Source: Amoebophrya sp. A120
Taxonomy: Eukaryota; Protista; Dinoflagellata
Length of the DNA stretch: 64,000 nt
Direction: 5' to 3'
NCBI GenBank assembly: GCA_905178155.1
Contig: CAJINV010000004.1
Coordinates: 8,330,882-8,394,881, forward strand
The notes under the pieces are model-generated. The model was not told the origin of the DNA. It saw only the letters and a program-made list of their open reading frames with translations, and did no database searches. The stretch's first letter is position 1, and the number at the start of each line of letters is the position of its first letter. Below are positions 1 to 64,000 of this stretch, piece by piece. The translations under genes and the position numbers were made by a program.

Positions 1-1334
1 CGAAAAATACAAAATCAGGTCAGTGTTCCGATGATGAAAACAGATCGATACAAAATTATCAGTAGTGTGCTGTTGTAAATCGATGCAAAATTTGTAAATG
101 TTGTATAGGACGAAAGAACCCGTGAATGCAGTCAATGCAGGTAGTAATAATACCGAGAAAGTAGTGATTACAGTTAGCAAATGCAGAGTGGGTAGAAAAT
201 TGAAAAATTACAAAATTCGAAGGTGTACAACCGAAAAATTGCCGCAAGTGGTTGATGAAAATTGTGGCGTCTAGAAATCAAACCGTTCCCAAAGCGTGTC
301 ACCTGATAGTACGCTGTGAACGAATGACGCAGCAAAAATTGTTTCAGACAAAGTAGTTTATACTATCGAAATGTTTGCGCTACTACTTTTCCGTGCGAGC
401 AGCAATTTTGTGTAAGACAAAAGTTTTGATGGTGTTCGGTATTATTCGGCTTTGCGTACAAACTGGCGTGGTTGCTTGCACCGTCTTGCAATAGAATTGG
501 GCGGTAGTTTGATACAAAATCGAATGGAAACCTAGTTGAAGGATTGGTTTGGAAAGTTGAAAATTGTGGGTCTTGTCAGCAGACAAAATTTGGTGATGAA
601 TTAGCCGCTGTTGTGTGGGGGTGCGTTGCAGTTTCGGTTTGAAGAATTGTCAAAATCGACGAGTACAGGTGAAGTAACACCACCAGGAAAAGAGAAAAAG
701 GCACTACTTACCATATTTATTGCGACGAAAATATCAAATCGTACGAAGAGCAGCTTCTACCGAAGGTTAAAAAACCTCAAACCTTCGCTCTCGAAAACCG
801 ATAAAAATACTTGAATCCATTTTCCATATCATCCGAAAGAGCAGACGAAGCGCTTCGACAGGGCAAACGAAGATGTTGGACGTGGTGCTATCATAATTAG
901 TACCGAACTTTCTTCACCCAAAACAGCGCCAACGTGCTGTGGGGGTTCTAGTGCTGCTTCAAAACCGAAATACTTTTTACGCAAAGCTGTTTGCTGCGAA
1001 GAGGCTTTTGCAGATAGGGAAAAACCGAATTTTCATTTCTATATGAGAAGTTAGTGGACCGAGATAAATTTGGACTTGGACGACGCGACAGCAAATATAG
1101 TTTTTTCAACGAATATAACAACACCTGGGAGCAGACGAACAGCCGATATTGTACTTCTACCGAAGAAGATGGTGTGAACACTACAGAGCGCAACGAGCAA
1201 CGGAGTGCAGGCTACCGATAGAACTCAAGTTTCGCAAGAACCCCTGCCCGGGCTTGCTGTTGAGGCAGATTTAATATTTTCTCCTGGGAGTTGTTGTGAA
1301 ATTTTGATTTGTCGTCCAGTAAAAACCTGTATTA

Positions 1335-4300
1335 TTATATCCACCTCGCTGCCTCATAAGCCTGGATGTAGTCGAACCTAATCCGCTTGAGCATCTTCAA
1401 AAACTGATACTCCATCGTGGAGACGTTATTTCGATCGAAAAATCGATGAAAATAAACGTCGCACAAAGTCGCCAAGTACAGATTCGGCAAGTGGTCGTCG
1501 ATCATGCTATCAACTGCAAATATGTCTTGGTCTGGAAACTTGTGATGCTGAAATGTGCATGATTGAAATCCTTCCAAGTGCAGCCAAGCATGACAAGTTT
1601 TCCGAACACTTTCTCAACCGCAGTCCGCATGAGAAGTTGCGCTTTTGTATGACAAAAGGAGGCGTAGTTTTGTTAGTCATGATGCAACACAGATTTTACA
1701 GGAATGTCGGACTTGCATATACAAGTTCAATGCTCCCAGACCCAGACACATTTGCATTTCATACATGCGCAAGCCGAGCAAAATTCGCCGGTAGTGCTCC
1801 CCGTGGTTTCGGACCCAAAAACAGGTGGGCGCCGCCGTACTGGGGCGAACTTGCAAGTGGAGGCAGAACTTCCCCGGGGGCCGCGGGATCTTGCTGTAGT
1901 CGTGGGTCTTCCGTTGTTGCCCGAAGAGGGTGCCGATGTAGTCCACCGCTTGGGTAAAGTAGGAGGTTTCGCTAATCTCGTCCGCGAGGCTGAGTTTGCG
2001 ATGAGGGGTGCATGGCGGTGAAGTAGATCAGATGTTGCTTTGCATGTAATAATCAGCATGACACGGAAAAAGATCTTGGTCCTCGGGCTCGGCATGGTTT
2101 GGTGTGCTTTCTATAGATGAAATGATTTTGTCTTTGTCAACCGGAACAGCATCAGCATGAAAAAAAGTTTTTCAAAATGAAAACTATACCGGTCAAAGCT
2201 TTCCATGCTGAGGGCCGACACGAAGTCCTTGCCGCGGACGACGCCCAAGATGCGCGGGTCGTTTGTTATCGAGTAGGAAAATTTAGGCGCGAGCGCAGCA
2301 CATTTGTCATGTACAGCGCAAATAGTGCGTCGCTTGATAACTGTATACATTAACACGGTCTGGCGGTCGTCAGATCGATGCAACTGTAATATCTCGCCCG
2401 CAGTGCACACACCCATTGTTTTTTTTGAAAATATTAAGTACATTAAACGCTTCTAAAAAAATCAAAACACGCACGCCCTCAACTCGCACTTCCTTCCCAT
2501 CCGATAGCCATCACGGGGTATTTCGCTGCATTCGCCGCACGACCCGGACTTCTTCCCGCAACTGTTCCCCCCTGCTCTGCGTCGTCGTCATGATAGGCAA
2601 TCGCGGGGCTCCCGAAAAGGAACAGCCTCTTGTTCTCGATTTGGGGAAATTTCCAGTACACCAAAGCCACGGTTGCCGCTCCCAGGGAGTGTCCCGTGAA
2701 GACGAATCTGTAGTCCGGGTTCTTTTTCAAAAAGCGCTCCACCCAGAACCGGATCAACTGCAAATATGTCTGGGTCTGGAAGGTTGCCAGACTTGTCATG
2801 CAGGTTTTATTCCATGACCCATGAGGTCTGGAATGCGGTACCCAGCATGACTGATTCTGTGGCGTGGTCTCTATCATGCCTATCCTGCATGAGAAACTCC
2901 CTCTCAACTTGGTCAAAAGCGGACAGCTTTTGCTACTCATGCAACACAGATTTTTGCATGGTTCAGATTTAGCATGACAAGTTCCACTCTTCCAGACCAA
3001 GACATATTTGCATTGGATAAACCGGATCCGACCGTAGACAAACTCCGCGGACTTGACGAATCCTTTGTGGGTGCGGAACAAAACGCGAACCTCCGTGTTG
3101 TCTTCGTCGGATGGTGTTTGTCGTTGTCCATCTTCAGTGGAAGTTGTCTTTGTACGAGAAGAAACTGTGCTCGTCGCCTCGCCGGTTGTTGAACCTGCCG
3201 TGGGTACTAGCGAAGACAAATTTTTTGGTTTACTATCAGTACTATCCTTTCTCCGTATCAACTGCAAAAATGTCTGGGTCTGGAAGATTGCCAGGTTTGT
3301 CATGCATATTTTGAATGACCCATGATGTCTGTGATGCATGCCCTAGCATCACAGATTTTTCGCGGACTTTGTGATGCCTCTACCGCATGACAAATGCCCT
3401 TTCCGCGTAGCACAAACTGGAGTGCTTTTGCTGGTCATGCAATACAAATTTTTTTAGAATCCAGAGACAGCATTACAAGTTTAGAATCTTCCAGACCCAG
3501 ACATATTTGCATTTGATACTCCGGTGCCGTTCCCGATTCCGTTCCGGACTCCCACTGTTCGGACGGGAGGAACTACTCCCAGGCGGTGCAAAATTGACGT
3601 CGCTCTGGTCTATCAGCAGAGGCTCGTGAGGATTTCTACCTGCAGTTTTCTTCTCGATATTCAAATAAGCTCGCGAAGATGAGGACGTGCTGCTTGTTCC
3701 GGGATAGCCGTTTTTCGTCGTGCCCAATTGATGTTGCCCGTATACAGCATGATCTCCCTCGGGCGACGAGGGAACAAATAACCCTTCGTCTCCGTATATC
3801 GCTTCGTCCTCCGGCGGCCGGATTTTGCGTTCGGGTTTTGGGATTCTAGTCTTCTGTACGGATTGACCGGAAGATCTGGTGCTGTTTGCGGAGGAGCCGC
3901 GGGAGGGTGGTGCCACTACAACAGCAGCTCCTGTGCTGGTCGGCGTTTCTGCTCTCGGTTCCGGCTGAAACAACGTCGAAAGCTGTCCGCCCTGTAGAAC
4001 TCCTCTCCCCCGTTCGTCATAGTCTTCTTTGTTCGGTGATTTTGCGCCCACAAATTCGTTGCCGACGTAGTCGATTTCGGGTAAGCTTTCCTTTCGCTCG
4101 CTCGCCGGCGGACCGAGGATGGCATCGTCGAGGCTGTCGTGTCTGGAAGATGTTGGGCCGTCTTGTTCTACTACCCTCGGTGGTGTACTACTAGCAGTTC
4201 CACTCTTGTTTTTCGGTGCGGGAAAAAGCGAACGCGCCTTAGTATTCGCTTTCACCTTCACGACGTCATTGCCCACCTGCACCTCCGACGGCTCGTCGGA

Positions 4301-7300
4301 AGTGACTAGAGGATCCGCACTATCCTAAGCAAAAACGTCCCCACACCATAGTCAAGTTGGGAATCTAGCAACACAAATCTCCAAGTTTTGGGAGTTGTGC
4401 ATGACAAGTTTCCCTCTGCAGTGTAGTGCTGGTTGACAAGGGAAGCCGCATTAGAAAGCCACTTTCTCATCCTGTTTATAGCATTACAAATTCCAAAACA
4501 CGACTGGTAATGCATCTCATGGAGCTGCGCATTACAAATGTTCCATTCCTGTCATTGCGCATTTGCATGACAACTCTGGTGTGGGTACGTTTTTACTCAG
4601 GATACGCACCAGAAGCGACATCAGGTTCCTGATCGTGAGGTCCTCCCGCGGCTTCCCCCGAGCTCGCACGTCGCCTCAACGCTTCTGCTTCTTGCGCTCG
4701 TCTCTTCTCCTCGTCCCGGGCCTTTGTCAATTCCTGCAACGGGTCCACGCCAAACAGGGCGCTCCCCGCCTTCGGGAACCGGACCGCGAAATCGACTTCC
4801 TCCGCCGCAATATCTGTCATGACGTCTTTCCAAGCCATCGACCCCCGCACAGTATCAACTGCAAAAATGTCTGGGTCTGGAAGGTTGGCACTTGTGATGC
4901 TAACTTTGGACTCTAAAAAAATCTGTATTGCATGACCACCAAGAGGAGTCTAGTTGGTGCTACGCGGGGAGGGCATTTGTCATGCGGAGTAGACATCAGG
5001 AAGCCCTCTAAAAATCTGTGATGCTAGGTTGCGCATTACAGATATCCTGGGTCATGCAAAATATGCATGACAAACCCGGCAACATTCCAGACCCAGACAT
5101 TTTTGCATTTGATAGACAGAGAGAATCAACCACTTCAGTGTGTGGTTCACCGAAAGCACAAACGTATCCAGTGCAAATATGTCTGGGTCTGGAAGGATCC
5201 GAACTTGTGATGCTGCATTTGGATACTACAAAAATCTGTATTGCATGAACAGCAAAAGAGGTCCAGTGTTTGCCACGGAGAGCGGGTAATATTTCTCATG
5301 CGGTATATGCATGAGGAAGCCCTCACAAAATCTGCGATGCTAGGGCATGCATCACAGACGTCAGGAGTCATGCAAACTGCGCATGACAAACCTTGCATCC
5401 CTCCAGACCCAAACATATTTGCAATGCGTAAAACGCTGGCTCGTACATTTCTTCCGTGAACGCAGAAACCAGAATGGGATTCGCCGGTAGAAAAGCGTTG
5501 GTCTTCGTCGGACTGCTTGTACTGCTGGTAGTGGGTGCAGCAGCAGCACCTCCCGTCGCAGCTGTAGTGGCTCCAGTGCCATGGCGGCCTGGTACCGTAG
5601 TGCGGCTTGCGGTTTTTGAATTTTTCCGGCTTGATGTTCCGGGTTTGCTCGGCGATTTAGACGAAGGAGAGCTTGTTCGCGATAAAAATTCCTCTTTGCT
5701 CGTGGTTCTTTTCGACGACGTGGTCCCACTCTGAGAGGTGTTGATTTTCTTCTTGTCCACACTAGATGTTGAAGAGGACTTCTGCTCTGCTCCCGGTAGA
5801 AGTTCTTGCCCATCTACAAATCCAGATGGAAGCTGCGAGGACGTCGTCACTTCCGAACTCGGTTCTATTCTTTTCTTCCTCTGCCACTGCGCGCTGTCTT
5901 GCTTCGCGCCCACGAGGGCGAGGAAGGCCTTTTGGTTCAGCACCTCGTTTTCCAGTTGGTCCATGTTCACCTTCATGAACGCCCCGGCCACCCGTATCGT
6001 AAGGAAAAATCCACCCTCCCCATATTGCAAACGGAGTTTGTGATGCTGTATTTGAGTACACAAATCGACTTGTAATGCCAGAAGGCCAAGAGCCGCAGTC
6101 GTGGCCTCGTTTGCAGGAAATTTGTCATGCTGTTTCCCACTTCCAGCCGCCTCCTGTCATGCTGAAGACGCAAGGCTTCCCCATGCCAACCAGCCCGACA
6201 GCCCGCATCTTTTCCCTTCTAGCATGACGAAGCTGAGTTGTGACAACAAATCTGCATCACAAATTTTCGTTTCGGTATGGGGAGGGGAGATTTTTCCCCA
6301 CAATAACCCACGTTGCCGCACTGTCCACATACCCCTCGTACATCGGCACACCGTACACAGCCCGCATGTAGAGACAGGCGATCATGTATCCTGAGCAAAA
6401 ACGTCCCGGCCCCCTAGTCAAGATGGGAAACCTGCTAAACAAATCTCCAGACTTTGGGAGCTGTGCATGACAAGTTTCCATCTGCAGTGTAGTGGTGGTT
6501 AGCAAGGGAAGCTTCGTGATTTCTCATCCTGTTTACAGCAGTACAAATGCCAAAACACGACTGGAAATGCCTCTCATGGAGCTGCGCATTACAAATGTCC
6601 CTGTCATTGGGCATTTGCATGACAACTCTGGGTCGGGGACGTTTTTACTTAGGATATCATGGTCTCGATGAGGATCGACTTTTCCCGCAACACCGCTGCG
6701 TTATCGAACTGCTTTTCGTACAGCTGCGAGTGCACGTCCCGCAGCCGCCACATCACGGAAGGGTCGAGAAAGGAGAAGAAGTCCTGCGCCCCGTGTCGTC
6801 GATTGGACAGCATGGAGAGCAAGGTGGTAACCGTGTCCCACATGTGCGACGAGCTGCCGCCCGTTTCATTTGTCTGCTCGTGGGCTGGCCGGTGGATCGG
6901 CCGGTTTTGCAGGTCGTCCGCCGCCGCGGCAACCACGTCCTCCTTGTTTTCATCTATGGTTGTAGGGTCAGGCGGGTAATTATTATTCCGGCTGTACGGG
7001 AAAAGCAAAAGACTACTAGACGCTGGATCTTCACTACCAGACGCAGCAGCGCTTTGACTCAATTGCGCACTACTGGTCGTCGCACCGCCGAACCAATCAA
7101 AGTAGCTATTATCGGTGTCGTTTTCCGTGACAGGCGTCGTGTGAATCTGCTGTGGATAGTCGTCGTCGGGGTAGGTATGGGCAGATATTTCTGGTGGTTC
7201 TGGTTCTCCATCAACACGACCTAGAGGTGCGGCACGACGACCAGGGCCGGTGCCACTAGTTGTACCAGGTGTTGAAGAGTTTGAGTCCTCAAAAGGTGGT

Positions 7301-7722
7301 CCTGTTCTTGGGCCATCTGTTCTTTGCCCTAACATTCTATCCGACGTATCATTCGTGTTCTCCTGCAATCGACCGCTGTTGTTCACCTTCACTTGATGTC
7401 TACTTTTCTGTTTCGGAGAAAAGGGCAGTTTCGTGGAAGAAGTTGGCACAGCGAGCGTGGGTCGCTCTTCCATACCTCTTGTACCCTCGTCGCCATTGGT
7501 TGCGTCGCGAGGTTGTTCATTCTGATCCTGGTCTCGAGCCAAGTACTTTTCCAGCATCCGGCCCTCGAGAAGATGACCATCATGATCTGCGTCGTCCAAC
7601 GACCTGCCGGAAGCCGCAGTAGTGGTGTCCTCCTTCCGGCCGCGAAAGGTTGAATAATTCGCAGTGCCCTTCGGAGGCGACTTGGCTTTCTGCTTCTTTT
7701 CTTGCGAAGGAAAAGACGTCAT
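1335..7722 (-). CDS. Class 3 lipase, diacylglycerol-lipase-like (multi-exon, introner-split)
   Basis: Manual splicing gives YMRAVYGVPM, VRGSMAWKDVMTDI, HKGF, the FTGHSLGAA nucleophile elbow, FGSP and VRGKDFV motifs in Lipase_3 order; junctions such as LLGLRM|IDDHL and ETM|IACL are in frame. Confidence 0.85.
1508..1763. mobile_element. Introner family A (TIR TATCAANTGCAAAWATGTCTGGGTCTGGAAG)
   Basis: TIRs; TSD catgc/catgc. Confidence 0.9.
2752..3019. mobile_element. Introner family A
   Basis: TIRs; TSD aaccg. Confidence 0.9.
3256..3518. mobile_element. Introner family A
   Basis: TIRs; TSD ctccg. Confidence 0.92.
4321..4604. mobile_element. Introner family B (TIR TATCCTRAGYAAAAACGTCCCCAC)
   Basis: TIRs; TSD cgcac. 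Confidence 0.92.
4853..5114. mobile_element. Introner family A (opposite orientation to the 3256 copy)
   Basis: TIRs; TSD cacag/gacag. Confidence 0.9.
5165..5430. mobile_element. Introner family A
   Basis: TIRs; TSD aaacg. Confidence 0.9.
5995..6305. mobile_element. Introner family C (TIR TAT....AGGAAAAATCCCCCCTCCCCATA)
   Basis: TIRs; TSD acccg/accca. Confidence 0.88.
6387..6656. mobile_element. Introner family B
   Basis: TIRs; TSD tcatg. Confidence 0.92.
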
Positions 7723-8866
7723 GGCCGGTGTAGTTGGTGGGGGAGCTACAGCTGGCGGGCATTTTCATCATCGATCGAGTTTCCTGCTTGATGTCATTGT
7801 TGTTTATATTTTCAACATAAACATTTTACGCTACTGCTAGCACGCAACAAGTATGGCTACCCCTGTACCTAGCATGATGAAACAGCTATACTAAAACCCA
7901 CTTGATGGACAACCCTAGGCACGGGGTAGGGAAAGATAAATGAATTATCCTAGCACAAACCCAAGCTGTACTTGTACGACTCACAACATCTTCCCTCAAA
8001 GAAGCCCTTGCCGCTGGCGTCACTCGTTGTATATAGTCTTGGTCTTTTTTGAATGTCGCATGTTTCTCGCTCCTGCAAGTAAAAAAGCAGCAGGGGACGA
8101 TGATGCAATTAAAGCAGAATAGTCCAGGATCTTTATCTTTTTTTTTTGTAGCCTGCTGTGCTGGGTTTTTTAATCAAAAAATACGACTTGGTGTTGTTGG
8201 TGCCATGTCACGAACAACCTGTAGGTGAACTCAGATCGTGCTTGTTGCAGGCAGACGACAAGCAAAATACGTAACCTCGTTAGGTAAACAGACTACCCAA
8301 AAAGAGGCTTCGTTTGAGGTGTAAGCATTCCGGTGGTAGAAAGAATGGGTGTCAGAAGTGAAATGTGTTTCTAGTTTTTACACACGTTCTTCACGAAGAA
8401 TGGGTGTCAGAAGTCTTTGATGGAATGTCTCCACATATGTACGTTTTTTAGATCGAAGGAATAAGAAGTTCACAGTTTTGGTTGTGGTTTGTCTTTGTAC
8501 AACATCAACGGCATAAATTATTTTTTTCGAGATGGCTGAGGCTGTGTTCAAGTGTCATAGTGTTCGTAGTACAATGACAAAAGTAGTATCTAAACCTCTT
8601 GGAAGTACCTCTGAACATCAGAATAATCAGCGGTGTAAAAATATATTGTTCGGGCTGCTCAGTTACAGTCTGGGTTTTCCTGGTTTATTGTGTCCTGGAT
8701 AGAAAAGAGCTTGATGAGTGTATCCATAATTCTGTTCCACGTTACAATCGCCTTACTTAGATACATTTTTTTCATTTTTCGACCTTTCAGCCTCATCATG
8801 AGTGCCTGGATTGATGGGAGAATTTCAACATTGCTGCTACTGGTGAAGGACAGAAAAAAAACTTAC

Positions 8867-9378
8867 TTATCGAGGTGTTAAAGCTCCTAGCGCATGCGGT
8901 GGTGTTCCAGCTCCTGCTCCTCCATCGCCCGGATAGATAAGATCTCCTTCTTGTAGTAACGGCCCATCCGGTGTCATCGCTTCTCCGTCCCCACCAAACG
9001 GGGGTGTCATATCCGCTTCTCCGTCCCTATCAAACGGGGGTGTCACACCTCCTTCCCCGTCCAAGTTGTCCTGGGCTGGGCGGATCAAGTCTCCGTCTCC
9101 CAAGGGAGCGAGGGGCGCGTGTGGGTTCGGAATGATGGGCACGAAGAGGTAACCTATCCCAGTGCCAAAGTGCATGTTTTCTTGTTCAAAGTCAAAGACG
9201 AAGGCCCGTTTGCATAACGACCTGAATTATCGAAATAAATCCAATGCGAGTTGTTGTCCCTGACCAGGTGGTGCAGTGAAGTTTTTATCAGGTCAGCTAC
9301 CTTGAATGATTGTTCATCACACACGGCATGCACAAAGTGGTTAAGCACGACAGTGCGAGGAAGAAAATTGACATGCAC
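8867..9378 (-). CDS. Hypothetical protein fragment(s) with DGExxxTPPF repeat
   Basis: ORFs 9154-9378 and 8867-9175; three 33-36 nt coding repeats at about 8970-9065; exon structure unresolved. Confidence 0.3.
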
Positions 9379-9477
9379 TGAAAATAAAACTGTTGAAATG
9401 GTGCCTCGCTCCCATGCGATGTTTTATTTTTGCCATGATGGTCGTGGACCACCATATAATATATGAACTAGCCTGTT

Positions 9478-9942
9478 CTAGCACTTCGAGAAACCATGCC
9501 CGCTTGCACATTCCATACCGCGAATGCGATTAATGCGATTTTCGTTTTCCCTCAGCCTCTGAAGGATGGCCTCGTGGTTTAAATCTCGGAAACCAGCGGG
9601 GGCGCGCGCGCGAGCGTTCTCCGCCATGTTGTCTGCCGTCAAGTTCAGGTCCGGTCGGGTGTTTTTGTCGGGGTCCAGGACTAGCACCAGTTCGTCGTGT
9701 GTTCTCCCCTGAAGATTCGCATGCTCCCGGAGCACGAAGCCACGGTGTTTCAAGTCGTTGTAAAAATTCGGAAACACCCGGAAAAAATCGTCAAAGGTGG
9801 GCACCTTCGTGCGTCCGTCGGGGCCAAGGGGTGCTAAGAACTCCGCGTTCGCCCCGGCACAAAGATGCTGCTGAAAGTTGATGCTCACTTCGAGTTTGCC
9901 CTGTCGCGCGGCCTGCTCCGCGATCTCGAGAAGTTGTTTCAT
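9478..9942 (-). CDS. Hypothetical protein (154 aa), possibly a downstream exon of the 10588 gene
   Basis: Open ORF with protein-like composition; no recognisable domain. Confidence 0.5.
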   Translation of the reverse strand: MKQLLEIAEQAARQGKLEVSINFQQHLCAGANAEFLAPLGPDGRTKVPTFDDFFRVFPNFYNDLKHRGFVLREHANLQGRTHDELVLVLDPDKNTRPDLNLTADNMAENARARAPAGFRDLNHEAILQRLRENENRINRIRGMECASGHGFSKC

Positions 9943-10040
9943 GATCGGTAAATTATATTCGCGTTCACACAGGGCAAGTCATGTAAGGCCAACTATCGCG
10001 AATGGAATCTCATTCATGCGCATCATCTCAATGTAGTTTG

Positions 10041-10588
10041 TCATGCGTTCCTGTCTTCATCAAATAAGACTTGCCTTGAAACGAGAATAGTTCGCTTCCG
10101 CTGGATACTTTTGGACGTGTGATGGAAAAATTTCGCCTTTCCCCCCGCTGCAATCGCCTGCAGCCGCGTCGCATTCAGCGCAGCCGGCAGCGCAAGTGGG
10201 TGGCTCCGCGGCTCCTCGAGGTACCGAATGATTTTCAGTTTCAGTTCCCGGGGGAGATGCTTCGAAAAAGTCTTGTGGAGGCAGAGATCGTAGACCTGCA
10301 TTTAACACGTTGAATAAAGCTATTTTGGTGAGAGAGCCAGACAACGATAACTGCGTGTGCGTTTTTTCTGTGCCGACATACAAGAACATATTCAGCGCTC
10401 ATCGTACGTGGTCGTGAAGTCCATAGCTTGTCGGATGATTGACCGTGACTACTTACAATGACATCAACAATCTATACGTTGATCTGCAGGCTCGTGACGC
10501 GCCGTTCCGCCTTTTTGTGCGCTTTTTCATCCTCCTCTTTTGCCACCTGCTCGCGCAGTTTGGAAAATTGCTGCCCGTTTTGAAACAT
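10041..10588 (-). CDS. Hypothetical protein with F-box-like motif; canonical GT-AG intron 10296-10477
   Basis: MFQNGQQ...KKAERRVTSLQIN|VYDLCLHKTFSKHLPRELKLKIIRYL is in frame after a GT..AG intron; N-terminus aligns with the 11466-12617 ORF. Confidence 0.55.
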
Positions 10589-11465
10589 CTTTTGTGGGGG
10601 ATTTGGAGATGGTGTTGTTTATTAAGATTTGGGTGCCATCGTGCTGTGTACGGAAGAACGGGTGAAATGTCAACTCATGATAAGCCTTGACGATGAAGGT
10701 GGTTGTGGTATATCTTGCGTGGTGCTAGTGCTAGGCGAGAACCAACAAGGAAAAATAAAGTGTCTACAAAGAAAATATTGTGGATAGTACATTTGTATTC
10801 CGCCGTCTCGTGGTGACAGTAATCATAAATCTAGTACTTTTACCTCTAGTCAAAGTCACAATTGACTGGGTTTTTCAAGAAGTTGCAGCATCAGGGGTAA
10901 GCGGGTAAAGAGGATCTCTTCGATAGGTTAAAGCCATTCGCCGACCTAGGGAAAACGAACCTGATCCTCAGCCTCGCACACCGAACGACCATGCGGAAGC
11001 AAGTCTGTAGTCCATCGATGAAAAAAGGATCTTCATCTTTGCACGAGCGTGTCGTGTAGATCGAAACAAGATCTCGATCCTTCATCGACGAGAACCGTCT
11101 CGCGGAGGTGAACAAGAGCAACTCCAGGCGGGAAAAGCAAGATCTCAACGCAAACATATCAACCACCGCCTCTTTTCACTTGTTGCTCCGCCTCGTGCAC
11201 CAGTTTCGCTCGATACAATTGTTATTTTCGCCAAAGGTAAAAATTTAATTCGTGGAAATGAGGGCACGACATCATCGATACTCAGCTTTAGCACCACCTA
11301 ACGATCAAACGATCAGCATGTTTTTCGTTGCACTCTCTTCATCTTCCGTCCTGTAAGCGGACAAAACTGGAGCAACTCGATCTCCATCTGGGCGTTCTTT
11401 CCAAATCGTTTCTTCTACGTATTCCATACTTGGTAATCGCAACCAAAACCGTCCTAGCTTTCTCC

Positions 11466-12617
11466 TCAGGGTGCTGCCTGCTCGATCACCGGCTCCAAGT
11501 GAAGCAACAGCTGCACTAATTCCACCGGCACGGTCGACGTCAAGGACACATCACCGTCGCGGAAAAGCCGTTCGGCATCTTTTTTCTCGAGCTTTGGAAA
11601 AAGTTGGAACACGATCTCGGGCACAATGTAGGCGGACTCCTCATGGGCGTCATTATCATCTCCGGGCAGCCGCAGGCGCTTGGGAAATCCGGGCGGGGAG
11701 TTTTTGATGCGGCGAATTAATTCTGTCAAGGTAATAGAGGGGCTTGGGATTTCCTCTGGGGGGGGGTCAAAGAGACCAAAGGTCCTTCCAGGAATACCAG
11801 CAAGGTTCAGTGCGCTGCTAACGCGAATCTGTTCGCCTCTGCGCTGCCATTCAGTCCTAACTACGCATCGCTCAATGCGGGCTGGTACTGGAGACTGTAG
11901 ACAATACTTCTTCAGCTTTTCGAGAAATTCTTTCTCGCTTTTGGCGTAGGGATCCCCAGCGGCCAACTTCTGTGCGAGAGCCATCCGAAGCGAGGTTGGC
12001 AAATAACGGTGGTCAAACCGGAGATGTACGTTGATGTTGTGTTTGTATTCGGCGCCCGCATTCTTTTCGTGGCGATAACTGAATACCGCACCCAGTTGCA
12101 AATCAGTGATTTCAACGCTCGGAACTTTTTCAAAGTAAGCAGACCCGGGCACTTTGCACATGACGTCCCAGGCGTTGCTGACAACCATATCCTCGTCTGC
12201 GCAGTGCGGAAGAAAGCGGACCTCGGTAAAAAGAGGTACTGCCAGGGCTTCATAAGAAGCAACCGCCGGCTTCCACACCACCTCCTTTCCAGAAGTAAAG
12301 GATTGGCCGCAAACACGCAGTCCTACATCCGGATCCAAATGCAACATTTTTTCGACCTTCGTAAACACCGGGAGATCATCCGGACGCAGAAACGCGTAAA
12401 TCTTGCGCCCGATTTCGTCGGGAACCGGGAAACGGAACGGCGCGCGGTCTTCCGCTTGCTTTTTCTCGAAACACGTCATGGCGGCCTTCACGGAGACCGC
12501 ATTGACGTGGTGCTTCGCTTTCTTCGCCCCATAATCCTCGTCCAGTAAGTCGTAGATCTTTTGCAGGGGGGCCCGGACGTTGATGTTGAACAATTTTGAC
12601 TGCCGGTTCGACGACAT
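11466..12617 (-). CDS. Intronless hypothetical protein (383 aa) with N-terminal F-box-like motif
   Basis: Long clean ORF; VPDEIGRKIYAFL resembles the F-box LPxEIxxxIFxYL pattern. Confidence 0.75.
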   Translation of the reverse strand: MSSNRQSKLFNINVRAPLQKIYDLLDEDYGAKKAKHHVNAVSVKAAMTCFEKKQAEDRAPFRFPVPDEIGRKIYAFLRPDDLPVFTKVEKMLHLDPDVGLRVCGQSFTSGKEVVWKPAVASYEALAVPLFTEVRFLPHCADEDMVVSNAWDVMCKVPGSAYFEKVPSVEITDLQLGAVFSYRHEKNAGAEYKHNINVHLRFDHRYLPTSLRMALAQKLAAGDPYAKSEKEFLEKLKKYCLQSPVPARIERCVVRTEWQRRGEQIRVSSALNLAGIPGRTFGLFDPPPEEIPSPSITLTELIRRIKNSPPGFPKRLRLPGDDNDAHEESAYIVPEIVFQLFPKLEKKDAERLFRDGDVSLTSTVPVELVQLLLHLEPVIEQAAP

Positions 12618-13552
12618 TTTGCTGGAACTTTTACGGAAAGTGGTGTTCTAGTCGGGGTTTTTCAGTATTTTGTTTATTGTGTGGTGTGTATTACTACGGC
12701 GCAATGCGATAAATGACAATGAGTTCTTTGAGTACTGGGTTCGAATTTGAAGAACTACTGACTGAGGACAGCGCAATCATTACAGTTGGCGTCGGACTGC
12801 TCGTACAAGGATGGAAGCATTGCGATCTGTACTATCGAGAGGAAAAAACAAGCGAGCAATCAACTAAACCAAACCTTAGACTTCTGTCGAAAAGACCCGC
12901 GGTAAACAGAGCTGCTCCTTTCGGAAAAACAAAGGAACATCGCACCTTCACGGTTGATGGATCTTTTGTGGAACAGGTACGGAGAACTTCTCGCCTTCAA
13001 TGTATGCGACAGTCAAGAAGAAAAGGCCTAGAAGCGGCTGGCCACCACAATTTCATCCGGATGGTACTAAACGCGATCATAATTCACGAGTACTTCTGCG
13101 AGGAACAACTGAATCTAGTGTGTAGTTTAGTGTGGCTTGCGCTTCAATCACATCTTCACATCGACGAGAACACAACTGCCAGATCTTCCAGTTTTCACCT
13201 CTTTGTGGCTTCGCTATTTCATCTGTGGTTCTTAAGAATGGCGCACTTATTAGAGGTGCAGCCGTTTCATCGTCTTGATGAACTTGTTCGACGTCCAAAA
13301 AAAGATTTCTTTTTCGTACTGAAAATCGTAACCCATAGGAGATCATGTTAAAAGTGTTCCTGTGCTAGGACCATCTTCGCATATCAAGAGTATCACAGCT
13401 TCTAGTAGTAGTAGCCGTGGTTGCTAGGATTGTTTATCTCGGCGTCTAATACTACTTACATCAACGTCGAAGTTGCCGATCTCGTAAATTCATTTCTGCC
13501 CCCTCAACCGCCTGCCACTGTTCAACAGCCAGGGTAGAACAGAAACACGCAT

Positions 13553-16500
13553 TTACAAATTCCACACCTCTACTTCTTCCTCGACTTCATCTCGAGCACG
13601 AGCCACAGGCTTCGGTCGTCGTGGCCCCCTCCGCCCAGCACTCGCGGCTCCTGTCTTGGGTAGTAGTTGCTGCGACCGAATAATAATAAAATCATGCTGG
13701 TGGGGTTGATCGGAAAGAACCTCGTGCGCGGAAGATGTTGAAGCTGCTTGTGGTCCCAGCACGGGCGCTCGCAGCTGGTCGTCGTCTTCTAGTCTACTCG
13801 TTTCGACGACGACGTCCACAGAGGAGTTCTGTGGGGCCGCTGGGAGCAGGCTGCTGCCCCCGAAAACACTGCTTGATCGCGATTTGTAGCTTGTCAAGGT
13901 CCCACTCCCAGGAACGTTCATCAAAACACTGTTGCTCCCGGTCGTCGTGGGTGGAGTACCGATAATTTCTTGGTCGTTTGTTCTTTCGGAGTTCTTCTCC
14001 TCATGTCCGCTGGAAGCCGCGGTGGCCGGAAAGCTCATCTGCTCTGGCGGGGAGATCGGGTGCGGGTTTCCAAACGCGTAATCGAGATACCCGCGCATTT
14101 GGTTATGAAAAGAAAAAATCCCCCCTCCCCATATTGACACAAGGCACGTTTTTGAAAATTTGTGTTGTTAATTTGTGACCGCAAATCGTCTCTGTGTTGC
14201 ACGAAGGCAACTCCACCGGCTCCCCCGCATTCTACAGGCGGTTTGGCATGCTATTGTACCTACAGCGTAGACGTCTGTCATGCAAAGCGCCAAGGCCAAA
14301 ACCTGTCTCCGCAGGCTTTATATGGGTCTGCAGTCCTCGCCAGCAAGACAAATCCGATTTGTGTACGCAAATCCAGCATCAGAAACTTCGTTTTGATATG
14401 GGGAGGGGGATTTTTCATTCTGATATTCGCTATGAGAGTTTCATCTTTAGCTGGAAAATGGCAAAATGTTGGAAAAAAATTGTATAGCATGAGCTCCCAC
14501 AGGACAGAAGGTCTGTGTTGCGGGCCACGTTCTTACTGAGACTGTGATACTATTATACTCGTCCGGCCTGGTAGTTTTCAATGTTTGAAGGTCATGGAAT
14601 AAAGAGAGTTGTTGCTCGCGAAAAGTAGCATGACAGGAGTTGTCCTCGTGTGTGCTCCTCTATACTTGCACAAGCATGAAAGATTCCTTTTTCCTGGCAA
14701 CCACTCTACGTGCGGCTACTGGCGACTCTGTCATGCGGAAAAATCGCTTGAAAAAAATAGAGCAGTGTTGCTGCTGCTATTCTGTCGGTGACAAATTCTT
14801 TCCATCGTGACGACCATTCCCGGCTGAATACTGCACTCCCATACTCTTTCGCAAACTCAGGGCCCATCAGCGCTTGCATCTCCTCCCAGCCTTCATGCGG
14901 GCGTGGCGCGACAAAGCTTGTTGGCCTCGCCGCAAGGCCAGAGAGCTGTAATTGTTTGTTTTTTGGCAAAAGAATTAAAATATCCTCTGTACTTTTCGAT
15001 CGCCGGCTTGCAGCGGCGGACAAGCTACTAGAGGTTGTAGTTTTTGCTGCACTCACGACTCCGCGTCGTGGTCCGTGGTGCTTCTTGTCGGCAGTTGGAA
15101 TGTTGCGCAACGAAAAATCACTTTTCATGTTGAGTGGGGGCGGGGCGACAGGAAGGTCCACGTCTGGCGGCATCTTGAGTTTTTCCCGTCGTCGAGCCGC
15201 TGGCTCCTGCGATGAAGAAATCTGGGGCGGCTGGATAGTCAAAACGTAGTCTTTATCAAGTGTAAATCGAACGAAGATCTAGGTCGTGAAATCCTAATTT
15301 TTATTCACTGAGTGATTCCTGCATTTCTTAATATTTCCCGAACAGTGGTCTCTTCAATTCTTTTTATACGGCAGAAAAAGAGGATAGTACAGGCAGGACA
15401 CGGTGAACAAAGGATTTTGGATGCACATAATCTTCATACCTGCACCGTACAACCGTTGATTCGTATATATTCGGACGACAATCTGAGCTTCGTCTTAGGG
15501 TACGAAAAAACTGACCACTTTGTATGTTCCGTGCACCATGTAAAGCCTCGCATAAGCAACATGCCACAAGACCCGACCAAGATCGGTCCAAACATTTACA
15601 CTGCGTAGTTATCTGTCAACATTTTTCTCCCCTTGCTGCCGGGACGAGCGCGGCCGCCCCCGAGTGGCTTTACTACTCTCGATATCAATTGCAAAAATGT
15701 CTGGGTCTGGAAGAATGCAAGATTTGTGATGCAGGTTTTCCATGACCCGTGAGGTCTGGAATGCGAGACCCAGCATGACAGATTCTTTGAGGTCTCTATC
15801 ATGCCTTTCCTGCATGAGAAGTTCCCTCTCAACTTGGTCAAAAGCGGACGCCTTTTGGTACTCACGCAACACAGATTTTTGCATCATCCAGATTTAGCAT
15901 GACAAGTTCTAATCTTCCAGACCCAGACATTTTTACATTTGATACTCGAAGATGATCCGGCTTGTGCGGGAACAGCATCGTCCCTGTATCCTATTTAAAA
16001 ACGTCCCCACCCCATAGTTGTAATGCAAATCTGCATGCTGAAAATGTTTCTCATGCGGAGCCCCATGAGAAGCATTTTCCAATCGTGTTTTGAAATTTGT
16101 CACGCTCCAATCAGCATGGTATGCTAGATCTGTGATGCTGCTGAGCTAGCTCAAACAGCACTACACTACGAATCCAAATTTGTCATGCAAAACAGCCAAA
16201 GCTTGTGGATTTGTCTAGCCGATTCCCCAACTTGACTATGGTGTGGGGACGTTTTTACTCAGGATACCCTGCTCAGCGCTCGGCCGAGCGGCTTTACTGT
16301 AGTCCGCGAGGTCGACCTGGCGGCAGCTCTGGGTTGTCCCATCGTACCACCAACGGCCTTGTTCTCTACTTCAATTGGTGGAACTTCTTCTAGTACTTGC
16401 AGCCCTTCTTGGTCGTTCGCTGCCGCTGCTTTCGCTGCCGGGACGATATTACGCGGCCCGCGTCCGGGCCCCGTAGCCGCTACGGCTTTCTCCACTCTGT

Positions 16501-19500
16501 TCATCACGATTGCCTGCAGCCGCAACCGCTCGGCAACTTTCCGGTCCCGTTCTCGCCTTTTCCTTTCCTTTCTGGCCCGTTGCCGCTGCTCGAACACGTC
16601 GCGCCGGACCCGGGCCTATGCATCGGAAATGCGTCTAGGTCCGAAAAGCTGCAAACTTGTGATGCGCATTTCAGATGACGCAAAAAGAACAATCTGCCAA
16701 TGCATTGACAGCAAATAAAGGCGGCAATTTCTTATCGCCGAGAGGGTGGATTTGTCGTGACTATTAGGCACTGGGCGCGCGTCTTCCCGAAACCTGTAGT
16801 TCTAGGCTTTGCACGCCGGAAATTCTGCGTCAGCACGCTGAAACAGCATGACAAACATCTGCAGCTTTCCAGACCACGACCCAGTGATAATTGCAATGTA
16901 TAGCTTTCGTTCGCTCACCGCCTCGCGCCGCTCGGAATCCGCGCTACGGCAGAGGGAATTAAGAAAGCCTGCCACAACTAGCGCCGACACAGCGAGAACA
17001 ACTGCCAGGACTGCCATGAGATGCACGTGTGTTTCGGTAACTGCTTGTTCTGCGTCGCTTTGCTGCTGCGACACCTTCATCCCCCCTCGTCCTTGCTTGC
17101 TCGTGCCGTCCGTTCGTGCGGTTCCATTCCTCATCTCGCGGGTGAGGGCCGCCGCCGGAGCTTGAGCTACAGGTGGAGCCGGCCCCTGGCCGGGTGTTGG
17201 GTCGTGTAATGCAGGTCCCCCCGGCCACGGGGTCGGCGCACCAGCACCACCAAACGCTTTCGCCCGTGCAGCGGGCGACGATGAGTGGTCCGCCTCAACA
17301 TTCTTGGCAGAAGTGGATTTTGCCGTCGTATGAAACGCAAGCATGTATGGGTCTTTAGGAAGAAGATCTATACGCAACACAGACTTTCGGTTCTTTCGTA
17401 TGATCATCCAGAAGATTCACAACACGGGGAAGTTGTCTCAGTGCTACTGCAATCTTCCCGACACGACCCAGACATATATGCATTTGGTACGCCGGTGTAG
17501 ATGTATTAGTACTTGCTCGCATCCAGGCAATTTCCTCGGGTGGCGGAAACGCGTCTAGAAAGTAATACACAACCGCACCAAGCGAGTTCGCCGGTTCGCG
17601 ACCCGCTGCCACGAACTCCTGCATCGAGCTATTGGTTTTCAGTAGCACTTCTGGGTCCGTGCGAAACAGCGTGATTTCCACTTCGGCTCGCCGCAAGTGT
17701 GGATTGTTACAATCGAGACCGCTGTCCAGGATCCGCATCAAGATCTCAGCAAGCTGCCGCCGCGAGTCAGTTTTTTTCAAAAACGGGTAGCGGGTGGTTG
17801 CGAGGTGTTGCACTTTATCGGGAGGAAGTTCATATACGTCCGTAGGGTTGCGATTCGATTCGTTATGATCAGTGACCGGAACATTTTCCCAGAGGCCCAT
17901 GACACCGTCCGCGATCCTGAAAAGTTTGTGTGCCTTTTTATATGAGGCCAAGACGTCCGAATAGTCGCGGGGGTTCAGGAACTCGTCGTGGTACAGCCCG
18001 TCTTTGCCGGGGCCAATGCGAAAGCGAAAGACCTGTCGCCCCCGGCGGGCGCGTTGTTCTGCCAGCTCTCTCCATGCCCCGCGGATCACCGGTTGTACTA
18101 AGGTCGAGGCGGTACTAGCCCTTTTCTGTGGTCCGGGCACGCCTTGTCGATGAAACTCTTGATCCGCAATGCTGGCCATTTTCACAGACTATGCCGCACA
18201 AATATCTACTACCTGGGCCAAGAAAGATGATGACTATACATGCATATATTTAGGTGCAGACGTCGTCTACTATGCCTGCGGTCTTACATTTACTTTTCTC
18301 CGGGTGGAACAATCTCTATTGCAGGACCACACCTGACCTCCAAGTCCCGAGCGCGTCTGTCACGCAAGGATACGGTTTGCAATGCGTGCCACGACTCTTG
18401 AGACAGTGACAGCATGATGCCAAAATCTTGTCCTGTTCGGATGCAGTGGGAGGTGTCTACTTCCAAAATCAAAAAAATTATGCAGAGAGCGATCTGATGC
18501 AGCATATTCAGATCATCTTCTCAAACCCCAGACATGTTTGCCTTTGCTATGAGAAATGTTGCCAACTCCAAGACCAATTGAGGTCTGAAGTCTTTCGCCA
18601 TTTCCGTCTTGTAAGTAAAGTCCTTCTCTTGCCGTGGACCTGTCGGCGCGTCTTCGGCAAGGATACCCGGGCCAAAATCTAGATTATAGTCACGCAAATC
18701 ACTCCCTTTGGGCGCGTACGCCATCTCAGAGAACCCGAGCGGCTTCCGCCCGCCTGTGGGACTAACCGCGCCGGGAGCTTCGGAATCCAGTTCGTGTCGG
18801 TACTTTTGGAGCAAATCTTCTGGAAGACCAACTCGTAGCAGCTCGGAGAAGGATGCACTACTGGGATTGGTAATCCTATTCTCGTACTGACCTGCACCTG
18901 GTCTCGTGTAGTAGTCGTTCGTCCCGTTTGAGGCAAACGTGGTGCCGCGACGCAGGGTATCGTGTGCAAATATGTCATCTGGATCTGGAAGGATGCACAG
19001 CACGTGAACGTTATGACGGATGATAAGTATTTATACAATGGCGCTGGTCGTGCCTCGTTGTCATGCAAAAACGCGGCTTCTCGTTCTCACACGGGTTACG
19101 CACTCCAGAACCGCTCAAAAGTTTCTGCGTACTGAAGTCATTTTGCCTTATTTCACGTATTGACATGACAACTTTCGCGTTCCAGACCGAGACATGTTTG
19201 CAACACATACAAGGCGGCCAGCCGCACCTGAATGCGGTCGAGCGGCGGATCACAGTGCTTTCCGGGAAATAGAGACGGTTCTGGAGCTGGAACTACGTCC
19301 CACCAGCGAGGCGTTACCCCCAACTTGTCGCCTATTTTCCTCAATTTGTCGGCCGTTGACCGCAATGTGTCGCCGGCCGTTGCCTGCAATTTGTCGGATC
19401 TGACCACGACCGCGTCGGCGTCTGGAGCAAGCAACAAGCAACGCTTCAGCAGATCTACAAGACGGCTTCGGGCAAGGGCATCCCAGGGCGAGACTGTGTA

Positions 19501-20809
19501 CAAAAGCGCTGCCATGAAGTCCAGAAACCTTCTGCGGCCTCGCAGGAAATACGTTCCAGCCAGAGCCCCGCGCAACGCGTTCGACATTAGGTCGGATTCC
19601 AGGGTGCGTTTTGCTCCTGGTTCAGTTCGCGGACAAAACCAGTGACTCCAATGCTCCGCGGCACGTGTTTCCACCAAGCCGTGGGAGTTTTTGGGGGAAG
19701 ACAAGATCTGAAGGAGAACGAAAGTGTCTTGCCACATGGAGGGCTCGACCACCAAGGCTGCATCCTCCTCGAGCATCAAGGCTGGTGCATCTCCCCTTTT
19801 CGGGACGTCCTGAAAGTAGCGGAAGTCAAAGTGTCGATACAGGAGAAACCGGTACCTCAGGTCGCTTCCCGAAAACTCAAAAAACGACGGGCTTTTCCTT
19901 GCCAAGTACCACAAAAAATATCTGCGGTACAAAAGGGAATGGCCTTCCGTATGGGCCAGGTCGACGGAATGCAGGAGCCAATCTTCGAACTGGTGTGACG
20001 TATTCACAGCCCACCGGACTGCCGCAATGCTGGTGCCCTGTGGAGGTCCTGCACCATTTGCTTCCGCAGGAAAATTAAGACTTTTCTGCCAACTATCCCG
20101 AAGAAAAACGCACCCACATTGGTATTTGTCATGCGGTTTTGCACTTGCAAGAAATAAGCTGTTTCAGGGGATTTGTCACGCTATCATCCGGATAAGATAA
20201 TCTTTCGTGACGCGGCGCCTTCACTGGCTGCACCTTCAAGAGGGGAACTAAGTGTATATGCAGAGTCAAATGTTTATTTTGTCGTGCGCAACATCAAAGG
20301 CTCCTTATCGATCCTTGAGTTGTAATATTGCGGGAGCCACATGACCTCGACTATGGGGTGGGCCCTTACGTTTTCTGCAGGATACCAATCCACAAGGTTT
20401 GTGACTGCCTCTTCGCTGTTGGCGTCTTCGTAGTCCAGGAAATATGTCGCCGCAAGCCTGTGGTCCCTGTTCTCCCTATGAAATCAAAATATGGCTGGGT
20501 CTGGAAAAGTGCAAAGCTTGTCATGCACATTTTGCATGACCCGTGATGTCTGTGATGCATGCTCACAGATTTCTTGTTGCCTGTCTCGCATGAGAAATGC
20601 CCATTCCCCGTAGCAAAAAGTTGACTTCTGTTGCTGCCAATGCAACACAGATTTTTTTCGAATCCACAGGCAGCATCACAAGTCGCACACTTCAAGGCCC
20701 AGACATATTTGCAATGCGTACTCTCTCGCGCTCCGCGATTCGACGGCGAGCTGGCGTGCGCGGAGCTTCGGACCCCGAAAAAGAAGCAAGTCAAAGGAGG
20801 TAGACACAT
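13553..20809 (-). CDS. Large hypothetical protein with one predicted TM segment (multi-exon)
   Basis: Exon ORFs 19210-20088, 18550-18952, 17490-18185, 16903-17323, 16267-16611, 14706-15242, 13553-14098 separated by introners; TM-like AVLAVVLAVSALVVAGFL near 16960-17020; may continue from the 21229-23821 segment. Confidence 0.55.
14104..14425. mobile_element. Introner family C
   Basis: TIRs; TSD diverged ttggt/ttcgc. Confidence 0.8.
15683..15944. mobile_element. Introner family A
   Basis: TIRs; TSD ctcga. Confidence 0.92.
15987..16266. mobile_element. Introner family B
   Basis: TIRs; TSD ccctg. Confidence 0.92.
16617..16902. mobile_element. Degenerate introner family A
   Basis: Decayed TIRs and core motif; TSD not retained. 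Confidence 0.6.
17329..17489. mobile_element. Short degenerate introner family A
   Basis: TIR remnants; TSD cgtcg/cgccg. Confidence 0.7.
18190..18549. mobile_element. Degenerate introner family A
   Basis: Decayed TIRs; removal plus 5 nt gives in-frame ATFL|MKMASI. Confidence 0.55.
18958..19209. mobile_element. Introner family A (diverged)
   Basis: TIRs; TSD caggg/caagg. Confidence 0.8.
20094..20384. mobile_element. Introner family B (diverged)
   Basis: TIRs; TSD ccaac/ccaat. Confidence 0.78.
20477..20720. mobile_element. Introner family A
   Basis: TIRs; TSD ctccc/ctctc. Confidence 0.85.
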
Positions 20810-21228
20810 CGAAAGTAAGTAGTTTGTTGTTTCCCGCCACTAAGGTTCGGCTTTGTTCCGATATGCTGTCCAAAAACGTCCCCAACTGCGCACCCCATGC
20901 TCAAGAAATGCGGAAGATTTTGCCAGTACTGTACAAGAAATGGATTCGCCTGCTGGTGCATCTTCACAAACATTCGGCACGAAAGAATGTAACTGCTGAC
21001 TAGCGAAAGCGAATCGACGGCGGTACTTTATTTGCAGACCCACTCAGTCACAGCTTTTGCAGTTGAACAAGACTTTAGAACCCGGTGGAACATAGAAAAA
21101 TCGAACTGAATTATATCTAGTCAAGAACAGGTGCCCCTCTCATGAGTTGTTGTACCAGTTGTAGCTCCTGCCACGTGAGCCTGCGCTGGAAAAAAGGCGA
21201 ACCTGATTGACCAGCACTCTTGATTTGA

Positions 21229-23821
21229 TTATGGGGCGCTGGGGACTTTCATTTTCCACAGGATATCATCAGCTGACTTGTCATCACCTTCCTGCTTCCA
21301 AATTTCGATGGCCGTGTCGTACTCAAACGCCAGCGAGAGCTTTACCAACACCAAATCAGGCTCTTCCGGCGTGAGCCGTGTAGCTGCGTCTTGCTGTTCC
21401 CAAACTTCTTCCGGAACTTCGTCCAGCAAATCTGCCAGGGCAAGATCGCCAAAACAAGGATGCGCGGGGCTTGCTGTCGGTGCACTACTGGTACTAGCCC
21501 CGGTTGGACTAGACGAAGCTGCTATTAGACCAGAGCCATTTCTCCTTCTGAACTCTTCCTGCGACGGAGGCTCTTGTTTTTCGATTAGTGTCACCGTTCC
21601 ACGACCAGACGCTACGACCACCTCGTCCTGCCGTCCCGCGCCGGCGAAGTCAGTCGATCTTGACTCAGAATTGTTAGCCTGTGTCGTCGTGTCAGTGCGT
21701 TGTTCCAAAAGAGAGTTACTATCTCCGCGCGGGCTTGTCCGGAGCGACAAACGACAGTTGCGAAAGGACCCCTCGTGGGCGGGGCGGCCCTGAAGCCGCA
21801 ATTTTAGGGCGGCAGGAGAGTCGTCCTCGGTACTGCTCGCAGGAAGATGTTGAGCTACTGCCGATGTTGACCTGCCAGCGTGCTGCCCCGCGTGTTCCTG
21901 ATCTCCTGCTGAGGTTGAGCCGTGCTGAACCGAAGTGCTGTTGAAGTGGTGGCGCTGGTCGGTGTGGGTGTCAGCACCTAGTTGGCGTCTTTCGAAGATT
22001 AGCCGTAGGTACGCCAGCGCGTAGTCCTCTACGACCGCCTGCGCCGAGCGGGCAAAGAAGCTGGAGAGCTTTACGTCCTGGCTCGTTGTGTTCGACGGCA
22101 TGCGTGGCAGGGGGACCGGATACAGGTTTATGCAAAGAAAAGTGCTGTTACAGAAAAAGACACACATTGTGTTGCAGGCCAGGCAAAATAGACTTGTTAT
22201 GTCATGCCGGATATATTACTCAGGACCAGGAGCGTAGTTTCATACGTGTTTATTTCCCTTCTGTTCTGTGCATTGCAGGTTTTCGTTTTGTTCGTCACGC
22301 AGGACAACTTTGACGTGTTGCTGAACTTGCAAAAGCATTGTCACTGTAAAAACGCTTTTTTTCTTTGGATAAGCTTGTAATGCGGCTTACTGTTGTTGCC
22401 GTGGCCGTGGCCGTCACCTTCCCCAACAATATTCTGAACCGCCTTGCTTGCGCTTTCCCGCGGGTCGCGGATTATTTCGGGAAAGTCTCGCTGGTCCAGT
22501 GTCGTTCGAACCGCGACGCGGGGCTCCACGGGCATAGTGATAAAGGCGTCGGGGTCGGCGGAGTTGTACATATCCTGCGCTCCGGCCTCACCCGCGGCCT
22601 CGCGGAACCACGCCTCGCGGTCCGCGAAGGCCCACCGGAGGACGCTGGTACCGAGGGGCAGTGCAACCAGCGGCAGGGCGGCGGGGTGGAAGGTCTTTTT
22701 CAGGTTTCGGAAGGTGTGCTGGACGAAGGATGTTAGAGCAGTCTGTGTAGTAGTGGTTTCAGAAGTTCGCCCAGTTCGCTCGTTAGCAACTTCTTCAACA
22801 TCGCGGGGCTTGCCGCCTGCAGAAAGCGCAATAAAATACCGCATATCATCTTCCACACCACCGGCACCGCCCGCGTGAATACTACTATCCCCCGTGGCTG
22901 CCGCCCCCGCGCGCACGCGAAACTTTATCTCGGTCATTCGTTCCAGCTCCTCCGAAAACAACGAAGGCTGCCTATGCTCAATAAACACCCAATCTTCATC
23001 ATGATCCAAGAGATTTTATCATACACATCGAGTACTTTTACTTGCCCATCTGGCACTTCTTGCAGGGGTTGTCGTGTAAAAATGCGGCTCACCGTCTCGC
23101 CCGTGAGAGGCGAAAACACATAATACAAGAATTTTCCAGTCGTGCTGGATGGAAATCAACAGAAGGATTTTCATCGTCGTGCTCAGCAGGAGATCCTTTA
23201 AGTGCAATTAGTTAAGTACACTTGGCGGCCAAAGCCAAACAAAGTTTAAGCATGCTTCTACGGGTCGTTCTTACATCCAAATAAACTTCTGGATTGGCCA
23301 GTAGCAGAGGTCACCTCCTCTGGACTCTCGGGAGGAAGTCGGGTAACTTTTTACACACGATAGGGTCTTTCCGGTACTACAAGCTGCTTTGCCGGATCGT
23401 CGCTGCCACTGCTGCCGGGTGTACTAGCAGGAGCATCGGCGCCTGTACTGTGGTCGCCCTTGCCAGTCGTGCCGCTGGGTCCTCTCGCGGCATGTTCCTG
23501 CCCCCCGCCACTGCTCACGGCGGTTTGCGCAAGAAAGTCCGCTGGCACTCCCGGAAGAACTCCTTCAGCACGAGCTTCATCTTCTGCACGACCACGAGGA
23601 CCGGGGCGAAGATCATCACCATCGTCCACTGCAAAGCCTGTTATCGTCCTTTGCCGGCGTGTGTTGGCTTTATCGTTGCCCTCTCTCCTGCGCACGAGGG
23701 AGACGGCCCACAAGGGTTGGAGTTGTTGGGCCGCAAGGTATAAAAATAGCGGAAAACATATTCCGGTCGCGGCCCTTGACGTTCTCGCGGAGAAAAGCAA
23801 GACCCGCACCAGCGGCGCCAT
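21229..23821 (-). CDS. Hypothetical secreted/membrane protein (N-terminal hydrophobic leader)
   Basis: ORFs 23351-23821, 22372-23009, 21229-22123; KPHYKL|YPVPLP joined across introner 22129-22371; possibly the 5' part of the 13553-20809 gene. Confidence 0.55.
22129..22371. mobile_element. Introner family D (TIR TATSCAAGAAAAAAAGTGTTACAGTTACAC), diverged
   Basis: TIRs; TSD aggtt/agctt. Confidence 0.78.
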
Positions 23822-24971
23822 AATTATCGCCCTTGTGCAGCTGGCAGCTCCTGCTGCTCTTTGTTACCGTCGACTTCCGCAAAACTTACAAGACGTTCCG
23901 GAGTTTGATCTTCGCTAGTACTCTTGTCTTTACGTTTTCGCCTGTAGTAGAAACCGGGCTGCTGGAAAACGGACAATCAAGTGCTTCCGCATTCTTGGCT
24001 ACATCACGGACAAGAAAAGGAAAAGTTGTAAAAGAGATACTTACAACTGAAATATTCGTTCTTCGGGAAAAATGGATAAAAGTGCAGTATGAGTGAGTTC
24101 ATGATGGAGTCCAACAGGCTGTGACATTTCATGCATCGGCGTTTATTTTGAAAGCGGGCAACCAGTACACTGTAGTAAATCACCTCGCGAAGGGCGGGAA
24201 TGCGAAGCAAGCACCAACAGACCGAGACACAACACCGATGACTGCATTGAACTCAACAGTACTACCGAAAAATAGACAAGCCACAACTTTATGTTTAATC
24301 ATCGTTCTACTTTTCAGACCGAAGGCAACAAGAAGAATGCGTCAAAGGGTAGTTGCTAGTTGTTGTACCGAATGAGACAGACAGTGCCCAGGAGAAAATG
24401 TGTCCAGCAGTTAGATAGAAATACCGAAATTGTCGAACTCAAGACAAATACCGAGTCAGAAAAAAACCGACAGCATCAATAAGTTTGGCCACTGCAGCTT
24501 TACAGTCACAACAAAGGTTCTTCGCAACAGAAACCGAATCAACTCGTTGCTCGAGCAGCTGTTGTCAAAAGCGATGGAAAGTCAAACCGACCATGATCCA
24601 ACCAGTGAAAGTCCGAAAAAATAATGCGACTCTCGCTATATTCGAGTTCGGTAATCCACACATCATACTCGTTTCAGCTGTCGCGCAACCCACTTTTCGC
24701 GAGAAGCCCTTTTTCATTTACCTGAGAAAGATCTGATGTACTACCCGTAAGCGGACGCAAGACGGCAGGGTGAAACACAAAGTGGGAGTGAAGAAGATGA
24801 AATAGCGTCGTGCTACAAGCTGCACCAGTGCAGTCCAATGCACATGGATGTCACGCCGTGTACAGGAAATTAGCTTTTCTTCAAGTGCAATTGCATAAGT
24901 GCTTCAATGTTGAGCATTTACTTCGCATATAAAAGCGCTTGGCTTTTCAAACGTTTTGGAGATCACGACCG

Positions 24972-27900
24972 TCACGTCGTTCCAGAAGCTGTGTTATCGT
25001 AAAAAAAGTGTTTCACTGTAAGGATTTTGCAAGTTTTGCATTACAAGTTCGTATACACATGACCAAGAAAACTTGCCATGCGCGGTTTCTAAGGGAAAAC
25101 ACATTGAAAAACCCAATGTCTTGTATGTGTAGCAAGACAAATAGTTGTGTGCTCCATTCTATGCATCACAAGTTCACAGTGAACAGGTTTTTCTTGCGAT
25201 ATGTGTGGTCTTCCACGTAATATCGGTACATCGTCGCGAGGATTCCGGTATCCTGTGCAAAAGTAACGTACTCGTACTAATCGCATTCATGCATTACAAA
25301 TCTCGTTCCTAAGGCAAATCCGCATTACAAATTTAATTTGTAATGCTGAGCCAGTTTGTATTGCGATTTCTACTAGTACGATACTTTTGCAGTTCATATC
25401 CGGTAGCAGTACTGGTGGAAACATCAACACCAAAATCATCACTATCAGAGTGTTTCCCACCGTTGTTCCCGCCCGAGCTAGACGAGGAAGCAGTGGTCGC
25501 CGCAGTGGTCATCCTCCCGTCCAAGCAGCTGCTGCGGTCGTACAAGTGGATCTCTTCCTGTAGCAAGTCGAACGTCCGTCGAAAGTATGCGTTGCAAATA
25601 GAATGTAGTACGGCGTCTCTGGGTCTGGAAGGACACTGTGAATTGCTGCTTCTCGACTAATATTTTTACACAAAAATCCGTTGCATGGCCGCCAAAACAA
25701 CAAGCCACAAAAATGGGTTTCCTTGTTGCATTCTCCAGAGTACAACTATCGGTGCAGTAAAGTCCGACAAGAAGCATTTACTGTAAAGCTCCTGCGCGAC
25801 AATAAGATAGAACAAATGCACTCTAGTACTAACTTCCAGAGACTCCGACATGACATAATTTGCCCTTTGGATAGAAACACATGCTTGGCGATAAAGTCTT
25901 TATGGTCCTGGATGGCCACGATGCTGTCGGAGGCTTCGCCGATATTCACTGTGGTCGTCGCGAGTTGATGTGCTGTATGCATGTTGGCAAATTCATCTTC
26001 ATTTACATTTTCACCTGGATAGTTCCGGTGGTTACCGGCATTGAATATTCCCCCGCCGGCCGCGATAGTATGGCATTCGTTCACGACGTCAAACATTCGG
26101 TCCATTTCAGACCCGGGGAAGATGCCGAATTTCTGCCCACAACCCAGGGCAAATGGGGATTTTGTAACATACCCCCGCCCGCTTCTAATGCGATTTTTTT
26201 TCCCCAATCGCCATGGTATGGCGCAAGCGCGCGCCCGCCGGACCGCCCTTGGCGACCAGTTTGTAAGCCTGCCGAGGGTTCTCGATGTTTTTTAATTTTC
26301 GCTCTTTTTTCAGGTTTTTAGTCGGCCGAAGGGCTCCGGGCATTTTCACCGACCGCAGCTGACTGGCAGTTTTAAAGCCTGCGGAGGGATTGCGCTTTTG
26401 CGCATTTTTTTCTCTTTTTCCATTTTTCAAGTGGCTGGGGCGACCTGGACATTTTCACCGCCCCCACCTGGGTGGCAGTTTTGAAGCCTGCGGAGCGATT
26501 GCGCTTTTGCGCATTTTTTTCTCTTTTTCCATTTTCTAAGTGGCCCGGGCGACCTGCACACTTTCACCGCCCCCACCTGGGTGGCAGTTTTGAAGCCTGC
26601 GGAGGGATTGCGCTTTTGCGCAATTTCTCATCTTTTTTCATTTTTCAAGTGGCCCGGGTGATCTGGGCAAAATCCGACGATTGCTTCCACCCACGTTATG
26701 AAGCAATTTTTTGCCATTTTTTTCAAACTTTTTCCAGTTACGAAGCGGCCCAAGGCTTCCGGACAGGTCGCGGGCCTGCTTCTCCAACGCAGCTGGCCAG
26801 CGGGCGGAGCAAAAAATAGTCCGTCTCTTTTTCAGATCTCAAGTGGGCCAAACCGCAGAAATGCTCTTTTTCTACCTTCTCCCGCTTGGTTTCTGCCGTT
26901 TTTGCGACATTTTTGACCTCCTGGCCATTTTCCCATCTGGTCCGCTTTTTTTCCCTTCTCCCGCTTCATTTCTGGCCATTTCCCTGACCTTCACGCCTCC
27001 CGGCGGCTGCCATATATGGTAACGGCAACTGCCTTCGCGCTGCGTTTGCTAAGCAATATCGCAAGCGCGCAGAGCGCGCGCGCCGGCTTCGTGGGCCGGC
27101 GCGCGCTCTGCGCGCGCGCGCGCACGCATTTGGTTACCAGATTATTCCCCCGCCGGCCGCGATATTAACCCCAGGATGGTATTCGTTCACGACGTCAAAC
27201 ATATGGCGATACTAAGGACGGATTTTCGAAAAATGTAAAAAAATTTCAGGGGTCGCGCATGTCGCCCGTCCCGTTTGACGGGAATTGCCGGCGCCCCACC
27301 TCATGCTTGAGCAAGATAGCCGAAAGGCCCCGCTTTGAGGCAGTGAGAAAGGCAGACCGGCTTGAGTAGCAGCTGCTGGTGGCCGCATGGCTTCCGGTTC
27401 GCTCTGTCGCTTCGTCCGACGAGTGTGGCGCGCAGAGATTGGTCGGAGCGCTGTGCCGGCCGCGGCTACCACAAGAAGGCGCATCAAAATCGGGTTGGCT
27501 ACCTTTGAGCCCTGCGGCCGCCATCCCGTTGCCCCGCACGCCGACAACACTCGCCGCCCCTCTGGGGTTAAGGAAAAGGCAAAAAAACACGGGCGCGGTA
27601 AGCTCTGGAGAGGGTTTGCCTGCGATGAGGTAACTGCCTTCGCAATATTGCGCTGGCAAATGCAAAGCACACGCACGGCGCGGGCTAGGGCGAAAAAAAG
27701 ACGCTCCGCCCGTTCGCAAACGATGCCGCGGCCTCTTCCGTGAGTTCCTCTAGAGGCTTGCCCTTCCCGTCTTCCATAGACCCCCATTGTGGGCTGCGGT
27801 TCCCGACATCCTGGCAAGCCCCACGTCGAACGCACTCGCCTCTTGCTCATTTCAGAAAATGAAAGGCCGGATCCACCCCCGGACAAAAAAGAAGCAAACG

Positions 27901-30900
27901 GCCTTTCGGCTACCCCTGAAAGGCCTTTTTTGGGTACCCCTCGTAGCATCGGGGGAAGCGCAAAAAAGGGCGTTTTTGGCTACCCCTCCTGGGTACCCCT
28001 CCCGGAGGGGTGACACGAACAAGACATCAGGCCAAGAAACACGTTTTGCAGGAGTGCGAAAGCACCAGTTGCGCGCCGTTTTTGTCAGTGCCCGCAAGCC
28101 TCGCGGGCGAGGCTGTTTGTTCAGTTTTTCCGCGGTGCCTCGCGGCGCAGCCGGGAGCCAGCGCGCAAAGAAGCTTTGTGCGCTATGTAGATGCAGCTGG
28201 TTTCGGGGTGGTGCGCCTGAGCACAGAAGAACGACCCCAGGATGGTATTCGTTCACGACGTCAAACATTCGGTCCTCTTGCATTTGCTGAAAATCGTGTT
28301 TACTAGTAGTTCCCTCTTCCACAAAGCACAGGGTGTCGAGCAGCAGCCCCTCATCCACCGAAGGCGGATTTTGATCTTCCGTGTCGACTGGGTCTCGTCC
28401 TTGCAGCTGCTCTTGGGCCGCCCTTGCGGCCTCCAAGCTCGTACTAGTACCTCCGGTTGGTCTGGGTTTAGCTTTAGTTTGTTCCCTCGTCGCCGAACCT
28501 CCTCGTGAGGGCCGTGAGGGGTCGACGTGGCGTAGTCGACCACGCCCCAGCGCCAACAAATCCGGGCTCTTGACGTACCTCAAATGATGCAGCACCTCCG
28601 CGGGCTCCTCGATCATCTCAGTGTTCACGAAGATGGTTGCCTATCCTGTGCAAAAGTATCGTACTCGTACTAATTGTAATTATGCATGACAAATCTTGTC
28701 CTGAATTTCAAACAGCATGACAAATTCCATTTGTCATGCTGAGGTAATTTGTAATGCAATTACTACTAGAACGATGCTTTTGCAATTCATATTGCCAGGG
28801 GTCTAGTTGTAGTATTTGTTGTGCCACTTCTTGATGCTGCCGCTGCTGCTGCTCCAAATCCTCCGCTGGAAGAAACAGCAGCAGTCGAAGGTTTATTCTC
28901 CGCCGCACTTGAAGTTGAGGATGTTGAACAGGCCCCTCCAGTAGAAGAATTTTTTTCAGCTGACACAATCACTTCCTCCGTCCAGGCGAGTCGCAACGAG
29001 AAAGTTGTCGACTCGATGGTTTTATCAAATGCAAAAATGTCTGGGTCTGGAAGGTTGGAACTTGTGATGCTAACTTTAGATGCTAAAAAAATCTGTATTG
29101 CATGACCAGAAAGAGGTGCCCAGTTTGTGCTAAGTACGCGGGGAGGGCATTTGTCATGCGGGATAGGCATGAGGAAGGCCTCTAAAAATATGTGATGCTA
29201 GATCATGCATTACAGACATCCTGGGTCATGCAAAACATGCTTGACAAATCTCAGAATCTTCCAGACCCAGACATTTTTACATTTGATAGGTTTCATTCAC
29301 CTGGGGGGAGATCTGTAGGAAGATGGTTCCTCCGCAAGAAGAACCTTCACTCAATATTTTTCCAGGTTGAATATTTTCAGTGGAGTTGTGGCCCTCGTCG
29401 TGTAGTTCTTCGATATGATCCTCTTCTTCAATTCCCCCGCGGACGGGCAGATGTGGAAAAAGCTTTTTCACATGCTCCAAATTTTCGCACTCCGCGAGCC
29501 GGAAAAGCGCTATGCATTGCAAATATGTCTGGGTCGGGAAGATTGCCAGATTTGTCATGCAGGTTCAACATTACGCATGGGGTCTGGAATCCAGGATCTA
29601 GCATGACAGATTCTGTGAGCTCTGTATCATGCCTATCCTGCGTGACATACTCACTCCCAACTTGGTCAAAAGTGGACAGCTTTTGGCACTCATGCAACAC
29701 AAATTTTTTCACGGTCCAGATTTAGCATCACAAGCTGTACCCTTCCAGACCCAGACACTTTTGCATTTGATAAGCCCCAGCAGGCTGCGATCCTCTTCGG
29801 ACTCGCAATTTCGAGAGGAGGTCGAGGCGGTCAGAGGGGAGGAGAGTATGGTAGTGCCAGGACCGAAATCGACAAAGTTGGATAATAATTTGCGATGCAT
29901 AAAACGGATGCCAGTTGGTGCCTAGTTTTCAAGTGGCGCATGACAAATTTGGGTAGAACCGATGAAATCCAGTTTGTAATGCTGTTTGGGTAGGAAAGAC
30001 GCCGCTTGTCATGCTAGTTTAGCACCTCTATTTCTACCCCTCAACAGGCTTACAATCTGCCTCCCTTGCCTCCTCTGCAAGACAGGCACTTTGTGGGTTG
30101 CATTTTATGCATCACAAACTATTTCAACTTTGACGATTTCAATCCTGACGCTCCCGTAGAGAGAAGCCTATGATTATCCCCAGCACTGGAGGAGGAGGAG
30201 GGTATGCAGCGAGCAAAGTTAGTATTATGTCGAGGATCCGGTTTTGGATTATATCATATTTGTGATCATGCGAATGATTTGCTTTTGCATGCCAGCAGGA
30301 TCTGCGTTGAGACAAAAAAATAACCAGGTGTAAGTTTTTTTTCATGCTGCGCAAAGCTGAGTTTGTCATGTGATAATTCACGAATGGTAAAGGTAAAAAA
30401 TACTAAAACACCTGTAACTGTATCAGAAACAATCAGCCAGACACATTTGGTTCCAAACCGAAGCAGACATATCATACGTAAAATGCAGTTGATAGTGTTG
30501 GACAGCCGGCCACTGCTGTTTGTCGTCGACGAAAGGCGGTTTTTTTGCGGCTTTTCGGAAGAGTTCGACGACGTCGTTGGCCCACAAGCACGATTGTTCG
30601 GGAGCATGGTAACCTTATTATCACCGCCGCTGCTGCTACTCTTGCCGGTCGTGGAGTCATTTTGCCTTCTCGTGTTGCGATCTGCACTTGAAGACTGTAG
30701 TGAGGCTACTCGTGCAGGAGCTTCCTCACTGGTTCTTACCAGCAGTTGACCACCGTCAACATCTTTGCGTGAATCACGTTGTGCTGCTGGGACTTGCACT
30801 TCTGCCGAGTACTTGGCTGTCTGTTGCTCGTCTGGCTCCTCTGCGCAAGGAATCTTCGCAGAACATCCTGATTCAGACAAAAGTACTTTACCACTTCCGG

Positions 30901-33900
30901 CGTTTTTTCGCCGCTGTCGCAACTGCATCTGCTGCGGCTCTGCGTCGGTTCTTTGGGAGGAGGTTCTTTTGGAGGATGGAACGTTAGAAGTACTGGTACT
31001 AGCAACTGATGTCTCGCCGGCGTCCGGCCCACTTGCAGCCCTACGGCCTCTGCTCTCGCAATGCACAGCTTTCTCCTGCTCCTGCTGCTGACCAGATGCA
31101 GGTGGATGTCTTTCCCCGGTATAATTAGTGGCTCCTTCCAGCACAGGAATAATATTATCGCTTTCCTCCTCCTCCCCTTCCTCCTGTATGGTTGGGTAAA
31201 AGTAGTTCTGTCGCTGCTCTCGGTGTAGTTTTCGGTCACTACTTCTGCAGCTTCTTGGCAACTGCGCTGTCTGGTTTGCTGTACCGGCACAGGATGAGGC
31301 ACTCTGATCGGGGTAGGTTTGGTGCGGTTGCTTCAAGTTTTGGTTCTTGTTAATACGGGGAAAATCTTCCTCCTCCTCCTCGTCTTGCAAGATAGTCGGG
31401 TAAATGGTGACAAACTGCACGCCCGCACCTAGATCGCCAGAGGGGTCCAGCAGCGGTATCTGCACGGGGGACGAGAAGAATCTTTTCTGCATATTACAAT
31501 GAAAAATGCCCCCACCCCCGAACTTGGGAGCATTTGTATTGCAAACCTTTCCAAATGAAACATTTGCCCGCTTGCATCTATCAGCATCACCTGTTTCCAA
31601 TCGTGAATAGCAAAAATTTGTATTGCAAAAGACCCGAGAAAAAGTGGCGCTTGTCATGCAAGCGTTGCGATACACGCCTACACTCTGCATCAGAAAGATT
31701 CATACTCCTTTCATGCTTTTCATTTGGAAACTTCGCATCACAAATTTTTGCAAAATTGGGGGTGGGGACATTTTTCACTGTAATACTGCAGATACTTCTC
31801 CAATTTCCCATACCACACCTTCCCGTGCTGCAGCCAGAGAAAGCGGTAGATAAATTTTTGCACCACAAGCCATTCGAAGAAGAGGAGAAGGACGAAAAAA
31901 ACATCGATCGCTTCGGCCAACAGCTTGTGTCGGACGTTTCGCCAATACAGCCGGTTCGCGTACTCGGTTTCCACACGGTTTACCCAAAACAGCTGGTCAA
32001 ATGTCGATCGTTCTGGGTATCGTAAGAGAAAACAGTTTCACTGTGAACTTGTGATGCAGAAAATTCATCAGTGAAGTGTTTGTCTTGCTACACATGCACC
32101 ATAAGTGATTTCTACCGGTGTTTTCCCTTAGGATCCTCGCATGGCAAGTTTTCTTTGTAATGCGTAGCGAACTTGTAATGCAAAACTTGCAAAATCCCTA
32201 CAGTGAAACAGTTTTTTCTCACGATACTGGGCGGAGATCATCTACAACTGTGGCGGACTTTATCGAGTCCCTTCTCGTGCTATTGGTGACTGTGGAAAGC
32301 CGAGATTTTTTCTTTCGGCGGACAGAGGAAGACGCGGAGTTGCCGTGCGGGGTTGTGGTGGTACTATCAGGCGACGAGGAAGCATTTATTTTCGTGCCGA
32401 ACTTCTTGTCCACCTCTGGGGAAGGTGAGTTGTTGTGCAGCAAGTCTCCATCATCTGGAGAGGACGAGAAAGTGCTGCTCGTTGACTTCTTTGCTGCACT
32501 GCCTGTTTTTTGCTCCGAATAATTCGTCTCTTCAGCTCCAGATTTTCTAGCGGTCGCGGATTTAGCGGACAGTCTCGTGGCTTTCTTGCAAGGTACAACA
32601 TCACCTCCGGCTTCATCCTCTTCGCAGGGCCCGCCCTCGTAGTTGCCCCGGAGACTCACCCGGCCGCTTTCCGGTTTCGTCTTCACAGGCGTGGACAAGC
32701 CGCCCGCCACCTCTGCAGATTTGGTGTCCACCTCGGAGGTGATGTTCTCCTGCCCCTCTGCCGAAGTGTTTATTTTCAATGGAGGAGTACAATCACGTTG
32801 TCCGTCGTTGGAGGGAAGTAGATCATCCTCCTCCTCCTCGTCATCCGAAGTAGATTCTAGCTGCTGCGCTGCAAGCTCCTCTCGCAGTGCCTTCTCAGCC
32901 TCCTCCTCTTCCCTTGCGGCCCTTTCCGCGTTCGCGTACTGAATTTCCACGGTTTTTCGCAAAGCTTGCCTGACTTGGTCCACCCAGATGCTCGCATTTT
33001 CGTACGTGTCCGCCTCGAACTTCAGCTGCCGGTCGCAAATCCGCACCTGCCAGCGCGAGCTCTTTGCAGACACCAGGCTCGCTTCGGTTTGCAGCACCGG
33101 CAGCGCGAAACTGCCCTTGCACCGATCCCGAATATTCACCGAGTAGACCTCGAGCTGCGGGTCTCGGTGCCCCAGCGGGCCGTAGATCGCGAGCTCCAAC
33201 AACCTCTCTACGCGGTTTTCGCCGTGAATCGGGTGGCGCCAGGTCCGATGCTTCCGCAGCGTGTGCACTTTCAATCGGCTGGAAAAGAGCACTATGCATT
33301 GCAACTATGTCTGCGTCTGGATTTGTGATGCAGGACTTCAAGGACAACAAGATCTGTAATGCATGAATACCATGGGCCAGCAGTTTTTTTGTCGTGCTGG
33401 ATGGAAGTTTGTAATGCTAAACACGAATATATCCACAAGGAGTCGAGGGAAATTTGTCATGCTGTTATGCCGTACAAGCAGCAAGCTTGCAACGCAAGTA
33501 TCAGCAACACAAGTTTCCAGACCCAGACATTTTTGCATTTGACAAGCACGGTGCGCTTGCTATTCTCCTGCCTGTTCTTGCCGGACGTGGAAATTCTCAG
33601 CAGCTGGTGTTGAGAGGAGGGTCTAGCAGTACGGGTGCTGCTATCAAGAACTACATCGGTGCTGCTGTAGGAAAGCCGGGGTCTACTTGATGATTCGGCA
33701 GTTGTTGTGTGGTTCATGATCCCGTGGTCGTAGCTTGTAGTAGTTCCAACACCCGGCGAAGGTAGTACACCAGCTCGTCCTAGATGGAATGGGTTAATAT
33801 GGCCGGAATTTTTATCCATTTCGCCCATGTCGTGGTTTTGGTTTTCCACCACGCCCCCGCCCCCGCCGCAGAACCAGAGGCAATCCGACGCCGGAACGAC

Positions 33901-36900
33901 CAGCGGGCCTCCACCACCCGAAGTTTTAGTCTTCCCGCCGCTCATTTTTCCACCGTCTTCGCCATCGTTTTCATTTGACCACGCGGCCTTTGATGTGCCG
34001 TAATTCGTGTTCATCGACTCCACCGTGTTGGCGTAGCTCGAGGCGTAGCTCGTAAAGCACCGATGTAGCCGCTTCGGATCAAGTGCAAAAATGTATGGTT
34101 CTGGAAGAATGCAAGATTTGTCATGCATATTTCTCATGACCCATGATAGTCTGTGATGTATGCCGTAGCATTGCAGATTTTTAGAACCCTTCCTGATGCA
34201 CCTTCCGCATGAGAAATGCCCTGTCCGTGTAGCACAAATTATACCCCTCTTGCTGGTCATGCAATACAAATTTTTTTAGAGTCCATCCAAATTCAGCATC
34301 ACAAGTTGCATTCTTCCAGACCCAGACATTTTTGCAGTTGATAGAGCGCTAGAGCTAGTAGTCGACGTACTGTCGTGGTCTAGCAGGCCGACTGCATCTT
34401 CTTCACCGTCCGTCACCGGAGGTTCAGGAACATCAAAGCCACCCACCATCGACTGCGCTAGTATTTCTTCATTGAACACCGCGTAATGACTGTCGTCTGC
34501 ACCGCGGCAAACTTGCACAGACAACCCCAAGCCGGTCATCTGCTGCTCGCTGGTAGAACTCGTTTTCTTCTTGTCGTGGCTCGTCCCTAGCGGCGGTTCG
34601 CTGTCTGTCGTGCTGTCTTTATCGACTTTTTTCCCCTTCGGATCATGTTTCGACACCGACTCCCCTTCCTTCCTTTGTCGTCTGTAACTGTCCGGTGTGA
34701 ACCGCAACGAATTTTTAGTACTTTTCCGGCTGGCCGTCGCGAAAAAGGCCGCGGCCCGCAGACGGCGGGAGCAGAGGACTTTTCGTAAACACGATTTCAA
34801 GAAGTCGCGGAACCGCCTCCGAGACCTTTCCCCGCCACAGTCGATGTAGCTGTAGGGGTTCTTGCAGCCAAGAGATGCGGTCGGCTCTGCCGCAACAGTA
34901 GTAGAGCAACTTTTGGAACCCCCTGGTCCTCCTGGTGCAACATCCGCGGCAGCTGTAGTACTTCTCGCGGCGACGGGGTCGGAGCCCACGTGATCTTGTT
35001 CACCCCCGGCGGTACTGCTTGGCTCCCCGATCACTGCCGTTGGGTCCAACCCCAGCCGTAAAACCTCGAGTAAGCGGAACAGCGATTCGATCGCGGCGAA
35101 TGGGGGGGTGAAAACTGGAGGAACTACGAAGGCACCGGCAGCCGCGAATATACTTGTCGGACGAGGATGTTGTTCGTCCGGCGATGCTGGCCCCACCGGC
35201 CCTTGTTCCGGATCCTCTACGGTGCTGCCATAATCTAGGACTACTTCCGAAGGGATTTTGGTCGACGATAAGAGCCTCGCTGCCGCGCTGTCGAAAATCG
35301 TTCCGTCTGAGGTCGTCCCGCCGGACCACCCCGAATCTGCTCCTTCATTGGTCGTGGCTTTATTGTTCATCTTGCCCGTAGTTTTCATTTTGCCTTCGTT
35401 CTTTTTCATTTTGGACGTTGTTTTCGCTGATGGCAGCAGCTCCGGTCTTTTGTGGCAAAAATCTTGGTCTTCACAAGCGGTCGCGCCCCCGAAGTTGTCC
35501 GGCTCTAACATGCTCAGGTAGGTTATTAAGAGGAAAAATCCCCCCTCCCCATATCGAAAAGTTATGTTTCCGAAAATTTGTATTGCTGATTTGAGACCAC
35601 AAATCACCTCTGTCTTGCAAGAAGGCAATTCCACAAGCTTCGCAGCATTGTGCAGGCGGTTTGTGATGCTAATGGGCCTACAGCATGGACGTTCCTCCTT
35701 CTAGACGCCTAGGCCGCAGCCTCTCTACTTGGGATCAGTATGGGCCTGTATTCCTCTCCAGCAAGACAAGTCCGATTTGTGTACGCAAATCCTGCATCAG
35801 AAACTTCGTTTTGATGTGGGGAGGGGGGATTTTTCCTTTTCATATAGGTAACCAGATGGCGACCGCAGGCTTGAATGGCGGAAAGCAGAGGTGGGGATTT
35901 AGTACCATTCTTGCCAGGTTTCGTCTCGCTCGTATCGTCGAGGCACGACCTCCTCCCAGTGTGTGCAGCGGGACCTCCGCTGCACGACTTGTTATCTACT
36001 TCTGCTTCCTCCTCACTGGTACTATCCCTAAGGTCCTCATCATCCAGCGCTACCGCGTGCAACAGGTCCATCTCCGCGTCAGATCCAATGCCGATCCCGA
36101 GCGCCGCGGCCTTGCTGGAGCTGCTCCAACTTAGGCACCACGTTGCGTGCTGCAGGTCCTCAAAAACGTCCGCGATCAGGGTTTGTTTCCGCTGTCTCTC
36201 AAACAACAAGTTCAGGCCCGTTTCGAGAAGCTGGAAAAAACTGGTTTTAGCCTGCTGCGTGGCCGGGTCGAACTGCTCCTGCACCTGGTAGAACGGGTCA
36301 TCGTGGACCCGCGCGAAGAAAAACAGGATGTTGGCCGGCACGAGGAGATCAACATCATGGAAGCGATGCTGCTGGTTTTGAGGCTCGTGATGTAGTTGAT
36401 GCTGCGGAAATAAAAACCGCTTGTGCAGGTGCTGGGGGCCGTCGTCCTCGTGGTGGTCAATAAGTGCAGGAGCACCAGCATCTCTTCTAGTACCACTGCT
36501 TTCGTCACGCTCGCGAGTGATCGACGTCCTACCGAGTTGTACATCATTATTGTCTTGAATATCCTTTTTATGTGAAGATTTTGAAGATTTTTCCCTTTCC
36601 AGTTCCATTCGGTGTGGAGGTGTCAGTCCACCTCGTCCAGCACAACTGGCGAAAAGTTCTGTGCTGTTCCCCACATCCTCTCCCCAGCGCAGAACCGCGT
36701 CAAAGTGCTCGACGATATCAAATGTAAAAATGTCTGGGTCTGGAAGAATGCGCGATTTGGTTGGTTGGTTGGATAGCGCCGGTCGCCGGTGCAGGTCCCG
36801 CCCTCCATCGATTGCGATCCGGAGTAGCCGGAACACAAGGCCCTAGTGGCACAATCGATCGACGAAGCCCTTTATAACCAGGTCACGGACATCCGGCTGC

Positions 36901-37782
36901 CGTGGAGTCATTCGCGGGCCAGGCAACGTCTAGGAGCTACGGATTAGGGATCTTGATGGGCGATTTGTCATGCAGCTTTTCCATGACCGATGCGGTCTGG
37001 AATGCAGGACCTAGCATGACAGATTCTGTGCGATCTCTCTCATGCCTATCCTGCATGAGAAACTCCCACACGACTTGGTCAAAACTGGACGACTTTTGGT
37101 AATCATGCAACACAGATTTTTGCATGCTTCAGATTTAGCATGACAAGTTGCATTCTTCCAGACCCAGACATTTTTACATTTGATAAACGAGGGTGTACAC
37201 GGCGACGCGGTAGTCCGGTAGTACTGTGACGCCGAGTATCAAATGCAAATATGTCTGGGTCTGGAAGATGTGTGTCATGCTATTTTTGCATGACACAGAA
37301 GGTCTGGCATGGAAGCCCTAGCATCAGAGGTTTATTCGAGAAGGTTTCGCAAATCGCAATGCCTCATCCGCATGACACAACCCCCACCTTGGTGACAAGA
37401 AGTCGGCGCCTTTTGCTGCCTGTGCATGAGAGATTTGTGTGTGTTGTGCAATACGCATCACAACTTCACATCCTTCCAGACCCAGACATATTTGCAGTGC
37501 ATACCGAGTAGGATTTGCCCGGTCGCGAGGACGCAGGGGAAGCCCTCGAAACTGTATCCAAGAAAAAAACTGCGTAAGTGTAAGTTTGTGTTGCAGAAAA
37601 TGCAAAACTGTTGCACTTGTCATGCTCGACATGCATCAGAGGCAATTTCCCTGCGTGTTTTCACGTACTAGCTACGCATGACAGGTCTTCTGTGTCATGC
37701 AGAGCAAACTTGTGATGCTATTCCTCCAAGAAACTTACACTTACACAGTTTTTTTCCTGGATAAACTGCTCGAGCTGGCCAT
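24972..37782 (-). CDS. Large PH-domain-containing protein (about 17 introns)
   Basis: Frame traced from ATG 37782 (MASSSSFEGFPCVLATGQILLGVTVLPDYRVAVYTLVEHFDAV...) to TGA at 24972, except the decayed junctions at 30203 and 34077 and the 2.2-kb insert; PH-like segment ending LKFEADTYENASIWVDQVRQAL in exon 32227-33287. Confidence 0.75.
24995..25201. mobile_element. Introner family E (TIR TATCGYAAGA.AAA...GTTTCACTGT)
   Basis: TIRs; TSD tgtgt. Confidence 0.9.
25249..25398. mobile_element. Introner family F (150 bp; TIR TAT....TGCAAAAGYATCGTACTMGTA)
   Basis: TIRs; TSD tccgg. Confidence 0.9.
25586..25873. mobile_element. Degenerate introner family A
   Basis: TIR remnants; TSD gaaag/gaaac; frame restored. 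Confidence 0.72.
26341..26668. repeat. Tandem repeat, 3 x 109 bp
   Basis: Unit starts ca(t/c)tttcaccg at 26341, 26450, 26559. Confidence 0.9.
27065..27115. other. GC-rich hairpin (about 21-bp stem, ttcgtgg loop)
   Basis: gcgcgcagagcgcgc(gc)gccggc / gccggcgcgcgctctgcgcgc. Confidence 0.85.
28642..28791. mobile_element. Introner family F
   Basis: TIRs; TSD ttgcc. Confidence 0.92.
29023..29288. mobile_element. Introner family A
   Basis: TIRs; TSD ggttt. Confidence 0.92.
29511..29772. mobile_element. Introner family A
   Basis: TIRs; TSD agcgc/agccc. Confidence 0.9.
29847..30158. mobile_element. Introner family G (TIR TATGG.AGCGTCAGGATTGAAATCGWCAAAGTTGA)
   Basis: TIRs; TSD gagag. Confidence 0.9.
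30203..30494. mobile_element. Degenerate introner family A
   Basis: Decayed TIRs, core motif present, TSD lost. Confidence 0.5.
31492..31785. mobile_element. Introner family C-like
   Basis: TIRs; TSD ctgca. Confidence 0.9.
32018..32226. mobile_element. Introner family E
   Basis: TIRs; TSD ctggg. Confidence 0.92.
33293..33544. mobile_element. Introner family A (diverged)
   Basis: TIRs; TSD agcac. Confidence 0.88.
34077..34343. mobile_element. Introner family A
   Basis: TIRs clear; TSD diverged. Confidence 0.85.
35524..35844. mobile_element. Introner family C
   Basis: TIRs; TSD taggt. Confidence 0.92.
36716..37185. mobile_element. Introner family A containing a nested insertion
   Basis: TIRs; TSD gacga/aacga. 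Confidence 0.88.
36760..36959 (-). mobile_element. Nested 200-bp LINE/SINE-like 3' fragment
   Basis: 8-bp TSD gcgatttg (36752-59, 36960-67); (CCAA)n tail on the minus strand. Confidence 0.65.
37237..37503. mobile_element. Introner family A
   Basis: TIRs; TSD ccgag. Confidence 0.92.
37555..37763. mobile_element. Introner family D variant
   Basis: TIRs; TSD aactg. Confidence 0.92.
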
Positions 37783-39582
37783 TATATCTTCAAGATGGAT
37801 AAGCTTTTAAGGTGTAAAAATGGTCCTCGACCAGGGTAATCTAACTTTTTGTTGTCCTTAGCTGTTCATCGTGAAGATGAAAAATACGCTTAATTTAGTA
37901 CAGCCAGGCTGTGTCAAATATGGCAGATGAGATATTGTCATCACAGTTTATGACGAAGACGGATCCTGATAGGCGGTGTTTGTTCCGATCAGGGATCATC
38001 CCGATTGTCGGCTCCTGTGCATCTACTGTTGCGAATAAAACTGCCGTTTTTTGCAGGAATGAAACGTGAACATAGCCAAACAGCGGAACTACATAAAAAA
38101 GCGGATCTTCATCGTTACTCAGCGCAACAACTTCTTCGGACATGGAAGCATCGATCTTCGAGAACTACGCAAGAAAGTAAGCATCGGAAAGGAATGAAAA
38201 AGGTCACGCATCATCCATGTGGGACAGCTCTGTGCAACAGAAATCAAAAATCAAGCAAAAAAACTCGGCAACGACTAGCCCGTGCGCAGCCAAATCGGTT
38301 GATACGTCGATCTTCATTTTCAAAGATACTCGTGCCTTACCACTGTCTCAGCCGACAAACGCCAAAGGGCCACACGACGAACATCTTCGAGATTGTGCTA
38401 AGGAATTTCTGCACTTATGCTGCACTTTTTTGCTTTATCTGGAAAGCAGGGGCACTACTGATGCTGATTTTCCGACGGTTAATATTTGAGAATTGCTCCT
38501 TGATACAAGTTCATCTCCGATTCCGAAAAAGTTCGCTCACAGCTTTACTACTCGCTTTTGAAGATACAAGGCATTGAGGGTTCGTTACAAAGCGGCACTA
38601 GCGGCGTAATTTCTTCCCAACATCAGAGGCCTTTCTGCATGATCATTCCCCGATCCCAGACAAGGGTTGACAGCAGCGGCGCCTGTCGTTTAGTGTCACT
38701 GATGAGTACCTTGCGCACGTGTGCGAGATAGCGGACCTGTAGTGTCAGGCACTTAGACCGGTATTCTCCCGGTAAATATTTCAGTTGTTACAAGAATTAA
38801 GTAGTACTGCATTATCCCGCCCACATTTCGACAATTTGAATGTCTGACATACTGGTACTTACTATTGATAGAAAAGGAAGCTCTATCGTTTGGTTTATTT
38901 GGTCGTATTTCCGTCCGAATATCTTCGGAATCCACTAGCAGTACAGACGGCCACATAATTTCGCACATATAAAAATCTTGAGTCGTGTTATTTTCGCAGA
39001 TCTTAAATTTGAATATCGGTTTTCGTTTTCCCGCATAAACTTTTTGAAGCTTGGGAAAGGAGTAAAATAACGGCTACAAATGCTTGAATTGTAAAGTGAC
39101 TTTGATAACTAAAGAGGAGCTCAAGTACATGAAGGGGAGAAGAAATCAAAAAAATAAGGGGGTTCTTATTGTCGTAACGTTCTTAGCACAAAACGCATCA
39201 GCTCCTCGAAATTGAAAAAACTTGGATTTTTCTGAAATCCTATCGCTGTTAAATCTGACTGTCGTCGAAATCGCACCGTAAATGGAAATTCTTGGACAAT
39301 TTCTCGAAGTTGTCCGTCAAAAGCACAATCGTTTTTGTAAATCACACAATCTCCTCTTCTGTATTTTATTTCGGTAACATAACATCACAGGGGTTATCAT
39401 CTTCAGCACTGAGCCACTGACGGCTCTGTTTGACTTGTTGATAAAGAGTTTTTCCTAAAAAACTTTGAATTTCGTATAGTAAGCGAGTGAAAACATTTTC
39501 ACCGCATCAAGAATTCAGCGAGTTCCTTGTTATACATCAATTGGTATTTTTTTAGATGTTGAACTTGTTCCTCGTCCTACCG

Positions 39583-39833
39583 TATGAAATGTAAAAATGT
39601 CTGGGTCTGGAAGAATGCAAGTTTGTCATGCTTGTCTGGCATGACTCGGGAATCTGTGTTGCATAGGCACGAAAAAGCCTTCTTACCTGTCATGCAAAAA
39701 CGCAGTTTGCCATGCGGAATACGTAAGACATGGCAGCCAAAAAAATTGTCATGCATAGCTGCGTATTGCAGTGCGTCTATCATTCATTTTTAGCATTACA
39801 AGTTTCCAGTCCCAGACATTTTTGCATTTGATA
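39583..39833. mobile_element. Introner family A (predicted 3' UTR)
   Basis: TIRs; TSD taccg. Confidence 0.9.
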
Positions 39834-39839
39834 TACCGC

Positions 39840-42800
39840 TTACATCTCACACCTGCGCTTCAAATCCTTCCGCATGTTTTCCCGGAGTCGGTGGCACAGC
39901 TGTAGGTTATCAAGTGCAAATATGTCTGGGTCTGGAAGAGTGTAGACTTGTCGTGCAGGTTTTCCATGACTCATGAGGTCTGGAATGCGGGACCTAGCAT
40001 GATAGACTCTGTGAGGTCTCTGTCATGCCTATCCTGCATAAGAAACTCCCTCCCAACTTGTTCGAAAGTGGACAGCTTTTGGCGCTCATGCAACACAGAT
40101 ATTTGCATGATTCAGATTTAGCATGACAAGTTGCGATCTTCCAGACCCAGACATATTTGCAATCCATACAGGTCTCGTCTCTGCAACGTGACCCGGCTTC
40201 CGTGCGTCGCGATCAGCAGCGAGTTTGCGCAGAGGAGTGTCAAGCCCTGCTCCATCTATCGCAAGAAAAAACTGTTACAGTTACACATTGTGTTGAAAGA
40301 ACCGCAAGACAGACGACCTTTGTAATGCGGGAAATGCTTGCGAGCCTCGTTTCCTACGTCTTTTTCCTTTTGATCTTTGCATTACAAGTTTTCTCTTCCA
40401 CACAGAGAAAATTTGTGATGCAGAAACTCCAACAGATGTGTAACTGTAACACTTTTTTCTTGTGATACCATCACCTTCTGAAACAGCGTGATCGCCTGGA
40501 GACTCCACTTGCGGTGGGCGTAGCCGAGGTCTTCCTGCTGCTCAAGTATGGAAACAGCAAAGAGCAGGCGGATCGATTTGATGTATATGCGCATTTATTT
40601 GGTTGTGCAGGTGCACTTACGATGTTTCTTGTTCACGGACATCACAGCAATAATATTCATGCACAAGGAGCACCCGCCGCATGACAAATCCACAGCGGTC
40701 TTTGTAGTTGTCTCCTTTGATATGCCGCACCGCACGCCGGAACGCCAGCTATCACAGGAAAAAGTGTTAACGTTAACGGAATTTGTGATGCAGCAATGCA
40801 TCACAAGACATTCCAAAATTTGTAATGCATAGCATGCATACTGGGCTACATTTGTGATGCATGGCTGCAATCTGTGAAAACCGTTAACATTAACACTTTT
40901 TCTTGTGATACCAGCTTAGAAAACATCACGTTCGTCATGGACTGTTTGGACTGGAGGAACCTGTTTTGATCGTGATTCAAAATCCTATCAACTGCAAAAA
41001 CGTCTGGGTCTGGAAGGTTGGAACTTGTGATGCTACCTTTGCACACTAAAAAAATCTGTCTTGCATGACCAGCAAGAGGAGTCTAGTTTGTGCTACGCGG
41101 GGAGGGCGTGTGTCACACGGAGTAGGCATCAGGAAGCCATCTAGAAATCTGTGATGCTAGGTCGTGCATTACAGACATCCTGGGTCATGCAAAATATGCA
41201 TGACAAATCTCAGAATCTTCCAGACCCAGACATTTTTGCATTTGATGAATCCGTGTACGTGTTCGATGTAGTTCTTTGTTTAGCGATTGTGCACGACAGA
41301 CATCAACAGCTGACATCAGATAGTAAAAGCGATTTATGCACCACTGAACCAACATGACCTCCATGAAATTCGCAGCAGATTTAAGTAGTACGCGATCTCC
41401 TGTTCGATCCGTTTCTGTTGGTGCAACCCCACGCTGGTAGCGATGACGCGCTTCCGCCCGGCCAGATACGTTTTTGCGCCGATCGGGCGCCGAATGTTGA
41501 CTTGCGGGTCTTCATCTTTCGCGACCCGGAGCACGGAGGTCTTTATGCATTGCAAATATGTTGCCTGGCACTGGAAGGAGGGGCACTTGTCATGTCATGT
41601 CTGGATTGTGCAAAGATTTCTGTTGCATGATTACCAAAAGGAGGTGTCCACTTTTCAGCAAGTTTATTTGCGGCAGTTTCTCATGCAGGAGGGGTGTGAT
41701 GTTGAAGATATCACAGAATCTGTCATGCTAGGTCCTGTATGCCATACAAGATGGGTCATGGAAAACATGCATGACAGGTCTCGCAATCCTCCAGACCCAG
41801 ACATACTTGCATTTGATAGTCTTCTCCCGGAGCACGTTCGCATTGTTGGCGACGTCACTCGGGTCGAACTGTTTTTCGTTTTGGCTTGCGTGAAATCATG
41901 ATTTATTATCAGCATCACAAAAACCGGTAAAAAATTCTCGTTCTAGTAGTACGAAAAATTTTCTTTGGCTCCTGTGTCGTGCTGTGTGCTGAACATGGCT
42001 CGCAATCGTATGAATGATTTTTACGCAAAATATTACCGAGATCCGATCTACTGTTCATCATCATCTCACAGCGCGCCATACATTATCAAGCTATACCCTC
42101 ATCACTCCCCCTTTCTTCAGCTCGAGCGGGCCGGCAACCCGTGGCTGGATCTGGTTGTGATCCACCGTAAGAACCAAACTGGTGTTTCTCAGCATCTCCT
42201 CGTCTGCATCGAAGTTATTTTGGGTGCCGTCCGTAATATCCTTGTTGCCTGCGGGGAACTCACCGTCACCCCCGTGATCGCCTTGCAGCTCTTCGTCCCC
42301 TTGTAGCTGCTCGAACGTCGGCGCCTTCAGCGGCTGGTGCGCCGGTTTCTTCTTTTTCGCGTTGTTCTGGCGATTGCTCGTTTCAAAAACGCCGGCAGAG
42401 GAGGAGGACGACGCAGCGGCACCAGAGGTCTTGTTTCCCGCGGCGGCAGCTCCCGCAGCGACAGCTGCTTGCTCCCGCCCCCGTTTCCGCTGCATGTAGA
42501 CGGGCATACGGGACGCTGCTGCACCGACACTTTGGTTCGACGTTTCTTGGTCCCGCTGACTGTCCAGCAGTCGCTCCTGTACCGGTTCCTCCTCGCGGGT
42601 CGTCGTGGTACCGAGCTGCTTCTTCTTTGTCTTTATGCATTCCGAAAGCTAAAGTATTTTCGTACTGGCCGCTATAAAGTTCTTTATTTTTGACAAAAAA
42701 GGACAAATATGGCGTCGATGCAGATGTAGATGCAGTTTGCAGCAGCGTGTGCATTTGACACATCAGACATACATCAGGCTGTTTTGATATCATGCAGGTT

Positions 42801-45800
42801 GTTTTGGTGCCATGCTCATGCAGTACGTATCACAATTCATAGTCCGAGACTGAGTACTACCAGATACTTTTGCACGGCATAGTGTTGAATGTACTTCCGC
42901 TCTTGCCTTTCGCCTCCTTCGCCGGCGGAACATCACCCTGCTCTGCAGCAGCAGCAGCCTTTTTGGCGTTTGTCACCGTCTTCTTGTTTTGCTTGTTTCC
43001 CGCAGCAGGCTTGAGAATCTCGTCCGCCATCAGGTCGTCTTCGAGATATGCAGTGCTAAAGCACCGTACTAGTATAAATTGCATTACAAATCGGCTTAGC
43101 ATTACAAATTGACTTTGTAATGCGGCTTTGCCTTAAGAAAAAAATTTGCAATGCATAAACGCAATTGCTACGAGTCCGATACTTTTGCACAGGATACGAG
43201 ATCGATGGCGCCGATCATTTCCGGGGAGTCGTCGTCAACACCGTTCAAGCTGTTCTGGAATTCGTCTTCCGGACTGCCCGCATCGGAGTCGACGTCCTGC
43301 AACACCGGAGAGGAGGGAGAACCGGCGGGGATCTTCTTCCCTTGTTTGGTGGAATTATTCTTCCCATAATTTTTCTTTCCCGTGGACTTGCTGTTGCGCT
43401 TCTGCTTGTTCTGCCCTTGGTCAATCTGCTTCTTCAACCTCTCGGGCATTTTATCGTCGGTGTGGGCAGGAGCTATGTTGTTGCCACCCTCGTCGAGGAG
43501 CGGTGGTGCCACGGAAGTGTTGTTTTTCCGGGTCGACGAGGTGGTCGTTGCACCCCCAGACACCGGTTCCTGTTGGCGGTCTTCACTGTTTCTCGCGATA
43601 CTCGTGGACACGTTCGACAGACCGGAGGTTCTCTGAAGATTCTGCGGCTTCTTGTCAGAACCTCCGTTACTGCTCGACTTGTTCTGCTGCGCTCGTCGGG
43701 AGGTCGTCGTGGTGTCGGACGCGGGTCGTCCAGCTTGTTGTGCAGCGCCGGAGGACGGAGAGGTTGTGCCAGCGGTACCGGCAATAGTCGTGGCAGCAGG
43801 ACCCCCTACTTCATCGCCGGCGATGGTGTTGCTTCGATATTGTTCTTCCACGCCGCTACGGCCTACGCTTTCGTTCTCCTTTCCCTTTGCTTCCAACACG
43901 CTGACAATCTTCTTGAGTCCGGAGGTGTCGTGCAGTACGTGCTCCTCGCAGTTGGCGAACCCGTGAACGACTTGCTGGAAGGTGTGTGCTATACAGTGCA
44001 AAAGCATCGTGCTCGTACTACTTAATCGCGGCCATGCATTACAAATCCCGGGCTCAAGGCAAACCCGCATCACAAACTTCATTTCTCATGCTGAGAAAAT
44101 TTGTCATGCGATTCGTACTAGTACGATGCTTTTGCAATGCATATGTGCGTCCGTGGTCGCAGCGCAGGTGTGCGCAATCTTCGACATCATCATGGCCTTG
44201 ATCTGCAGTTGCCGCAGCGACATCTATCGCAAGAAAAAAACTGTGTAAGCGTAAGTCTGTGATGCAGAAGATGCAAAACAGTTACACTTGTCATGCTGGA
44301 CATGCGTCAGAGCCTCTTTTCGTACGTGTTTTCACGTACTAGCCGCGCATGACATGCTCTCTCTGTCATGCAGAGCAAACTTGTGATGCTATTCCTCCAA
44401 GAAAGTTACACTAACACAGTCTTTTTCTTGTGATAACATCTGGCTCTGGTTTACTTCCCGGCACCACCGATATTCCTCGTCCGTGATCCATGAAGAGTCT
44501 TTCGCCCACTCCACATCGTTCATGTTCATGGGCAGGTGAAACTCCTGGAAGATAAATTCGGTGGTTCTGTTATCCTGTGTAATAACGTCCCGACTCCAGA
44601 GTTGTCATGCACATTTGCAATGACAGGAACACTTGTAATGCGCTTCCACATGACAGGCATTTCCACTCACGTTTTTGCATTTGTAATGCTGCAAACAGGA
44701 TAAGCAGATGGATTTGTGATGCGGTCGTCCTTGCTAACATGCACTTCTACACTACAGACTGCAACTTGTCTTGCGTGGCCTCCAAAACTTCTGGATTTGT
44801 GTTGCTAAGTTTCCAACCTGACTATGGTGTGGGGACGTATTTACTCAGGATATCCGTCGTCGTCTTCGTCGTCCTCCCCGGCAGCGTACCGCGCGACTTT
44901 CTTCGCGGCTTCCCCATTATCAAATGCAAATATGTCTGGGTCTGGAAGATTGCACGGCTTGTCATGCACATTTTGCATGACCCGTGATATCTGTGATGTA
45001 TGCCCCAGCATCACAATTTTTTTGCGGGCATCTTGATGCCTATCCCGCATGAGAAATCCCCTCTCCGCGGAGCAAAAACTGGACGTTTCTTGCTGCTCAT
45101 GCAATACAGGTTTTTTTCGATTCCAAAAATAGCATCACAAGTTGCATTCTTCCAGACCCAGACATTTTTGCAATACATACCCATGCGTTTTAAGCAAGTT
45201 CTTGAACACCCGCAGTTCCCGCGCCTCGTCCTCGTCCTCTTCTTCGTTCGCGTCATTCGTGGTCTCGTTCTGGCTGGGAACGCGTTTCTGCTCTTCCTGC
45301 TCCACGACTTGTTTTTCAAAAGAACTGCTGCCGTTCTTCCCTTGTTCCCCCGCGGCCAATAAAGCAGCTTTACTTTTCGGCTTGGACGACGTCGACTTCG
45401 CTCTTTTCTTGTCCCCGACCAGCTCGTCCTTGAGCACGCTCTTTTTGAACTTCTTGCTACTGTTTCCTTTATTCTTGTTGGCCGACGCAGTAGAGGGTAG
45501 CTTCGAGCTTTTGTTCTGCTGCTGGGGCACGACCCCACCGACCAGCCCTCGCTGTTGCAGCGGATGTTGATCTACTTCTTCTGCAGGAACAGCCAGTTGT
45601 GGTGTATTGTTGTTGGTCGAGTTGCTCGTGCGGGGGTCTTTTTTCGACGAAGAACCCGACGTGTTGTTCGGCTGGACGGTGTTGTTCGGCGTAGTGCTGC
45701 CTCCCCCGCTGGTAGAGGTTCGCATGGCTGCCTGCTGTTGCAGCAGCGAACTTGCCTGTCCCAGAATCTCCTTCGCGTGCCTGGGCCGCGGAAGTGTAGT

Positions 45801-46822
45801 TGTACTGTTGGTGCCGCTTACAACAACCGCTCCGGAGGACTTCGACGTTCGGCCCCCGAATTTATTGTTGGAGTTTTGCTGTGCAGGGCGCCACTGAGAC
45901 GAATTGGGGTTGATCGTTTGCTGCGGCTCCACCATCAGGGAAGTAGTAGCAGAAGCAGTAGCAGCGCCGCTGCCGAGCTGCGGCTGCCGCAGGTCGGGGA
46001 CGAGCGAGGATTGCACCACCATGGAAGATCCGGCAGATCCATTCTTCTGGAAAGAACTCGGGCTGTTGGGGTCGTTGACGACGACCAGGCTGCCGGTACG
46101 GAAAATCACGTCCGGTTGCTGGTGTCCTACTTCTACCTGCTGCTGCGAGAGTTTGTCGTAGTTCAAATTGTTCAGCTGCGGGGCGTGCAACGCCGGCGGT
46201 TGTTGTCCTGCTCCGGGAGCTGCACCACCAGTTGTCCGGAAAGTAGACGAAGACGAAGCTGCAGCACTCGCAGGTTGTCCACCGTCGGCTTTGCTGCGCG
46301 GCTGTTGCGACGTCGAAGCAGGCACTTTTCCCCGTGTAGTTCCTGCTGCTTTCGATGCGCCCAATGTCGTGGTCACAGCAGCACTCCCTGTAGCGCCACT
46401 TCCCTGCGTCGCACCGACGGCACTACTGCTCGCCTTGTTGGCCGGCGGTGCTTTTGCATCGGTGGACTTCGCGTGGCTGTGTCGGGCCCGGACAGTATCC
46501 TGTGGAAAAACCAAAAAACTACCCACTGCGTTACTCTTGTTTACCTCGCGCGACTTCTCGTTTCCGTATCCGTTTGACTATATTGAAAAGTAAAATCCCA
46601 AAGGGAAGTTTGAGTAGAGCACGTTTCCGTTTGACTATAGCTACTTTCTTTTCTTCCAGACTTCTCACAAGCATGACCAATTACAGTTTCCAAACACCTA
46701 CTTAGTGTAGAACGCCGCCCATGCAGATTTTTGCATGACAAGTAGGAGTACATCTTGTGGAATGGGTATTAAGTACTTAGCGGTTTTTACCCAGGATAAA
46801 CGTCATCGATGAGCCGGGCCAT
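39840..46822 (-). CDS. Histone H3-fold (CenH3/CENP-A-like) protein with roughly 1,100-aa N-terminal extension
   Basis: Spliced C-terminus FSKLAFRRAVRH..KWSLQAITLFQKVMEQGLTLLCANSLLIATHGSRVTLQRRDLQLCHRLRE aligns with H3/CENP-A helices 1-3; three junctions (about 40580-40720, 41279-41378, 41897-42095) are degenerate. Confidence 0.75.
39908..40168. mobile_element. Introner family A
   Basis: TIRs; TSD taggt/caggt. Confidence 0.9.
40257..40467. mobile_element. Introner family D
   Basis: TIRs; TSD ccatc. Confidence 0.92.
40750..40910. mobile_element. Introner family D variant (161 bp)
   Basis: TIR tatcacaRgaaaaagtgttaa; TSD ccagc. Confidence 0.92.
40986..41247. mobile_element. Introner family A
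   Basis: TIRs; TSD aatcc. Confidence 0.92.
41544..41818. mobile_element. Introner family A
   Basis: TIRs; TSD gtctt. Confidence 0.9.
42634..42881. mobile_element. Degenerate introner family F
   Basis: TIR remnants; TSD gtctt/gtgtt; frame restored. Confidence 0.72.
43047..43196. mobile_element. Introner family F
   Basis: TIRs; TSD cgaga. Confidence 0.9.
43990..44143. mobile_element. Introner family F
   Basis: TIRs; TSD tgtgc. Confidence 0.92.
44225..44435. mobile_element. Introner family D variant
   Basis: TIRs; TSD acatc. Confidence 0.92.
44571..44852. mobile_element. Introner family B
   Basis: TIRs; TSD tctgt/tccgt. Confidence 0.88.
44918..45179. mobile_element. Introner family A
   Basis: TIRs; TSD cccat. 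Confidence 0.92.
46496..46798. mobile_element. Degenerate introner family B
   Basis: tatcctg...caggata ends; removal plus 5 nt gives MARLIDDV|RARHSH in frame. Confidence 0.65.
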
Positions 46823-48396
46823 CTTGGTTACTTTTGCGTACAAAACTTGCTGTTCTTTTCTAGTTCTCTTCAATTCTCTCTCACGACCATGATACACAAA
46901 AATTGTCCTTGATATTACAGAACCATCATCTACTTCGTCACCCTATCGTAGATTTCAAATTTCAATTTCTTGCTTTTGTGGTGCCGTTTTACAACTATTT
47001 GTATTTGCCGGAGTCTTGACCTGTGTAATTAGATATTTACCACTATGTGCTGTGAGGGTACTAGTAGCCGGAGCGAATCGGCCACACTTTCAGTTGAAAT
47101 TGAAATTGATTTTGCGCTTGTTGGCTTTCTAGCGTACTATCCTGAATAAAGACTGGTGGGTATTGCTTCCCTAGCGGGATGATGAAGTAGGGGAGCGCTT
47201 CAACAATATGAATATTGCTCAAAATTATTTCCCTTTGCAGGACGAGGTACTATAATGGGCAGTTATTTCTGCTGCTGCGTTCTGTGGGGTCGTCGTCGTC
47301 GTCGTTGGGAGACAAAGGAATGAGCGTATCATCTGTAAATCTAATATTGCGGCAAATATAGTTACGTCTTTGAAATCTTTCTCGTGTAGTCCCGCTGCAG
47401 GGGAGCAAAACACAGCTATCTTTTTTCCAACTAGCAGTGACGAGACGACTCGCAACGAAGCGGCTCGATCTTCTCGGAACAACTCAACCAAAGAAGTATC
47501 CGATTTATGTGCTTCTGCTTCCTTTTACAACTCGATTTGGACGAAACTCTGTAATATTCTGCCTTCCTCCGAAAAAACAACTACTCAGGCGATTTTTTCT
47601 TCGACGTTTGATTCGATCACGAGGAACAGGTTTTACTGCGCTAAATCTTAATTTGCGCTTTAGGAGGTTGTGTCATCTCTTCCCCCTGCCTTACGCTACA
47701 AATACTTTTTTTCCTATTTTTCCAACAAACTGTATACAAGAGACGAAAAACAATCACTGCGTCATAGGTCGGTCTTCCTTTATGATACAGTTGCATTTGT
47801 TTTCGAAGGTTTCTATTCTACAATTGCATTTACGTCGTTCAAAGTCATTCTGCCCACGTTGCCGTGTCTCAGCGAAGATTTACTTACTACAGCTGCGTGC
47901 TTCTTGTTCTCCGACAAGAAGCGCAAGAAAGTAGTTCTTGGAAAACAGGCTTGTTTACTATCTCCGGAGAAGTAGCTGGAAAACAAGCTGTTCTAATTTT
48001 TTCGCGAGACCTCCGCGCAAAATTCATTCTTTGAATGGTTGCTCTGAAGAGCCTACCACGTGTACTAGCTGTTTTTTAAGCAGCTACTACAACACTTTTA
48101 CTTTACGTAGGTGTAAATAAGTAGCAAAATACAGTTGCAATTTTGGGATTCATCCGCTGCCGCTTGGACGTTGTCACCCGATAAGATAAACAAGTCAGTG
48201 CACTATATCGTACTCGAGGTATCAGACGGGGGCTTTCATCTTTTGGTACAGTGTTGCATTTTGTTTTGGTACAATAAATGAAACTACGTGCGAGCTACTG
48301 CTCGTTGCTTTTTTTTAGCACCAGAGATATTAGATCGGTCAACACGATTTTGTCATGAGGTGCCGAGGTAATAATTGAATATCAAAGTCGTGTGAG

Positions 48397-48566
48397 AAGT
48401 GTCAAGATATAAGAACTGCGTAAGTGTCAAGATATTGAATCAAAGTGTCAAGATATTGAAATTGAAAATAAGTTTAAGTGTCAAGATATTTTTGCATAGG
48501 TGTCAAGATATTGAAATAAAATAAGTGTAGTGTCAAACTGTTATCGAGTAAACAAAGTGTCAGGAT
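48397..48566. repeat. Array of about 7 AAGTGTCAAGATAT motifs with variable spacers
   Basis: Copies near 48397, 48422, 48443, 48476, 48499; partial at 48529 and 48555. Confidence 0.85.
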
Positions 48567-48737
48567 CAGCCCTGCTAGCGAAGACCACCTCCGGCGCAGT
48601 AGAACTGGAACTGACGCAAGCTTTCTTTCTCGAATAATTCATATTTTTTCGAGAACAGAGTTTGAATTTCATGGTAGTTGCCAGTATCCTTCTTCTCCCG
48701 GCCCGTCTTCTCGTCTAAAAAGCATCCCTTTTCGTTT

Positions 48738-51700
48738 TCACGCGTCCAACCGCACTGCAGAGTACTGGCGCGGAACCGCAGGCGAAGACCCGGAGGACCT
48801 TATCCTGAGGAAAAACGTCCCCACCTGATAGCCAAGATGGGGAATCTGCTAGACAAATCAGCCAGGTTAAACTTTGGTTGTTGCGCATGACAGGTTTGGC
48901 CTCGTAGTGTATAACCCTGTTTGGCTTGTTCAGCAGCATCACAGACCTAGCGCATCATGCTGATTGCAGCATTACAAATTCCAAAACACAACCAGAAAAT
49001 GCTTGTCATGGGGCTCCGCATGAAAAACATTTTGAGCATGCAGAATTGCGTGACTGGGGTGGGGACGTTTTTACATAGGATAGACCTGCTGGCGGATCGC
49101 TGTAAGGACAAGTTTATGGATTGCAAATATGTCTGGGTCTGGAAGATTGCAACTTGTCATGCTACATTTGGATTCTACAAAAATCTGCTTTGCATGAACA
49201 GCAAAAGAGGTCCAGCTTTTGCCACGCCGAGAGGGCATTTCTCATGGGGTATAGGCATCAGGAAGCCGTCACAATCAAAATCTGTGATGCTAGGGCATGC
49301 ATCACAGCCATCACGAGTCATGCAAAATGTGCATGACAGACCTTGCATCCTTCCAGACCCAGACATATTTGCATTTGATAAAGTTTCGCGACAAACTGCG
49401 TTGTCGGTCCAGCGCCCTCTCCGAAGTCAGCCTTTCCACCACGTCCAGGGCCTGCGGGATCGGAAGCACCGCGTCTGCCCCGACGTCGCCTATGAAAGCG
49501 TCAGGACTGAAATCGTCAAAGTTGAAATAATTTTTCATGCATAGTAGATTGCAAGGCATGAAGTGCCTCTCTTGCAGGAATGCCAAGTGAGGCCGACTGT
49601 CAGCCTGTTTGGGATCTGTGATAAAGCTGCTAAACTAGCATGACAGGCTAAACTAGCATGACAGAAGACGCCGTCTGTCCCTAAACAACATGACAACCTG
49701 GATTTAGACGGTGCCGAAATTTGTCATGCACTGCTTACAAATTGGACTTCCAGTTCCAACGCGTATCGATTTTATGCATTACAAGTCATCTCAACTTTGT
49801 CGATTTCAATCCTGACACTCCCATATCGCCCAACGCGGAAATGTCGCGGCGCAGCGAGAGCTATCAAAAACAAAAATGTCTGGGTCTGGAAGATTCTAAA
49901 CTTGTGATGCTGTCTCTGGGTTCGAAAAAAATTTGTATTGCGTGACCAGTAAGAGGAGTAGATTTTGTGCTCTGCGGAGATGGCATTTGTCATGCGGAAT
50001 AGGCATGAGGAAGCGCTCTAAAAATCAAAATCTGTGATGCTAGGCCATGCATTACAGGCATTATGGATCATGCAAAATATGCATGACAAATCTTGTAATC
50101 TCCCAGACCCAGACATTTTTGCATTTGATAAGAGCTGCCGACTGATGTCCTCGCGACTGAGCTCCGCGCTGTGCAGCCGGGAAAGCGTATCAAAGGAAAA
50201 AAGTGTTACAGTTACACACGTTTGTAGTGAATTCAGCATCACAAAATTGCCTTGCATGACAGATGAGATGAAAACTTGCCATGCAGAGTCAGAGATCATA
50301 AGGCAAAATACATATAGACAAGAAACGAGGCTCGCAAGCATCTCGCGCATGACAGAGGTTGCTCGTCTTGCATATGTCTTGCAACACAACGTGTCAGTGT
50401 AGCACTTTTTTCTTTGCATAAAGTGGCGGGGGGACGGGCAGCCGCCCCGCCTGTTCCTCGTCCGCCGCCGGCGTCGCTGCCGTAGCCACATTCACTGCGT
50501 CCCCAAGCGTGAATTTCATGCCCATCCCGAACACGAGCAGGCCCGCGCTATCAAGTGCAAAAGTGCATGGGTCTGGAAGATTGCCAGGTTTGTCATGCAT
50601 ATTTTGCATAATGCATGAGCATGATGCCTGTAATGCATGACCTAGCATCACAGATTTTTAAAGGGCCTTCTGATGCGTATTCCGCATGAGAAACGCCCGC
50701 TCCGCGTAGCACAAACTGAACTCCTCTTGCTGGTCATGCAATACAGATCTTTTTTACCTTCCAAAGACAGCATCACAAGTTGCAACCTTCCAGACCCAGA
50801 CATCTTTGCATTTGGTACGCGCCGAAGAGCTGCAGTTTCGTCACCGGTTCGTGCAGCAGCAGCACGGCAAAAATTGCGGAGCACATGCGGTTATGCACTG
50901 CAAATATGTCTGGGTCTGGAAGAATGCAGTAGTTTGTCATGCAGATTTTGCATGACCCGTGAGGTCTGTGATGCATGCCCTAGCATCAGAGATTTTGCGA
51001 GGGCTTTCTGATGCTCATACCGCATGAGAAATGCCCTCTCCGCGTGGCACAAATTACACCTCTCTTGCTGTTCATGCAACACAGATTTTATGTAGAGTCC
51101 AAAGGCAGCATCACAAGTTGCTTTGTTCCAGACCCAGACATATTTGCATTTGATAGCGGTTCAGATTGGCGAAGATGGAGCAGGTGTTATCAAAATGCAA
51201 AATCCCCCCACCCTATATCAAAACGGAAATCTGTGATGCGGGATTTCTGTACACAAATCAAATTCGTCTTGCAGAAGAGCAATGCACGCAGATCGCAAGC
51301 CTGGACAGGGGCCTCTTATTGTAGGCACCTAGCATGGCAGACGTCAGCCCTGGAGGCCTTACGGCATTACAAATCGCCTACATAACGCGGCGGACAGCCT
51401 CAATTCGCCTTCTTGCATGACAAACCGGATTTGTGGCCACAAATCTGCAACACAAATTTTCAGGAGGGTGCGTTTTCAATATGGGGAGGGGGAATTTTTC
51501 CTTTCGATAGGTGTAGGAGCCACAGGCGTCAATGAGCAGAAACTCGGTGAGCAGCCACAAGGCGGACCCGATCCCGATGCAGAAGATTGCCCGGAGAAAG
51601 TTCGGGAAATTCATGTTCGGGTACTGTTGCTTCAGCGCCGAATCTTCCGCCAGGAGCTGCTGGACCCGGTTGTAGGGTAGCCACGCGGACCCAACTCCGT

Positions 51701-54322
51701 CCTCGTGCTCCATGAGAAAGGACAAGAAAAGGTAGCAGCACCAGTTAAACGGCAAGATCAGCTGCAGGGTGCGCACGGCGCTGGGCATCTTGATACTTTG
51801 CGCGTCCGCGGCCGTCAGTTCTACTTTGGCCGCCGGGGGCTGCTGCGGGTTTTCGGCCGCGACTTCGTCTTCCCCGATGGAGTCCAGAGTGGAGTTGCGC
51901 GGAATTGTTCCCGTCTTCGAGGATTGCTTCTTCACCAGGAGCGGGGAAATTTCGTTTTCCTCCTGCTGGCCCTCAGTCGCTCGCTGCAGTTGTTTTTCGG
52001 TGAGGTTTTTTTCGTAGTTGCCCTGCACCAAATCCACGATGATGATCCGGAACGCGCGGGACAAAACCGCTACGATGCTCTATCGTATTTAAAAACGTCC
52101 CCACCCGATAGTTGTAATGCAAATCTGCCTGCTGAAAATGTTTCTCATGCGGAACCCCATGAGAAGCATTTTCTGTTCGTGCTTCGTATTTTGTCATGCT
52201 CCAATCAGCATGATGCACTAGATCTGTGATGCTACTGAGCTAGCTCAAACAGCACTACAATACGAGTCCAAATTTGTCATGCAAGACAGCCAAAGCTTGT
52301 GGATTTGTCTAGCCATTTCCCAATCTAGACTTTGGGGTAGGGGCGTTTTTACATAGGATATGCTCCAGATGATGCCCAGGGAAAAACTGGCCGACGGACC
52401 GGCTATGGGGAAACGCGCGGCGGCCAAGGCACCGGCACTTCTCTCGGAGGAAGTAGAAGGGAGCATGCTTGCTGTTGTTCCCGTAGCTGCGGCTAGTAAC
52501 AGATGCAAAAAACTGGACTGCTGCTCCACGTTCGTAGTATCAACCCCGAGGACGGCGGCTGTTGTAGAAGTACTCTTGCGACCGGCGACCATCGCTTCTG
52601 CACCCGCAGGGGTGGATGTTGCGGTTGGGGCGGAGGTCGTCGCGGCGGGGGCCGCACCTCCTCCGGGAGCGATTGCGTTGTCCGACTGAATATCGACTGC
52701 AAATATGTCTGGGTCTGGAAGGATGCCAGACTTGTCATGCAGGTTTTTCACGACCCATGAGGTCTGGTATGTAGGACATAGCATGACAGATTCTGTGAGA
52801 GTTCTATCATGCCTATCCTGCATGGGAAACTCCCTCTCGATTAGGTCAAAAGTGGACACCTTTTGGTAATCATGCAACACAGATTTTTACATGATCCAGA
52901 TTTAGCATGACAAGTTGCTTTGTTCCAGACCCGGACAATTTTGCATTTGATACTGGAAATCACTGAGTCCGGACCCAGCGCCGGCCGCGAACATGCCGCC
53001 GAGCACGATGGGCAAGACGGAAGGTCATATGGGATTCTCAATTGTATACATCCTCAACTGTTACATGAATTTGTGATGCAGGAACGGAGCTTGCAACTCT
53101 TGCATTAGAAATTTATTGCCAGAGTCAGATTGTTCCCATCCTGTTTGGCTCTAATTCCAAAATTTGTCATGCGAAGTAGCTTCACCGTGTGGATGCTGAT
53201 GCTCATTTTGCATGACAAATCATGCAACAGTTGAGAAGGTAACCGAGTTGAGAACGCCATAGCCCAGGTCCACCGGTTGTACTGCACGTTGGGCTGCAGT
53301 ATGAACTGCAAACATGTCTGGGTCTGGGAAGTTGCGAGATTTGTCATGCTAGTCTGGCATGACTCTGAACTCTGTATTGCGTCGTGCCCGCGAAGTAGAG
53401 CTCTTCCTATCTGTTTTGCAAAAACGCAGTTTCTCATGCGGGTTACGCAACTCTGAACCACGGAAAACGTTGCCATGCGGGGCAGCGCATAATTACAGTG
53501 CGCTCACTCTACTCCCCTTTCTTGCATCACAAGTTTATTCCAGACCCAGACATATTTGCATTTGAATTTGATATGCAGGACCGAGGTGACGACGATGCTG
53601 ACGGCCGGCCCGACCATCATGACGGGCTCCACCACGGACACTGGGAGGTACAGTAGACAGGACAGGTAGCTGAACCCCGAGAGCACGTTCAGCATCACAT
53701 TCGCCACCAGCAGCGAAACCGGCAGGCCGAGAAAGCTGTTCTTTTGCTGCTTGAACATGGCTATCAAATGCAAAAGCATCGCACTCGTTGTATAAATGCA
53801 TGACAAATAATTCCCTCAGCATGAGAAATGAAATTTGCAATGCGCATTTACCTTGAGAAAAAAATTTGTAATGCATGATTGCAATACGAGTACGATACTG
53901 TTGCACAGGATAATGGCGTAACTCTTGTGACCCGGGGTAATGGTGAAGTTGTACGCATTGCCGAACAGCAGGTACAGACTGGTCACCAAGAACACGTGTG
54001 TGGCCACGCACACGTTGAGAAACAGTGGCGCCTGGAAGTTCAGCCGCCAGTCTAGGAAGGTGTTTGTGGTGGTCGTCGTTGGTGCTGTTACACCAGCTCC
54101 AGGCGCATTCTCATTTTCGACGGCGTGCGGGTCCTGTGTGGAGAGTTTGTAGACCAAAACATAGAACACGTAGCTGCCCGTGTGCACCAGCGCCTGCAAC
54201 ACCTCGCTGAATATCATGCACGGGGTGGACATGCGGGCAGCTGCTGCACCCGGCTGTTGGACGAGTACTTCTGCCGGTTGCCGCTGCTCCGCCGCTTTGG
54301 CGTCCGCCGCCACGTCTGGCAT
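48738..54322 (-). CDS. DMT-superfamily transporter, TPT/SLC35 (nucleotide-sugar / triose-phosphate transporter-like)
   Basis: Multiple TM segments; spliced C-terminus LIDACGSYTCSIFANLNRMCSAIFAVLLLHEPVTKLQLFGAGLLVFG matches the TPT-family last helices; 3' half traced in frame to TGA 48738. Confidence 0.8.
48801..49082. mobile_element. Introner family B
   Basis: TIRs; TSD gacct. Confidence 0.92.
49115..49380. mobile_element. Introner family A
   Basis: TIRs; TSD aagtt. Confidence 0.92.
49491..49825. mobile_element. Introner family G
   Basis: TIRs; TSD tcgcc. Confidence 0.92.
49862..50130. mobile_element. Introner family A
   Basis: TIRs; TSD agagc. Confidence 0.92.
50188..50420. mobile_element. 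Introner family D
   Basis: TIRs; TSD aagcg/aagtg. Confidence 0.9.
50549..50817. mobile_element. Introner family A
   Basis: TIRs; TSD cgcgc. Confidence 0.9.
50892..51155. mobile_element. Introner family A
   Basis: TIRs; TSD gcggt. Confidence 0.92.
51188..51509. mobile_element. Introner family C
   Basis: TIRs; TSD ggtgt. Confidence 0.9.
52081..52360. mobile_element. Introner family B
   Basis: TIRs; TSD tgctc. Confidence 0.92.
52691..52952. mobile_element. Introner family A
   Basis: TIRs; TSD ctgaa/ctgga. Confidence 0.9.
53300..53573. mobile_element. Introner family A
   Basis: TIRs; TSD tgcag. Confidence 0.9.
53762..53912. mobile_element. Introner family F
   Basis: TIRs; TSD atggc. Confidence 0.92.
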
Positions 54323-54589
54323 TTTGGTCTACTAGCTCAACAAAAAAGTGTTGTTTCTTTCTCCTGCTATTTTGCCTTGTCGGACTTCTCGGTGGTGTTG
54401 TAGTTGCACTAGAAATTTGTTGGTACAGAGAGAAGTAGCGCAGTACTGATCTTTTGACTTGATACCGCTTTTGCTATTCACGAGTTCTGGTGCCACGAGC
54501 TTGCTTCAAAATCTTCTTTGTTTTACTACACTATTTAAAAAAATGGTTTACGTGCAGTAGCTCTTGCGCTCGATCTTCAACACTCTCGA

Positions 54590-54946
54590 TTACAACAACG
54601 ACGCTCCACGAGAACGGCCCCTCCCACGAAGTTTCACGACGAAGAGATGAATTTGAATAAGTACCGAGAGAGTTACTATTTCAACATCTGTACGAGAAGT
54701 GGATGAATGCCTGGTTCGGTTTTCTATGTGTCCTGTACATGAGGTTTTGGCTTTGCTCGGCGCGCGACGAGTTCGGGGTGAACACGTTGATGTAGCACTA
54801 GCATTGTACATTACAGCGGAATCTATAACTCCGTACCGACCTGCTTCCATCTCCAGGTTTAACAAGCGCAGACTATCAGTTTCATTTCGTGCCTCTAGCT
54901 CGTCTGCAGCCGCGCACATTGCTAAATCAAAAACCGTGAGTGCCAT
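54590..54946 (-). CDS. Possible short hypothetical protein
   Basis: 118-aa ORF only. Confidence 0.25.
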   Translation of the reverse strand: MALTVFDLAMCAAADELEARNETDSLRLLNLEMEAGRYGVIDSAVMYNASATSTCSPRTRRAPSKAKTSCTGHIENRTRHSSTSRTDVEIVTLSVLIQIHLFVVKLRGRGRSRGASLL

Positions 54947-55023
54947 GTTGATTGTTCCAATTCACGTTTCTTTTCGAACAAGTAGAAAATCATTTTCTCG
55001 CGTAAGTATGTGATTCATTTTTT

Positions 55024-56240
55024 TCACATTTTCGTTTTGTTTTTCTTCGGTATCCCCGGAATGTGAAAGGTTCGGAGAGTCGTAGTTCCATCCGGATTAT
55101 TAAACGCAAAAGTGTCTGGGCCTGGAAGAGTGCCAGACCTGTCATGCAGGTTTACCATGACCCATGAGGTCTGCAATGCGGGACCTGGCATGGCAGATTC
55201 TGCGAGAGTTGTATCATGCCTATCCTGCATGAGAAACTGCCTCTCGATCAGTTCAAAAGTGAACAGCTTTTGGTAACCATGCAACACAGATTTTTACCTG
55301 ATTCAGATTTAGCATGACAAGCGGCTTTGTTCCAGACCCAGACATGTTTGCATTTGATACGGATTCGTCGACTTCATTTCCTCCACGTCTGGCGCCGCGC
55401 GAAGTAGCATGTGACGGCTCGCGGGGGTCTTCACTTTTTTTTCGAACAGTGTGTCTCTGCATCGCTCGGAAAAAGTTTTTCACTGTATGGATTTCCATTT
55501 CTTGGAACTTTTGCATTACAAATTCGTTCTACATGACAGAGAAAATTTGATGCCATGTGTCCTGGTTCCCATGGCAAAACAAACCTGACAATGACTCTCG
55601 GTCGTGCATGCGCAGCAAAGCAAACATTTCTGCATTTCAATGCTTCTGCATGTTGACAAGTTAAGTATTACAGTGAGCCAGTTTTTTCCTCCGATACCTC
55701 CCCCTTTTCGCGAGCCAGGTTCCGGGCCTTCCGGTAGATCTGCCGTAGCTTCGAGGACATGCGCCCCCCGCGCTCGCGCCGGTACCGCCTCTGACTGTGG
55801 AGGGGCAGAATGGTGGGCAGAAACAGGTGGCTGGTCATGTTTGACAAGTTCGGCAGCCTGGAGGGAGATCGCGAAGAAGACCCGAGGGCGACAAGAGACC
55901 TCCTCGCGCCGCCGACGTGGTCCACCGGTTGTAGTATAATTCTGCCGGAACAAGAACTGGTGTTACAGCTGCTTCGCTCGCACGGTGATAATACTTTGCT
56001 ACCAGCAGATGGGCACGAGGATGAAGAAAATCCGCGACGCGATACCGTCGTCCTTGAACCGGCGGCGAGAAAATTTTCATGTCGTCCAGTAGTAGTAGCG
56101 ACACCGCCTCCGGCACCGTACAACCCTGGCGCGAAAAGCCTTCGGAAGGAACAAGTAGCACAAAGTCGCATGGAGGAGCGCGGCGCCCTTTGTTGCGCCA
56201 TAGAAAAATTACGGGATGCGAAGATCAACGACGGCGGCAT
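55024..56240 (-). CDS. Basic hypothetical protein, possibly mitochondrion-targeted
   Basis: R/S-rich, acid-poor leader; spliced ...LAREKGE|DTLFEKKVKTPASRHMLLRAAPDVEEMKSTNP|DGTTTLRTFHIPGIPKKNKTKM*. Confidence 0.6.
55098..55359. mobile_element. Introner family A
   Basis: TIRs; TSD cggat. Confidence 0.9.
55460..55696. mobile_element. Introner family E (diverged)
   Basis: TIR remnants; frame restored on removal plus 5 nt. Confidence 0.7.
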
Positions 56241-57434
56241 TATTATATGCTCGCTTCAAAGTGCGTACAACAAATTTAAGTACTTGAGCGCAGGAGATGA
56301 ACGGCATCTATTTCTAAATACGACGCCTGCTTCAACAAACGGTACCGTTTTGGTCGCCTGTACAACGAGGAGACTGGTAATAGGGCTTAGTTACTACTTA
56401 TTCCGCGGCAAGAGCTACATGCTGGGAAAACAAGCGACCGCAATTAGCGGTCGCTTGTCCTTCCAGCCAAAACCAATGGGGGGGGAAAACACCTTTCCGT
56501 CGGAAACACTTCGCCACTCTATCGGCGGCCAAAGGTGTGGCCGAATACGAATTGGAACAATTTCGAGGGCAGTTTTTTGGCGGTGCATTTCATCTTTCTG
56601 CAGGACGGAGGTTCAGATTCAGATTTCACTAAGAACGTCGGTGGTCGTAGAAAGCAATGTCAAATATTCTCATTGTCAACAACACACAAGTAATGATACG
56701 TAGCCTTTTGTGCCTTTTCGTTTCGCTGGATACTGTAGGGAAGTCGAGCAAAGCCAAAACGTGTTGGCTGTGGCTCTTTCTGCCACAGCCGACATTATCA
56801 AAAACCAGGAAGATGACCTTAAATCCGCATGCAGAACCGATGCGCGCTCGTGCGGACAACGGTGACGGTCTAGCAGCGCGTGACAAGTTTTGACGAAAGT
56901 GCTAGAAACAATTACGTAGTTCGCAGAAAAAGAAAGTGAGAATTGTCAACCAAATACCGGACGAGAAAGGCAGCAGTCCGAAAAAAGGAACACTAAAAAC
57001 GTACTGTACTATACAAAGATTTCGAAAAATTGCAACTAGAAAAAGTTTGAAGTTTCGCGAGCAGGGAAAGTATTATCAAGTCGGAAGCGCAATTCCACGG
57101 AATAAGCAGACGGTTGATTCCTCTTTTTTTTCGCGAAGTAGAAAGTACTAGCACCGTTACTGCGGAAATTTTGTTGTACTGAAAGGACGTGCATTGATCA
57201 GTCGACCTACCATATCTAAGTTGGATCCTCGGAGAAGAAATTTTCTGTCATACGTAGACCGGTAGTGAGGCCTATTTCTGATGCTAAGTTCAGCAATTTT
57301 GCTCATAATTCTCCTGCCGATCTGTATTCTCTTCACGAAAAGATCTTTTGATTGCATTTCCTTTTGTGGTAAAAAATGCAACGAGAATCTCCACTCATCG
57401 ATTTTCAGACCACGAAAAATTGTTTTTGTCTTCT

Positions 57435-60400
57435 TCACCCGTCGGCCTCGTCCGCGGACCAGCCCCTGACGGGAATGTGGTAGGCCGCCTGCACGGCTGG
57501 GTACACCGGGAATTCCTGCCCGTTATGCACTGCAAAAGCATCGTACTAGTATAAATCGCATCACGAATTTCCTCAGTGTCAGCATGAGAAATTGTAATGC
57601 GGATTTAAATTGAGAAAGAAATTTGTAATGCAGGAATGCGATTTTTAGCACGAGTACGATGCTTTTGCAATGCATATCCGTCCGCTGCCAGCCATTTCCC
57701 GAAGACGCCCGTGGGCGCCGTGTACGCTGTAAACGTGTCCGGCGTTTCCGCTGCGATAAGGCTGGAATCCAGGTACCGCAGCAGCCCTTCTGTGTCTTCC
57801 GCCGTCAGCCGGTGCAGCAACCGGTTCGATGCACCCTGCAATGATCCCTCTGATGCGCCGGCCTCGCCGCTTTTAAAAGGCTCGGAGCGGAAGAGGAACC
57901 TGTCATGCGCGCGTTGGTGCAGTAAGTTTACTAGTACCAAGAAACGAACCGAAGTATGGTCCTTGGGATGATGATGATGATGATGATGATGTTACCCAGT
58001 AAAGCTGTGTGCTGATAAAAATCTACCAAGCAGAGCTATCTTGTACAGGAAAACCAAAACATAAACGGCATCAACGTCAACATAATATACCCAGTTCCGT
58101 CCTTAAAAATTCCCACGATAAAGGAGGTAGAGGGCAGTGCGCGCACCGAGTCCCCATTGCCCATGGCGTGCAGCTTCGCCTGGATCAGGTAGGCGTTAAA
58201 CAGGGCTCCTTGATGATTATTTTGGTGGTGCTGGTACTTTGCCCCTACGGTTGGGATGAAAACGTGGGGCAATCGAGCGACCGGGGAAAGTTCAGCCGCG
58301 AAGTTGCCGCCGGTGAGCGCCCACGCGACCAGCCCGGTGGGGAGGTAGTCGCGGTTATGGAAGCGTCAGGATTGAAATCGTCAAAGTTGAAAAAATGATT
58401 TGTGATGCATAAAATGCAACCAGCAAAGTGCCTGTCTTGCAGAGTAGGCAAGGGAGGCAGATTGTAAGCCTGTTGAGGCTGAGGAGTAGTAGAAATAAAG
58501 CTGCTAAAGCAGCATGACAAAAGGCGTCTTCCTTACCCAAACAGCATTACAAACTGGATTTAGGCACTACCAAAATTTGTCATGCGCCACTTAGAAACTG
58601 GGTTCCAACTGGTCTCGATTTTATGCATTACAAAGTATTTCAACTTTGTCGATTTCAATCCTGACAGATCCATAGCGGTCCGCGAACCCGTAGTCGTGCA
58701 CGATGCTCTGGTATGCAAAGAAAAAAGTGCTACAGTTACACATTGTGTTGCAAGACCGGCAGTACAGACCACCTTTGTCATGCCGGAAGTGCGTTGAAGC
58801 CTCATTCCCTTCGTGTTTTGCCTTATGATCTTTGCATTGCAAGTTTTCTCTGTCATGCAGAGAAAACTTGTGATGCAGAATTCACTACACCCGTGTAACT
58901 GGTGTAACACTTTTTTCCTTGGATATCTGGATCAGAAGCGGATAGGTGCGCGTCTTCAACCTGTATGAGAGTACACAATTGTTCCCCCTCTTTCTCATTT
59001 CTCCTGCAAAACACCAACTCCTACAGGCTGTGCCTGTGCCTCTTGGCAAAGGTTTGCATGACAAACTCCGGAAGCCCAAACAGTACTACTTACACTGCTG
59101 TGCATCAAATTTGTCATGCAAAACCGGCACTCTTGTTGCTGACGCTTGTATAATTATGCCGTTCATGCAACACAAATGAGGGGGACTCGAGGGGAAATTA
59201 CTGTGCACTGTCATAAACTGCGGACCGTTTGCACGAGCTGCTGCTGCACCTTTTGGATGTTCTCCTTCTCGGTCCAGTCCTATCCAAGAAAAAAAGTGTT
59301 ACAGTTACACATTTGTAGTGAATTCAGCATCACAAATTTGCCTCGCATGACGGAGATGAAAGTTGTATTATGCAGAGATTATAAGGCAAAACACACACGA
59401 AGCGAGAATCGCAAGCATTCTGCGCATGACAGAGGTCGTCTGTCTTGCATGTTTTGTAACACGGTCTGTAACTGCAACACTTTTTTCTTTGCATAAGTCC
59501 GGAACGGCCATCTCCCCGTGCACCTCGCTGGTCGTGTACCCGAGCGTATCACGAGGAAAATAAATCCCCCGTCCCCATACTGAAAGTGAAAAGGAATATT
59601 TTTGAAAAATATTTGTAATGCTGATTTATCACCACAAATCGCATCTGTCTTGCAAGAAGGCAACTCCACAGGCTCCCCCGCATTATGCCGGTGCTTTGTC
59701 ATGCTATTGGGCCTACAGCTCGGACGTTTTTCATGCCAACAGCCTAGGCCAAAACCTCTCTTTACTCGGGCTTGATACTGGCCTGCAGTCCTCGACCCAG
59801 CAACACAAATCTGATTTGTGTACTTACGCAAATTCAGCATCAGAAACTTCGTTTTGATACTATGGGGAAGGGGGATTTTTCCTTTTGATAGAGCGCGTTC
59901 ATGAGCAGGTAGATGGCGTAGTCCGCCTGGGGCACCAGGCCCAGCCGCGTCACCGCGCTCTCCAGGGGAAAAATTTGCTCGTTGTAGTTGAAACGACGGG
60001 TCGGGGCGTATCCTGAGCAAAAACGTCCCCACCCCTGAGATAAAGATGGGGAATCCGCTAGACAAATCAGCCACCTCTGGTTATTTCGCATGACAGGTTT
60101 ATCCTCGTAGCGTAATCCTGTTTAGCTAGTTTCGAAGCATCACAGATCTAGCATACCATGCTGATTCTAGCATTACAAATTTCAAAACACGATAAGAAAA
60201 TGGTTCTCATGGGGCTCCGCATGATATTGAGAAACTTTTTCGGCATGCAGATGTGCATGACAACTCTGGTGTGGGGACATTTTCAACTAGGATAGGGCGT
60301 CCGGAAGCTGATGGCCCAGCTGTTCGTACCGGTGCCGCAGGTCGTCACGCAGCACGGCCGCGAGGTCGCTAGTATCAAATGCAAATATGTTGTTCTTTGA

Positions 60401-63289
60401 TTCTGGAATAAACTTGTGATACGACAAAGCGTGAATGTGTTGACTAGGACAGTTTGTTGTAGTCATCGCACAGCCAAGCATGACAAGTTTCTCGAATGCT
60501 CCAAGTATATGCCGGGCGCTCATTAGAAGTTTTCATAGTTATACGTTATTTTTGCATGACAAGAGAAGTCGTGCGCTTTTGAAGATGTAGTCCTCGGTGC
60601 AATGCGAAACAGATTTTCATTTCCAGGACTGTTAGCCAAACATGACAGTTTCCACCTTTCCAGATCCAGACATGTTCTTTGCAGTGGATAGATGGCGCGT
60701 CCCGATGCTTTTCCCTGCTGTCGTCCGGCTGTTTCCAGGTCCTGCTGCACGATCGCATCCGCAGACTGCCACAGGAGACGCTCGGCGATCGGGTGCAGCC
60801 GCTGCTTCCAGGCGGGCAAAATATCACGAGAAAAAACTGTTACAGTTACACATTTTTTGAAGTTTCTGCATCACAAATTTTCTCTGTGTAGCAGAGAAAA
60901 CTTGTAATGCGAAGATCATAAGGGAAAAGAGGAAGGAACCGAGGCTCCCAAGCATTTCCTGCATGAGAAAGGTTGTCTGTGTTGCCGGTCTTACAACACA
61001 ATGCGTAACTGTACTTAACACTTTTTTCTTGCGATACAAAACCGCCGTGCTCCACTCCGCCTCGTCGACGCCGTCGAACAGCGTTTTCTCCTGATTTTCA
61101 AAGAACTCGGCCACCCCGGTCTCCGGGATGGCCCGGGTCCAGAAGCCGTTGGCCAAGTCGCCCGACTGGTGCTTTTCGATGGACTGCAGAAACGCCCACG
61201 CCGTGCCCACGGTGCGTCCCGCCGCCAGGTGTAGGCAGGACGGTTGCGGTGTCGTGTCTGCCTGCCCGCCGAGTAGGGTCGCCGGGTCGCGGACAAAACT
61301 GCAGGTTTCCGCCAGCATTGCCGCAGGTGCGCCGATGGATCCCACCCCGCTGGAAGTCTGGCTGCTTGTGCTTGCTCCAGCATCTCCGAGCTGCAGGGAC
61401 GGCACCGCCACACACGCGAGGATCATAGCTGCGGCACCGGCGCAGGCGCCGACAGCGCCGATTTTTCTGCAGCAGTCGTATCTGCGACGGGCCTCCTCCG
61501 GGACGTCGGTAGACGCCAGGGGCTGGAATATGCATTGCAAATATGTGGTCTGGGTCTGGGAGGATGCGAACTTGTCATGCTAAGTCTGGATCGTACAAGA
61601 ATTTGTGTTGCATGACTACCAAAAGCTGTCCAGTTTTGAACAAGTTTAGAAAAAGACTGTCATGCAGGATAGGCATGATAGGGACGTCGCAGAACCTTTG
61701 ATGCTAGGTCCTGCATTCCAAACCTCATGGTGCACGGAAAATATGCATGAGGAGTTTGCATTCTTCCAGACCCAGACATATTTGCATTTGATATGGAACT
61801 GCATTGCGCGAATACTCGCTGGTGCACCTGCTCCTGCAAGAACCCCAGAGTCGGACGAGCTCGCCAGCTATCAAATGTAAAAATGTCTGGGTCTGGAAGA
61901 ATGCAACTTGTGATGCTGAATTTCGATTCCAGAAAAATCTGTATTGCATGAGCAGCAAAGGGGATGCAATTTTTGCTACGCTGAGAGGGCATTTGTCATG
62001 CGGAATAGGCATCGCGAAGCCCTCAAAAAATCTGTGATGCTAGGGCATGCATCACAGACATCATGGCCAATGCAAAACATGCATGACAAGTCTCAGAATC
62101 TTCCAGACCCAGACACTTTTACATTTGATACCAGCATGCTGTTTGAGCTCCTTCCGAGATGAGCCCCCCGAATTGATGATCCCTGCAGGCCCATCGGCGT
62201 ACTTCTACCGGAGAAAGAAGCTCCTGCGCCCGCGACGCCTTGCGCGGCCCAGGGCTGCTGGCTCTGGAAGAAGTTGTAGGTCGATGCCTGTGCAACTGCA
62301 GGGTCGACCATTAGAGGCGCAGGAGCAATAAATTGTTGACCCGCGGGAAAAGGAACAGAGGAGCCGCGGCCGGAGCGCTTATGAAATGCAAAAGTGTCTG
62401 GGTCTGGAAGAATGCAACTTGTGATGCTGAATTTGGATTCCAAAAACATCTGTATTGCATGAGCAGCAAAGGGAGCGTAATGCTTGCTACGCGGGGAGGG
62501 CATTTGTCATGCGGAATAGGCATCAAGAAGCCCTCAAAAAATATGTGATGCTAGGGCATGCATCACAGACATCATGGCTCATGCAAAATGTGCATGACCA
62601 CAAGTGTCAGAATGTTCCAGACCCAGACATTTTTACATTTGATAACGCTGCAGCGCCAGCAATTCCGCCTGGTTGACATCCAAGCTTGGGGGAGCTACAC
62701 CGAGAAGTTCTCCCGATGATGAGCCAGGCGGCACAGAAACTCCCGCTTGATACATGAAAGCCGGCGCACCTGGTCCGCCCCGGGGGGACGCGGCGACCTG
62801 CATGTTGCCACGGGGAGTGAAATATACATTGCAAATACCTCTGGGTTCTCTGGAAGTGTCTAAGGTTTGTCATGCAAGTTTTCCATGTTGACCCATGCTG
62901 GCTCTGGAATGCAGCATCTAGCATGACAGATTCTTTCAGATCTTCATCATGCCTGTTCTGCATGAGAAACTCCATCTACTCACTGTGGTCAAAAGTGGAC
63001 AACTTTTGGCAATCATGCAACACAGATTTTAGATTTTTGTATCGTCCAGACTATGCATGACAGGTTTCAGCGTTCCAGACCGAGACGTATTTGCAATGCA
63101 TATGAAAGGCGGATCCCGAATCATGCCTGCGGTGATTGAGACGCCGAAAACACCAGGCGGGGCTCCTCCTGCAAGTAGACTAGAGAAATAAATTGTAGCT
63201 GCGACGGGAAACCGAAACCGAAACCGCCGGCAACGGGAAACCGCATTATCAGTTTGCTTACCGCGACTTCCTGCCACTCGTGCCGCCAT
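57435..63289 (-). CDS. Hypothetical membrane-associated protein (at least 13 introns)
   Basis: ATG 63289 with hydrophobic leader; short exons between introners; last exon ...AADG|QEFPVYPAVQAAYHIPVRGWSADEADG* ends at 57435; internal junctions not all traced. Confidence 0.6.
57524..57676. mobile_element. Introner family F
   Basis: TIRs; TSD cccgt/tccgt. Confidence 0.9.
57968..57991. repeat. (ATG)n microsatellite
   Basis: atg x8. Confidence 0.9.
58356..58674. mobile_element. Introner family G
   Basis: TIRs; TSD gcggt. Confidence 0.92.
58712..58925. mobile_element. Introner family D
   Basis: TIRs; TSD tctgg. Confidence 0.92.
58964..59215. mobile_element. Introner family H (singleton TIR tatgagagtacacaattgttcccc)
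   Basis: Imperfect TIR; TSD acctg/aactg; core motif present. Confidence 0.72.
59281..59495. mobile_element. Introner family D
   Basis: TIRs; TSD agtcc. Confidence 0.92.
59547..59890. mobile_element. Introner family C
   Basis: TIRs; TSD gagcg. Confidence 0.92.
60009..60294. mobile_element. Introner family B
   Basis: TIRs; TSD gggcg. Confidence 0.92.
60373..60690. mobile_element. Introner family A (diverged)
   Basis: TIRs; TSD gctag/gatgg. Confidence 0.75.
60822..61036. mobile_element. Introner family D
   Basis: TIRs; TSD caaaa. Confidence 0.92.
61529..61793. mobile_element. Introner family A
   Basis: TIRs; TSD tggaa. Confidence 0.92.
61869..62130. mobile_element. Introner family A
   Basis: TIRs; TSD ccagc. 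Confidence 0.92.
62380..62644. mobile_element. Introner family A
   Basis: TIRs; TSD gcgct/acgct. Confidence 0.9.
62823..63102. mobile_element. Introner family A
   Basis: TIRs; TSD tgaaa. Confidence 0.9.
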
Positions 63290-63949
63290 CTTGATCTTGT
63301 TTCCACCAACGACCTTGGGAAGTTGTAGGGGTACAGGCTGATCGGACGAGCAAATCAAACAGACGACAAGCTTTTCAAGAAGAGCTGCAACTAGCACCGA
63401 GACGATGAACGATTTGCTGTGCTGGCGTTCTTTTTTATCCAGGATAGAAAGAAGAACTCGGGTTTCGCTGTCCACTTGTAGTACTTCTATGTGTTTATAA
63501 TTCTGCACTCTGTGATATAGAAGGATTTTGAGTTTTTAATATTGCCAGATATTAGAACTTACTGTTCGCGCGAAACAAACGGCAAGAAGGACTCCACAAA
63601 CATACGGGGAGGATGTACATAGCTGTGCCAAGAAACCAAACGAGAACTACAACAAAAAAAGCAAAGAAAATCAGGAAACCACCAACAAACAAACGGAACA
63701 GGGAAAATATCTGTCATGCGCAACAATCAATGCATCAAAATCGAGCGTCGTACCGATCCCCGATGGTTATTTTCAGCAATAAGTAGCACAACAAGTATTT
63801 CTTATTCTTTCTTAGCATGCCAGACATAAACTCCATCATATGCAAAATGTGCAAAAGCGTTGTGCTGATCGTGTTTTTGTTTTTCGCTCCTGGCGGTTAC
63901 CACCACGAACTGCAGTGCCAGCTGCTGCTGTGTCGTAAATTAGATGTAG

Positions 63950-63989
63950 AACAGTGGAGCACGTACGAAAAACAGTGGAGCACGTACGA
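63950..63989. repeat. 19-bp direct repeat x2
   Basis: aacagtggagcacgtacga at 63950 and 63971. Confidence 0.8.
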
Positions 63990-64000
63990 GAAGCGCTGCA

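Follow-up and report, generated by a model that had tools for sequence, protein, structure and literature searches.

A helically phased motif lattice shared by introner families of Amoebophrya sp. A120, a candidate site for a mobilising DNA-binding protein

The introner elements in 64,000 nucleotides of Amoebophrya sp. A120 DNA (contig CAJINV010000004.1, positions 8,330,882 to 8,394,881; this whole stretch is called the window) share one short internal motif, TTGT[CGA]ATGC or its complement GCAT[GCT]ACAA, whose sites are set on a lattice with the period of the DNA helix. The 9-mer is probably a half-site in double-stranded DNA for a transposase, or for a helper protein, that mobilises all of the families. 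The motif clearly erodes with the age of a copy and is not required for splicing, motif-free introns being still skipped (in one of three cases by inference).

Tens of thousands of repeated non-canonical introns were reported for A120 by Farhat et al. (2021, PMC7789003); according to the sections consulted, both U1 snRNA and a transposase went undetected there. Introners, and internal binding repeats of DNA transposons, are already known; what seems to be new in detail is the phased lattice common to the families, together with the fixed offset of the splice cut. Neither motif nor lattice was found in the literature searched (the figure logos S19-S25 of PMC7789003 lie outside a text search), and the motif strings gave 0 matches in the searched supplement of PMC7789003 and in 12 of the 14 supplement files of PMC12130899. 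The window separates two problems posed by A120, namely how introners spread and how they are spliced.

Elements and their ends

Seventy-eight TIR elements (TAT...ATA, 5-bp TSD, 134-470 bp, 20,170 bp summed) were curated by hand in the window (Table 1); the call at 9956 is uncertain, and counts over 77 elements exclude it. The target duplication was perfect at a length of 5 bp in 48 of 77 elements, and at 3, 4, 6, 7 or 8 bp in only 0-3 of 77 (6 bp, 0/77). TAT stands at nearly all ends, and TGT at 1/77 5' ends in the window and 2/163 in related loci. By column counts the terminal layout is TAT, then seven loose bases, then AAA; families G and H are without the AAA run. With TIRs, a fixed TSD, short length, many copies and no coding content, the elements have the features of MITEs, the non-autonomous TIR DNA transposons.

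The long element-bearing frames are all on the minus strand, and removal of the elements opens frames of 694-1528 codons. Gene 15599-23015, which holds the most decayed copies, has almost no cover by RNA contigs, the open 1528-codon frame being the sole support for the elements there. Every called copy sits in or at reading frames or within an intron, and no elements were called in intergenic stretches between long frames (e.g. 7800-9400, 37800-38400, 46900-48700).

For comparison, a pattern scan of a single further assembly, in which these families recur, gave 155 overlapping loci (547 kb; "related loci"), which yielded 432 further elements, 163 of them oriented, for a pooled set of 509. The window's unique DNA is not overlapped by these loci.

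Some unusual copies were also seen. At 14431-14843, adjoining the family C copy 14104, lies a probable uncalled H2-like element with two relaxed motif sites. In the family A copy 36716-37185 about 208 bp of unrelated sequence, unmatched in related loci, separate the left TIR from the first motif site. Two long copies, L023:505-1608 (1104 bp) and L028:632-1465 (834 bp), have intact TIRs and TSDs with unrelated interiors, that of the former being rich in short repeats.

Table 1. Elements, introns and transcript of the window. Sites in family A are given as position in the consensus, with > and < for the two senses; X1 and X3-X5 are sequencing runs.
Feature	Coordinates	Strand	Remarks
Curated TIR elements (n=78)	1508..63102	.	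contain 153/155 exact motif copies
Family A, ~262 bp	example 3256..3518	.	consensus sites >42 >74 <91 >114 <130 <184 <215
Family A, other starts	1508, 2752, 4853, 5165, 15683, 16617, 17329, 18190, 18958, 20477, 25586, 29023, 29511, 33293, 34077, 36716, 37237, 39583, 39908		
Family A, further starts	40986, 41544, 44918, 49115, 49862, 50549, 50892, 52691, 53300, 55098, 60373, 61529, 61869, 62380, 62823		
Family B, ~280 bp	example 4321..4604	.	consensus of six sites, single orientation
Family B, other starts	6387, 15987, 20094, 20862, 44571, 46496, 48801, 52081, 60009		related B2 at 31492
Family C, ~322 bp	example 5995..6305	.	others 14104, 35524, 51188, 59547
Family D/E, ~211 bp	example 40257..40467	.	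others 22129, 24995, 32018, 37555, 44225, 50188, 55460, 58712, 59281, 60822
Family D/E, short relative	40750		
Family F, 150 bp	example 25249..25398	.	sites 25291, 25322, 25338; others 28642, 42634, 43047, 43990, 53762, 57524
Family G, ~310 bp	example 58356..58674	.	others 29847, 49491
Family H1	example 53028..53261	.	
Family H2	58964-59215		
Old family A intron, no motif site	25586..25873	-	skipped in X3, X4, X5; X1 spans it unskipped
Old family F intron, no motif site	42634..42881	-	skipped in RNA contigs, joint 42628/42882
Decayed intron, no exact or relaxed site	30203..30494	-	skipping inferred: position 138 of the record is where a contig piece starting at 30495 begins
Old family B intron, 1 exact + 1 relaxed site	46496..46798	-	skipped in RNA contigs
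Old intron, 1 site, TSD 3/5 changed	40547..40722	-	together with joints 39903/40170 and 46491/46800, its joint pins the cut to -1/+4
Family A copy nested in canonical intron	40986..41247	.	lone copy of 240 oriented without 5' terminal T
Host transcript	38463..46942	-	RNA contigs skip at least 13 element introns, and also 2 introns of the canonical GT-AG kind; open frame of 1229 codons after joining

One motif common to all families

On the plus strand 86 copies of TTGT[CGA]ATGC and 69 of GCAT[GCT]ACAA were counted. It can be seen that 153 of these 155 exact copies lie within the 78 elements, against 2 in the remaining 43,830 bp; the Markov expectation inside elements is 1.7 exact copies, with a maximum of 7 in 200 runs. 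The enrichment check thus bears out the preliminary description, which had judged the motif rare outside the elements. The fourth variant of the middle base, GCATAACAA, has 0 occurrences. The motif is wider than the 9-mer, since GCATnACAG, GCATnAGAA, GCAAnACAA and GCATnGCAA are enriched 25-85-fold; a relaxed motif, defined as GCAT[GCT]ACA[AG] plus GCATnAGAA, GCAAnACAA, GCATnGCAA and GCATnACCA, has 284 sites inside elements and 8 outside, 2 of the 8 falling in the probable uncalled element at 14431-14843.

The motif is common to all eight families of the window, as had been claimed, and in the pooled 509 elements it is present in 14 of the 14 clusters with at least two members. Copies free of sites were 0/280 where a neighbour exists at 85% identity or more, versus 12/59 among singletons. 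The inverted pair described for family A was recovered about 40 nt inside each end, as was the reversed order in family F (sites in Table 1). Two statements had to be narrowed. The presence of both orientations in each element is not general, the sites of family B being nearly all one-way; and the families are less dissimilar than had been supposed, since TAT...ATA ends and a 5-bp TSD are common to all and D and E form one cluster.

An array of a different word, GTGTCAAGATAT-like and in six copies (gaps 25, 21, 33, 22 and 57 bp), lies at 48399-48566, just past a gene end, and is unmatched in related loci.

Lattice and helical phasing

In consensus maps of 11 families the sites alternate every 16 bp on a lattice >0 <16 >32 <48. 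Seven of the 8 window families have same-sense pairs 31-33 bp apart (a count matched in 13 of 20,000 random layouts when the spacing is left free), convergent pairs stand at 46-50 bp and divergent pairs at 16 bp, all three spacings following from this one pattern. Most modules repeat at distances of 72-75, 80-87 or 93-96 bp; a single gap measures 54.

The helical turn of B-DNA is 10.4-10.5 bp. Distances between same-sense sites gave a best period of 10.5 bp when periods of 7-20 bp were scanned (R 0.52; 0/400 random layouts), with a second peak near 16, and a fine scan gave 10.4 bp, also for the 35 pairs 55-130 bp apart (0/2000 random layouts). Across 55-220 bp the phasing is weaker and is reached by 4.8% of random layouts. 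For 15 module gaps p was about 0.005, for clade-collapsed subsets 0.006-0.10 and for one such clade-collapsed pick, of six gaps, only 0.05-0.10; these p values overstate independence, because the modules were drawn by eye post hoc and the families are related. Among 47 lattice positions without a called site, 10 exceed the 95th percentile of the background (2.4 expected) and 42 lie above the median. Masking of the motif leaves 46 of 55 family pairs with spacers that do not align (z<3), and 9/55 with z>=3. The phasing suggests a DNA binder without singling out which.

Erosion of the motif with age

The mean number of relaxed sites falls from 4.3 in the 48 copies with intact TSD to 1.0-1.6 in the 8 copies with at least three TSD mismatches (Spearman -0.47 between sites and mismatches over 77 elements). 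The preliminary description had the motif persisting in two decayed copies. The copy at 30203-30494 contains neither exact nor relaxed sites, what remains of them being mutated further, and the copy at 46496-46798 retains 1 exact and 1 relaxed site versus about 6 in young family B, so that persistence was not upheld.

Decay at the neutral rate, which the preliminary description had named as a result that would refute its reading, was found in three old copies, those with both RNA proof of splicing and an assigned family (25586, 42634 and 46496, picked as old by the analyst): mismatches to the nearest young copy were 36/114 in the motif and 102/329 in the interior (p=0.91). In the same test TIR positions 14-30 had 21/100 mismatches, and AAA and TAT had 1/18 and 0/18, two end classes that are favoured by how the elements were found. 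Similarly, when the 11 most and 53 least diverged window copies were compared, the excess divergence was +0.19 to +0.28 for the motif, +0.25 for the interior and +0.03 for TAT.

It was not found cleanly in larger, biased samples, in which motif divergence lay below that of the interior in every age bin. There the ratio of motif to interior decay was 0.44-0.48, with upper limits of 0.73-0.98 (480 of 509 pooled copies), and regression on the TSD clock gave a slope ratio of 0.51 with a 90% interval of 0.34-0.77 (282 of 479 copies; TIR 0.68), values that are pushed down because the most decayed copies are missed and older divergence of master lineages is counted as age. Family A copies from related loci, selected by a pattern with one site, were excluded from the main regression and included in the estimate of 0.44-0.48. 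There may be weak selection on the motif, or a small role for it, after insertion.

A mobilising DNA-binding protein and its alternatives

A binder of double-stranded DNA acting in the mobile phase is favoured because the spacing follows turns of B-DNA, the sites are neutral to strand, and the motif is present in young multi-copy elements and lost in old spliced ones. A transposase or its helper is placed first because the 5-bp TSD and TA..TA ends match family 38 of the A120 introners, which the parts consulted of PMC12130899 describe as a TIR DNA/Ginger family with 5-bp TSD, TA/TA termini and integrase-like homology. Of the single trans-acting factor proposed earlier, the shared factor is therefore supported, with internal sites of the transposase type as the best fit; the preference for a splicing factor is unsupported, because motif-free introns are spliced and the elements lie about 50:50 in orientation.

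A possible course of events is as follows. A dimeric protein would read 25-bp pseudo-palindromic units, one good half being sufficient; units three turns apart would set the proteins on a single face of the helix, and proteins so aligned could help to bring the two ends of an element together for an integrase-like transposase. Elements whose lattice is good would multiply, so that master lineages would retain the sites and copies would lose them once inserted. For splicing, what would count is the ends, namely the terminal TAT/ATA, the U at intron +2 and the stem formed by pairing of the ends.

Counting against a transposase are the half-rate decay of the motif in the larger samples and the sites themselves, which fill the whole element, so that a subterminal position could show only in a full-length parent. 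By Pfam, no transposase or integrase was found in 87 open frames (80 of 301 from related loci, 5 from the window and 2 from L028), nor was a cognate autonomous element or a candidate DNA-binding protein for the lattice among these frames. Viral contigs gave 0 matches for two patterns, and an Rfam scan gave 0 matches.

With known systems the agreement is partial. The A120 introners of PMC7789003 are alike in their ends (TAT, seven loose bases, AAA), direct repeats, non-canonical splice pairs and introns of about 240 nt; in the sections consulted no shared internal motif or lattice is described, and splice sites are called variable relative to the hairpin. General mobilisation of these introners by a transposase is ruled out there. 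In the window the direct repeat is a 5-bp TSD, and a single -1/+4 cut agrees with all informative joints listed. As far as the integrase-like transposons are covered in the sources consulted (PMC2836005, PMC10045372, PMC11282704), Ginger1 and Ginger2 have termini TGTNR (PMC2836005), to which the window elements do not conform; Ginger2/Tdd have TSDs of 4 or 5 bp, TDD-4/5 making 5-bp ones (PMC2836005), in agreement with the window; IS3EU shares the TA..TA ends (PMC10045372), and IS3EU/GingerRoot differ in their 6-bp TSD, as do IS481EU with TSDs of about 4, 15 or 25 bp. Unlike these transposons, the window elements have no transposase frame. A hAT transposase is reported to bind short subterminal motifs (PMC3143072, in part), and the Herves motif CG/AATTCAT resembles the present one in being short and repeated inside the TIRs on both sides; it differs in sequence and termini, and the window sites, putative as binding sites, fill the element on a lattice phased at 10.4 bp. 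The nonconventional introns of Euglena, from what was consulted of PMC12501133, likewise have a non-GT-AG cut at fixed offsets from paired end motifs, there N3CDG...CHGN5-6 and here N-TAT...ATA-N4, the window ends being transposon TIRs. If a mobilising protein is the reader of the lattice, the shared phased sites provide a defined bait for it, and they suggest that many apparent families are one system.

The lattice could instead belong to a host protein that binds double-stranded DNA or chromatin, and the elements would exploit this protein for copying or for gene targeting; such a protein may also give weak selection after insertion. We consider this unlikely, yet it survives better than the other alternatives. 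It draws on the same phasing and on the slower decay of the motif in large samples. Moreover, a transposase is absent from the 87 frames and unreported for A120 in the sections consulted of PMC7789003. Against it, host DNA is almost free of the motif (2 exact copies in 43.8 kb), as would hardly be expected of sites for a general host factor; the motif also tolerates change at its middle base, and the oldest spliced copies lose it at the rate of the interior. Alveolate factors with AP2 domains bind TGCATGCA-like words, which would speak for a host binder.

Improbable, more so than a host binder, is an RNA signal, either a protein site or an internal stem, that boosts splicing of the non-canonical introns. 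The motif is confined to introns and decays at a ratio of about 0.5, outer sites are able to extend the terminal stem in some copies, and a new factor might be expected since U1 snRNA was not found in Amoebophrya, by the sections consulted of PMC7789003. However, introns without the motif are spliced, and it is hard to see what a 10.4-bp period would mean on single-stranded RNA. Every family occurs both ways relative to its transcripts, about 50:50 and without strand bias (flipped: A 18/35, B 6/11, C 3/5, D 4/9, E 1/3, F 4/7, G 2/3, H 1/2), and in the 163 oriented of the 432 elements from related loci the two senses of the motif were counted 163 versus 151 times. Because the six sites of family B run one way, its RNA shows almost exclusively one word in about half of the copies and almost exclusively the complement in the rest. 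In RNA folds the first and last 30 nt still form 14-21 expected pairs in 4 of 5 old spliced introns (42634 only 0.5), while motif-to-motif pairing ranges from 0 to 0.92 and is 0.01 in the spliced family B copy 44571. Stems between motifs were therefore rejected as a general function, no consistent stem being present in the folds.

That the motif has no function at present, as a relic of one ancestral repeat or through low mutability, is highly improbable and already largely refuted: the families do share ends and TSD length, and masked similarity does remain in 9 of 55 pairs, but among young copies motif columns differ 3-4 times less than spacers (0.048 vs 0.153) while the wobble base varies like a spacer, and the spacing outlives the similarity of the spacers.

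The preferred reading, a mobilising protein, also has an extended form, in which the same lattice protein moves all introner families and in addition marks the introns at the DNA level for a spliceosome that lacks U1 and cuts at a fixed distance from the ends. We hold this form to be improbable; if true, introns would be defined from a DNA template, and it is the transposon system that would supply the definition.

Fixed splice cut of the element introns

Runs X3-X5 were taken as RNA by inference, and their contigs also skip canonical introns; X1 is a DNA-type run. Between 39577 and 46800 the X3/X4 contigs skip 13 element introns and 2 canonical introns at the 15 of 36 joints listed. Three of these joints are informative because the TSD copies differ: at 39903/40170 and 46491/46800 the left copy must contribute one base or more, and at 40541/40723 it can contribute no more than one. 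In transcript sense, only a cut that falls 1 nt ahead of TAT and 4 nt beyond ATA is compatible with all informative joints listed. This -1/+4 cut retains one TSD copy and recreates the sequence before insertion. Under this rule the 5' ends of 77 elements are GT in 23, AT in 19, TT in 17, CT in 17 and TC in 1, and the 3' end is AG in 3/77; the element introns are thus non-canonical. The nine commonest splice pairs of A120 (Table S4 of PMC7789003, consulted in part) all have T in second place because the cut is -1/+4.

Of 240 oriented copies, 239 retain the first T of TAT, which is intron position +2, and copy 40986 is the one without it; the matching 3' terminal A is kept in 233/240 (5' versus 3' difference, p 0.015 without copy 40986 and 0.068 with it). 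Old splice ends of the window and of related loci show no drift towards GT or AG. The fixed cut, kept in motif-free old introns, is a testable splicing rule and could correct gene models.

The A that stands seven bases ahead of the 3' cut, invariant in the window, was considered as a branch point. It was changed at 0/77 3' ends versus 6/77 5' ends in the window (p 0.028) and at 2 versus 4 of 163 in related loci, so the signal was not repeated and the idea was set aside as a weak lead.

Element 24995-25201 is spliced in an X4 contig and partly retained in an X3 contig that is already without its two neighbouring element introns. A canonical GT-AG intron of 2.3 kb lies at 25973-28303 on the minus strand, where a loose RNA end at 25972 resumes at 28304 with the joined frame open; it contains tandem repeats of 109 bp and, at intervals of about 1.1 kb, a 37-bp repeat in three copies. 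Both RNA-confirmed canonical introns at 40959-41389 and 41869-42096 have AAAACAG as their 3' end in transcript sense, a sequence rich in purines instead of pyrimidines, and the latter starts with GTAT, resembling an element intron.

Follow-up and report, generated by a model that had tools for sequence, protein, structure and literature searches.

An expressed H3-family protein with a tail of about 1,090 residues is a candidate centromeric histone of the dinoflagellate parasite Amoebophrya sp. A120

Dinoflagellate chromatin is largely non-nucleosomal, it has long been asked how dinoflagellate chromosomes connect across the nuclear envelope to the spindle, and we know of no dinoflagellate with a firmly identified centromeric histone (CenH3). 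In Cse4 and CENP-A the N-terminal tail measures about 20-135 aa, and the C-terminal end is short (about three residues, QFI, in Cse4 and about six in CENP-A); the CENP-C-binding C-termini of CenH3s are short and hydrophobic. By sequence, a CenH3 is recognised from the absence of the H3-invariant residues Q68, F84 and T107 (PMC7598501), a loop-1 insertion of at least one residue (PMC7052976) and a tail that cannot be aligned with that of H3; the known CenH3s form no robust clade (PMC4751559). A precedent for a long CenH3 is that of Dictyostelium (H3v1, DDB_G0291185; 619 aa), whose N-terminal domain is an orphan and whose loop 1 is short; it was localised to centromeres by GFP and ChIP (PMC2995078). 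CENP-C homologues have been reported in dinoflagellates (PMC9418836), and a CenH3 is therefore expected in the lineage. A survey of dinoflagellate H3 variants (Marinov & Lynch 2015) found H3-fold proteins of extended length with tails unlike that of H3, three of them in an Amoebophrya transcriptome (PMC4751559).

The protein analysed here, CAD7947091.1 (1,189 aa), is publicly labelled "unnamed protein product" of Amoebophrya sp. A120. Like Cse4 and CENP-A it has a W at F84, has lost Q68 and T107, carries a loop-1 insertion and keeps the loop-2 RVT motif, but it differs from both in its tail of ~1,090 aa and in a 13-residue basic C-terminal extension after the fold. Neither in this protein nor in the Dictyostelium CenH3 is loop 1 markedly extended; the latter has 619 aa, the former 1,189. 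The surveyed H3 variants come from the same lineage, and no protein of this size was described among them (PMC4751559). CENP-T, too, has a histone fold at its C-terminus after a long stretch of disorder, but the fold of CAD7947091.1 is H3 by sequence.

The gene lies on the minus strand at positions 39840-46822 of the window (the whole 64,000-nt stretch of contig CAJINV010000004.1 that was analysed), running from ATG 46822 to the stop codon TAA 39842-39840 in 15 coding exons separated by 14 introns. Two introns are GT-AG, and the other 12 are non-canonical and of the introner type, beginning with TAT or TTAT and bearing terminal inverted repeats and short direct repeats. Translation of the full CDS (3,570 nt) was letter-for-letter identical to CAD7947091.1 (P0001). 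This upheld the start proposed in the first-pass annotation, upstream of which an in-frame stop is reached with no ATG in between, and shortened its estimate of about 1,230 aa to 1,189. Exon 1 (46800..46822) encodes MARLIDD and the first two bases of V8; its joint is based on the public annotation, being outside the stretch covered by reads, and intron 1 (46492..46799; 308 nt) is non-canonical (TTATCCTG...CAGGATACTGT) with a short terminal inverted repeat.

The remaining exons were joined in a 4,895-nt spliced contig from run X1, a run whose RNA nature is a guess. Its 13 joints remove introns 2-14 and connect 14 of the 15 coding exons; joined by coordinates, these leave a frame open for 1,185 codons and then a single stop, and phase is preserved at every joint of the gene. 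The joint between tail and fold is 41868>42097. It connects exon 8 (42097..42628), which ends in phase 0 at ...GGVMR, to exon 9 (41819..41868; FDPSDVANNANVLREK), across intron 8 (41869..42096), a canonical GT-AG intron of 228 nt with the ends GTATAG...AAACAG. The first-pass annotation had doubted this link, describing a decayed intron at about 41897-42095: the link proved real, while the decay and the boundaries did not hold. Two genes, the first ending at a TGA near 41856, had been offered as an alternative; that TGA is out of frame, and this reading was rejected. The contig exits the window at 39834, with 1,115 further nt on that side, and an introner-type 3' UTR intron (39583..39833; inverted repeat I7) begins 6 nt past the stop codon. 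No long ORF follows downstream on the same strand. Raw RNA runs X9-X11 yielded 2, 2 and 0 reads at the locus, partly fitting. A search of the A120 genome with P0001 found no paralogue. The gene is single-copy and expressed in Amoebophrya sp. A120.

The fold, in the last ~100 residues, is almost certainly that of an H3-family variant histone. Pfam PF00125 (Histone), which the first-pass annotation had proposed as a check, matched residues 1096-1176 at E 1.2e-8 and 35.7 bits, above the cut-off of 26.4. In a sequence search against solved structures (E up to 10), the best 60 of 173 matches were all H3/CenH3 chains, with a top E of 2.3e-7. The best listed was Cse4 (7k78_A, 32.7 bits), against 29.7 for yeast H3, 27.3 for Xenopus H3 and 26.1 for human CENP-A, a lead of Cse4 over H3 of only about 3 bits. 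An AF2 model placed helices at residues 1070-1120, 1131-1159 and 1166-1188 (pLDDT 58-81), in a helix-loop-long helix-loop-helix layout. The top 50 Foldseek matches shown were likewise all H3/CENP-A chains, weak (E at best 0.07) because of the length of the query, and ESM Atlas look-alikes of the fold were H3 clusters. A scan of NCBIfam gave no match, and a wide VIA-align search returned generic helical matches only (Z below 8), for the fold as for the helical part of the tail. Identity to canonical H3 is only 29%, and of 61 H3 columns with almost no variation the protein keeps 24. It retains K64, R69, R72, H113, R116, V117, T118, D123, L126, R129 and R131 (H3 numbering); R63, C110 and K115 are altered. 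Residues for DNA contact, H4 pairing and H3-H3' pairing, including the H3-H3' four-helix bundle, are largely retained.

Exons 10-15, all present in the RNA contig, encode the fold and the segment leading into it. Exon 10 (41390..41538) encodes a basic pre-fold segment and the start of an alpha-N-like helix (..RKRVIATSVGLHQQKRIEQEIA; helix from residue 1070), and exon 11 (40911..40958) the alpha-N/alpha-1 region (FLQSKQSMTNVMFSKL), where the PF00125 match begins at residue 1096. At this junction the peptide EIAYY read in the first pass was a read-through into intron 10, the actual join being EIAFLQSKQ. A 22-nt micro-exon (exon 12, 40723..40744; joints 40744>40911 and 40541>40723) supplies alpha-1 (AFRRAVR) with Q68 replaced by R. 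Exon 13 (40468..40541) contains loop 1 and the start of alpha-2 (QQEDLGYAHRKWSLQAITLFQKVM) with F84 replaced by W, and exon 14 (40170..40251) contains alpha-2 and loop 2 (QGLTLLCANSLLIATHGSRVTLQRRD), where, in the H3 alignment, T107 has become S and H113, R116, V117, T118 and D123 are kept. The coding part of exon 15 (39840..39903) closes the protein with alpha-3 and the 13-residue basic C-terminal extension (QLCHRLRENMRKDLKRRCEM).

In an alignment to 45 canonical H3 sequences, all of which have Q, F and T in the three diagnostic columns, the protein reads R1112 at Q68, W1129 at F84 and S1152 at T107, as the first-pass annotation had seen. Its "long loop" 1 fared less well. The spliced sequence reads ...KLAFRRAVRQQQEDLGYAHRKWSLQ..., and loop 1 therefore exceeds that of H3 by a single residue, the smallest insertion that the criterion of PMC7052976 admits; an insertion is present, but the hallmark was greatly overstated because an intron had been translated (intron 12, 40542..40722, non-canonical, reading HIKGDNYKDRCGF...), which is skipped in the RNA contig and is not in P0001. 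With a tail that cannot be aligned with the H3 tail, CAD7947091.1 thus passes these published sequence criteria for a CenH3 (PMC7598501, PMC7052976). The long, basic C-terminal extension counts against such a role. Neither a CENP-C cupin nor an Scm3 domain turned up in exon-by-exon searches of the genome, a kind of search that says little, as it also missed the protein's own fold. On balance, we regard CAD7947091.1 as a tentative candidate for the CenH3 of Amoebophrya sp. A120, with somewhat less than an even chance of being so.

The same features recur elsewhere in the genome. At least six other H3/H4-type loci are present, several in long open frames (263-472 aa). One of them, L002 (464-aa ORF), lacks Q68, F84 and T107 and has a loop 1 longer by three residues, the complete set of CenH3 features, and another, L004 (256-aa ORF), has part of the set, lacking Q68 and T107, keeping F84 and extending loop 1 by nine. 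The published features do not single out one gene, and the assignment of CAD7947091.1 as CenH3 is plausible without being exclusive. Nor is length diagnostic: L002 is long-tailed, L016 (442-aa ORF) combines canonical H3 hallmarks with a long N-terminal extension, and the tail is therefore in itself no pointer to the centromere. Of the giant-tailed centromeric histone first proposed, an H3-family fold and an unrelated tail of ~1,090 aa in one expressed gene have stood, while its CenH3 hallmarks have turned out not to be its own alone.

Accordingly, a lineage-specific H3 variant without centromeric function, one of several elongated Amoebophrya histone variants, has a substantial claim, if not quite an even one. 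In that case L002, L004 or some undetected gene would be the true CenH3, and CAD7947091.1 would mark other chromatin, such as gene-array boundaries or nucleosomes persisting amid DVNP-packed DNA. The number of other H3/H4-type loci agrees with this, as does the absence of Q68 and T107 from L002 and L004, whose loop-1 insertions exceed that of CAD7947091.1. Many dinoflagellate H3 variants of extended length and with divergent tails have been reported, with no clade that groups with known CenH3s (Marinov & Lynch, PMC4751559), and trypanosomatid H3V combines loss of Q68 with a divergent tail and has no centromeric role (PMC7052976). Against it, F84W, typical of CENP-A and Cse4, occurs in CAD7947091.1 alone among the H3-type proteins of the genome, and it is the sole one of them whose score against Cse4 is no lower than that against H3. 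F84 is retained in L004, and L002 and L004 alike have an H3-like alpha-2 and favour H3 over Cse4 by about 10 bits, a preference that CAD7947091.1 does not show.

Searches for relatives left the protein isolated. Scanned against Pfam, ten in-frame pieces of its exons gave no histone match, being only 20-49 aa long, and a six-frame PF00125 search of the genome recovered 18 histone pieces and missed this gene. An H3 profile (A2, with some exon rows misaligned) revealed no new H3-type loci in the genome and scored the exons of CAD7947091.1 at E 0.09-0.23; the same profile, used for short relatives (50-158 aa), was swamped by canonical H3. With residues 1040-1189 as query, the only long-tailed protein retrieved among candidates of 654-2,080 aa was CAD7947091.1 itself. 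The L004 ORF, used as a query, matched nothing, its own annotated product included. A metagenome scan with P0001 found no relative, nor did exon 2 (441 aa) have any among 1.84 billion representative proteins. Across the representative-protein, long-tailed-relative and metagenome searches, no orthologue was found.

Most of the tail is disordered, the exception being a helical island at about residues 426-567. Exon 2 (45180..46491; RNA contig, 100% match to P0001) encodes an S/T/A/G/Q-rich disordered stretch, residues 8-445, and pLDDT in the AF2 model is below 50 across residues 13-424. An acidic stretch (EAAKKVARYAAGEDDEDDDG) follows in exon 3 (44853..44912; joints 44912>45180 and 44565>44853). 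The island begins in exon 4 (44436..44565; TTEFIFQEFHLPMNMNDVEWAKDSSWITDEEYRWCREVNQSQM), continues through exon 5 (44144..44219) and ends in exon 6 (43197..43984), after which the model returns to disordered tail; exons 7 (42882..43041) and 8 are tail as well, and exons 4-8 are all in the RNA contig. Within the island, pLDDT reaches 71-81 over residues 481-540, and the peptide that the first-pass annotation had picked out as ordered-looking is present at residues about 468-501. A search of the ESM Atlas with residues 420-575 returned no usable match, and scanning the tail for MELT, RVxF and SILK motifs found none. No match to a kinetochore or other family was found anywhere in the tail, and we see no evidence in CAD7947091.1 of the suggested fusion to a kinetochore scaffold. 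That the protein is a CenH3 whose tail and island replace a CENP-C/CENP-T-type linker, tying the centromeric nucleosome to the outer kinetochore at the nuclear envelope, is unlikely.

Slightly more doubtful still is a functional analogue of CENP-T, whose fold would bind DNA without being part of a canonical octamer, direct recruitment of outer-kinetochore complexes falling to the long disordered N-terminus. The architecture is the same, with a C-terminal histone fold after very long N-terminal disorder, the weak structural matches included chicken CENP-T (Z 5.7), and in apicomplexan relatives a recognisable CENP-T is missing and linker proteins are divergent (PMC9418836). The sequence is nevertheless that of H3: when Pfam was scanned with E allowed up to 10, PF15511 (CENP-T) was unmatched, only PF00125, above its cut-off, and one weak DUF being reported, and the listed solved-structure matches were all H3/CenH3. 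The retained four-helix-bundle residues and the motif-free tail also argue against this analogue.

An artefact, whether a contig that fuses two adjacent genes or an accidental long frame in a gene under decay, is extremely improbable: a contig over two genes would not prove a single transcript, the RNA nature of X1 is a guess and the three raw RNA runs gave no usable reads at the locus, but 1,189 codons stay open over 14 precisely removed introns with phase kept throughout, intron 8 is excised at GT-AG with a continuous frame, an independent public gene model is identical, and there is no ATG-initiated start near the fold.

We therefore return to CAD7947091.1 as an H3-family variant. It would most likely pair with one of the H4 variants of the genome, and together they may wrap DNA in a nucleosome-like particle, from which the ~1,090-aa tail with its island would project as a docking surface. 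The most likely specific role of the protein would be that of the CenH3 of the parasite. It provides a concrete, expressed CenH3 candidate, with L002 and L004 as two rival candidates. If it is not centromeric, CAD7947091.1 would be an extreme case of the elongated histone variants of its lineage. If it is centromeric, its tail would come close to twice the Dictyostelium record and would inform what CenH3 tails do; if it then also served as the linker, no larger H3-family protein would have been described, and it would be a fusion of histone and scaffold. The A120 assembly is compact and chromosome-scale, and a validated CenH3 would therefore permit direct mapping of the centromeres by ChIP or CUT&Tag.

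The gene at 39840-46822 belongs to Amoebophrya A120, a syndinean parasite of dinoflagellates with a 115.5-Mb assembly (Farhat et al. 2021, PMC7789003), which was searched in full; the window corresponds to C4:8330882-8394881. The gene and its expression as spliced RNA are established, the latter from X1, a sequencing run guessed to be RNA. Mapping of reads to positions 39700-45699 gave a single spliced contig of 4,895 nt in X1 (word depth 21), and three raw RNA runs contained almost no reads fitting this region. Thirteen segments were skipped by the contig, all on the minus strand: introns 2 (44913-45179), 3 (44566-44852), 4 (44220-44435), 5 (43985-44143), 6 (43042-43196), 7 (42629-42881), 8 (41869-42096), 9 (41539-41818), 10 (40959-41389), 11 (40745-40910), 12 (40542-40722), 13 (40252-40467) and 14 (39904-40169). 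Phase is preserved across every one of these joints, and the minus-strand frame runs through 1,185 open codons to a TAA at 39842-39840. The joint of exons 1 and 2 was based on the public annotation and the length of the X1 contig, placing exon 1 at 46822-46800 and intron 1 at 46799-46492 (minus). Exons were joined by coordinate for counting stops and for checking whether the translation equals the public protein. The 441-aa second exon, used as query, retrieved one public protein, CAD7947091.1 (GSA120T00022924001, 1,189 aa; here P0001), and the 3,570-nt CDS, including exon 1 and without intron 1, translates into exactly this sequence. Upstream of the ATG at 46822 there is an in-frame stop with no intervening ATG. 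The first-pass annotation, which had proposed a giant CenH3-like histone (centromeric histone H3) here, was therefore right in span, start and stop. P0001 is already public as an "unnamed protein product" with a precomputed PF00125 domain; histones and centromeres are not discussed in the A120 genome paper (PMC7789003), and a literature search found no paper discussing P0001.

Non-canonical introns bearing inverted and direct repeats, termed introner elements, abound in the A120 genome (PMC7789003). Twelve of the 14 introns of this gene begin with TAT or TTAT and carry terminal inverted repeats of up to 37 nt. At their joints 1-6 nt can be assigned to either side, which matches the description of A120 introners (PMC7789003). 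The start TATCCTG is common to introns 1, 3 and 6, and introns 1 and 3 also have the matching end CAGGATA; these look like a short-repeat introner family separate from the TATCAAATGCAAA...GTCTGGGTCTGGAAG and TATCACAAGAAAAAG families. Intron 8, the link between tail and fold that was doubted at first pass, is a plain GT-AG intron; exon 8 closes in phase 0 with ...GGVMR, and exon 9 opens with FDPSDV. A split into two genes at the TGA near 41856 can be dismissed because this codon lies out of frame. For intron 10 an alternative GT-AG cut is possible (shift +2; 40961-41391, 431 nt). It encloses a complete introner-type inverted-repeat pair (arms 40987-41019 and 41214-41246), and looks like either an older intron with an introner nested inside it or an introner that has ceased to use its own ends. 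A 22-nt coding micro-exon at 40744-40723 (minus), encoding AFRRAVR of alpha-1 of the fold, is flanked by two non-canonical introns and is correctly spliced in the X1 contig. These introns required the C-terminal sequence to be corrected: the "EIAYY" read earlier is read-through into intron 10, the supposed long loop (HIKGDNYKDRCGFVMRRVLLVHEYY...) is intron 12, just after the micro-exon, and the actual sequence is ...KRIEQEIAFLQSKQSMTNVMFSKLAFRRAVRQQQEDLGYAHRKWSLQAITLFQKVMEQGLTLLCANSLLIATHGSRVTLQRRDLQLCHRLRENMRKDLKRRCEM. A further introner-type intron (39583-39833), beginning 6 nt past the stop codon, is spliced out, and beyond it the contig continues for ~1.1 kb, AT-rich and with no long ORF, indicating a long, intron-containing 3' UTR.

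Exons searched singly against families gave no histone match, and a six-frame PF00125 search of the 115.5-Mb genome missed the gene; later protein-level analyses used the public P0001. With the whole protein, the PF00125 check proposed at first pass gave a clear match at residues 1096-1176 (E 1.2e-8, 35.7 bits, cut-off 26.4). No other family gave a match, and this includes PF15511 (the CENP-T histone fold). With E up to 10, a sequence search of solved structures matched 173 distinct sequences, and the best 60 of the 173 were all H3-type chains. Cse4 (7k78_A) ranked first among these (32.7 bits, E 2.3e-7), with an H3/CENP-A chimera at 30.6 bits, other Cse4 chains at 29.2-30.0, yeast H3 at 29.7, Xenopus H3 at 27.3 and human CENP-A at 26.1. 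ESM Atlas look-alikes of residues 1060-1189 were H3 clusters. AF2 modeling of whole P0001 (seven-row alignment) placed helices at 1070-1120, 1131-1159 and 1166-1188 (pLDDT 58-81), and the top 50 Foldseek matches of this model were all H3 or CENP-A chains, with weak E values (best 0.07) as expected for a query of 1,189 residues. The H3-family fold of P0001 is thereby established. CENP-T has a similar architecture, but the P0001 fold, unlike that of CENP-T, is H3 by sequence.

Published criteria for CenH3 (PMC7052976; PMC7598501) are that loop 1 carries an insertion of at least 1 residue, that tail and fold are divergent, that the alpha-1 glutamine is lost, and that Q69, F85 and T108 (Met-inclusive numbering) are absent. 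When residues 1040-1189 were aligned to 45 full-length canonical H3 sequences, Q68, F84 and T107, each present in 100% of H3, were replaced by R1112, W1129 and S1152, in line with the changes at these three positions claimed by the first-pass annotation; the longer loop 1 it described amounts to just one residue over the H3 reference. P0001 retains K64, R69, R72, H113, R116, V117, T118, D123, L126, R129 and R131 and alters others (R63S, C110I, K115S). Over 97 aligned positions it is 29% identical to H3, and it keeps 24 of the 61 nearly invariant H3 columns.

A giant, mostly disordered orphan tail is likewise established. AF2 assigned pLDDT below 50 to 937 of the 1,189 residues of P0001, and the tail has a high content of S, T, A, G, Q, N and K, its residues 401-500 forming an acidic block. 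Its sole ordered part is helical, at 426-455 (pLDDT 52-66) and 480-567 (71-81 over 481-540), and contains the island picked out as ordered from sequence. The island had no Pfam match and no ESM Atlas look-alike, and structurally it matched only generic helical bundles (Z about 6). No relative beyond P0001 was found for the second exon among 1.84 billion representative proteins, no paralogue of P0001 in its own genome, and no relative in a metagenome scan. A scan of the tail for MELT, RVxF and SILK motifs found none. With neither family, relative nor kinetochore motif, the suggested fusion to a kinetochore scaffold is unsupported; some docking function of the tail would be compatible with everything seen here.

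Six further H3/H4-type loci were found in the genome (G000) by PF00125 search and our own profile. Q68, F84 and T107 are all kept at three: L001, the most canonical, L009/L011, and L007/L008 (= L016, G000:C4:5216500-5223500), an H3 fold split over three exons and preceded by a 442-aa low-complexity open frame (ORF 3051-4379, -). L002 and L004 are paralogous divergent H3-like genes, both without Q68 and T107, sharing RRDP[WF]..KRF before alpha-1 and YGKD after alpha-3. L002 (G000:C2:10155654-10158923), a 464-aa open frame (ORF 481-1875, +) ending in the divergent fold, has Q68K, F84L, T107C, a loop 1 of about +3 and RKT in loop 2, and is by these features a rival CenH3 candidate. L004 (G000:C2:12427542-12430793; 256 aa, ORF 1417-2187, -) has a loop 1 of about +9 and keeps F84; its ORF had no match in the indexed protein database, its own annotated product included. 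At G000:C3:2183004-2183219 (L013/L019), a histone fold within a 328-aa open frame scored 30.1 bits with the CENP-T_C/H4 profile versus 26.4 with H3, and may belong to the elongated H4 variants that have been reported for Amoebophrya.

Because L002 agrees with the standard criteria wholly and L004 partly, P0001 is not uniquely marked by them. A non-centromeric, lineage-specific variant is about as likely an identity for P0001 as a centromeric one. Against this, L002 and L004 score about 10 bits better versus H3 than versus Cse4, and P0001 does not. The best single reading is still that P0001 may be the centromeric histone of Amoebophrya sp. A120, at somewhat less than an even chance in view of the rival loci. 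Its closest functional precedent is Dictyostelium CenH3 (619 aa, orphan N-terminal domain, short loop 1; PMC2995078), which is centromeric by experiment (PMC2995078), whereas P0001 is a candidate from sequence. Dinoflagellates have many extended, divergent H3 variants, no group of which clusters with known CenH3s (Marinov & Lynch, PMC4751559). Within the A120 genome, long extensions at the N-terminus recur among histone variants. CENP-C homologues have been reported for dinoflagellates (PMC9418836), and a CenH3 is therefore expected in the lineage.
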